This document shows, in pieces, positions 1-38,016 of a DNA stretch of 38,016 bases. Under the pieces are notes generated by a model. That model had not been told where the DNA came from. It did not search any database and was given only the letters and a program-made list of their open reading frames with translations. Source of the stretch: Gemmatimonadales bacterium (GTDB lineage Bacteria > Gemmatimonadota > Gemmatimonadetes > Gemmatimonadales > GWC2-71-9); NCBI GenBank assembly GCA_035278325.1, contig DATEJD010000085.1, positions 1-38,016 on the forward strand, given 5' to 3'. The position numbers were made by a program, and so were the translations under genes. Each line of letters begins with the position of its first letter. The first letter of the stretch is position 1.

Positions 1-519
1 CAGTTGGCCCACCTGAGCGAAATCGCCAGTGCTCCGGCAGCAGTTGATCTGCACCACCAGGGCATCGCGAAGAAGCGGCAATAGGACTGCCTGCTGTCGA
101 TCCTTCCAAAGTGCAAACTCCGTTGTGTCTGGGAGATCAAATCCGTCGAGAAACCCGGAAACGTCCAAGTTCGTGTCCGGCTCCAACCCCAGGACCTCCT
201 TAGACCGTAGCCGATCAAGGTCCGTAGTCAGTCGATCGCCCTGGAACGTCACAGACTCACGGGTCGTTTCCAGGGTTCCGGTGGCAAGCCGTGGACGCAG
301 AACGGAAAGGGCCGTCGCAAGGGAGTGTCTGGCGTCTTCAATGGAGACTCGGGGCCAGAAAAACGCGGCGAGTCTATCGCGTCGGTGGGTTCGACCGTGT
401 TCGACGGCCAAGTAAACCAGCAGGGCAAGATGCTTCTTGGTCCTGAACCGAATCGGCTCGCCGTTCGGCGCGAAGAGGATCGGCTGGCCCAAGCAGCGCA
501 GGTAGTGCTTGGGAGACAT
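1..519 (-). CDS. SARP/BTAD-type winged-helix transcriptional regulator, N-terminal part (gene continues beyond window start)
   Basis: Absent from the ORF track because it has no in-window stop. Manual translation from the ATG (complement of 517-519) gives MSPKHYLRCLGQPILFAPNGEPIRFRTKKHLALLVYLAVEHGRTHRRDRLAAFFWPRVSIEDARHSLATALSVLR... The frame is open for all 173 codons down to position 1. The LG-x-P...K-x-x-ALL-YLA...R-x-x-L...FW pattern is typical of the OmpR/PhoB-type wHTH of AfsR/DnrI-like regulators. Confidence 0.6.
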   Translation of the reverse strand, partial: MSPKHYLRCLGQPILFAPNGEPIRFRTKKHLALLVYLAVEHGRTHRRDRLAAFFWPRVSIEDARHSLATALSVLRPRLATGTLETTRESVTFQGDRLTTDLDRLRSKEVLGLEPDTNLDVSGFLDGFDLPDTTEFALWKDRQQAVLLPLLRDALVVQINCCRSTGDFAQVGQL

Positions 520-702
520 ATTGGCTCGCTGGCCGAGGGGAGTAGCAATACTATGCGGGACCCTCAACCGATCGTCAACGCCATCAGGCGACGGAGTAGG
601 GCTAGTCGGACGATTTGAAAGAAATGCCGGTCACTCACTCATTCAGGCGGTCTAACGTGTTGTACTCTAACTACTTGGCCGCGCACCAAGGTGGCCACTG
701 AC

Positions 703-1641
703 ATGCGGATCTCGATCTTCGGCGCCGGCGCCGTCGGCGCCTACTTCGGCGGACGCCTGGCCGAAGCCGACGAGCAGGTGGCCTTCATAGCTCGGGGCGA
801 AAACCTGCGAGCCCTGCGTGAGCGCGGCCTTCGAGTAGCCAGCCCCGAAGGCGATTTCACCCTGCAGTCCGTTCGAGCCGCCGCCGACCCAGCCGAACTC
901 GGCCCCGCCGACGCCATCCTCCTCGCCGTCAAAACCTGGCAAGTCTCCGATGCCGCTCGCGCCATCGCACCCGCCCTCGGCCCCGACACCTTCGTCGTCC
1001 CTCTGCAGAACGGCGTCGAAGCTCCCGCCCAACTGGCCGCCGTCCTCGGCCCCGGACGCGTTCTCGGCGGCTTGTGCCGCATCATCGCGTGGGTCGAGTC
1101 CCCGGGCGTCGTGAGGCACGAGGGCGCCGAGCCCTACATCGGCTTCGGTGAGCTGGCCGGAGGCCTGAGCGCTCGCGCCGAGCGACTCCAGCAGGCCTTC
1201 AGCCGCTGCCGCGGCGTCACCGCCGAGGCGCTCGAGGACGTCCGGGCCGAGATGTGGCGCAAGTTCCTCTTCATCTCCTCGGTGAGCGGCCTCGGCGCCG
1301 TAACTCGCGCGCCCATCGGCCTTCTCCGGAGCCGCCCCGAGACCCGCGAGCTGCTCGACCGCGCCATGCGCGAGGTCCTGGCCGTGGCCCGCGCGCACGC
1401 CGTCGCGCTGCCCGACGATGTGGTGGAAGAGACCTTGGCGTTCACTGACTCGCTGCCCGAGGAGGGCACCACCTCCATGCAGCGCGACATCATGGCTGGG
1501 CGGCCGTCGGAGCTCGAGGCGCAGAACGGGGCGGTGGTGCGGCTGGGAATGGAGAAGGGAGTCGCGACCCCGGTGCATGATTTCGTCTATCGCAGCCTCA
1601 GACCGCTCGAGGCGCGGGCCCGTGGCGAGGTCGCGTTCTAG
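703..1641 (+). CDS. panE: 2-dehydropantoate 2-reductase (ketopantoate reductase, ApbA/PanE family)
   Basis: MRISIFGAGAVGAYFGGRLAEA is a Rossmann GxGxxG N-terminus. Family-typical length and C-terminal domain (SMQRDIMAGRPSELEAQNGAVVRLG). I prefer the ATG at 703 over the in-frame GTG at 691. Confidence 0.85.
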   Translation: MRISIFGAGAVGAYFGGRLAEADEQVAFIARGENLRALRERGLRVASPEGDFTLQSVRAAADPAELGPADAILLAVKTWQVSDAARAIAPALGPDTFVVPLQNGVEAPAQLAAVLGPGRVLGGLCRIIAWVESPGVVRHEGAEPYIGFGELAGGLSARAERLQQAFSRCRGVTAEALEDVRAEMWRKFLFISSVSGLGAVTRAPIGLLRSRPETRELLDRAMREVLAVARAHAVALPDDVVEETLAFTDSLPEEGTTSMQRDIMAGRPSELEAQNGAVVRLGMEKGVATPVHDFVYRSLRPLEARARGEVAF

Positions 1642-1718
1642 CCGAGCTGGTCTTCAGGTGCCGTGCACGTCGGCGCGCACCCGCCTGGACCACGAGCCAT
1701 CTTCTTCAGCACGAGCCG

Positions 1719-2408
1719 CTAGCCACACCCGCGCAGCAGGGCGGTCGCCACGTGAGTGACCCGAGCCAGGCTCGCGCCGCTGATCTTGTCTCTCGTGTCC
1801 TCGGTGGTGTGATGCCAGGTGTTGTCGGGCCCATACTGGAGATCGATCACATCGATCGCGTCGAGGCCCGCGCGCTGCAGCGGCAGGTGATCGTCGATCA
1901 CCCCTTGGCTCACCCGGTCGACGAACTGCGCCGCGTAGCCCAGCCGCGCGGCACACTTCCACACCGCTTCCACCTCGGTCGGAACGCCGGTGACCGAGTA
2001 GCCCTCCTGGAGGAATTGCTGGTCGGCGTCGGCGACCATGTCCCACACGATGGCGAGCCGCGGCCGGTACTCTCCCCGAACGGTGCGCGCAAAGCGCCGT
2101 GATCCCAGCAGCGTTTCAGTGCTGTCGGTGAAGTCGCCGTAGTCCTCGCCGTCGACGAACAGCAAATCCACGGCGGTCCAGCTGTCCACGATCACCGTGT
2201 CGGCCTTGGCTCGCACAATACTGTCCAGCCATTGCGCCATCGCCGCGTGCGCCGGGCTCGCCGGCGGCCGAGGGCCGAAGGCGAGCTGCAGGTCCACGTA
2301 GCTCAAGAGCCGCTCCGCGGAGGTTTCCGCCGGCGGCGGAGGGTCTCGATGACAGGAAATGACAGCGCTCATTATCGCGAGGCCGCACCGCCACCTGCCG
2401 AGTCGCAT
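1719..2408 (-). CDS. M28-family peptidase / glutaminyl-cyclase-like lipoprotein (short form)
   Basis: Lipoprotein-like N-terminus (LAIMSAVISC). FVDGEDYG and DDHLPLQRAGLDAIDVIDLQYGPDNTWHHTTEDTRDKIS resemble the C-terminal half of M28/QC enzymes. At 229 aa it is shorter than I expect for this family. Confidence 0.55.
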   Translation of the reverse strand: MRLGRWRCGLAIMSAVISCHRDPPPPAETSAERLLSYVDLQLAFGPRPPASPAHAAMAQWLDSIVRAKADTVIVDSWTAVDLLFVDGEDYGDFTDSTETLLGSRRFARTVRGEYRPRLAIVWDMVADADQQFLQEGYSVTGVPTEVEAVWKCAARLGYAAQFVDRVSQGVIDDHLPLQRAGLDAIDVIDLQYGPDNTWHHTTEDTRDKISGASLARVTHVATALLRGCG

Positions 2409-2442
2409 GGGTTCCTCTCCGCCTCTAGTGATTCGCTCCGAC

Positions 2443-3063
2443 CTATCGGAGCTCGACTCGCCCGCGAGGCGTGTCGAGCGTGGCGATCAGCGCGGGCCTC
2501 GGCCCCGGGAGCACCGGAAGCTCGAGCCCGAGAATCTTCAGGCGCCTGACGATCGTGGCCGGCTCGGGATGCTCCGCACGCAGGTCGATCAGCTCGATCC
2601 CCGGCGGCGCGGCCAGGGCAGGGTGGGGACTCTCTCCCCAATCGATCAGGAACGGCACCACCCCGTCCCCCAGCTCGACCTCAGGATAGGTGAGCCGCCA
2701 TGCCAGCACCGCTCCGCTCCGGAGCCCGCGCCGCCCCGTCCGCACCTCGCCCAGCGACACACCGGCCGCGCGAGCGGTCGCCCTCCGCCGCTCCAGCTCC
2801 GTTCCCTTGGCCGCCCATGTGATGAGGCGCGGCTCGGTGAGCGCGTCCAGGCCGAACCAGCGTGGATGCGGCGGCGGCTGAGTCGGATCGGGTGCGATCA
2901 GCTCCAGATACGTGGCCGGCCCCAGGCGAAGCAGCGCGTTCCAGGTGCCCTCGCCCGGATGCTGCCCGCCCATCTCGGCCCGCACGCCGGTCAGGCGCTC
3001 GATGCGCTTGATCTCCGCCTGCAGATCGGGTCCGCCCCACACGAGGTGATCGAGGGAATGCAT
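2443..3063 (-). CDS. VOC family protein (glyoxalase-like domain)
   Basis: LDHLVWGGPDL...GGQHPGEGTWNALLRLGPATYLELIAPDP matches the glyoxalase-like (Glyoxalase_3-type) pattern. It lies 34 nt upstream of the M28-like gene on the same strand. Confidence 0.75.
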   Translation of the reverse strand: MHSLDHLVWGGPDLQAEIKRIERLTGVRAEMGGQHPGEGTWNALLRLGPATYLELIAPDPTQPPPHPRWFGLDALTEPRLITWAAKGTELERRRATARAAGVSLGEVRTGRRGLRSGAVLAWRLTYPEVELGDGVVPFLIDWGESPHPALAAPPGIELIDLRAEHPEPATIVRRLKILGLELPVLPGPRPALIATLDTPRGRVELR

Positions 3064-3283
3064 GCGCTGCTCCCTGGCCTCTCTCTAACCCGGCTGCCGA
3101 CTTCGTAGCCCCTGGGGCGAATTGCCCCAGAGTCTGTGGACCCGGGCCTCACTCTCGCTCGGCTCGACCCCGTGTCCCCTGCCATTGGAGCGCCGAGCCC
3201 GCGGTCCCCGACTTGCCAAGGTTGACTTCCCGTGTCCCCCGGCGAGAACTTCGCCCGGTACCCCGTTGATCTTCTCGAGGCCG

Positions 3284-4780
3284 ATGATGACCGATGCGCG
3301 GCCGAGCCTCTCGCTCGGCACCCGCCTGCTGCTGCCGCTGCTGCCGACCGTTGCCCTGATCATGGTTGTGTACGCGCTGTGGGCCCTGGACGAGCGCGAG
3401 AATACCCTCGCCTTCGAGACCCGCCAGGAGACCCAAGCATACGCCACCGCCCTGTCGCTCGCCTTCGAGTACGCCCTCCGCGACGTCAAGCACGAGAACG
3501 TCCAGGAGATCCTGAACCAGGTGAGCAAGGCCCCGACCATCTACGGCATCATCGTCTACGACTCCACCGGCGAGCGCACCTTTGCCTCCGCGCCCATGCA
3601 GGCGCCCGGCGCGCCCCCCGCGCCCATCCTCGCGCGGGTCCTCGCCACCGGCGAGCCGGCCAGCTACGAGCGCGAGATCGAGGATCAGCCGGTGCACTCG
3701 GTGCTTCGCGCCATCCGCGGTCCCGGCGGACGCGTCACCGGCGCGCTCGAGGTGGCGCAGCCGGTCTCGTTCATCGAGACCGAGAAGGCCCTCGTGCGCC
3801 GGCGGTCGCTGCTCAATACCCTGACCCTACTCGCCGCGCTCACCCTGGTGACGCTGTGGCTGGTCCGCCGGATCGTCGCCAAGCCCATGCACGCGATGGT
3901 CGAGGCCGCGCACGCCGTGGGCTCCGGCAACCTGGCCTATCGCATCACCGACCAGGGAAACGGCCGCGAGCTGCAGGAGCTGGCCCGCGAGTTCAACGCC
4001 ATGGCGGAGAGCCTCGAGTCGGCCCGGGCCGCCGCGAGCCGAGACGCCGAGGAGCGGGTGGACCTCGAGCGCCGGCTCCGTGAGTCGGAGAAGCTCGCCG
4101 CCGTCGGCAACCTCGCCGCCGGCCTGGCTCACGAGATCGCCGCCCCGCTCAACGTCATCAGCGGCCGTGCGGAGCTGGTGCTTCGCCGCCCGGACGACAT
4201 GGCGGCGCGCGAGCGTCATCTCCGGATCATCGTGCAGCAGATCGGCCGGATCACCACGATCGTGCGCAACCTGCTCGACTTTGCCCGCCGCCGGGACCCC
4301 CGCATCCAACGGCTCGAGCTGGCCGCCTCGGTGGATGGCGTGGCCGAGTTCCTCGACGCCGAGCTCGACCGGTCCGGCGTGGAGCTGGTGCGGGGGGACG
4401 CCCGCGGCCTCTGGGTCTGCGCCGATCCCGACCTGCTGCACCAGGTGCTGGTCAACCTGGTCCTGAACGCGGCCCAGGCCATGGAGGCGACCAGCGGCCT
4501 GCGGCAGGTGCGGATCCGCTCCGGCGCCGGCCCGGGCGGCGCCTGGATGGAGGTGGCCGACACCGGGCCCGGCATCGCCCCCGATGTCCTGGCCCGCCTG
4601 TTCGAGCCCTTCTACACTACCAAGCCTCGCGGCACCGGCCTGGGACTCGGCGTCAGCCGCGACATCATCGAGCAGCACGGCGGCGAGCTGGTCGCCGGCA
4701 ACGCGCCCGAGGGCGGGGCCGTGATCCGCCTGACGCTCCCGGTGGCCCCGGCGCCGCTCGAGGTACCGGCCGGTGTCTGA
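3284..4780 (+). CDS. Sensor histidine kinase (2 TM, extracytoplasmic sensor, HAMP, HisKA, HATPase_c)
   Basis: TM1 is LLLPLLPTVALIMVVYALWAL and TM2 is LLNTLTLLAALTLVTLWLV. HAMP region (AKPMHAMVEAAHAVGSGNLAYRI). H-box AAGLAHEIAAPLN, N-box LVLNAAQAM, G1 DTGPGI, G2 GTGLGLGV. Start set at ATG 3284, just before TM1; the track ORF starts at 3122. Confidence 0.85.
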   Translation: MMTDARPSLSLGTRLLLPLLPTVALIMVVYALWALDERENTLAFETRQETQAYATALSLAFEYALRDVKHENVQEILNQVSKAPTIYGIIVYDSTGERTFASAPMQAPGAPPAPILARVLATGEPASYEREIEDQPVHSVLRAIRGPGGRVTGALEVAQPVSFIETEKALVRRRSLLNTLTLLAALTLVTLWLVRRIVAKPMHAMVEAAHAVGSGNLAYRITDQGNGRELQELAREFNAMAESLESARAAASRDAEERVDLERRLRESEKLAAVGNLAAGLAHEIAAPLNVISGRAELVLRRPDDMAARERHLRIIVQQIGRITTIVRNLLDFARRRDPRIQRLELAASVDGVAEFLDAELDRSGVELVRGDARGLWVCADPDLLHQVLVNLVLNAAQAMEATSGLRQVRIRSGAGPGGAWMEVADTGPGIAPDVLARLFEPFYTTKPRGTGLGLGVSRDIIEQHGGELVAGNAPEGGAVIRLTLPVAPAPLEVPAGV

Positions 4781-4846
4781 TCGCATCGTCCTCGTCGAGG
4801 TTTCGACCCGTGTCTGATCGTATCGTCCTCGTCGAGGTTTCGACCC

Positions 4847-4870
<24 letters not shown>
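4773..4870 (+). repeat. 37-bp direct tandem repeat, about 2.6 copies, spanning the kinase stop and the response-regulator start
   Basis: Copy 1 (4773-4809) is gtgtctgatcgCatcgtcctcgtcgaggtttcgaccc. Copy 2 (4810-4846) is identical except C to T. Copy 3 starts at 4847 and is the real regulator 5' end (gtgtctgatcgtatcgtcAtcgtcgaAgac...). Read directly from the sequence. Confidence 0.95.
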
Positions 4871-6253
<1,383 letters not shown>

Positions 6254-6389
6254 CGATCGCGACGACCCGTCGCTCGCCGGTGTAGCGTATCGCCCCACGC
6301 CGCCAGGCCGGCTGTTCCCACCCGCCCCAGCCGGCCACGCGCCCCGACCTAACCACCGCTCCCACAATCGGATGAACCCGCCTCCCAGC

Positions 6390-6405
6390 GGGCATGCCGG
6401 TTGCC
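6390..6405 (+). promoter_or_regulatory. Candidate sigma-54 (-24/-12) promoter upstream of pal
   Basis: gGGCATgccggTTGCc compared with the consensus TGGCAC-N5-TTGCW. The GG and GC dinucleotides are at the correct 12-nt register. It lies about 65 nt upstream of the pal ATG and directly downstream of the NtrC-type activator gene. Confidence 0.4.
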
Positions 6406-6469
6406 TTTCCGGTCCGCGGACCCGCCGGCGCCCCGCTGGCGGCCGCGACCCTTGCCCGAGAGCGACCGA

Positions 6470-7009
6470 ATGCCGCGACCGACCGTCATGCTGACCACCG
6501 CCGTGCTGCTCCTGGCGGCCTGCGGAGGAAAGCCCAAGCCCGAAGCCCCCGCCCCCGACACCGGCGCCGAGCCCGGGACTGTTCAAGCGCCGGCCGACCC
6601 AGGACGCGCCGAGCGCGAGCGTGCCGAGCGGGAGCAGGCCGAGCGGGAGCGCGCTGCGAGCACGCTGGCCCAGCCCATCTACTTCGGCTACGACCAGGCC
6701 ACCCTGAGCCAGGCCGCCCGCGCCACGCTCGATGCCAAGGCCGGCGTGCTCCGCGCGATGCCCGACCTCCGCGTCCTCATCGGCGGCCACGCCGACGAGC
6801 GCGGCTCCGACGAGTACAACCTCGCGCTCGGGATGCGTCGGGCCACCGCCGCACAGCGCTATCTCGCCGAGTCCGGCATCGTGGCGTCGCGGCTCGAGGT
6901 CCAGAGCTACGGCGAGGAGCGCCCGGCCGACCCCGGCCATACCGAAGCGGCCTGGAGCGCGAATCGGCGAGTCGAGTTCACCTCGACGGCGGCCATCTCG
7001 CAGCGGTGA
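6470..7009 (+). CDS. pal: Peptidoglycan-associated lipoprotein (OmpA-family, Pal-like)
   Basis: Lipoprotein signal MLTTAVLLLAACGG. OmpA-like C-terminal domain IYFGYDQATL...GHADERGSDEYNLALGMRRATAAQRYL...SYGEERP...NRRVEF. Start set at ATG 6470. Confidence 0.85.
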   Translation: MPRPTVMLTTAVLLLAACGGKPKPEAPAPDTGAEPGTVQAPADPGRAERERAEREQAERERAASTLAQPIYFGYDQATLSQAARATLDAKAGVLRAMPDLRVLIGGHADERGSDEYNLALGMRRATAAQRYLAESGIVASRLEVQSYGEERPADPGHTEAAWSANRRVEFTSTAAISQR

Positions 7010-8994
7010 CGCGTTGGGGGCGCAGGATCCTCACCGTCACCGGCATCGCGGCCACCTCGGGCGCGCTGCTCACCGGTACCGCGGCGCTCGCGTGGGCCCA
7101 TCGGCTCTACCGCGATGCGTGCGCCGAGCCCTGCGTCGATCTGAGCGTGCTGCGCCGGTTCGCCCCCAGCCAGACCTCGTACGTGTACGACGTACGCGGC
7201 GTCGAGATCGGCCAGTTCCGCGTCGAAAATCGGCGGGTCGCGAGGCTGGACGAGATTCCGCGCCGGGTGCGGGAGGCGTTCCTCGCGATCGAGGATGCCC
7301 GGTTCTACGAGCACGACGGCGTCGACCCGCGCCGCATCGTGGGTGCGCTCGTCGCCAACCTCCGGTCCGGCGAAACCGAGCAGGGCGCGAGTACCATCAC
7401 CATGCAGCTCGCCCGGAACACGTATCCGGCCATGCTGCCCGCGCGCGAGCGCACCTTCGCCCGCAAGCTGCGGGAGGTGCGGGTGGCGCGGGAGATCGAG
7501 CAGGCCTTCCCCAAGGACACCATCCTTCACCGTTACCTCAACACCATCTACCTGGGAAGCGGCGCCTACGGCGTGGCGGCCGCGGCGCGCACCTACTTCG
7601 ACAGCGACATCCACGCGCTGAGCGTGGCACAGGCGGCGCTGCTGGCGGGGCTGCCTCGCGCCCCGTCCGTCATCAATCCCTATCTGCACCCCGATGCCGC
7701 GCGAGCCCGCCGCAACCTGGTGCTCGACCGGATGCACCGGCTGGGCTGGCTCGACAGCCTCGCGTGGGAATCCGCCCGCGCGGAGCCCTTGTCGCTGGCC
7801 CGCGAGAGCCCGGCCGACACCCTGGAGTCGGCCGCCGTCGTTGGCGCGTACTTTCTCGAAGCCGTGCGGCTCGAGCTTCAGCGCGAGCTGGGGCCCGCCA
7901 TCTACCGCGGTGGCTACCGCATTCACACCACCCTCGACAATCGCCTTCAGCGCATGGCCGAGGTGGTGCTCGAGTCCCAGCTCGTGGCGCTCGAGGCCGG
8001 CGCCCTGGGAGCGGCGCCGCGTCCCGCCCGCCTCACCCGCCGGAGCGGCGCGGCCCGGGCCACCACCGACTACCTCCAGGCCGGCCTCGTCATCCTGGAC
8101 CCCGATTCGGGCGACGTGCGGGTGCTGATCGGCGGCCGCTCGTTCCGCGACTCACCCTTCAACCGCATGACCCAGGCGCGCCGCCAGCCCGGCTCCTCCT
8201 TCAAGCCGTTCGTGTACGCGGCGGCCCTCGCGGCCGGCCAACGCCCTGCCGACCTGGTGAGCGACGCGCCCGTCGCCATCGTCATGCCCGCCGGAAACGT
8301 CTGGCGCCCGCAGAACTTTAAGCGCGACGAAGCCAACGGCCTCGTGACGCTGGAGACCGCGCTGGCCCGTTCGCTCAACCGCGCCACGGTGCGGCTGGGA
8401 ATGAGCCTGGGCGTGAGCCGCGTGGCGGCTGCCGCCCGGGCCATGGGTCTGGTCGAGCCGCTGCCGCTCCGCCCGTCGATGCTGCTCGGAGCGGCGGACC
8501 TGCGGCCGATCGATCTGATCTCCGCCTACGCGCCGCTCGCGCGCGCCGACGGCCGCTCCGTGGTGCCGAGACTGGTCGTCCGGATCGAGGACCCGGAGGG
8601 CAACGTATTACCGCGCCCGGCGCCGGGCAGCGGGGAAGGGCTGGGCCCCGGGGTTGCCGCCGAGCTGCGGACGATGCTCGAGCAGGTGATCGAGCGCGGC
8701 ACCGCCCGAAGCGTGCGTCAGCACGGCTATGGCGGGCTCGTGGCGGGGAAGACCGGCACGACCAACGGCACCTTCAATGCCTGGTTCATCGGCGTGACGC
8801 CCGACTACGTCGCGGGGGTGTGGGTCGGCTTCGATCGGCCGCGGCCCATCCTGCCCGACGGGTCGGCCACGGGCGGACGCATCGCCGCGCCGATCTGGGC
8901 CGAGGTCATGAAGCGCATCCCAGCCGGCCGGTCGGCGTGGCCTGCCAGCCCCGAGTCCGTCCCTGATCTCTCCGAATCCCTGGTGGTCCAATGA
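7006..8994 (+). CDS. mrcA: Class A penicillin-binding protein (PBP1A family; transglycosylase + transpeptidase)
   Basis: GT51 motifs EDARFYEHDGVD and GASTITMQLARN. Transpeptidase motifs SSFKP (SxxK), SLN (SxN) and KTGTTN. N-terminal TM ILTVTGIAATSGALLTGTAALAWA. The GTG start at 7006 overlaps the pal stop (GTGA). The upstream 200 aa of track ORF 6394..8994 are a spurious extension. Confidence 0.88.
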   Translation: MTRWGRRILTVTGIAATSGALLTGTAALAWAHRLYRDACAEPCVDLSVLRRFAPSQTSYVYDVRGVEIGQFRVENRRVARLDEIPRRVREAFLAIEDARFYEHDGVDPRRIVGALVANLRSGETEQGASTITMQLARNTYPAMLPARERTFARKLREVRVAREIEQAFPKDTILHRYLNTIYLGSGAYGVAAAARTYFDSDIHALSVAQAALLAGLPRAPSVINPYLHPDAARARRNLVLDRMHRLGWLDSLAWESARAEPLSLARESPADTLESAAVVGAYFLEAVRLELQRELGPAIYRGGYRIHTTLDNRLQRMAEVVLESQLVALEAGALGAAPRPARLTRRSGAARATTDYLQAGLVILDPDSGDVRVLIGGRSFRDSPFNRMTQARRQPGSSFKPFVYAAALAAGQRPADLVSDAPVAIVMPAGNVWRPQNFKRDEANGLVTLETALARSLNRATVRLGMSLGVSRVAAAARAMGLVEPLPLRPSMLLGAADLRPIDLISAYAPLARADGRSVVPRLVVRIEDPEGNVLPRPAPGSGEGLGPGVAAELRTMLEQVIERGTARSVRQHGYGGLVAGKTGTTNGTFNAWFIGVTPDYVAGVWVGFDRPRPILPDGSATGGRIAAPIWAEVMKRIPAGRSAWPASPESVPDLSESLVVQ

Positions 8995-10253
8995 CCTTCG
9001 GCATGTTGCTGCGCGAGTGCGCCGAGCCCATCCCCGACGTGGCCCGCATGACGCTCGAGCCGTTGCTCGAGCGGTTGGAGCAGGCCCGCGTCATCCTGAT
9101 CGGCGGCGCGAGCTACGGCACCAGCGAGTGCAACCGGCTCCGAGCCCGCCTCACCCGCGAGCTCATCCGGCACAGCGGCGTCACCACGGTGGCCCTCGCC
9201 GGCAGCGTGGTGGATGCCTGGTGGTTCGACCAGTTCGCTCGGGTCCGCATGGCCCAGACCTTGTGGCCGCCGCCGCTAGCCGGCTTCCCGAGCTGGCTCT
9301 GGCGCAACGGTGAGACCTTCGGGTTTCTCCGCTGGCTCCGGGAGCACAACGCCGAGGTGCGTCCCGAGCACCAGGTCGACGTCTGCGGGCTCGATGTGTT
9401 CGACTTCTTCGATTGCGCCGGGGTCACGCTCGAGTGCCTCGAGGAGGAAGCCCCGCTCGCGGTGCGCCAGGTCCGGGCGCGGCTGGCCTCTATCTCACCC
9501 TGCCTGGACGATCCGGCCCTGCACGGGGACATGACCTGGCCGTCGGATGTGCAGGCCGCCGAGTCGCGGGTGCTGACGCTGGTCCGCGGCCGGCTGGAGC
9601 GGCGGAGCAGGATCGTGGTGCGCGAGAGGAGCCGGCTGTCGGAGTGCGGCCCCGAGCTGAGCCTCTCCGGCGCCGCCGAGTTCCTCAAGCGGCTGTACCG
9701 CGGCTCGGCCTCGGCGTGGTGGGCCCGGCAGGAGAAGATGTTCGCGACCCTCGCGTCCCACCTGGAGCGCAAGGACGTCGACGCCAAGCTCGTCATCTGG
9801 GCCCACAACGCCGACGTGGGCGACGCGGGCGCTTCGAGCACCGGGCGGTCGGGAGGCGTGAGCCTGGGCCAGCTCTGCCGCCGGAACCTGGGCGACGAGG
9901 TCCGCCTGGTGGGGTTCGGCGTCAACAGCGGAAGCCTCACGGCGGCCGGATCCTGGGGAGGCCCAGGCCGTGCCACGCTGCTCCGGCCGGCCTGCGCCGA
10001 GAGCTACGAGAGCATCTGCAAGGCCGCGCTGCTGCCGGCCTTCGCGCTGAGTCTGAGGGATGGAGTTACCGGTGAGCTGCGCGAGGCGCTGAGCGGGGCG
10101 CGCCTTCAGCGCGCGGTCGGCCCGGTCTACCAGCCCGAGACCGAGCAGGTGAGCCACTATCGGCAGGTGTCGCTGCCGGACCAGTTCGACGAGTACATCT
10201 GGTTCAACGAGGGGCACGCGATCATGCCTGTGCCCGAGCTGTCGGCGCGCTGA
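8991..10253 (+). CDS. Erythromycin esterase family protein (possibly non-canonical active site)
   Basis: ARVILIGGASYGTSECNRLRARLTRELI and LVIWAHNADVGDA align, from memory, with family motifs (GE-x-S/T-HGT-x-E...; WAHN-x-H). The ATG overlaps the PBP stop (ATGA). Confidence 0.7.
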   Translation: MTFGMLLRECAEPIPDVARMTLEPLLERLEQARVILIGGASYGTSECNRLRARLTRELIRHSGVTTVALAGSVVDAWWFDQFARVRMAQTLWPPPLAGFPSWLWRNGETFGFLRWLREHNAEVRPEHQVDVCGLDVFDFFDCAGVTLECLEEEAPLAVRQVRARLASISPCLDDPALHGDMTWPSDVQAAESRVLTLVRGRLERRSRIVVRERSRLSECGPELSLSGAAEFLKRLYRGSASAWWARQEKMFATLASHLERKDVDAKLVIWAHNADVGDAGASSTGRSGGVSLGQLCRRNLGDEVRLVGFGVNSGSLTAAGSWGGPGRATLLRPACAESYESICKAALLPAFALSLRDGVTGELREALSGARLQRAVGPVYQPETEQVSHYRQVSLPDQFDEYIWFNEGHAIMPVPELSAR

Positions 10254-10275
10254 GGTGGCCACTAGGTACGCCACC
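10254..10275 (+). terminator. Hairpin immediately after the ere-like stop codon
   Basis: GGTGGC-cactaggtac-GCCACC: 6-bp perfect stem and a 10-nt loop. No clear U-tract. Confidence 0.3.
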
Positions 10276-10392
10276 GTACACTGCTCCGCGTCCTGCTGAA
10301 AGAGCCCGAGGATTTCCCGACGAAAGGTGAGTCGAGTCACCGCTGGGCCGTTCTGCCTACAGCTACGCTCCGAGGAGAGTTGGAGGCTGATC

Positions 10393-10710
10393 GTGGCGGA
10401 GCACATACGGCAGGCGCGAGTGCGCGCGGAGTACGCCCCGTGGTATCCGACAATCCAGGTCGCGACGTGGCTGCCGGCCCGATCCGTGGCGCGGGCCGTC
10501 GAGCGTCAGTTGCTGGGAGAGACCTCGCGCTGGAGCCTCGGTCCTCGCTGGCTTCCCGGGCCGCGCCTGCTCGACGACCGCCATTTCTATTTCCGCGGCG
10601 GCAGCGAGCGTGATCCGACTGCCCGCAGTCGGAAGGGCGACGACCCGAGCTCCGAAGCCGCCCGCCGCCGCGCCGAGGATCAGCCGCCTGACGAGCGACC
10701 CTGGCCCTAG
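10393..10710 (+). CDS. Hypothetical protein
   Basis: ORF in the 10327..10710 frame. GTG at 10393 has a GGAGG 7 nt upstream. No family recognised (VAEHIRQARVRAEYAPWYPTIQVATWLPA...). The Arg/Pro-rich tail lowers confidence. Confidence 0.35.
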   Translation: MAEHIRQARVRAEYAPWYPTIQVATWLPARSVARAVERQLLGETSRWSLGPRWLPGPRLLDDRHFYFRGGSERDPTARSRKGDDPSSEAARRRAEDQPPDERPWP

Positions 10711-10847
10711 CGGTCGTTCCGCGCTCGCCGGGCAAACGCCGCCAGGCCGAGCCAGGACCAGATTCCCAGGGCGGCCGCCGCGGCCAGCACGATCAGGATG
10801 GCGGAGTAGGTCAGGTACCAGACGATGAGCCGAAAGATGATGTGCAT
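10707..10847 (-). CDS. Small hydrophobic membrane peptide (46 aa), below the ORF-track cutoff
   Basis: Manual translation: MHIIFRLIVWYLTYSAILIVLAAAAALGIWSWLGLAAFARRARNDR*. One long TM segment with a basic tail. It lies 73 nt downstream of the Nramp gene on the same strand. Confidence 0.35.
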   Translation of the reverse strand: MHIIFRLIVWYLTYSAILIVLAAAAALGIWSWLGLAAFARRARNDR

Positions 10848-10920
10848 CGTCAGCGACAACTCGAGATGTATGAAGGAAGGCGGCGCTCGCTGAATCGTCG
10901 GCGCCGCCTGATGTTTGGCT

Positions 10921-12225
10921 TCAGACCACGAACATCGCTACCGCCGCCGCGAACATGAACACCGTCGTAACCGCGACGGTTGCCCGCCCGAGCCTCGAGC
11001 TCGGCTGCCCCCGCATGAGCTTGCGATCGCTCGCCACCAGCAGGATCCCGGTGAGCAGGAACGGCGCCAGCAGGCCGTTGATGATCGCCGTCCAGTAGAG
11101 CGCCTTCACCGGGTTCAGGTTGGCGAAGTCCATCGCCACTCCCGAGGCCATGGACGTCCCAACCACCATATAGAAAGCCGGCGCGCTGGCGAGCCGCTCG
11201 TTTATGCCTTCACGCCAGCCGAACAGCTCCGCGAACGCGTAGGCGGCCGAGCAGCTCAGCGTGGGGATGGCCAGGAGGCCGGTCCCGATCACGCCGATCG
11301 TGTAGAGCAGCGACGCATACGCGCCGGCCAGCGGCTGGAGCGCCTCGGCCACCTGCTTCGAGCTGGTCGGGTTGGTCATGCCGTGGGTGTGCAGGGTGAA
11401 CGCCGTGGTCAGGATGATGAAGAACATGACCAGGTTCGAGAAGAACGTCCCCACCCCCACGTCGATCTTCCGGTCGAGCAGCTCCTCGGGCGAGGCGCCA
11501 CGCCGCTCCACCAGCGTGTGCCGTCCCATCGCCTTCTCTTCCTCGACCTCCAGCGACGCCTGCCAGAAGAACAGGTACGGGCTGATCGTCGTCCCGAGGA
11601 TGGCCACCACCGTGGCCCACGACTCCCTGCTCCAAGGCACGGTGGGCACGAAGGTCGCCCGGAGGACCTCACCCCAGGGCGGCCGGATGTGGATGCCGGT
11701 GGCGACGTAGGTGAACAGCGCCAGCGCGAGCCACTTGAGCGTCCGGGCGATCGCCGCGTAGTGGAGCCGGATGGTGGCCCAGGCGATCCCACCCCCGAAC
11801 AGCACCACCCACACGTGGGAGTTCACTCCGGACAGCAGCTCGGCCGCGTCCGCCATGCCCGACAGGTCCGCGCCGATGTTGATCGTGTTGGCGATCAGCA
11901 GCGCTGCTGCCGCGCCGGCCAGGACCCGGCGGGAGAACTTGCGCCGCAACGCACCCATGAGCCCACGGCCCGTCACCATCCCGATCCGCGCGCACATGGC
12001 CTGCACCGCGCCCATCAGCGGCCAGGTCACGAGCGCGGTCCACAGCAGCCCGGTACCGACCTGCGCGCCGGCGACCGAGTAGGTCGCGATGCCCGAGGGG
12101 TCGTCGTCCGCCGCGCCCGTGATGAGGCCCGGGCCCAGCGTGCGCAAGATGCGCCGTGGAAGGCTTACGACCTTCCGGGTCAGCTCCCGATGCGACCGTT
12201 TGGACTTCCGGCGAACCGCTTCCAT
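10921..12225 (-). CDS. Nramp-family divalent cation transporter, non-canonical binding-site motifs
   Basis: LGPGLITGAADDDPSGIATYSVAGAQ (TM1) and LGTTISPYLFFWQ (TM6), with about 11 hydrophobic segments. Canonical MntH DPGN and MPH motifs are replaced by DPSG and SPY, so I do not assign mntH. Confidence 0.88.
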   Translation of the reverse strand: MEAVRRKSKRSHRELTRKVVSLPRRILRTLGPGLITGAADDDPSGIATYSVAGAQVGTGLLWTALVTWPLMGAVQAMCARIGMVTGRGLMGALRRKFSRRVLAGAAAALLIANTINIGADLSGMADAAELLSGVNSHVWVVLFGGGIAWATIRLHYAAIARTLKWLALALFTYVATGIHIRPPWGEVLRATFVPTVPWSRESWATVVAILGTTISPYLFFWQASLEVEEEKAMGRHTLVERRGASPEELLDRKIDVGVGTFFSNLVMFFIILTTAFTLHTHGMTNPTSSKQVAEALQPLAGAYASLLYTIGVIGTGLLAIPTLSCSAAYAFAELFGWREGINERLASAPAFYMVVGTSMASGVAMDFANLNPVKALYWTAIINGLLAPFLLTGILLVASDRKLMRGQPSSRLGRATVAVTTVFMFAAAVAMFVV

Positions 12226-12294
12226 CGCTCGCTCCCGGCCGGTCGACCCACGTCACTGGTGGAGCGTCATTCCCTTGCAAGCAACGTACCTCGC

Positions 12295-12310
12295 TGGCAC
12301 CGGAATCGCA
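12295..12310 (+). promoter_or_regulatory. Candidate sigma-54 (-24/-12) promoter upstream of the GT-C-like gene
   Basis: TGGCACcggaaTCGCA compared with TGGCAC-N5-TTGCW. The -24 box is perfect and there is one mismatch at -12. It lies 58 nt upstream of ATG 12368. Confidence 0.4.
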
Positions 12311-12367
12311 GCGAGATCACGCGGGTTGTGCGGGGGACAGTGTGGCCCGCCTGGAACGGAGCTGAGC

Positions 12368-13918
12368 ATGGAACAGCGCGACCCCCGAGCGGCGGGGGTG
12401 AATCGATCGTCTGCGGGCCGAACCGCCGTGATCCTCTGTGGCCTGGTGCTCTTCGCGCTGGCGGTGCACCTGCCAGCGAGGATCGGCGCGCTCTACGGTG
12501 AGCCCGACGCCGCCCGCCTGGTGAACAGCGCGCTCCTCTGGAACCGGGCCGGTGTCCGGATGACGGCATTGTCGCAGTACCTCTACTACACCAGCCCGGC
12601 CTACATCTGGTTGGTTACCCTGCTGCTCCCGGGTGCTCCCGGGGCATTGGCGCCCGCGGCGTCCGTCCTCAACGCGATCAATCTGATCGTCGCGGTGGCC
12701 ATCCCGATTCCGTTGTATTTCCTCTTTCGACGGATCGCCGGCGCCACGACGGCTCTGATCGCGACGCTGCTCCTCACCGTCGTCCCCGCATTCTGGCATG
12801 GTGGCCTGTACGGGTTTCCCACCCTGCCCGCGGCGCTGTTCCTGGTCCTGGCCGCCTGGCTGTACGACCGCTGGCTGGTCGGGGACGGCGGCCCGCGCGC
12901 GGGGATACCGACTCTGGTCGCGTGCTTCCTCTGCCTCACCGCGGCCATCCTGCTCAAGGCGGACATCTATCTCAGCGCGATCGCGCTCTGGGGACTGCTG
13001 CTGTACCGGCGGCGCTGGTCGTGGCGCGAGGTCGCGGTCCTCATTTTCCTGGAAGCGGCGCCGATCGCGGTGCTGTACGGCGTCGCGAGCGCCCTCCTCC
13101 AGGCCTCACCCAACGCCGTCGTCTACGCGGGGACCTGGAACCGCACGTTCCCTTCGAAGGGGGCATTGGTCTTCACTCGGGCGCACGCCTACCAGCTCCT
13201 GAAGAGCTTCGGGCTCCTCACCTTGCCGCTCTTCGCCCTGTCGCTGGTGCTGCTGGTGCGGGCGCGCCGGTACGCGCTGGCGGTCCTGCTCGGGCTGTGG
13301 GCCGCGTTGCCCGTGGCGTTCTGGTCCATCCGTCCGGGGGATAGCGCGCGCCACCATTTCCAATCCACCATTCCCGTCGCCCTGGGCGTCGGGATCCTGC
13401 TGGCCCGGCTGCGCGCCCCCTGGCGGTACGTCGCCCTGGCCCTGCTGGTCGCGGCGAACTACTGGGCCTTCTCCCCCAATGCCTCGACCGTGAGGACCAG
13501 CGGCAACCTGATCAGCAGCGGGCGCCTCACCGGCCGGGCGGTCGCCATCGACCAGCGACTGGCCCGCGCCTTCGTCGAGCGGGACGAGCCCCGCGCGGCG
13601 TTCCTCGGCACCGAAACCGATCCGTACGTCGAGAACCAGGTGCTCTCGCTCGCCGACAGCGTCATCGCCGTCCGGCCGCTCACGGGCCTCGCGGTGAGCG
13701 CCAAGCAGATCGTCTACCTCCGCCACGGGCGGACGCACGTTGCCGTCATCGTCGAGCTGCCGCACCCGCTGCCGCCCGGCCGCGAGACGACGGCGGTGGC
13801 GGCAGCCTGGCGCGACGCCGGATACGCGGTGTACTCGATCGAGCTTTACGGTGACATGGGCGAGCGCCGCCGCTCCCACCGGGACTTGCGCCTGTCGGAG
13901 CTCCAGGTCCGCAACTGA
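12368..13918 (+). CDS. Polytopic membrane glycosyltransferase-like protein (GT-C / ArnT-PMT (GT39)-like), putative
   Basis: About 11 predicted TM segments followed by a soluble C-terminal domain of about 150 aa. The first loop contains YGEPDAARL. It is adjacent and convergent to a polyprenyl-phosphate GT2, the usual partner. Start set at ATG 12368 (MEQRDPRAAG...). Confidence 0.55.
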   Translation: MEQRDPRAAGVNRSSAGRTAVILCGLVLFALAVHLPARIGALYGEPDAARLVNSALLWNRAGVRMTALSQYLYYTSPAYIWLVTLLLPGAPGALAPAASVLNAINLIVAVAIPIPLYFLFRRIAGATTALIATLLLTVVPAFWHGGLYGFPTLPAALFLVLAAWLYDRWLVGDGGPRAGIPTLVACFLCLTAAILLKADIYLSAIALWGLLLYRRRWSWREVAVLIFLEAAPIAVLYGVASALLQASPNAVVYAGTWNRTFPSKGALVFTRAHAYQLLKSFGLLTLPLFALSLVLLVRARRYALAVLLGLWAALPVAFWSIRPGDSARHHFQSTIPVALGVGILLARLRAPWRYVALALLVAANYWAFSPNASTVRTSGNLISSGRLTGRAVAIDQRLARAFVERDEPRAAFLGTETDPYVENQVLSLADSVIAVRPLTGLAVSAKQIVYLRHGRTHVAVIVELPHPLPPGRETTAVAAAWRDAGYAVYSIELYGDMGERRRSHRDLRLSELQVRN

Positions 13919-14865
13919 TCGGGCGCGTCCGTAGTCTCCTCCACCAGGAACGGCGGGCGATACTTGGCCGCCAGATAGACTCGGCCCAGGTACTCGCCGA
14001 TCAGGCCCAGCAGGATGAACTGCACGCCGAACAGGAGCGTCGTCACCCCGACGTCCGATGCCCACCCGGGCTCGGCGTGCCCCCGCGCGGCCTGGATCAG
14101 GACGTAGCCCAGCTCGAGAAACGCGAGGAACGCGGTGGCCAGGCCGAGCACCGTGCCGATGCGGAGCGGGGTGAGGGAGAAGGCGGTCACGCCCGACACC
14201 GCCAGCCGCAGCATCCTGCGGAGCGAGTACTTGGTCTCTCCGGCATGCCGCGGCGCCGCGTCGAACGGCACGGTCACGCTCCGGAACCCGGTCCAGCTGA
14301 TCAGTCCGCGGAGGAAGTACTCCCCTTCGTGAAGCGCCAGCAGGTAATCCACCACCTTGCGGTCGATCAGCCGGAACTCGCCAGTCCCGGCCGCCATCGG
14401 CACGCCGGTGAGCGCGGAGAAGATGCGGTAGAACATCGCCGACGTGACGCGCTTGAACCTGCCGATGTCCGCCGAGTCGAAGCGCTGGGTCAACACGACC
14501 GGCGTGCCGGCCTGCCAGTGCTGCACCATGACCGGGATGAGGGCGGGCGGGTGCTGCAGATCGGCATCCATGGTTACCACCGCCTGGCCGCGCGCGTGCT
14601 CGAGCCCGGCCAGAATGGCCGCTTGCTGACCAAAACTCCGGGCCAAACGGACCCCGCGGACTCTCGGGTCGCTTCGCGCGAGCCGGCAGATGGTGGCCCA
14701 GGTGCCGTCGGTGCTGCCGTCATCGACCAGCACGAGCTGGTACTCCCAGTCCCCCGAGCGAAGCTGGAAGCTGATCGCCTGGTAGAGCGGGTCGAGGTTG
14801 GGCTCTTCGTTATGGCAGGGTGCGACGATCGAGACGAGGGGCGGGCGAATGGTCACTGCGGGCAT
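13846..14865 (-). CDS. GT2 polyprenyl-phosphate glycosyltransferase (GtrB/ArnC/DPM1-like)
   Basis: VSIVAPCHNEE, VLVDDGSTDGT, VTMDADLQHPP (DxD), and two C-terminal TM helices (LIGEYLGRVYLAAKYRPPFLVEE). Confidence 0.88.
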   Translation of the reverse strand: MPAVTIRPPLVSIVAPCHNEEPNLDPLYQAISFQLRSGDWEYQLVLVDDGSTDGTWATICRLARSDPRVRGVRLARSFGQQAAILAGLEHARGQAVVTMDADLQHPPALIPVMVQHWQAGTPVVLTQRFDSADIGRFKRVTSAMFYRIFSALTGVPMAAGTGEFRLIDRKVVDYLLALHEGEYFLRGLISWTGFRSVTVPFDAAPRHAGETKYSLRRMLRLAVSGVTAFSLTPLRIGTVLGLATAFLAFLELGYVLIQAARGHAEPGWASDVGVTTLLFGVQFILLGLIGEYLGRVYLAAKYRPPFLVEETTDAPDQLRTWSSDRRKSRWERRRSPMSP

Positions 14866-14903
14866 TCCTACTCCGTGCTGGCACCTTCCGTCTCACCGAT
14901 CTC

Positions 14904-14918
14904 GCAAGCGATGTGCCG
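14904..14918 (-). promoter_or_regulatory. Candidate sigma-54 (-24/-12) promoter upstream of the GT2 gene
   Basis: The minus strand reads cGGCACatcgcTTGCg, which matches GGCAC-N5-TTGC exactly. The predicted TSS is about 28 nt upstream of ATG 14865. Confidence 0.45.
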
Positions 14919-14983
14919 CCCAACCACAACGGGGGCGGGGAAGTGCCGGGGTCGCACAGTGGAACGCCTGAGCCTTGGCCCAG

Positions 14984-15358
14984 CTACACGATCTTACAGG
15001 GGATGCTGGCATCCTCATCGTACTCGTATACCGCGCACAGCCGGTGATAGCCGTCCGCGATGATGACCCTTCCGCGCGACCGATCGCGCACCAGCAGCAG
15101 CGGGGACAGCTTGGTGCCGGACGCGATCTTCCGCGAATCCCGCAGGACGTGCGTGTTGCTGACCCCGAGCAGTGAGAGCGCCGAGGCGCGGAGGATGTCC
15201 TTGGCCTTGAACTCGGTGATACGTGCACGCCGGAGCTGCGTGGCCAGCCGCTCCGCCTGAGCCGCGGCAAAGATCAGACTCAGGTAGGATTTCGCCGCGG
15301 CGTAGTCGTGATCCTCTGGCTGGTCGAGCCACTTGACCGGGCTCGATTCACGTGGCAT
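14984..15358 (-). CDS. ParB/Srx-superfamily (ParB-like nuclease domain) small protein
   Basis: 124 aa starting at the internal ATG (MPRESSPVKWLDQPEDHDY...). LSPLLLVRDRSRGRVIIADGYHRLCAVY contains the DGxHR-type ParB-like N-terminal-domain motif. Confidence 0.55.
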   Translation of the reverse strand: MPRESSPVKWLDQPEDHDYAAAKSYLSLIFAAAQAERLATQLRRARITEFKAKDILRASALSLLGVSNTHVLRDSRKIASGTKLSPLLLVRDRSRGRVIIADGYHRLCAVYEYDEDASIPCKIV

Positions 15359-15429
15359 GTGACCCCCGATGGACGCTCGCTGTGGGCCGCCGCTGCCTCG
15401 TACGGCGAGGCGGCCGCAGTCACGGCACG

Positions 15430-15879
15430 CTACGCGGGGACCCGAGGTCGCCGCCGCTCGCGGAAGGCGATCAGGTCGTGAATCCCGATCTCCCACTGCG
15501 AGACACGGGCCCCTTGCGCAGAGATCTCCTGCCGCGGCCCCGCATGAACCTCGGGGAACTCCGGGTCGAAGTCCCCGCTGAGCTGTTCGCGGAGGAACAA
15601 CCGCTCCTGCACGTAGACCCGTTCGCCTTCCCGCCAGGCCGGCCAACCCAGATGATACGCGGCCTGCGGATGGAGCATATGCGTCAAGAACACGGCAACC
15701 GGCGCGCCTTTGATCAGGCGGTCGGCGGCCTCGACCCACTGCGCCGTGTAGTCACCAGGCGCCCAGTCGAACAGCGGGGCCTGGAACTCCTCGGTAAACC
15801 GGCCGAGCGTGAGCCGGCCCCAATGGAACAGTCGCTCGCCGTCACCTTCCGGCCGGCCGAGCAGCTCGATGTCGAACAC
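15430..15879 (-). CDS. Hypothetical protein, resembles CdiI-type or polymorphic-toxin immunity proteins
   Basis: GTG start with a GGAGGA 7 nt upstream. Sequence VFDIELLGRPEGDGERLFHWGRLTLGRFTEEFQAPLFDWAPGDYTAQWVEAADRLIKG...WPAWREGERVYVQERLFL...VSQWEIGIHDLIAF. This pattern is recalled from contact-dependent-inhibition immunity families and has not been verified. Confidence 0.5.
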   Translation of the reverse strand: MFDIELLGRPEGDGERLFHWGRLTLGRFTEEFQAPLFDWAPGDYTAQWVEAADRLIKGAPVAVFLTHMLHPQAAYHLGWPAWREGERVYVQERLFLREQLSGDFDPEFPEVHAGPRQEISAQGARVSQWEIGIHDLIAFRERRRPRVPA

Positions 15880-15899
15880 GTCAATAGTCCTCCGGTGCG

Positions 15900-16310
15900 T
15901 CACTGAGTCTGGGCCACCGGCTCGCTGAAGCAGAGAATGTATCCGTCGAGGTCCTCGACGTAGAAGTCGATGCACGACCACGGCTGCCTCTCCAGCGGCT
16001 TCAGAATGCGGGCCCCGCGCCCTCGGAGCTCCTCGTACAGCATCGCCACGCCGGTGACGCTGAAGTAGGCATCCAGGTGCTCGTTCTGCTTGCGATGCGC
16101 CCGATCGCCGACCGTCTTGGGGGCACACTTGAGATGAAGGCCAAACCCGTCGCGGCTGACGCTGGCGTAGAACGAGTCGTAGCAGAAGTCGAGTCCGAAG
16201 CCGAGCCTGTCCCGGTAGTAGGCAATCGCGGCATCGATATCGTCCACCAGGAATTGCGGTGAGACGCCGGTGAGGCTCGCCGTTTGCGGAGCTGTTTCCG
16301 ATGTCACCAT
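15900..16310 (-). CDS. VOC family protein (glyoxalase / bleomycin-resistance fold)
   Basis: 136 aa from ATG 16310, with a GAGGAGG RBS. FLVDDIDAAIAYYRDRLGFGLDF...DLDGYILCFSEP. Confidence 0.75.
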   Translation of the reverse strand: MVTSETAPQTASLTGVSPQFLVDDIDAAIAYYRDRLGFGLDFCYDSFYASVSRDGFGLHLKCAPKTVGDRAHRKQNEHLDAYFSVTGVAMLYEELRGRGARILKPLERQPWSCIDFYVEDLDGYILCFSEPVAQTQ

Positions 16311-16430
16311 CCCGACCTCCTCGTATGATCCGCTGCTGATCGAGTTTGCGGTTTCCTGGCATCGGGATGCAATATGAGCCAGCGTGCTGCCATCTCCGCC
16401 GTCACGATTCGCCAGCAACACGGAGGCTCG

Positions 16431-16742
16431 ATGTCAGAGGTCGCCAAGCGCCACTTCATCCGCTCACAGGGCCTCGACGATGCCCTCGGCGCGTCCTGCG
16501 AGCACCAGTACTCCGCGCTCATGTTTCAGCCACGCGTCGTGGCCGTCGTCGTGCTGCTGGCGATCCTGCTCCAATCGGCCGCGTTGTTCCTGGTCCTGGC
16601 CGGCATTCTCTGGTGGAACGCCCTGGTGCCCTCGGGAAATCCGTTCGACGCGCTCTACAATCGGGCCATCGCCGCCCGCTGGGGCCTTCCCGCCCTTGGT
16701 CCGGCGTGGCCGCCCCGTCGGTTTTCACAGGGGATGGCCTGA
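16431..16742 (+). CDS. DUF4395-like membrane protein, apparently C-terminally truncated
   Basis: GGAGG lies 5 nt before ATG 16431. MSEVAKRHFIRSQGLDDALGASCEHQYSALMFQPR...PPRRFSQGMA*. From memory, family members continue for about 50 more aa (two more TM helices) after the PRRFAQG motif. Confidence 0.45.
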   Translation: MSEVAKRHFIRSQGLDDALGASCEHQYSALMFQPRVVAVVVLLAILLQSAALFLVLAGILWWNALVPSGNPFDALYNRAIAARWGLPALGPAWPPRRFSQGMA

Positions 16743-16783
16743 CGCTGTCGATGGCCCGCAGGGTCGCCTGCAGCTCAGGCCGC

Positions 16784-17140
16784 TCAGGCAAGCAGCGCCG
16801 CGAGCGCATGCGCCGGCCCGAGCGCGGCGGCAGCTCGCAGCACCACCTCACCGTCGGCGGCTCGGACGTCGAGTATGGCGTCTGGAAAGGTGATGAGCCA
16901 GCGCCGCCGGCTGCCCCGGAGCTCAGGCCCGGTACCTGCCGGGACCTCGTAGAATCCACCCTGCGGCAGCGAGCTCGCCTGTTCCGGGCCGTATGCCGCC
17001 GGCGGCGCGCCCCACGCGTACTGCTCCACGTGGTGAAACCGAAGCACCGCGCAATGATGAGGGTCCCGCGCGATCCGATACGCCAGCCAGAGCGTCCCGT
17101 CCGAGGAGAGCAGCGCTGGCGCAGGCGCCGTCACGCTCAT
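16784..17140 (-). CDS. Hypothetical protein (118 aa)
   Basis: Starts at internal ATG 17140: MSVTAPAPALLSSDGTLWLAYRIARDPHHCAVLRFHHVEQYAWGAPP...WLITFPDAILDVRAADGEVV. No named family recognised. Confidence 0.4.
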   Translation of the reverse strand: MSVTAPAPALLSSDGTLWLAYRIARDPHHCAVLRFHHVEQYAWGAPPAAYGPEQASSLPQGGFYEVPAGTGPELRGSRRRWLITFPDAILDVRAADGEVVLRAAAALGPAHALAALLA

Positions 17141-17226
17141 GGCCGGCGGCTCGGTCCATTCTCGAAGCATCCTGCCAATCCCTCGCGCGCGGCCGGCCGC
17201 GATACACCTCGTCGCGTGACAGGTGC

Positions 17227-17253
17227 GGGGGAGCGCCACGTCGGCGCTCCCCC
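17227..17253 (-). terminator. Perfect 11-bp GC-rich hairpin downstream of the lipoprotein gene
   Basis: GGGGGAGCGCC-acgtc-GGCGCTCCCCC, 14 nt after the stop of 17267..17815. No U-tract. Confidence 0.45.
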
Positions 17254-17266
17254 ACGGTACCGACGC

Positions 17267-17815
17267 TCACCGGCACGTGAGCGTCGACGAGATCCGCTCC
17301 GCCGTGAGCGTACCATCAGGCGTGAGGGTGAGCCCGTACGTGGACCGCACGCTGAACGCCGTCCCGCCCGGCCCAACGTACTGCTGGCGGCCCGACGTCG
17401 TCCAGGTCGTTGCGCCGTTGCCGTACGTGCCGTCGGTGGTCTGGTCGACCGACGTGCCCACGAGCCGGTACACGGTCCCCGTCTCGGCGCCGAGGGCCCA
17501 GCTCCCCATGTCGTTCATGTGGACGCTCGCGAGGCTCCGCTCCCCGTTGCCCATCTGCGCCAGCATCACCCGCAGGCGGCCGCTGTAGTGCACCTCGACC
17601 GGCTCATCCAGGCAGTCGGTGATCACGTCACCGAGCGGCACCTGGATGGTGCCCTCGAGCAGGGCGCTGTAGCTGTAGACCTGCGCCGCCGAGGCGACGG
17701 CGTTCGAGCCCTCGACGGCGGCCGGGGCGGTCGGGCCGGCGGCATCGCCGCAGGCACCGAGGACGAGGGCGAGTAGGACAGGCGACGCGGCAAGGCGCAG
17801 GGTGCGGGCGAACAT
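17267..17815 (-). CDS. Secreted lipoprotein, unknown function
   Basis: Signal plus lipobox MFARTLRLAASPVLLALVLGAC. The mature part is Gly/Thr-rich and beta-type. Confidence 0.6.
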   Translation of the reverse strand: MFARTLRLAASPVLLALVLGACGDAAGPTAPAAVEGSNAVASAAQVYSYSALLEGTIQVPLGDVITDCLDEPVEVHYSGRLRVMLAQMGNGERSLASVHMNDMGSWALGAETGTVYRLVGTSVDQTTDGTYGNGATTWTTSGRQQYVGPGGTAFSVRSTYGLTLTPDGTLTAERISSTLTCR

Positions 17816-17972
17816 GCTCGAGCTCCTTCGGCGATGGTGGTCGGGAGTGTCTGCCTCCCAGATTCGATGTCGTCGAAGGACTCAACGTGCGGGACCGCGG
17901 ACTCTTCTCACTGCCCAGGATGGGGCGGCCGGCCGGACCGGGTTTGCGGCAGTAGCCAACCACCTTTGAACC

Positions 17973-18371
17973 TCAAGACTTTCCCATGACGAACGTGAAC
18001 CGCTGTTGGTTCTTCATTCGCACCGGCTGTCCCTGCTTGCGTGCCGGCGCGAATCGGGCGTGCAACACCGCCTGCACGGCCGGTCGTTCGAACAGGAAGT
18101 GATTGCTCCGAAGGACGTGGACCGAGGCGGGCTCGGCTCGCCCATCGACTCCGACCACATACTCGAGAACGACCCGTCCGTCGTACCCCAGACCGCGTGC
18201 TGCGTCCGGGCACTTGGGCGGCGGCATACGAATTACGCGGGCAGGAGCATCGACCTCGGTCTCGGAAAAGACTGGGCCGTCGGGCGCCGGTGCAGCCGTC
18301 GAGAGTGGGCGCTGGCATGCTAGCATCAGGACAGCCGAGGCGATGAGAGTCGTCCAGTGCGGCAGGTGCAT
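17973..18371 (-). CDS. TonB C-terminal-domain-like lipoprotein
   Basis: Signal LIASAVLMLAC. P-x-YP-like segment (PPPKCPDAARGLGYDGRVVLEYVVGVDGRAEPASVHVLRS...AVQAVLHARFAPARKQGQPV) is typical of the TonB_C fold. Confidence 0.6.
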   Translation of the reverse strand: MHLPHWTTLIASAVLMLACQRPLSTAAPAPDGPVFSETEVDAPARVIRMPPPKCPDAARGLGYDGRVVLEYVVGVDGRAEPASVHVLRSNHFLFERPAVQAVLHARFAPARKQGQPVRMKNQQRFTFVMGKS

Positions 18372-18401
18372 ACGGGACTCCTCGGGCTCACTCTGGTATC
18401 A

Positions 18402-18462
18402 GCGAACGATCAGCCGACCCTTGAGCTTCTTCACGGGTGTCGCTGGCATTTGCGGCTTAGCC
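18402..18462 (-). repeat. Repeat-family copy V: complete imperfect palindrome (both arms)
   Basis: Plus strand: gcgaacgatcagccgaccc-(14 nt)-gggtgtcgctggcatttgcggcttagcc. The right arm matches the family core (compare ggcctgtcggctgcatttgcgggttaggc). The arms pair CCC/GGG, GAC/GTC and CAGC/GCTG, with single-base bulges. It starts 9 nt after the stop of 18471..18863. Confidence 0.7.
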
Positions 18463-18470
18463 GACCGCGG

Positions 18471-18863
18471 CTACCCCAGCGCCCCTGGCTTACTCCACTG
18501 CCAACCTACAATGCCGCCCACAAGCACGCCGGCGAGGATCGAGGCGCCTGGGTGGGAGTCGAGTCCATCCACCGCCACCGTGACCGCGCTGTAGACGGCC
18601 GGGCCAACCACTACACCGAGGACAAGCCCTCCCAGCCTTCCCCAGAGCAGGGGGCGGACGACCGCGAACAACAGCCCGCCTATCAGGCCTCCCAGGTAGT
18701 ACCCGCGGATCACGGACCAGGTTGACACGTGGTACGTGGGATTCCAGTCCGAGCCCCGAACGAGCGCAAGCACCCCGACGAACGCCGAGAACAGAGTGGC
18801 CAGGCCGAGGCCATAGAGCATGCCCCAACGGAAGCTGTGCGTGATGTTCGGGTCGCGGCGCAT
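18471..18863 (-). CDS. Membrane protein, unknown function (4 TM)
   Basis: Starts at ATG 18863 (MRRDPNITHSFRWGMLYGLGLATLFSAFVGVLALV...). Gly-rich TM helices. Confidence 0.5.
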   Translation of the reverse strand: MRRDPNITHSFRWGMLYGLGLATLFSAFVGVLALVRGSDWNPTYHVSTWSVIRGYYLGGLIGGLLFAVVRPLLWGRLGGLVLGVVVGPAVYSAVTVAVDGLDSHPGASILAGVLVGGIVGWQWSKPGALG

Positions 18864-18870
18864 GGCTCTC

Positions 18871-18897
18871 CTAGGCTGCACCTGCGCGTTCAGGCGG
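18871..18897 (-). repeat. Repeat-family copy U (overlaps the stop of 18890..19363 and reaches the next gene RBS)
   Basis: The minus strand reads ACCGCCTGAACGCGCAGGTGCAGCCTAGGAGAGCC. Compare copy G, GCTGCCTAACCCGCGCATGCAGCCGATAGGGCC. Confidence 0.65.
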
Positions 18898-19363
18898 TCC
18901 GCGCTTCCCACCAACCCAGCGGCCGGTCCTGACGATCGTAGACGTTCCCATACGTCCAGCTCGAGCCGCCCAGCTCCGCGACGGCCGCGTCCAGCTCCGT
19001 CTCGACCCGCGCAAACCCCGCGCTGACCGGGACGGTCAGAATCCGAAGCCTGGTGTTCCCGCCATCGAGGTAGCCGCCCAGCGATGTGGCCGCTCGACTG
19101 AGGCGCTCGTCAGTCTGGACGGGCGGTGGCTCGGGAACATAGACCCAGATGCACAACTGCCCTCCACGCCGAATCATGCGGTACCCCGTCGGGTCGGCCG
19201 GGGCGAGCTCCAGCTCATCGCCCGCCGCAACGCCCTCGACCAGTCCTGGAGAGGCCAGGAGCCGATAGCGGCCCCCGCCGAGCGGCTCTGCGGGCACGAC
19301 CTCCTCCACCGTCCGCTGCCCGGAACGGTCGAGGGCTGGGAGCCGGATCTCGTTCATCGACAT
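18890..19363 (-). CDS. DUF4265-like protein
   Basis: 157 aa: EPLGGGRYRLLASPGLVEGVAAGDELEL...IWVYV. The two-domain layout is recalled for DUF4265. The family assignment is from memory. Confidence 0.5.
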   Translation of the reverse strand: MSMNEIRLPALDRSGQRTVEEVVPAEPLGGGRYRLLASPGLVEGVAAGDELELAPADPTGYRMIRRGGQLCIWVYVPEPPPVQTDERLSRAATSLGGYLDGGNTRLRILTVPVSAGFARVETELDAAVAELGGSSWTYGNVYDRQDRPLGWWEARTA

Positions 19364-19373
19364 AGCGGGTGGG

Positions 19374-19730
19374 TTAGACGGCGCGCGCGACCGGTGCCGG
19401 GGCCAGGTCCGTCAGCTGCACCATGATGGCGGTCAACCCGGTGTCGCTGCCCTTGGCATGAACCTCCCCACGGCCGATAAACGCTCCCCGCCCGACACCG
19501 AGCGGCCGCGGCACCCCGTCGCCACCGCTGACCCAGCCGCTGCCGGCCACCACCAGGAAGAGCTGACCGAAGGTCGCTTCGTGAGGGCCGATGGCCCCGC
19601 CGGGCTCTATGCGGATGCAGTAGACATGACCCTCACCTCGGCCCTCGCCCAGCGGGAGTGCATAGGCCTCGTGGCTCTCGTAGACGGAGATCGCCGCCTC
19701 GTGACCGGGTGTGAAATCGAGTAGCTGCAT
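19374..19730 (-). CDS. Cupin domain protein
   Basis: 118 aa from ATG 19730. GGAIGPHEATFGQLFLVVAGSGWVSGGDG...GEVHAKGS is a cupin motif 1/2-like pattern. Confidence 0.7.
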   Translation of the reverse strand: MQLLDFTPGHEAAISVYESHEAYALPLGEGRGEGHVYCIRIEPGGAIGPHEATFGQLFLVVAGSGWVSGGDGVPRPLGVGRGAFIGRGEVHAKGSDTGLTAIMVQLTDLAPAPVARAV

Positions 19731-19762
19731 GGGCTGTGCTCCAAGCGAGACCTCGGTGGCGT

Positions 19763-19791
19763 CCGCCTGACATCCGCGCTCAGGCGGCAAC
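19763..19791 (-). repeat. Repeat-family copy N: short perfect hairpin variant
   Basis: CCGCCTGA-catccgcgc-TCAGGCGG: 8-bp perfect stem directly after the stop of 19791..20615. It shares tcaggcggcaac with copy A. Confidence 0.55.
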
Positions 19792-20615
19792 TAGCTCCTG
19801 ACCTCACGTATGAACCGCACCAAAGCCTGAAGTAGCTGAGCAAACCGATGCTCCTGCGCGGCGTCCGCTCCACGAAACAACAGCCATACGGAGTTGATTT
19901 CCAGCTGCACGGCAGGCACACCCATGCCAGCTACCCATTTCGTGACTGTCTGATTGGCGGAAGCCGCGAAGCGATCTTGGGAGAGGTTGGGGATTCCTTC
20001 GTTGCGTAGCGCTTCTGCGAGCCCGAGCAGAAGATCCGTGCGCCCGCGGAACGATTCTCCCCCCATGGTTCCGAAGTCGACATCGTAAGGCCTGCGCCAG
20101 TGCGATGCGTGCAGATCGATCACCAGCACCGGGTGGAGGCTATCGACGAGCGCGCGCAAGCGCCTCTTGAAGTCATTGTCATCGTAATAGTTCGGATCAA
20201 CAGGCGAGCGGTAGGCTGTATACAAGACGCTCGAGCCGGTCAGCCGTCCTAGTGTCACCGCCAGCGACCCGGAGCCAGCGTCCGCTTGCTTGATTTGACC
20301 TTCGCGGATCTGCGATGTTGCATGCGGAGCCACCAAGAGCACCCTGCCCGTGTCCAGCATCACCCTGAACCAATCTGCCTCCACGGGTGGGACCGAGTCG
20401 TAGCGAGTGGCGAGGCTGCTCTCTGCGGCGACCGCTTGAGCGACATCACCCGGTTCGATGACCGCGCGCGGAAAGACCCCCCTTGGCTCCTCCGGCCCTG
20501 CGGCCGGAGCCGGCGTGGATGCTGCTCGAGCGCAGGCGAGCATCAGGCTACAGATGACCGTCGATATGATGCACTGGAGAGCGGCGGGGATCAGGCGGCT
20601 CGCTCCCGCCGACAC
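19791..20615 (-). CDS. N-formylglutamate-amidohydrolase-family-like hydrolase, probable lipoprotein
   Basis: VLLVAPHATSQ...PVLVIDLHASHWRRPYDVDFGTMGG resembles the FGase fold (from memory). GTG 20615 gives a lipoprotein signal (RLIPAALQCIISTVICSLMLAC). ATG 20543 is an alternative start. The upstream part of track ORF ..20870 looks non-coding. Confidence 0.5.
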   Translation of the reverse strand: MSAGASRLIPAALQCIISTVICSLMLACARAASTPAPAAGPEEPRGVFPRAVIEPGDVAQAVAAESSLATRYDSVPPVEADWFRVMLDTGRVLLVAPHATSQIREGQIKQADAGSGSLAVTLGRLTGSSVLYTAYRSPVDPNYYDDNDFKRRLRALVDSLHPVLVIDLHASHWRRPYDVDFGTMGGESFRGRTDLLLGLAEALRNEGIPNLSQDRFAASANQTVTKWVAGMGVPAVQLEINSVWLLFRGADAAQEHRFAQLLQALVRFIREVRS

Positions 20616-20779
20616 TCCACGCAGACCAGTCGCTCCGCGAGCAGCACCCGCCAGCCTTGGAGCCACCCGTACAGATGCCGATCGCAGAGAATCCGGCCAC
20701 ACTGGGCACAGATCCCGCCACTCGATGGCGAGAATCGCGTCGAACACTTCTTGCACGTTAGAGCGGCGGTGGCTGTCAT
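20591..20779 (-). CDS. Small (62 aa) cross-brace zinc-finger protein with FYVE-like Cys spacing
   Basis: MTATAALTCKKCSTRFSPSSGGICAQCGRILCDRHLYGWLQGWRVLLAERLVCVECRRERAA. The spacing is CxxC-x11-CxxC-x4-CxxH-x17-CxxC. GAGG lies 8 nt upstream of the ATG. The stop lies in a GCCGCCTGA repeat-type sequence. Confidence 0.4.
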   Translation of the reverse strand: MTATAALTCKKCSTRFSPSSGGICAQCGRILCDRHLYGWLQGWRVLLAERLVCVECRRERAA

Positions 20780-21004
20780 TCCGAGCCTCGAGCAGAGATG
20801 GTGGCGCGAGCGCGAGTCTGCCTGATCCATTGCAGACGTACGCTGCGAGACGCGGACCTGCGCGCACCACATGATGTCGGTCGGGAACAGGTCCAATCTG
20901 CTGCCGGCCGGCCTCAGGCCGTCAGGCCCAGTTTGCGACAGCAAGGGGCCAAAATGCGACAACCGCGTTCCAGTATGATACGACTGAGAGCCTCCAAACC
21001 ACCC

Positions 21005-21448
21005 TCACTGCCGCCAGGCGCTTCGCCTGGTGAAGAAGTACCCCGCCACGCACCAGTCGTACGCCGCGCAGAAGCCACCATACGCGAGCGGAATGTCCGT
21101 GAGCTGGCCGGCGCCGCCAGACGCGGAGCCGAGGTGCACCGCCGCCTCGTGCACCAGGTCCCAGGCCCCATGGAGCGCGTAGCCCAGGATGAGCAGCGCG
21201 GGAAGCCGGAGTCCCAAGAGCCCGAGAACGGTGAAGACCGCGACCGCGTAGGCTTCGGGCCGGAGCGCGGAGGAGTCGCCGAAGTACCCGACGAAGACCA
21301 CATACATGCCGGCGACCGGAATGAGCAGCAGCGCAAAGAAGACCTGCTCGACGCGAGGCGAGAACCGCGACCTGGTGATCGTCACCGTGCCGATGGCAGC
21401 CAGCACGCCAATCACGACGTACCACGAGATGATCACCGTCAGCGCCAT
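21005..21448 (-). CDS. Membrane protein (4-5 TM), unknown function
   Basis: MALTVIISWYVVIGVLAAIGTV...LILGYALHGAWDLVHEAAV...; hydrophobic throughout. Confidence 0.6.
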   Translation of the reverse strand: MALTVIISWYVVIGVLAAIGTVTITRSRFSPRVEQVFFALLLIPVAGMYVVFVGYFGDSSALRPEAYAVAVFTVLGLLGLRLPALLILGYALHGAWDLVHEAAVHLGSASGGAGQLTDIPLAYGGFCAAYDWCVAGYFFTRRSAWRQ

Positions 21449-21478
21449 GGCTGCGTCCCGGGATGAGTCATTGGGTGG

Positions 21479-21850
21479 TCATCGGGCCCGGCGGGCGAGC
21501 ACGAAGGCGGCGGTCAGAAGCAGGTGGATCACCAGGAACAGCTTGGCCTGTGGGCGCGCGCTGCCGCTGAACACGCCCCAGATGTCGTTCGCGGTGACGC
21601 AGGCGAAGCCGACGATGTTGCCGGTGACGATCGCGTTGCGGGTCGCGGACGGCTCGGCGTTTCGCGCCAGCCAGTTCATGACTGCGATCCCCACCATCGG
21701 ACCGCCCAACAGCCGGAAGAGGGTGAGCAATGCGGGTGACGCGTCGGGGGGAATGGCGTCGACGCCGAACTGCCGGGGCACGAGCATCAGTCCGATGCCG
21801 AGCAGGCCGAGGTAGATCGCCGAGACCGTCAGGACTGTCTTGAGCTTCAT
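21479..21850 (-). CDS. Small membrane protein (4 TM), unknown function
   Basis: MKLKTVLTVSAIYLGLLGIGLMLVP...; its start overlaps the stop of the upstream DUF488 gene by 4 nt. Confidence 0.6.
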   Translation of the reverse strand: MKLKTVLTVSAIYLGLLGIGLMLVPRQFGVDAIPPDASPALLTLFRLLGGPMVGIAVMNWLARNAEPSATRNAIVTGNIVGFACVTANDIWGVFSGSARPQAKLFLVIHLLLTAAFVLARRAR

Positions 21851-22395
21851 GCGTGCGGTAGCCTCCGGGGTGCAGCGCTGGCGGCATAGCTGAGCCGTCC
21901 GCGAACGATCCGCGCCGCGGCCGTGTACGGGTGCGGCGCCGTCGAGCCTGGTCCCAGGATGTGGATGACGTCGAACCGGTACCAGCGGAGCACATCAGCA
22001 ATGAGCCCGCGGTGACACCGCCACCACACCGCCTCGGCGCACATGACGGCGCTGCGGAGCCCGCACGCCAGGTTTACCAGCCGGTCCAGCCCCTCGGCGA
22101 AGGCTTCCGTCATCATGTAGTCCGCGTAGCCGCGGAAGGCTGCGCTGCGCCACGCCGTGTTCGGTGAGTCCGCTCTCGGCGAGCGCCGGCCGCCAAGCTC
22201 CGGCAGCCACTGGTAGACGAGCCCGTGCAGTTCGAGCGCCTCTGCGAGTGGCTCCCGGGCGAAGTGGGGCCATCGCCGAGAGCAGGGATAGCGCCGGACG
22301 TCGGCCACTGCCTCGATATCGTTCTGCGCGAGGATTCCGAGAAATTCCTCGAAAGGTCGCGTAGAATGCCCGATCGTCCATACGGATTCAGCCAT
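21847..22395 (-). CDS. DUF488 domain protein
   Basis: VWTIGHSTRPFEEFLGIL...VADVRRYP...LMCAEAVWWRCHRGLIADVL is characteristic of DUF488. Confidence 0.8.
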   Translation of the reverse strand: MAESVWTIGHSTRPFEEFLGILAQNDIEAVADVRRYPCSRRWPHFAREPLAEALELHGLVYQWLPELGGRRSPRADSPNTAWRSAAFRGYADYMMTEAFAEGLDRLVNLACGLRSAVMCAEAVWWRCHRGLIADVLRWYRFDVIHILGPGSTAPHPYTAAARIVRGRLSYAASAAPRRLPHA

Positions 22396-22451
22396 TTCTA
22401 CCTGTATAGCCCCTGCTTGCGCTCACGATCCCATTCACGCCGCCTCGATCA

Positions 22452-23057
22452 CTATGCCGGACAACGGCGTGCTCCCGACGACCGCCCACCGGCCGCGTGC
22501 TCGATCGCTTGGGATACCTGATCCGCCATCCAGGCCCCGCCCCGCTCGGCGAGCTTGGCCGCGAGCTCGGGGGTCAGCTCGATGCCCTTGAGCTCGACGA
22601 TTCGATTGCTGATGACCAGGGTATCCCGGACCCGCACCACCTGGGCTTGGAGATCGGTCACCCATGGGCTCGCCCGGTTCAGCCGGGGGATGATCACCCA
22701 GTCCGCCTCCGATGGGCCGACGAGGTGCACCGCCACGTCCGGGTGCGCGTAGAGATACCCCGCTCCAAGCTCGGCCGCCGCCTCCGCCGCGGAGTCCACT
22801 GGCACGACCTGGTAGCCGCAGTCAGTGGCCAGACGCTGGCGCAATGCGTCGCCGAGGACCCGGAGCCGATTCGGAAGGTCCGGGTTGGGGGGCTGGTTCG
22901 CCAGATTGTTCAGCGCGATGGTCAGGACCGCGACGCGCACGGGGGGTGAAGGCGCGAGGCTGATGCCCAGGGCCAGCGGCAAGATTCCGATAAGGGACAG
23001 GTAGCGTGCCGGTGTCAACGGACCTCCTGAGATAGGCTCCGGCCCTTCATGGGGCAC
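22452..23057 (-). CDS. Hypothetical secreted or membrane-anchored protein
   Basis: N-terminal hydrophobic segment YLSLIGILPLALGISLA. No confident family. Confidence 0.45.
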   Translation of the reverse strand: MPHEGPEPISGGPLTPARYLSLIGILPLALGISLAPSPPVRVAVLTIALNNLANQPPNPDLPNRLRVLGDALRQRLATDCGYQVVPVDSAAEAAAELGAGYLYAHPDVAVHLVGPSEADWVIIPRLNRASPWVTDLQAQVVRVRDTLVISNRIVELKGIELTPELAAKLAERGGAWMADQVSQAIEHAAGGRSSGARRCPA

Positions 23058-23129
23058 TCACCACGAGTGTCTCCGCCTGGACCATTCCGGGACGGCTCCC
23101 ACGCGCCTCCGCCGCCCTCGACAGCACCT

Positions 23130-23933
23130 CTAGCGCCGTACTCGGTCCGTCGGCCCCGGCTTGCGCGCGTACCCGATGTAGGAGACCGAGCTGTCGGAGC
23201 TTTCGCCCACATCCATCTCCCGGACAGCGGCCGCATGGCTGAGAAGGCCTCGCTTGCGCCGGCGCAGGGTTCGAACCAGGCGGAGCGGGTTAGCCCGAGG
23301 CTTGAGCCCGGTCAGCCCGCCCGGCACAAGACCCTGGTGCTTCAACTCCTGCCGGAGCTCGGCTGGGCGAATGAACATATGCCAGTCATGCAGGCGCGGC
23401 GGCATCAGGGCGGTCCACCGCCACTCTTGCAGCAGCTTGATCATGATCAGCCGGCTCCGGCGGGTGCGGTTGATGGTATCGTAGAAGTACGTTCCCCCGG
23501 GCCTGAGCACGCGAGCGGTTTCCGCGATGACCCGCCGCCAGTCGGTCACATGCTCCAGCACATCACAGCAATACACGATATCGAAGCTTTCGTCCCCGAA
23601 GGGGAGCGCCTCCCCCACCGCACACTGGTACCCAATGGCAAGCCGTTGACCGGCGGCACGAGCCCGGGCCGCCGCCAGCGACTCGACGGATGGGTCCACT
23701 CCCATGACAGCGCAGCCCAGGCGGGCGAACTCCTCTGCCAGCAACCCCCCGCCACAGCCGATATCCAAGGCGCGTAGGCCGGCTGGTGGCAGCCGCAGCT
23801 CGTCAACGAGCACGCGCCGCATGTAGCCGAACCGTGCGGGATTGAGGGCGGCCAGCGTGTGCAGCAACCCGCTCTCGTCCCACCAGCCTTCGGCCATCCG
23901 ATCGTATATCGCGTTGTCTACAGGCATCAGCAC
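23130..23933 (-). CDS. Class I SAM-dependent methyltransferase (UbiG-like)
   Basis: YDRMAEGWWDESG...LNPARFGYM...ALDIGCGGGLLAEEFARLGCAVMGVDPS (motif I)...VYCCDVLEHV...LRPGG. Confidence 0.8.
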   Translation of the reverse strand: MLMPVDNAIYDRMAEGWWDESGLLHTLAALNPARFGYMRRVLVDELRLPPAGLRALDIGCGGGLLAEEFARLGCAVMGVDPSVESLAAARARAAGQRLAIGYQCAVGEALPFGDESFDIVYCCDVLEHVTDWRRVIAETARVLRPGGTYFYDTINRTRRSRLIMIKLLQEWRWTALMPPRLHDWHMFIRPAELRQELKHQGLVPGGLTGLKPRANPLRLVRTLRRRKRGLLSHAAAVREMDVGESSDSSVSYIGYARKPGPTDRVRR

Positions 23934-24160
23934 CGACGCCAGGGTGTGATATCACGGGGAATCTACCTGGACGGAATCTCGCAGCTCCGTGCGCGGGTTC
24001 GACAGCGGCGCCGCTCTGGAGTCCCGGGCAAAGTGAGAACGATCGCCGGTTCCGCTCGTCATTCCCTGGGGTTGGCCGCCTCGACCGGGGCTGGCCCGCG
24101 CCGGCGCCAGCGCCGCGCACATACTCAGAGCCTTCAGGTCCTTTCCCATTGGAGAGCCTC

Positions 24161-24841
24161 ATGCCCCGTTCCGCGTCCCGGCTCGTCACGATCGGTTTCC
24201 CCCTCCTGCTCGCCGCCTGCGGCGACGAACCCGTGCCGCCCAGCGCGCCCAGGGCGGAGATCACGGCGCCCGCCCTTCGGGTGACGGCCCAGGCGGCCAA
24301 CCACCTCCGGCTCCAGATCAAGGACCGAGCGGCGAACGCCAGCTTCAGCAGCGTGGACCCGTCGGGATGCGTGGAGACGTTCGTGTTCGTGTTCGGCTCG
24401 AACGAGACGTTGAAGGAAGGGCCCGGGAAGCCGGGCACCGGACCGCTCGCCGTCGTCCAGCTCTCCCAGTTCGACTTCTGCAACAACACGTTGGGGGAGT
24501 TTTTCGGCATCGCCGAGGATGCGGCGTTCGAGGTGAGCAGGAAGCTCGACCAGGCGCACCTCAAGGCGACGGTTCCCGGATTCGTCGACGAGACCGGGGT
24601 GGAGACCTCGGCGGTGGTAGACCTGACCTGGACCGGCGCGGGCGAGCTCTTCAGCGAAACCGATCGCTCGCGGGTGAAGTTTCCCGGCTCGATGCTGACC
24701 CAGTGGTTCAAGGGCACCTTCCGCGCCGCGCAGATCTCTGGCACGGTGACGGTGGGCAAGCAGAATCTCGCGGCCGATCCGCTGGACGCCCTGATCATCC
24801 GCGCCACGCAGGGCAGCCTCGAGGTGGTGCGGACGCGGTAG
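24161..24841 (+). CDS. Lipoprotein, unknown function
   Basis: GGAGAG lies 5 nt before ATG 24161. Signal MPRSASRLVTIGFPLLLAACG. Confidence 0.6.
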   Translation: MPRSASRLVTIGFPLLLAACGDEPVPPSAPRAEITAPALRVTAQAANHLRLQIKDRAANASFSSVDPSGCVETFVFVFGSNETLKEGPGKPGTGPLAVVQLSQFDFCNNTLGEFFGIAEDAAFEVSRKLDQAHLKATVPGFVDETGVETSAVVDLTWTGAGELFSETDRSRVKFPGSMLTQWFKGTFRAAQISGTVTVGKQNLAADPLDALIIRATQGSLEVVRTR

Positions 24842-24957
24842 GCGATCTCGCGATCAATACGGGGCGACGTCGTCGAAGGCGACACCCGCGCGATCCTTTC
24901 GAGATCCCGGATGTGGCTGAGACGACGATCGCCCCCGGTCCTCTCCCGAGGACCTGC

Positions 24958-25431
24958 CTACCCGCGCACAGCCGCTTCGATGGTGGCGATATCGATCTTC
25001 TTCATCGGCAACATCGCCTCGAACGCCCGCTTGGCCGCGGAGCCACCCCTGGCGAGACTCTCGGTCAGCACCCGCGGAGTGATCTGCCAGCTCACGCCCC
25101 ATTTGTCCTTGCACCAGCCGCACTGGCTTTCCTGCCCGCCATTGCCGACGATCGCGTTCCAGTAGCGGTCGGTCTCGGCCTGATCGTCGGTCGCGACCTG
25201 GAAGGAAAAGGCCTCGCTGTGCTTGAAGTGGGGCCCGCCATTGAGGCCGATACAGGGTATGCCCGCGACGGTGAATTCGACAATCAGGACATCGCCCGCT
25301 TTGCCGTCGGGATAGTCAGCCGGCGCACGGTGGATGGCGCCGACGCTGCTTTGCGGAAAGGTTTTGGCGTAGAAGCGCGCGGCCTCCTCCGCATCGTGGT
25401 CATACCACAGGCAGATCGTGTTCTTAGCCAT
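24958..25431 (-). CDS. VOC-superfamily protein, PhnB / 3-demethylubiquinone-9 3-methyltransferase-domain type
   Basis: MAKNTICLWYDHDAEEAARFYAKTFP...VEFTVAGIPCIGLNGGP...DRYWNAI...CGWCKDKWGVSWQI. Confidence 0.8.
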   Translation of the reverse strand: MAKNTICLWYDHDAEEAARFYAKTFPQSSVGAIHRAPADYPDGKAGDVLIVEFTVAGIPCIGLNGGPHFKHSEAFSFQVATDDQAETDRYWNAIVGNGGQESQCGWCKDKWGVSWQITPRVLTESLARGGSAAKRAFEAMLPMKKIDIATIEAAVRG

Positions 25432-25521
25432 TGTGATGAACTCCGCTTCCGATCAGAGAGAAAACTGAACAGCCCGCACCCAAGCAAACGGAGCAGGGAT
25501 GAGCCCACGTGAACGCAGCCG

Positions 25522-25560
25522 GCCACCCCCGCCTGCCGGCCCCTTTGCGGGTCAGGCGGC
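25522..25560 (-). repeat. Repeat-family copy A (supplies the stop codon of 25552..25926)
   Basis: Plus strand: gccacccccgcctgccggcccctttgcgggtcaggcggc. The minus strand contains GCC GCC TGA then CCCGCAAAGG. An internal 7-bp stem CCGCCTG/CAGGCGG is present. Confidence 0.7.
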
Positions 25561-25926
25561 AACCTGCTTCAACTCCACACTGATTACCCGGATGTCAGCG
25601 CTCCCGACATTCTCCAGCGAGTGCGGACCCAGGGCCTCCGACCAGAGAACCGAGGCTGGCGCAGCCAGCCCGGGGGCCGATCGGGAATCGAGGATGACGG
25701 TGCCCTGGGCGTCGCGTCGGATGAACGCGCTCCAGCTGAGCACGTAGAGCACGCTCGGCCAGCGGTGGGTATGCACTGGCACAAGCTCACCCGGGCCAAT
25801 GCGGGTGTCGAGCACGCGCACTCGGTCGTTTTCCAGCAGGAGCGTATGATGCCGGGGCGCCGCAGCCAAGGCGTCCAGTTCCGCCGGCCACGGCCACTCC
25901 GAAGCGATCGACGTCTGGGGGGTCAT
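25552..25926 (-). CDS. Cupin domain protein
   Basis: 124 aa from ATG 25926, with a GGAGGA RBS. RVLDTRIGPGELVPVHTHRWPSVLYVLS...GPHSLENVG. Confidence 0.65.
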   Translation of the reverse strand: MTPQTSIASEWPWPAELDALAAAPRHHTLLLENDRVRVLDTRIGPGELVPVHTHRWPSVLYVLSWSAFIRRDAQGTVILDSRSAPGLAAPASVLWSEALGPHSLENVGSADIRVISVELKQVAA

Positions 25927-25976
25927 TCCGAGCCATCCTCCTGTGCGTGCCACATGGCCGCGCCTCGGGCTGGCAT

Positions 25977-26384
25977 CTACTTGAACTTCACCTTCGCGAT
26001 CTCCGGGTTCGGCGTGAACCCGTCCCCGAAATCCTCGACGTCCATCAGCTTGCGGATCTCGATCACTACCTCGCTGTTCGGGCAGATTCTCGGCGCGCGC
26101 TTGACCCACTCGATCGCTTCTTCCTTCGATTGCACCTTGATGATCGAGAACCCTGCGACGAGCTCTTTCGTCTCGGTGAATGGGCCGTCGATGACGGTGC
26201 ACTGGTCGCCGCTGAACTTCAGGCGCGCGCCCTGCGAGCTCGCGGTGAGCCCCTCGGCGGCGAGAAGGACGCCAGCCTTCACGGCCTCCTCGTTGTACCG
26301 CTGCATCGCGGCGAACGCTTCTGGCGTCGGGGGTGGGCCCGCTTCGGATTCCTTCGTTGCCATGCCCATGACGATGAAACGCAT
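25977..26384 (-). CDS. YciI family protein
   Basis: 135 aa from ATG 26384, with a GGAGAG RBS. MRFIVMGMATKESEAG...MQRYNEEAVKAGVLLAAEGL...VIDGPFTETKELVAGFSIIKVQSKEEAIEW. Confidence 0.8.
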   Translation of the reverse strand: MRFIVMGMATKESEAGPPPTPEAFAAMQRYNEEAVKAGVLLAAEGLTASSQGARLKFSGDQCTVIDGPFTETKELVAGFSIIKVQSKEEAIEWVKRAPRICPNSEVVIEIRKLMDVEDFGDGFTPNPEIAKVKFK

Positions 26385-26588
26385 TGCGCTCTCCTGAAGT
26401 CGGTACATGCCGGTTGCCGCGCCTTTCGCGGCCTCACTAACACGTCGAACGAGACCGGTCAAAATCGACACGAGCCTCGAGAAAGCCGTCAACTGGCGGG
26501 GTCCAAAGAACTTGGCGTCATCCCGAGGAGGTCGCCCTCCGCGGGGTTCAGGCGCCGCACTCGCGGTCTCCGTCCGTGCACGCCAGAC

Positions 26589-27104
26589 TCAGCGAGACAA
26601 GTCCCAGATTAACAGGTCCGCTTGTCGCTCCGGCGTGTGCGCCAGCCAGAAGGTCTGCGCCGGAATCACGGCTTCGTAGCGCCGCATGGGCTGGTCGTCT
26701 TCTGGCTGGGAACCCTGTACTTGTACACTGACCGCGGCGTAGCGCGGCACATTGTCGAACCGGTAGCGACCGGACTCATCGGTCTGGGTGCGGGCGATCA
26801 CGACCGCACGCCTGGCCGGCGGCCCAAATGGGGCCACGGCTTCATCCCATCGGCGAAGTTCGACCGTAACGCCGCGCGCGCGCTCACTAAAGCCACCTCT
26901 GCGCTCCTGCCGGGCCAAACCCATCGCAGGATCGACGTAGACGTAGCCCCACACGATCGCGGTCGCCTTCGGATCGATCCGCATGTCGCGCGGGGTAGTT
27001 GAGGGTTCAGTGCCTCCAGTGCAGCCGAGGACCACCAGAAGCGCGGCGGCGCTTCCCCAGGCAATCGGCCAATTCCGACGAGGCCTTCGGAGCAACGTGG
27101 TCAT
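26589..27104 (-). CDS. Carboxypeptidase-regulatory-like-domain lipoprotein
   Basis: Signal AAALLVVLGC. VWGYVYVD...GVTVELRR...TQTDESGRYRFDNVP...VSVQV is a CarboxypepD_reg-like beta-sandwich pattern. Confidence 0.55.
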   Translation of the reverse strand: MTTLLRRPRRNWPIAWGSAAALLVVLGCTGGTEPSTTPRDMRIDPKATAIVWGYVYVDPAMGLARQERRGGFSERARGVTVELRRWDEAVAPFGPPARRAVVIARTQTDESGRYRFDNVPRYAAVSVQVQGSQPEDDQPMRRYEAVIPAQTFWLAHTPERQADLLIWDLSR

Positions 27105-27252
27105 TGAACTCCTTCGAGGCGCCTGAGCACCCTCCTCATCGAGGATGCGCTCGGCCGGCAGTACCGCCGGCGCTATTAACCACTGTCACCTATGTCTTCG
27201 GACTTAACTGTCACCCATGTCCTGGACTGTTCAGCGTGCACCGATGTTCAGA

Positions 27253-27453
27253 TCAGATCTGCCTCTCGACCCGGCGCTCCAGGCGAAAGGCCCAGACGGC
27301 GAGCGCTGCCGGGATGAGGAGGCCGACGACGGAGAGCCAGAGCGGCACGACCCATCGGCCTAGCTCGGCCGGCACGCGGTACAGGAGCCGAAGAAGGTGG
27401 CCCAATGCGATTAGACCGAACAAGGTACCGGAGACTCGCAGATAGTACTTCAT
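27253..27453 (-). CDS. Small membrane protein (66 aa, 2 TM)
   Basis: MKYYLRVSGTLFGLIALGHLLRLLYRVPAELGRWVVPLWLSVVGLLIPAALAVWAF, from internal ATG 27453. Confidence 0.5.
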   Translation of the reverse strand: MKYYLRVSGTLFGLIALGHLLRLLYRVPAELGRWVVPLWLSVVGLLIPAALAVWAFRLERRVERQI

Positions 27454-27487
27454 TGGCTGTCCCTTCCAGGTGGGCGACCGCTTCGCG

Positions 27488-27514
27488 CTTGTCGGCTGCC
27501 TTTGCGGGTCAGGC
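27488..27514 (-). repeat. Repeat-family copy B
   Basis: Plus strand cttgtcggctgcctttgcgggtcaggc; compare the core ctgtcggctgcatttgcgggttaggc. Confidence 0.7.
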
Positions 27515-27736
27515 ACCGCCCGTCCCGATCGGCGCGATCGGATAGGCGCCCACCCGGCTCAGGAGGTCGCGCAACGCCTCCAAGTGGTCCGGCTCGAGAT
27601 ACTCGGCGATCCCGCCAACCGATACCAGCACCTTCTGGCTACGCAACGCAGTGGCCAGCTGGTGCGGGGCTTGACATCGCGTGTCCCCGATCTCATTTAG
27701 GAGCCCCAACACTAACCCCTTCTCTCGGAGGGACCG

Positions 27737-28027
27737 ATGTATATCATGGTCCAGCACACCATCTCCGAGCCGGCCGTTTTCTGGAACGCGGCTGACCCGA
27801 CCACCATCTCTCCACAAGTGAAGCTGCACCACACCTTCCCGACGCCGGATGGCACCCGGGCAGTGTGCATCTGGGAAGCGGACTCGGTCGATACGCTCCG
27901 CGACTTTCTGGAGCCTCTCCTCGGACGCGTGAGCCGAAACGAGTACTTCCCCGTGGAAAATCGCGAGGGCTTCGCCCGGCCGTCGCGCGTTCCCCAGGCG
28001 ACGACCGCCGGCTCCTCGGTTCGGTAA
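27737..28027 (+). CDS. Hypothetical protein (96 aa)
   Basis: GGAGG lies 6 nt before the ATG. MYIMVQHTISEPAVFWNAADP...VKLHHTFPTPDGTRAVCIWEADSVDTLRDFLEP. It is one of the few plus-strand genes in the accessory block. Confidence 0.5.
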   Translation: MYIMVQHTISEPAVFWNAADPTTISPQVKLHHTFPTPDGTRAVCIWEADSVDTLRDFLEPLLGRVSRNEYFPVENREGFARPSRVPQATTAGSSVR

Positions 28028-28051
28028 ACCAGCTCCGTCTGGCAGGATTCC

Positions 28052-28076
28052 AGGCCTTGGGGTACTCCCGAGGCCT
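28052..28076 (+). terminator. 10-bp hairpin downstream of 27737..28027
   Basis: AGGCCTTGGG-gtact-CCCGAGGCCT (one G-T pair), 25 nt after the stop. It abuts repeat copy C. Confidence 0.45.
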
Positions 28077-28107
28077 GCTGCGTTTCTGCTGCATGCGCGG
28101 GTTAGGC
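28072..28107 (-). repeat. Repeat-family copy C
   Basis: Plus strand ggcctgctgcgtttctgctgcatgcgcgggttaggc. It ends in GTTAGGC and is closest to copy G (gctgcatgcgcgggttaggc). Confidence 0.7.
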
Positions 28108-28239
28108 CGCACGCGGCCAGGCGGACGGGCAGGTGGTGTGGATATGCGGTCGGGAATCATTCGGCCGCTGTGAGCGTTGCATTGTCGAGGGCGCTGACCG
28201 ACGGCGCCACGGAACCAATCCATGCGCGAAGGACAAACA

Positions 28240-28530
28240 ATGCACCGGCACTTTCTTCGGCCCACGACCTGGGCTCTGATGTTCGTGGCCACTTCGGCCC
28301 TCACTGTCACCGACCCGCCAGTCGGCGAGCGTGCACTCCTGGGGTGGACGCCTCCCTACACGGCGCGGACCAGTAACCTTCGACTGGCACGTCATGGTGG
28401 CCCGCTTAGCGCCGAGCGAGCCCTTTTGGGCAAGCCCATCGCTGATGAGGCACAGGCCGCTGCCGACGAATCGATCCAGATTCGGCCACACCCGATCGAG
28501 GGTTCAACGGCGTTGCTAGGCCGGCCATAG
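28240..28530 (+). CDS. Possible small secreted protein with a thrice-repeated ALLG motif
   Basis: AAGGA lies 7 nt before ATG 28240. MHRHFLRPTTWALMFVATSALTVT is a signal-like N-terminus. GERALLGW, AERALLGK and STALLGRP recur. No family recognised and coding status is uncertain. Confidence 0.3.
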   Translation: MHRHFLRPTTWALMFVATSALTVTDPPVGERALLGWTPPYTARTSNLRLARHGGPLSAERALLGKPIADEAQAAADESIQIRPHPIEGSTALLGRP

Positions 28531-28585
28531 AGGGCGGTCGGTTTGCGTGATGCGCGCACCTGCGCGGTCCGATGGCCAATCCTGC

Positions 28586-28611
28586 GACCCAAAGCCGCCA
28601 CAGCTTGGGTC
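28586..28611 (-). terminator. Hairpin downstream of the small membrane protein gene
   Basis: Minus strand GACCCAAGC-tgtggcg-GC(T)TTGGGTC: 9 bp with one bulge, 10 nt after the stop at 28621. Confidence 0.4.
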
Positions 28612-28620
28612 TCCGCCTTC

Positions 28621-28788
28621 TCATTGAGGCTTCAGGAACCTGAAGTAGAAGGCTGCGAAGACCAGGACGATCCCTACGTTCACCGTCAGGCGCTCCCAGA
28701 ACCGGTGCTTGAAGAATAGGACATCGATCGCGACGATAACGGCTGCCATCGAGACTGCGTAGACCGCGGTGATGGCCTGCGTTCGCAT
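28621..28788 (-). CDS. Small membrane protein (55 aa, 2 TM)
   Basis: AAGGGAG RBS. MRTQAITAVYAVSMAAVIVAIDVLFFKHRFWERLTVNVGIVLVFAAFYFRFLKPQ. Confidence 0.5.
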   Translation of the reverse strand: MRTQAITAVYAVSMAAVIVAIDVLFFKHRFWERLTVNVGIVLVFAAFYFRFLKPQ

Positions 28789-28897
28789 GTCAGCTCCCTT
28801 CGAATTGCTCGGCGCTCCCAAGGCTGTGACATAGAGCAGGTCGGGAAGCGGCGTCATGAACGTTCCCTCGCATGATGGTCAGGCGGTTCGGTGGCAC

Positions 28898-30007
28898 TTA
28901 TGGTTGCCGAAACCGCCAAATGCCGGCCGTGTTGTGGTTAGCGTCTGAATACCCGCCAGCGATGAAGACGTCGCCTCCCCCGAGAGGTGCTGCAGCGGCA
29001 AAGCGGAACGCATGGGGGAAGCCTCCCGCCACCGCGCGGAAGGTCCAGCTTCCGGCATCGAGCAGCTCCGCGACCTCTGCGCCGGACGGGACGAGGACAT
29101 CGCCATGGGGCAGCAAGACCGACGTCCCCGCGATCTTGTATCGCCGATGGGCCATCCTCGGCCCGTCCTCGAATCTGGCCGTCCGAGGATCGTAGATCTC
29201 GGTCGTCGCGTAATACACGCGATCGGTCCTGTCCGCCCCGCCGATCACCAGGACACGGCCATCCGCCAGCTTGATCGCGTCATGCTTGTGCCGCGCCGTG
29301 CCGAGCGTGCCCGCCGGCTCGAATCGACGGGTTTGCGGCGAGAAGGCCTCCGCGCTCGCGTACACCTCCATGTTCTGCCGGCGCCCGGCATGCCCACCGA
29401 CGATGAGCACCCGCCCGCCATCGAGCAGTGTCGCCGTATGACTCTCGCGTGGCACGGCCATGGAGCCGACGCGTTCCGAGCGTCCGGTCTCAGGATCGTA
29501 CAGCTCCGCGGTACGGAGGAACGTCCAGCCTCGACCAACCCCGCCGACGAACAGGACCCGGCCGTCGGGCAGGAGCGTCGCCGTGTGTCCGCTGCGCCCC
29601 TCGGTGAGCGAACCCGCCGGTCGAAAGCGCCTGGTTGACGGATCAAAGACCTCCACGGACGCGAGATATTCCCCGTTGTAGCCTCCGGCGACGAGTACGC
29701 GACCATCACCGAGCAGGGTGGCGGTGTGGCCGACTCTGCGCTCGGTCAGCGGGCCGAGTGGCTGCACGCTATTGTCGGCGGGGTCGAAGAGCTCGACAGT
29801 GGCGAGGCTGCCGCCCCCGTCCGCCATTCCTCCCACCACCAGGACCTGCCCGCCTGGAAGCGCGGTCGCGGTATGTGCCGCTCGAGCAGTTCGCAGGGTG
29901 GCCACCTGCTCAATCGATTGTGGGTGCTCGGCTGGATCGGGCGCGGACGGCGCGGGGATCGCCAGGCACGCAAGGCTGGCCATCCGTAGGAGGGTGATGA
30001 ACGACAT
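28898..30007 (-). CDS. Kelch-repeat beta-propeller protein, secreted
   Basis: GGAGG RBS before ATG 30007 and signal MSFITLLRMASLACLAIPAPSA. At least six repeats of the ...R.GHTATLL.DGRVLV.GG... type. Confidence 0.8.
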   Translation of the reverse strand: MSFITLLRMASLACLAIPAPSAPDPAEHPQSIEQVATLRTARAAHTATALPGGQVLVVGGMADGGGSLATVELFDPADNSVQPLGPLTERRVGHTATLLGDGRVLVAGGYNGEYLASVEVFDPSTRRFRPAGSLTEGRSGHTATLLPDGRVLFVGGVGRGWTFLRTAELYDPETGRSERVGSMAVPRESHTATLLDGGRVLIVGGHAGRRQNMEVYASAEAFSPQTRRFEPAGTLGTARHKHDAIKLADGRVLVIGGADRTDRVYYATTEIYDPRTARFEDGPRMAHRRYKIAGTSVLLPHGDVLVPSGAEVAELLDAGSWTFRAVAGGFPHAFRFAAAAPLGGGDVFIAGGYSDANHNTAGIWRFRQP

Positions 30008-30035
30008 GGTGCCTCCACGCTTCAACTGACGCGGT

Positions 30036-30887
30036 TCAGGCAGCTCCGGCAGGCGCCGCAGGGTCCTGGCCATAGTAGCGGCGTAAGGCGTCGTACAGAG
30101 CCGGACGCTCTTGCTGTAACTCCGCTGGCCGCTCGAAGAAGCTCTCAGTGGCCACCGCGAAGAATTCAGCCTTGTTCGTAGCGCCGTAGTGGTCCAGCAC
30201 CCCTTGCCTCTCAGCCACTGCCTCGCTCACGAGCTGGTCGAAGTTCATTTCCAGCATGGCAGTCCAAGACGCCAGGGCCGTCGCGTCGGGGAGACGGGGC
30301 GTACCATCAAACTGTCCGCTCGTCGCGTCCAGCTGATGGGCAAACTCGTGCAACACCACGTTCTCCCCATCAGTCGGGTCCTGCGCGCCGGCCTCGGCAC
30401 TATCCCATGCCAGGATGACTACACCCTGCTTCCACGACTCTCCAAGTGCGGGAGCGTCCTGGTCGCCGGCATCGGCCGACGGCGTCCAGCTGAAACGCCG
30501 TGGCTGAAAGGTGCCGGGATAAACCAGAATGTTGCGGAGGCTCGGGTACGGCTCCCCCGGCTGCTCGAGGACCAGGAGACACGCGTGCGCAGCGATAACG
30601 ACCTGCATCTCTTCAGTCAGCCGAAGACCACCGCAGCCTTCCCAGCGACAGCCGTGGATGAGGTATTGCATCTTCTGGAGCAGGCGCTCGCGCTGGACGG
30701 ATGTAAGCCGGTGCGTGAGCGGCACCCGCGTGGTCAGAATCGACGTCCAGAAGCCGGGCACGGGGGGGTAGGCAGATGCTCGAGGGCGAGGACCAAGCAG
30801 CAGTCGCAGCAGTGCAGCGCGGCCGACAGCAAAGGCCCCGGCAAACATCCCGCTCGCGATCAGCATGACCAGAAGCCGGATTAGCAC
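30036..30887 (-). CDS. mtfA: MtfA-like zinc peptidase (M90 family) with N-terminal TM anchor
   Basis: HEFAHQLD zinc motif. NKAEFFAVATESFFERP and ELYDALRRYYGQDP-type C-terminus are typical of MtfA/M90. Confidence 0.8.
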   Translation of the reverse strand: MLIRLLVMLIASGMFAGAFAVGRAALLRLLLGPRPRASAYPPVPGFWTSILTTRVPLTHRLTSVQRERLLQKMQYLIHGCRWEGCGGLRLTEEMQVVIAAHACLLVLEQPGEPYPSLRNILVYPGTFQPRRFSWTPSADAGDQDAPALGESWKQGVVILAWDSAEAGAQDPTDGENVVLHEFAHQLDATSGQFDGTPRLPDATALASWTAMLEMNFDQLVSEAVAERQGVLDHYGATNKAEFFAVATESFFERPAELQQERPALYDALRRYYGQDPAAPAGAA

Positions 30888-30995
30888 GTTATGGTGGGCC
30901 CTGATGGTTCAACGACACTTGGCATCCTGTACGCGACGGCACCCGGAACAAGCTGCAACGTCCGCCTCTCATAGGCAAAGGCCTCGGTTTCCCTA

Positions 30996-31024
30996 TTGCG
31001 CGCCGTCTGCCCTTGCAGTATACT
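30996..31024 (+). promoter_or_regulatory. Candidate sigma-70-type promoter giving a leaderless arsR-family transcript
   Basis: TTGCGC (30996-31001), 17-nt spacer, TATACT (31019-31024). ATG 31032 lies 7 nt after the -10 box and there is no SD sequence. Confidence 0.35.
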
Positions 31025-31031
31025 GAACCGC

Positions 31032-31397
31032 ATGGTTCACTATCAGCCAACCCACCTGGATTCCTCGTTCGCCGCGCTCTCCGACGCCACCCGGCGTGGC
31101 ATTCTGGAGCGGCTCGGGCGGGGGGACGCTTCGATAACGGAACTTGCCGGGAAGTTCCAAATGACCCTCACCGGCATGAAGAAGCACATCGGTGTCCTGG
31201 AGCAGACGGGGCTCGTCACCACGGAAAAAGCCGGCCGCGTGCGGACCTGCAAGCTCGGCCCACGCCGGCTGGAGGAGGAGGCGGCGTGGATCGAAAGGTA
31301 CCGCCAGCTCTGGCACGCGCGCTTCGAGGAGTTGGACAAGATCATTGAGGAACTGAAACGGACCGAAAGAGTCCATCCCCGGCAACGGAGAAAGTGA
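31032..31397 (+). CDS. ArsR/SmtB-family transcriptional regulator
   Basis: FAALSDATRRGILERLGRGDASITELAGKFQMTLTGMKKHIGVLEQTGLV is a wHTH of the ArsR family. Confidence 0.85.
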   Translation: MVHYQPTHLDSSFAALSDATRRGILERLGRGDASITELAGKFQMTLTGMKKHIGVLEQTGLVTTEKAGRVRTCKLGPRRLEEEAAWIERYRQLWHARFEELDKIIEELKRTERVHPRQRRK

Positions 31398-31407
31398 GTC
31401 AATCCTA

Positions 31408-31908
31408 GTGAACAACCCCACGACGATAGAACGAAAGTCCGAGCGTGAGCTGGTCATCACGCGAACCTTCAACGGCCCCGCGCATATCGTGTTCGAGGCC
31501 TGGACCAAGCCTGAGTTGATCAAGCGCTGGTGGATGCCGAAGTCGGTGGGAGCATCGTTCATTTCCTGCGAGGTCGATGCTCGTACGGGGGGGACCTACC
31601 GCTTCGTGTTCAGTCACCCTGCCTTCGACCAGCCTATGGCGTTCTTCGGCAGGTATGTCGAAGTGACGCGCTACTCGCGCATCGTGTGGACGAATGAGGA
31701 AAGTGCCGATGGCGCCCTTACCACCGTGACCTTTGAGGAAAACGGCGGCAAGACGCTCCTGGTCCTCCACGAACTCTATCCCTCAAAGCAAGCCCTGGAT
31801 GACGCTATCGCATCTGGAAGCACGAGCGCGGCACCCGAACAGTTCGAGCAGTTGGACGAGACTCTCGCCACGTTGGTGGCTTCTGAGAAAGCGCATTCTC
31901 GAGCCTGA
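31408..31908 (+). CDS. SRPBCC-family protein (AHSA1 / activator of Hsp90 ATPase-like)
   Basis: ELVITRTFNGPAHIVFEAWTKPELIKRWW...GGTYRFVF...FFGRYVEV...RIVWT. GTG start. ArsR-SRPBCC is a common gene pairing. Confidence 0.8.
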   Translation: MNNPTTIERKSERELVITRTFNGPAHIVFEAWTKPELIKRWWMPKSVGASFISCEVDARTGGTYRFVFSHPAFDQPMAFFGRYVEVTRYSRIVWTNEESADGALTTVTFEENGGKTLLVLHELYPSKQALDDAIASGSTSAAPEQFEQLDETLATLVASEKAHSRA

Positions 31909-31966
31909 GCACGGTCGCGGCGAGCCGGTGGTGTTGCTTCACGGTGCGTTCATGACCATCACCAGC
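31895..31966 (+). pseudogene. Possible remnant of an alpha/beta-hydrolase N-terminus
   Basis: The frame of track ORF 31733..32374 reads ILEPEHGRGEPVVLLHGAFMTITS, resembling the G-x-PVVLLHG oxyanion region. Only about 24 aa, with no start codon and no downstream domain. Confidence 0.2.
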
Positions 31967-31996
31967 CCGCTGGTTACGCTGCGCGCGGCAAGAGCG

Positions 31997-32461
31997 CTAA
32001 CCCGCCGAAGAGTCCGCCGGCGCCGGCCCCAGGTGGAGCGCCAGCATCTGCCACCCGAGGGGGCCCCCACGAACGTACACCGCCGTGTAACGGCGCCGAA
32101 GCTCGGTTCGTTGGCCCTTCAATGTGAAGGCCCATTCGGCCACGCCGGTGATTACTGCAGCGTCCTTCCGGAGCTTGACGTCGACCGCCTTGGTCCGAAA
32201 GAACTCCATGACAAGGTCAGGGGCCCGTCGGACGTCAGCCACCTCACCAGCCTTGGTCTTGAGTCGACCGGCGCTACTCGTGACCACCAGGTCGTTCGCG
32301 AAGAGCGCCTCAGCCACCGCCGTGTCATGAGTGGCATATGCCTGAGCCCACGCGCGGTCCAGCGCGTGCAGTGAGTCCCGTGCGCTCGGCGCCTGGGCCT
32401 GAGCGGTGGCGCCCGCAAAGATGAGAAGAGTCCCCGCCCAATATCGGTGTCGGATGATCAT
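31997..32461 (-). CDS. NTF2-like (DUF4440/SnoaL-like) secreted protein
   Basis: Signal MIIRHRYWAGTLLIFAGATAQA. LDRAWAQAYATHDTAVAEALFANDLVVT...YTAVYVR...GWQMLALH. Confidence 0.7.
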   Translation of the reverse strand: MIIRHRYWAGTLLIFAGATAQAQAPSARDSLHALDRAWAQAYATHDTAVAEALFANDLVVTSSAGRLKTKAGEVADVRRAPDLVMEFFRTKAVDVKLRKDAAVITGVAEWAFTLKGQRTELRRRYTAVYVRGGPLGWQMLALHLGPAPADSSAG

Positions 32462-32498
32462 CCTCCTTAAGCCGAGCGTGCGCTTGAACGCACTTCCT

Positions 32499-32539
32499 GC
32501 CCACTCCGGCCTGTCGGCTGCATTTGCGGGTTAGGCGGC
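32499..32539 (-). repeat. Repeat-family copy D (reference copy)
   Basis: Plus strand gcccactccggcctgtcggctgcatttgcgggttaggcggc. Positions 32499-32535 are identical to 33002-33038 (37 nt). GTTAGGC is at 32530-32536. The copy lies 15 nt after the stop of 32555..32950. Confidence 0.9.
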
Positions 32540-32554
32540 AAGCCGCGCCGAACC

Positions 32555-32950
32555 TTAAACCTTCTGTGGGGCCACCATGTTGGCATCCCGAAAGATGACC
32601 CACCGGCCATCGGGCTCGCGCCGCAGCACCGACAACGCCGGGCCGCTCGACTGCGTGGGGGCACCCTCATCCCCTGGCTGGAGCTCCAGCGTCAGCTGGT
32701 TCCAGCAGTACGCCCAATCGCCGAACACCCGCACTTCCTGAATCTCGGCGGTGCCCGTTACTCGTCGCTGCCCTTCCATGGCACGGGAAGCGGCCGCAAA
32801 TCCCTCCCGGCCTCGCATGGGAGGTCGGCCGGGGCCGAGGAACACGACGTCCTCAGCCATAAGCTCTAAGACCCGGGGCAAATCGCCCTGCGCAGACGCC
32901 TCCATCCAAGTCGCGACTAAAGCACGAATTGCCTGTTCGTCTCGGTCCAT
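32555..32950 (-). CDS. NTF2-like protein (SgcJ/EcaC / DUF4440 type)
   Basis: DEQAIRALVATWMEASAQGDLPRVLELMAEDVVFLGPG...VLRREPDGRWVIFRDANM. Confidence 0.75.
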   Translation of the reverse strand: MDRDEQAIRALVATWMEASAQGDLPRVLELMAEDVVFLGPGRPPMRGREGFAAASRAMEGQRRVTGTAEIQEVRVFGDWAYCWNQLTLELQPGDEGAPTQSSGPALSVLRREPDGRWVIFRDANMVAPQKV

Positions 32951-33001
32951 CGGTTCGTCCTTCCTAGAATCGGAGTCGGTCTGGCGAGAAGGCTAGCCCT
33001 G

Positions 33002-33040
33002 GCCCACTCCGGCCTGTCGGCTGCATTTGCGGGTTAGGGC
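33002..33040 (-). repeat. Repeat-family copy E
   Basis: gcccactccggcctgtcggctgcatttgcgggttagggc. The first 37 nt are identical to copy D, although the flanking genes are unrelated. It lies 18 nt after the stop of 33058..33897. Confidence 0.9.
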
Positions 33041-33057
33041 AGCACGCCACCGGGATC

Positions 33058-33897
33058 CTAGGGCACGCGGAACTGCGCGTACATTCCATGCTCGTCGTGT
33101 GGGCGTCCGTCGCCTGCGTCACGCACGCGGCAGACCGCGCTGTACCTACCCGGCTCCAAGTAGACGTCGATGAGCATGGTGCCACCGGCCGGCAGATCGG
33201 TTGTGCCGCCCCACGGCACGACAGGAGGCGGACCCTGCTGGGTGTTCATCCACCTGATGAAATCTTGCGAGCTTTTGCCCGGCGCGAGCCGTGACAGAAT
33301 CAACTCGTGGCGCTGGTGACCGAGGTTGCGGACCGCGATGCGGTGCCACCCACGGCTTGGCGGGCGCGACCACGTGAACCCGTACTCGCGCAACGTGACC
33401 GTCAGGTCGGCCGACGGCCACGCGATCGCTGGGCCGCCCGGCGGCGTCACGATCAGGTCCTTCATCATGCCTTTGGCAAAATGGAGCGCTTGATCAGGGC
33501 TCTTAACGTGGCAAAAGGCCACGTAGTGACCCGGCTCGAGCAGGACCGTGCCGACAGCCTCGCCCCCAGCTGGCACGGCGTTCGGCCCGCCGACTGCGTG
33601 CATCCAGCCGGGGTGCGCTCCGCCAGCATGGAGCGCTCTGGAGACGTCCGCCAGGCTCTTCCCGGGCGCCAGCCGGTAGAGCATGAGATGATGGGGCTGC
33701 CGGCCTTCGTTGCGCAGGCGGAATGTCGTCAAGCCTGCGGACAGCGTGTCGGGCAGCACGAACGCGAACTCGTAAGTGAGGACGTCGACCACTCGCACCT
33801 TTGGGGGTCTAGGCGGCGCTGCTTGGCCTTGTACGGCGCCGATGACCGCGACGCCTCCGAGGAGCCCGAGCAGGATCGGGCGACAATTGTGGAGCAT
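33058..33897 (-). CDS. Secreted protein with two tandem cupredoxin-like repeats
   Basis: Signal ILLGLLGGVAVIGAVQG. An internal duplication is visible: EFAFVLPDTLSAGLTTFRLRNEGRQPHHLMLYRLAPGKSLADV versus EYGFTWSRPPSRGWHRIAVRNLGHQRHELILSRLAPGKSSQDF. The fold assignment is tentative. Confidence 0.55.
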   Translation of the reverse strand: MLHNCRPILLGLLGGVAVIGAVQGQAAPPRPPKVRVVDVLTYEFAFVLPDTLSAGLTTFRLRNEGRQPHHLMLYRLAPGKSLADVSRALHAGGAHPGWMHAVGGPNAVPAGGEAVGTVLLEPGHYVAFCHVKSPDQALHFAKGMMKDLIVTPPGGPAIAWPSADLTVTLREYGFTWSRPPSRGWHRIAVRNLGHQRHELILSRLAPGKSSQDFIRWMNTQQGPPPVVPWGGTTDLPAGGTMLIDVYLEPGRYSAVCRVRDAGDGRPHDEHGMYAQFRVP

Positions 33898-33899
33898 TC

Positions 33900-34307
33900 C
33901 TATCGGCCGGCAGGCTCGAACAATTCAATGGGATTGCCGTCAGGATCTTCCACCTGAATCTGCTTGCCGCCGGGACCGACCTCCATCTCGTTGCGAAGGC
34001 GCACGGCTTGGCTCTTGAGTTCACTAATGCATGCGGGCAAGTCCTTCACTTGAAGCACCACCCGGTTCCATCCTCCGGGCTCTTGCCGACCACCATCGGG
34101 CATCGGCCGAGAGCCGGACGCCCCCGGACCACTGAGAATCAATTTGAGCTCACCGATCGACACCTGCCCGAAAGCCGGCAGGTTCTGTTGATCCACATTG
34201 AACCCCAGGACTTTCGTATAGAAGGCAATCGAGCGTTGAACATCTTTGACCTGATATCTCACGCCCCAAAGGCCTAGCACCAAGGGCTGTGTCTTCGTTG
34301 GCGCCAT
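33900..34307 (-). CDS. VOC family protein (glyoxalase I-like)
   Basis: VRYQVKDVQRSIAFYTKVLGFNV...VVLQVKDL...QVEDPDGNPIELFEP. Its stop is 2 nt from the start of the next gene. Confidence 0.8.
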   Translation of the reverse strand: MAPTKTQPLVLGLWGVRYQVKDVQRSIAFYTKVLGFNVDQQNLPAFGQVSIGELKLILSGPGASGSRPMPDGGRQEPGGWNRVVLQVKDLPACISELKSQAVRLRNEMEVGPGGKQIQVEDPDGNPIELFEPAGR

Positions 34308-34373
34308 CGTGTTGTCCTCGCTCTCGCTTCCGTTGTTCGGCCTCTAGGAGGGTGACGCCCGAGCGGACCGCCG

Positions 34374-34413
34374 GCCCACCTGGCCTGTCGGCTGCATGTG
34401 CGGGTGAGGCGGC
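34374..34413 (-). repeat. Repeat-family copy F
   Basis: gcccacctggcctgtcggctgcatgtgcgggtgaggcggc, 6 nt after the stop of 34418..34849. Confidence 0.85.
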
Positions 34414-34417
34414 ACCG

Positions 34418-34849
34418 CTACTCGATGCGGGCCACCACCTCCGTGGTCCATGGACAAAAGCGGTTCCCGGCTACGACGTCCCGTGGGCACCCGTCACAGA
34501 GCTCTATGGTGACCGAAGAGAAGACAATCGACGACGGATCGTAATGCCACTCGTAAGGCGGATTGTAACCTCCGCTACCCGCGAGGGTCAGGCCGCTGAT
34601 GATCAGGCCCTCGCCGCGCCCGATCCGCTCGGTCGCCTGGGCGACGACAGCCGGCTCTACAATCCGCACATGAAACGCCTGCCCGGCCGGCGAACCCTCT
34701 GACCCGCGACAAGCCATCACTTCAAAAAGGGCTCCGTGCGGCGGAATCGGCTGTGAGCCGGGCTCACTGGGGTCCGCGCACGAGGGCGCGATCGCCGCCA
34801 GACTCACTAGCAGAGCGCCCCGGATGGTTCTAACGCCTCTCGAGCACAT
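34418..34849 (-). CDS. Lipoprotein, unknown function
   Basis: Signal plus lipobox LVSLAAIAPSC. C-terminal YNPPYEWHYDPSSIVFSSVTIELCDGCP. No confident family. Confidence 0.5.
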   Translation of the reverse strand: MCSRGVRTIRGALLVSLAAIAPSCADPSEPGSQPIPPHGALFEVMACRGSEGSPAGQAFHVRIVEPAVVAQATERIGRGEGLIISGLTLAGSGGYNPPYEWHYDPSSIVFSSVTIELCDGCPRDVVAGNRFCPWTTEVVARIE

Positions 34850-34964
34850 GGAGACCCCCTGCGCGAGGTCGAGAAGGTCGATCCGAGATCGGACCCGTGA
34901 GTTACCAGTCGGCGAGGTTGAAAGCTTCTAGACGGCTTGCACCGCAGAGGTGCCGGTGGTGTCC

Positions 34965-35018
34965 GCCAACACTGGCAAATCAGCTGCAGGCCCTATCGGC
35001 TGCATGCGCGGGTTAGGC
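34965..35018 (-). repeat. Repeat-family copy G: complete 54-nt imperfect palindrome flanked by AAC...GTT
   Basis: Plus strand GCCAAC-actggcaaatcagctgcaggcc-ct-atcggctgcatgcgcgg-GTTAGGC. The minus strand reads GCCTAAC...GTTGGC. The terminal boxes pair with one bulged T. It lies 6 nt after the stop of 35026..35535. Confidence 0.85.
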
Positions 35019-35025
35019 AGCGCGC

Positions 35026-35535
35026 TCACCGGCGCGTGGCCTCGTACTGCGCAAAGCGCTTCCAACCGCCCGCCCCGTCGGCGGCATCCAGGCGGATCGC
35101 CCAGGTTTCCGTGGCTGCGTCGTAGACGAAGGTATCGTGGAACGCTCCACCCGGATACGGAAAGTCCAGAATCAGCGAGTCACCAGCGGCCACACCAGTA
35201 GCCGGCGGCACGGAGTAGGCGGCCCCAAAATTGTCGAGCCAATGCCCCAGGATCCGCCCTGAGAGAGTATCGGGGCCAATGAACACGCGAGCCTCGTACT
35301 GCGGAGGTGTGTGATGGACATCCGCCATGTGGAGCTCCACAAAGCGGTGCTGCAGAACCCAGGCGGCGTCAAGCCGATAGGTAACTGGGCGCCCGCCAAC
35401 GGTGCCCGTCATCGTCCAGTGGCCAATCAGCTTCTCGAGCAACGGAACCGCTGGAGGCGAGGCCGCGGCCTGAGCAGGCAGGCGGCTCGCGCAACAGGCT
35501 CCGACTACGATGATAAGTCCGAGGTAACGCCGCAT
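35026..35535 (-). CDS. DUF1579-like secreted protein
   Basis: Signal MRRYLGLIIVVGACCASRLPAQA. LIGHWTMTGTVGG...HWLDNFGAAY. The family is recalled from memory. Confidence 0.6.
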   Translation of the reverse strand: MRRYLGLIIVVGACCASRLPAQAAASPPAVPLLEKLIGHWTMTGTVGGRPVTYRLDAAWVLQHRFVELHMADVHHTPPQYEARVFIGPDTLSGRILGHWLDNFGAAYSVPPATGVAAGDSLILDFPYPGGAFHDTFVYDAATETWAIRLDAADGAGGWKRFAQYEATRR

Positions 35536-35566
35536 GTGAGCCCCAAGGAACGGGAGAAGCGGTCAC

Positions 35567-35623
35567 GCCGCCTAACGACGGGCAAATCAGCTGCAGGCCC
35601 TCATCTCAACGCCCGCACAAACC
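35567..35623 (+). repeat. Repeat-family copy H: inverted orientation relative to copies A-G
   Basis: Plus strand gccgCCTAACgacgggcaaatcagctgcaggccc matches the left arm of copy G (gccaacactggcaaatcagctgcaggccc). It is followed by ctcaacgcccgcacaaacc. It lies between the ADOP permease stop and the DUF1579 gene start. Confidence 0.7.
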
Positions 35624-35634
35624 TACGCGTCCTT

Positions 35635-38016
35635 TTACTCCGCCCTCAGCGTAATCGCCGGATCGAGCCGCACGGCCCGCCAGGCCGGCCCCCAGCAGGC
35701 AAGACCCGACACGCCGAGCAGGAGCACGACCACGCTGCCGTAGGTCACCGGATCGAGCGCCGGCAGCTCGAAGAGGAGTGCGGCGAGCGAGCGGCTGGCC
35801 GCCCATGCCAGCACCAGCCCGAGCATGACGCCCACCCCTGCCAGCGCCATCCCCTGGCGCAGCACCAGCGCCAGGATGTCGCGCGACGAGGCGCCCAGCG
35901 CCGAGCGCACGCCGATTTCGCGAGTGCGCTCGGCGACGCTGACCGACAGGATGCCGTAGAGCCCGATCGCGGCCAGCGCCAGCGCCGCGACACCGAAGGC
36001 CTCGAACACGACGAGCGCGAAGTGCCGGTCGGCCACCGAGGCTTCGACCAGGTCGCGCATGGTCGCGACCCGCATCACCGGCTGGTCTTTGTCCACCGAC
36101 CAGATCGCGGCCCGCACGGCGGGGGCCAGCCTCGCGGGAGCCCCCCGCCCGCGAACCACCAGCGACACCTGCCGGTCCACCCAGTGCCACTGCGTGGGCG
36201 TCACGTACACCGCGCTCGCGGTCGAGAGGCCCAACGCCGTCTGCCGCACGTCGCCGACGACGCCGACGATCGTGTACCAGTCGCCCTCGGGATCGCCAAA
36301 CCGAAGCCGCCGCCCCATGGGGTCGCCGCCGGGAAACGCGGCCCGCGCGAACGCCTCGCTCACCACGACCGCGCGTGGGCTCGACCGGCCGTCGTGCTCG
36401 TTCAGCAGCCGGCCGGCGCGGAGGGGAATGCCCATGGCCGCGAAGTAGCCGGGCGTGACCGCATAGCGAAGCGCCGAGCCGTCGTTCGCGGGATCGGCCT
36501 CGCGCTCGAGGTGCACGCCGTAGATGTCCAGGTCGCTGCTCAGCGGCAGCTGGCTCGTGTAGGCGGCCGCCGCGACGCCCGGCACCCTGCGCACGGCCTC
36601 GAGGCTCTGCTCGAGGAAGCGGTAGCGCACGCTGTCCGCGTCGTAGCGGTGGCCCGTGACCTGGACCTGCATCGTGAGGAGTGGCGCGTCGTCGAAACCC
36701 GTGTCCACGGCCAGGAGCCGCGACAGGCTCCGGAACAGCAGGCCCGCGCTCACCAGCAGCACCAGCGCGAGCGCCACCTCGGCGACCACGAGCGAGCCTC
36801 GGGTGCGCCGGTAGTCGCCCGCGAAGCGCCGGGAGTTCCGCTCTGCCCCGGCCGTGAGCGCCGGGGTCGATGCCTGGAGCGCCGGGACGATGCCCACGCC
36901 GATCCCGATGACGGCGCTCAGGCCGAACGCGAACCCGAGCACCGCGGTGTCCACCCGGATGGCGTCGAGCCGGGGGAGCCCCGCCGGGCTCAGCGCCACC
37001 AGAGCCTGGACGCCGAATGCCGCGACCGCGAGCCCGAGCGCGCCGCCCACCACCGCGAGCAGCAGGCTCTCGGTGAGGAGCTGGCGCACGAGCCGGGCTC
37101 GGCCGGCCCCGAGAGCCGCCCGCATGGCGAACTCCCCGCGGCGCTGGGCGCCGCGGGCGAGCAGCAGATTGGTCACGTTGACGCCCGCGATCGCGAGCAG
37201 CAGGAGGACCGCCGCGACGACGGCGAGCAGCGCCGGGCGCACGCCCTCCGTCACCTCATCGCGCAGCGAGGTCAGCCGCATCCCTGCGCTGAGGTCGGCC
37301 CACGGCACGCGCGGCAGCTCGGGCAGCGGCGAGCGAGCGATGGACGCGAGCTCGTCGGCCGCGGCGTCGTGGTCCATCCCGGACCGAAGCCGACCGAGCA
37401 TGCGGAGGTGATGTCCCCATTCCCGACTGTCGGGCGCGAATGACTCGCCGTACTGGAGCGGCGCCCACACCTGCGCCGACGGCGCGAGGAGGTTCTCGAA
37501 TCGGCCTGGCATCACGCCGATGACGGTGAATGGCGTATCGTCCAGCGTCACCGTCCGGCCCACGATGTCGCGGTCCGCGCCCAGCCGCTGCCACAGCGCA
37601 TGGCCGAGGATGACCACGTCGGGGCCGTTCGGGCGATCGTCCGCCCCGGTGAAGTCGCGCCCGAGCAGCGGTGCCACGCCGAGGGTCCGGAAGTAGCCGG
37701 CGCTCACCCGCTGCCCGTCGAGTCGCTCGGGAACGTCGCGCCCGCCGAGGGTCGGCTGCCAGGCCTTGATCACGGCGAGCGAGGCGAAGGCGTGGCTGCG
37801 CTGCGCCAGCTCGCGGTAGGTCCCGTAGGTGATGTCGAGCCGGGCGCCGGCCGTGCTGATCTCCGAGATCGTCACCAGGCGCCCCGGCTCGGGATACGGG
37901 AGCCGCTCGAACAGGACGGGATTGACCGTGCTGAAGATGGCCGTGGCGGCGCCGATGCCGAGGGCCAGGGTCAGCACGGCGAGCGAGGTGAACGCCGCGT
38001 CCTTCCGGAGGCGCCG
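35635..38016 (-). CDS. ADOP-family duplicated ABC-transporter permease (MacB/FtsX-like), 5' end outside the window
   Basis: Two MacB_PCD-like extracytoplasmic regions and two FtsX 4-TM modules (...ERTREIGVRSALGASSRDILALVLRQGMALAGVG...). The frame stays open to position 38016 (RRLRKDAAFTSLAVLTLALGIGA...). Confidence 0.85.
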   Translation of the reverse strand, partial: RRLRKDAAFTSLAVLTLALGIGAATAIFSTVNPVLFERLPYPEPGRLVTISEISTAGARLDITYGTYRELAQRSHAFASLAVIKAWQPTLGGRDVPERLDGQRVSAGYFRTLGVAPLLGRDFTGADDRPNGPDVVILGHALWQRLGADRDIVGRTVTLDDTPFTVIGVMPGRFENLLAPSAQVWAPLQYGESFAPDSREWGHHLRMLGRLRSGMDHDAAADELASIARSPLPELPRVPWADLSAGMRLTSLRDEVTEGVRPALLAVVAAVLLLLAIAGVNVTNLLLARGAQRRGEFAMRAALGAGRARLVRQLLTESLLLAVVGGALGLAVAAFGVQALVALSPAGLPRLDAIRVDTAVLGFAFGLSAVIGIGVGIVPALQASTPALTAGAERNSRRFAGDYRRTRGSLVVAEVALALVLLVSAGLLFRSLSRLLAVDTGFDDAPLLTMQVQVTGHRYDADSVRYRFLEQSLEAVRRVPGVAAAAYTSQLPLSSDLDIYGVHLEREADPANDGSALRYAVTPGYFAAMGIPLRAGRLLNEHDGRSSPRAVVVSEAFARAAFPGGDPMGRRLRFGDPEGDWYTIVGVVGDVRQTALGLSTASAVYVTPTQWHWVDRQVSLVVRGRGAPARLAPAVRAAIWSVDKDQPVMRVATMRDLVEASVADRHFALVVFEAFGVAALALAAIGLYGILSVSVAERTREIGVRSALGASSRDILALVLRQGMALAGVGVMLGLVLAWAASRSLAALLFELPALDPVTYGSVVVLLLGVSGLACWGPAWRAVRLDPAITLRAE

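Follow-up and report, generated by a model that had tools for sequence, protein, structure and literature searches.

The 38,016-nt window (the whole stretch of Gemmatimonadales DNA analyzed here) carries, in its right half, a run of small, mostly minus-strand genes punctuated by copies of one short sequence, which raises the question whether these genes are integron cassettes or are followed by a repeat that has nothing to do with integrons. The evidence presented here makes it very likely that the region of approximately 18.4-35.6 kb is a relic chromosomal integron cassette array; the 17-kb array is probably immobile, and the feature is a real one, of an already known kind.

The repeat, GCCGCCTAACCCGCAAATGCAGCCGACAGGCC, is present in eight minus-strand copies between 18.4 and 35.0 kb, each just past a stop codon (Table 1), and profile searches detected no copies in the left 17 kb of the window. 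The exact consensus, with at most 3 mismatches allowed, produced 4 matches against 0 expected from shuffles. An nhmmer core profile yielded eight minus-strand matches (E from 1e-10 to 3.5e-5), with the ninth-ranked match anywhere in the window at E = 2.1; because this profile was made from the same eight copies, these E-values are partly circular. A 5'-arm profile derived from external genomes alone found 6 of the 8 copies (E ≤ 6e-5), gave only E = 0.23 for the copy at 25560 and missed the one at 18465, which therefore rests on the window-derived profile, with 9 mismatches in 32 positions, and on its location after a stop codon. The divergence of the copies across the window is graded, from 0 to 12 mismatches.

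Comparison with the initial annotation sharpens the inventory. Nine of its ten strong sites stand; the exception, 18871-18897 (CCGCCTGAACGCGCAGGTGCAGC), is a weak remnant overlapping a stop codon. The supposed inverted copy at 35567-35597 is real but not inverted; it is an L'-R' 3' arm, with GTTAGGC, of the same type of site in the same orientation. None of the seven weaker sites is individually significant: 17938-17961 and 20584-20600 are unsupported, 19763-19791 is the 27-nt mini-palindrome of Table 1, and 26532-26556, 28870-28886, 30026-30044 and 19365-19382 are just R''-like strings (GCCTGAAC/GTCTAAC) at gene ends, a bare motif that is also present elsewhere in the window. With recognizable remnants at about 10 of the approximately 27 junctions, the description of an element behind nearly every gene was overstated. 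The absence of copies at 0.7-14.9 kb was confirmed with both the window-core and the external-arm profiles. The identity of 32499-32535 and 33002-33038 (100% over 37 nt) despite unrelated neighboring genes was confirmed too; it is accounted for by near-invariant columns of the family alignment.

Table 1. Features of the putative relic array and its flank in the window
Feature	Position	Strand	Evidence	Remarks
Core-profile matches, 5' ends	32541, 33040, 34414, 35021, 27517, 28111, 18465, 25562	-	nhmmer
MacB/FtsX-type ABC permease gene	35635..38016	-	Pfam MacB_PCD, FtsX	Runs off the window
Putative former cassettes, ~27 small unrelated genes	17973..35535	mostly -	Pfam scans, gene calls on source contig
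3' attC part, model ~77-145	35568..35637	-	Family profile, nhmmer hmm 77-145, E = 2e-12; CM alignment; junction sequence; 3'-arm profile E = 7.8e-9; central-box profile E = 4e-4	Upstream array end, directly at the ABC permease stop; central box GGACGCGTAGGTTTGTGCGGGCG, L' arm CCTGCAGCTGATTTGC, R' GTTAGGC at 35576-35570; 5' arm missing
Sole two-armed site, 60 nt, attC-like	34962..35021	-	CM 48.2 bits, E = 9e-10	85 central model positions absent, essentially loopless
5' attC part, model 1-83	34330..34413	-	nhmmer E = 4e-11	RBS and ATG of next gene within ~20 nt; no L'-R' arm (second arm in CM alignment spurious)
5' attC part, model ~1-48	32995..33043	-	nhmmer E = 2.5e-8	No 3' arm
5' attC part, model 1-61	32479..32539	-	nhmmer E = 1.1e-9	No 3' arm
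5' arm remnant, ~33 nt	28078..28110	-	External 5'-arm profile E = 6.6e-7	Flanked by two plus-strand 96-aa genes
5' attC part, ~45 nt	27472..27517	-	External 5'-arm profile E = 6.2e-5	R'' (GCCTGAC) contains TGA stop of 67-aa gene; directly abutted by 5' UTR of p66 cassette
Degenerate 5' arm	25529..25562	-	Window core profile E = 3.5e-5; external 0.23	R'' contains stop codon of 124-aa gene
Degenerate 5' arm, 9/32 mismatches	18431..18465	-	Window profile; missed by external profile	Probable last recognizable remnant, downstream array end
Mini-palindrome, 27 nt, GCCGCCTGA(9 nt)TCAGGCGGA	19762..19788	-	CM 11.1 bits, E = 0.24	Conceivably an extreme internal-deletion derivative with the outer R''/R' flanks alone left; in L025, a similar R''-R' mini-site stands behind the YCII homolog

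Searches of public genomes showed that the window repeat corresponds to the first 30-40 nt of an element of about 145 nt, of which the truncated window copies keep 30-85 nt. The 22-nt core was found in at least 120 blocks of 8 kb, nearly all from Gemmatimonadales MAGs, with up to 9 exact matches per block, and the family profile produced up to 15 matches per block (both among the blocks listed); the repeat sequence occurs hundreds of times among the matches listed, in dense co-oriented arrays. Of the 119 sequences with matches, made up of 115 public blocks plus the window and its own contig in three copies, 113 have their copies co-oriented. Judged on the public blocks listed, the copies are clustered in arrays rather than dispersed, and in Mb-scale contigs they form one or two clusters that do not lie behind core genes (among the matches listed).

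Seventy diverse full copies could be aligned over 146 consensus positions. They contain the boxes R'' (GCCTAAC) and R' (GTTAGGC), and their consensus structure consists of a 5-bp R''/R' stem and a 15-bp L''/L' stem, the bulged bases being G19, C24 and A26. Stem cells are paired in 98.5% of the cases, versus 20-47% with slid partners; double-substitution cells number 93, compared with 27.5 in shuffles, none of the 500 of which attains this count, and five pairs covary (GC/AU/UA at columns 15-16, AU/GC at columns 28-30). The bottom strand of one representative full copy folds into a single long bulged hairpin (-33.4 kcal/mol, z = -2.5). Judging by this alignment, the window element represents the R''-L'' arm of an attC family of the Gemmatimonadales, the full copies of which possess both inverse core sites and a covarying, bulged L stem.

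Several arrays of the same attC family are headed by IntI homologs (L032, L011, L020, L016 and L043), which are encoded in the same orientation as the cassettes and show 48-53% identity over long matches to an IntI1 sequence; the one at L032:4113-5240 scores 413.5 bits on TIGR02249, 'integron integrase' (cutoff 265). Integrons are already on record in Gemmatimonadota (PMC8618304). In the window, which, like the ~38-kb metagenome contig that it matches, stops 2.4 kb upstream of the array within the ABC permease gene, neither an intI gene nor a pseudogene was detected; intI may be located farther upstream, past the window edge, or elsewhere in the genome.

The gene content fits the same picture. 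The small, functionally unrelated genes of the array encode glyoxalase/VOC, two SnoaL/DUF4440 proteins, YCII, cupin, DUF488, DUF4265, M90 peptidase, a Kelch protein, a methyltransferase, a TonB_C protein, a reversed ArsR-AHSA1 pair and many ORFans. Homologs of window genes are cassettes in other arrays (81% identity for the glyoxalase, 79% for YCII, 90% for p226 and 71% for p96a), several of them with full attC borders, and the ArsR-AHSA1 pair also recurs in other arrays. The integron-cassette reading of the initial annotation is accordingly borne out by external full attC copies, integrase-headed arrays and cassette homologs alike.

In the window itself, there are seven 5' arms (7-8 5' halves), two 3' arms, only one of which is a 3'-only remnant, and one central box, so that the complementary L'-R' arm is indeed missing from most copies. 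A point against the relic reading is that random decay does not explain this excess of 5' over 3' halves, since the two kinds of remnant are roughly balanced in other genomes (32 versus at most 24, in well-sampled blocks); the excess is only marginally significant, however (about p = 0.05 by our binomial estimate). Local matches to the family profile cover hmm 1-83, 5-48, 1-61, 1-30 and 77-145, and the truncation points of the 5' parts all differ (model positions 30, 33, 45, 48, 61 and 83). The junctions are 93-110 nt long, too short to accommodate a full attC. Homologs of the p66 cassette (27253-27453) with 82-84% identity are present in L068, with a full attC on both sides, and in L021, where the upstream site is full but the downstream one is truncated (hmm 1-103). 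The homology of the window cassette starts about 25 nt before the ATG, right after position ~45 of the preceding attC, and ends where the cassette's own R'' should start; at the level of sequence, the intact homolog thus reveals that the 3' part of the attC has been physically deleted. Folding indicates that the window remnants do not form the family hairpin, and no conserved structure is left in the halves. Given that the sites are truncated remnants, the array appears to be a fossil rather than a working one. Three contigs from three different samples agree over the parts they have in common, making assembly-artefact junctions unlikely.

The upstream flank points to a secondary location of the array. 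The array opens in the middle of an attC, at precisely the point where the ABC permease gene has its stop codon. Homology to the orthologs of this gene in L124-L126 (83-89% identity) breaks off at position 35636 exactly, and no attC or array lies downstream of them. By this comparison, the array is not ancestral at the ABC permease locus.

Could the array nevertheless be a still-mobilizable CALIN, with unusual but functional attC sites recombined in trans by an IntI encoded elsewhere? We consider this unlikely, although 6-8 copies preserve the R'' box and L'' arm well and one site, 34962..35021, is two-armed and might retain some recombination activity. CALINs are common and have been proposed to be mobilizable in trans (PMC4889954). 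The p131-YCII pair, with its decayed internal junction, is also found in the large L025 array with a full attC upstream, so fused units may still move as blocks between good sites. Nevertheless, the whole window has two 3' arms only, and the two-armed site itself looks as if its arms were joined from two different sites: L'' (GCGCAT) and L' (ATTTGC) have two mismatches, R' (GTTGGC) is one base short, non-canonical pairs are flagged in the CM alignment, and there is no loop. Neither the remnants nor this site fold into the family hairpin (for the latter, z = -0.06 and -0.46 in the two strands), and as understood from studied integrons, attC recombination requires a folded, two-armed bottom strand.

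A REP-like, terminator-like or protein-binding repeat unrelated to integrons, acting on transcripts or chromosome structure, had been considered equally live; we regard it as very improbable. The location of the copies right after stop codons, mostly without a complementary arm, and the 37-nt identity of two of them next to unrelated genes would be compatible with such a repeat, but the copies are the first 30-85 nt of a longer element with attC architecture and covariation, which in full length is found in arrays next to integron integrases; the copies are clustered as described above, with none in the left 17-kb block of the window. Moreover, no hairpin-plus-T-run terminator coincides with the copies: a scan of the window found 5 terminator-like sites versus 8.3 expected (no enrichment), the closest of them some 70 nt downstream from the weak copy at 25560.

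That the 5' halves came under selection after the loss of intI, with 3' arms purged against hairpins and R''-L'' retained for a benefit to the upstream gene (through stop-codon context or mRNA 3' stability, for instance), is hardly credible. This reading draws on the 7-8 5' halves against one 3'-only remnant, on the stop codons within R'' at 27517 and 25560 and on the rough balance of remnants in other genomes, but the 5' excess is only marginally significant, and the graded divergence, which fits neutral decay, the scattered truncation points and the lack of conserved structure argue against it.

The history suggested by the relic-array reading is as follows. As in living relatives, each cassette would have ended in a ~145-nt attC composed of R'', L'', a semi-conserved center, L' and R'. 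By analogy with studied integrons, the bottom strand of this attC would form a bulged hairpin; IntI, encoded at the array head, would have cut and rejoined this hairpin at R', resulting in cassette excision and insertion. As comparison with intact homologous cassettes shows, small deletions, independent of one another, have since stripped almost every attC of its 3' part, in many cases along with the first nucleotides of the following cassette, and some sites have gone entirely. What is left are 5' halves of 30-85 nt, and adjacent cassettes are fused into fixed multi-gene units. An illegitimate junction inside an attC connects the array to the ABC permease gene. Because the attC hairpin cannot be built from a 5' arm alone, the remnants have most likely become inert debris, and the array genes most likely behave like any other resident accessory genes, with ribosome-binding sites of their own.

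Among known systems, sedentary chromosomal integrons come closest, such as that of Vibrio cholerae, whose repeats (VCR) are attC sites of about 120-130 nt. In both cases every cassette closes, at its 3' end, with a long and highly homogeneous site specific to the lineage; the sites share the R''/R' inverse core sites (RYYYAAC/GTTRRRY), extrahelical bases in the L stem and an unpaired spacer, and tens of co-oriented copies make up intI-headed arrays. Unlike these, the Gemmatimonadota family is a separate sequence family in another phylum, the Gemmatimonadales intI points the same way as the cassettes instead of diverging from them, and the window keeps 5' halves only. In class 1 mobile integrons, two cassettes become locked together when an attC is lost in part or altogether; such fused cassettes resemble those in the window in that deletion of the crossover-bearing attC part links genes permanently, but here fusion affects most junctions of a long chromosomal array rather than one. 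REP/BIME repeats are likewise short, GC-rich and located after stop codons, but they are self-contained palindromes dispersed genome-wide, whereas the window-type copies represent pieces of a larger recombination site and are confined to arrays. As a cassette array without intI nearby, the locus is similar to a CALIN, and a rearrangement parting cassettes from intI, one of the routes proposed for these elements, is plausible; however, a CALIN requires at least two recognizable attC sites (2016, PMC4889954), and with the lineage-specific model no more than one two-armed site is found, a defective one, so the locus has decayed beyond CALIN. The integron remnants of Treponema, a genus with intI co-oriented with the cassettes, include those of T. 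phagedenis, in which attC sites and cassettes became static once intI was lost (PMC3607928); the window differs in phylum and attC family, and in that loss of the 3' arm, as the mode of decay, has been documented for its individual junctions.

The repeat that lies in the minus-strand gene run at about 18.4-35.6 kb is real: the consensus given by the initial annotation, searched with up to three mismatches, produced four minus-strand matches compared to none expected from shuffled sequences. A repeat finder placed seven copies in one group and showed that those at 32499-32535 and 33002-33038 are, as had been claimed, 100% identical. Eight minus-strand matches in the window (E-values from 1e-10 to 3.5e-5; see the table) were produced by an nhmmer core profile, with no further match better than E = 2; because those eight window copies had themselves gone into the profile, the independent check with external covariance models and profiles matters. 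Each copy starts at most about 25 nt from a minus-strand gene's stop codon, which in two cases lies within the copy. The left 17 kb, including the core-like block at 0.7-14.9 kb in which no convincing copy had been noticed, are indeed free of copies in searches with the core profile and with arm profiles. Of the seven weaker sites that had also been proposed, none is individually significant, and several are mere R''-like strings at gene ends (R'' being the 5' terminal box of the integron attC site, which has the layout 5'-R''-L''-centre-L'-R'-3'). Such strings were rejected as evidence on their own, given how frequently GCCT[AG]A[ACG]C by itself turns up in the GC-rich DNA of the window (61-74% GC). 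Neither an Rfam search at gathering thresholds nor a tRNA scan produced a match in the window.

We scanned one genome per species for CCTNACCCGCNNATGCAGCCGA, scoring the matches in 8-kb blocks. This sequence was present in at least 120 blocks, almost all, among the matches listed, from Gemmatimonadales MAGs; among the blocks listed, a single block contained as many as 9 exact matches to the core, and, among the matches listed, blocks that share a long-read contig adjoin one another. A family profile yielded 603 matches in 115 blocks (among the blocks listed), the densest 8 kb having 15 sites, and the copies are co-oriented in 113 of the 119 sequences with matches. In these genomes, the window repeat comprises only the first 30-40 nt of a unit of about 145 nt, GCCGCCTAAC-CC-GC(NN)ATGCAGCCGACAGG ... 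centre ... CCTGCAGCTGAT(NN)GC-(~8 nt)-GTTAGGC, with a semi-conserved centre that includes GGAACGTAGGTTTGTGCGGGCG. The same arrays contain a shorter sister attC subfamily (~105 nt) that has the same 3' arm and a different 5' arm (GCCTAACAAGCGCATGCAGCTGGCGG); it first surfaced as false "3'-only" profile matches from model position ~75. A few pattern matches come from MAGs labelled as other phyla, namely, loci L080 (Acidobacteriaceae), L039 (Dehalococcoidia) and L091 (Anaerolineales). The at least three family attC matches and two window-gene homologs in L080 suggest either mis-binning of a Gemmatimonadales contig or horizontal transfer; the matches in three further loci (L071, L114 and L115) have no attC-like context and look like chance.

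An attC site is defined by a paired R'' box (RYYYAAC, 5') and R' box (GTTRRRY, 3') and by an imperfect L''/L' stem that is interrupted by extrahelical bases and set off from the R boxes by an unpaired spacer, the structure being kept more than the sequence; this bulged bottom-strand hairpin is the defining architecture of integron attC, and each site closes the 3' end of a cassette, the cassettes being co-oriented and arrayed beside the integron integrase gene. The full-length Gemmatimonadales copies have the core sites and the bulged L stem and occur in arrays beside intI. In an alignment of 70 diverse full copies over 146 consensus positions, GCCTAAC (R'') and GTTAGGC (R') are nearly invariant, and the RNAalifold consensus consists of a 5-bp R''/R' helix (CCTAAC/GTTAGG), paired in 99.4%, and a 15-bp L''/L' helix in which G19, C24 and A26 of the 5' arm are unpaired; the spacer between the R and L boxes is unpaired and asymmetric (2 nt vs ~8 nt). 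Altogether, 98.5% of the cells are paired, compared to 20-47% with the partners slid by 1-3 columns, and there are 93 double-substitution cells, compared to 27.5 ± 3.9 in shuffles, with none of the 500 shuffles reaching 93. Five pairs covary, the NN positions among them (GC, AU and UA types). In one representative full copy, the bottom strand folds into a single long bulged hairpin (-33.4 kcal/mol, z = -2.5). By eye, in alignment columns ~84-122 (for example, L042:3999-4146), TGCGGGCG can be paired with CGCCTGCA, the inner L' arm, to give a hairpin that might form instead of the L''/L' stem and compete with it, and the central box GGAACGTAGGTTTGTGCGGGCG might act as a structural switch.

A tblastn search with an IntI1 sequence as the query identified IntI homologs at the heads of arrays in 5 loci. 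In four of these (L032, L011, L020 and L016), the longest matches are 48-53% identical over 209-316 residues; the L016 gene looks truncated, and the one in the fifth locus, L043, looks frameshifted (41% identity over the longest segment). The L032 open reading frame (4113-5240) scored 413.5 bits against the NCBIfam model TIGR02249, "integron integrase" (cutoff 265). The intI genes precede the cassettes on the upstream side and share their orientation. The family shows attC architecture and goes together with IntI and cassette arrays; the proposal that the window contains an integron-cassette-like array is borne out and sharpened by this architecture, the IntI association and the arrays in relatives. 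The occurrence of integrons in Gemmatimonadota is already on record (PMC8618304). In Gemmatimonadales long-read MAGs, we observed chromosomal integrons that appear to be very large, extending over tens of kb and containing dozens of ~145-nt sites, headed by a co-oriented intI: at least 54 attC matches over ~60 kb in one contig, 21 in ~20 kb and 24 in 24 kb. Neither intI nor an intI pseudogene was detected in the window by tblastn with IntI1 and Gemmatimonadales IntI (best E = 3.1), so that a complete integron, that is, intI with one or more attC in the same locus, is not contained in it; on the upstream side, however, the contig reaches only 2.4 kb beyond the array.

In the window, deletion has left mainly the 5' halves of the sites. 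A covariance model (CM) derived from the 70 full copies, applied together with local profiles, revealed 7 5' arms vs only 2 3' arms, with the local matches ending at model positions 30-83; the copy at 18465, recovered only by the window-derived profile, is probably a genuine remnant. The only two-armed site, 35021-34962, is without the 85 central positions. Its L'' (GCGCAT) and L' (ATTTGC) break the two covarying pairs, as though one arm came from one site and the other from another; in addition, R' is one base short, there is no loop, and neither strand folds into an attC hairpin. When each copy was folded singly with 140 nt more, and in an unfiltered CM search and searches with separate profiles for the 5' arm, the 3' arm and the central box, no hidden second arm beyond the two tabulated was detected, either farther downstream or within the neighbouring ORFs; the window copies do not have the two pairable arms of a functional attC. 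The junctions, 93-110 nt long, are too short for a full site and a 5' UTR, and the ribosome-binding site and ATG of the next gene come directly after the truncation point. The truncation points vary between the sites, which speaks for deletions that arose independently and against a different design of the site. A 38,044-bp ENA metagenome contig matching the window encodes one cassette protein identically, and two shorter, near-identical contigs from other samples share this protein and the same junctions, without presence/absence variation among the three and without additional flanking sequence of use; recurrence of the junctions in separate samples makes it unlikely that the truncated sites are artefacts of a single assembly. 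Mini-attC derivatives that consist only of R'' and R' boxes 6-9 nt apart (GGGCTAACTCGGGCGTTAGGCGGC and GCCGCCTGAGCGCGGATGTCAGGCGGA, the one in the window being a weak candidate) suggest that internal collapse is a recurrent decay route of these sites.

Positions of the repeat copies, attC parts and related features (window coordinates unless a contig or locus is named; L-numbers are loci, 8-kb blocks from other genomes or metagenomes; p66, p226, p96a and YCII are window cassette proteins)
Feature	Position or locus	Strand	Model positions or identity	Method
Core-profile matches, 5' ends	32541, 33040, 34414, 35021, 27517, 28111, 18465, 25562	minus		nhmmer
attC 5' part	34413-34330	minus	model 1-83	profile/CM
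attC 5' part	33038-32995	minus	model 5-48	profile/CM
attC 5' part	32539-32479	minus	model 1-61	profile/CM
attC 5' part	35021-34992	minus	model 1-30	profile/CM
attC 5' parts	28110-28088 and 27515-28488	minus		profile/CM
Weak attC 5' part	25560	minus		profile
attC 3' arms (only two)	35599-35570 and 34992-34971	minus		profile/CM
Central box (only one)	35633-35602	minus		profile
Mini-attC	L025 ~6330, just 3' of YCII homolog; window 19762-19788
Sister ~105-nt subfamily, examples	L015:6835-6766, L098:2036-2105, L056:7062-6996, L027:4145-4211
Contiguous blocks	CAVSPJ010000003.1, 128-160 and 168-192 kb
Contiguous blocks	CAWJOB010000004.1, 320-368 kb
Contiguous blocks	3.7-Mb contig, 3,680-3,704 kb
Large integron	CAVSPJ010000003.1, 128-192 kb (L043, L118, L054, L105, L112, L060, L052)
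Large integron	CAVRFK010000001.1 (L067, L013, L032)
Large integron	CAVWRM010000001.1, 3.68-3.70 Mb (L019, L079, L020)
Glyoxalase homolog	L063		81%
YCII homolog	L025		79%
p66 homologs	L021, L068		82-84%
p226 homolog	L068		90%
p96a homolog	L057		71%
ArsR-AHSA1 pair homologs	8 loci		29-74%
ArsR-AHSA1 unit in arrays	L049, L080, L015, L103, L097, L120, L074, L033

Several genes of the window are also present in arrays of other genomes (see the table). The homolog of the p66 gene (window 27253-27453) in L068 is flanked by full attC sites on both sides; of the two sites that flank the one in L021, the upstream site is full and the downstream site truncated (hmm 1-103). In the alignment of the window with these two loci, homology starts ~25 nt before the p66 ATG, directly after attC position ~45, so that the rest of the preceding attC and ~35 nt of cassette leader are gone; downstream, homology stops at the expected start of the gene's own R'', that is, its own attC is wholly lost. 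The p131-YCII gene pair and the decayed junction between the two genes are common to the window and L025, where the pair belongs to a large array and is preceded upstream by a full attC and followed downstream by a tiny mini-site of R'' and R'. The sharing of this junction implies that some fusions are old and that fused units may travel as blocks. Most sites in the other genomes are full (457), compared to ~62 that are 5'-only and at most 44 that are 3'-only, and the window array is unusually decayed. An ArsR-family HTH gene and an AHSA1/SRPBCC gene form a two-gene unit in many of these arrays; in the window (31032-31908, plus), the unit is on the strand opposite to the cassettes. Two adjoining 96-aa ORFan genes (27737-28027 and 28240-28530, both plus), with an attC 5' remnant between them, have no Pfam match, and homologs were found in L057 and L064.

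At its upstream end, the array begins with attC model position ~77, which directly adjoins the stop codon that ends an ABC permease gene of the MacB/FtsX type. In orthologous permease loci from JGI metagenomes, the protein is 83-89% identical and homology is lost exactly at the stop codon; the sequences downstream are unrelated to the window and, judging from inspection of the first 260 nt, to each other, and neither attC nor intI was found in these loci. The flanks of the orthologs are not conserved, and they are uninformative on the sequence upstream in the window organism. Judging from these comparisons, the array is not ancestral at the permease position and was joined there illegitimately, in an event not mediated by IntI. 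The window junction fits a proposed route to CALINs in which a rearrangement parts the cassettes from intI (PMC4889954). Paralogous permease genes, ~30-37% identical to that of the window, are found in or beside attC arrays of other Gemmatimonadales genomes (L012:2082-4379, L061, L025 and L085), the L012 paralog between two attC sites. The downstream end, near 18.4 kb (the last degenerate remnant), is not sharply defined. In the left flank, a 310-aa open reading frame (15430-16362, minus) contains a CdiI_N (contact-dependent inhibition immunity) domain, which hints at a polymorphic-toxin or immunity locus beside the array.

Full sites would, by analogy with studied integrons, fold as single-stranded bottom-strand hairpins and be recombined at R' by IntI. 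Lone 5' halves would be unable to fold as attC, so the window cassettes would, on the same grounds, be immobilised and the remnants inert. Given the 7-8 5' halves vs one 3'-only remnant, it is conceivable that the 5' halves were co-opted, the 3' arms being preferentially purged after separation from intI and R''-L'' kept for the upstream gene, perhaps via the stop codon embedded in R'' or the mRNA 3' end. This would amount to a directional "domestication" route from mobile cassettes to fixed operon-like units; we consider it highly improbable. The excess of 5' over 3' halves in the window is only marginally significant. As a family-wide trait, a 5'-only excess was not clearly seen (32 vs at most 24 3'-only in well-sampled blocks); many apparent 3'-only matches represent the sister subfamily with its different 5' arm.

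Two other readings raised at the outset fare worse than the decayed integron array. A REP-like repeat conflicts with the clustering and with the full-length attC architecture: rather than occurring genome-wide behind core genes as self-contained palindromes, the copies form, among the matches listed, two clusters in the 3.7-Mb contig and one main stretch in the other large contigs, and the window copies are not palindromic. A terminator role was rejected, given the number of terminator-like sites (a GC-rich hairpin and a T run) in the window, 5 vs 8.3 expected, none of them within the repeat copies and the nearest ~70 nt downstream of the weak 25560 copy.

What was an anonymous repeat becomes a clear annotation: the 17 kb are accessory DNA that was assembled horizontally, arrived via an integron and has been frozen since. 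The locus is a well-resolved case of array decay by arm deletion and cassette fusion, which bears on how integron-borne genes become permanent genome residents. Half-sites of this kind may well escape generic two-armed attC searches. A lineage-specific attC alignment and covariance model were gained for Gemmatimonadales, an abundant, poorly studied soil phylum.

The locus is a fossil cassette array belonging to a Gemmatimonadales family of integrons, a known kind of feature that calls for no new system or principle; as an array of functional attC sites, the window fails. Its closest known counterparts include sedentary chromosomal integrons with homogeneous, long (VCR-like) attC families, CALINs and the integron remnants of Treponema phagedenis. 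CALINs are defined by at least two recognisable attC within 4 kb with intI not nearby (PMC4889954); in the window, intI is absent, the lineage-specific CM aligns one site with two real arms, and two more sites reach E < 1e-6 with this CM solely via one-sided matches. The Gemmatimonadales integrons headed by intI share their atypical layout, with intI co-oriented with the cassettes, with the Treponema integrons (PMC3607928).
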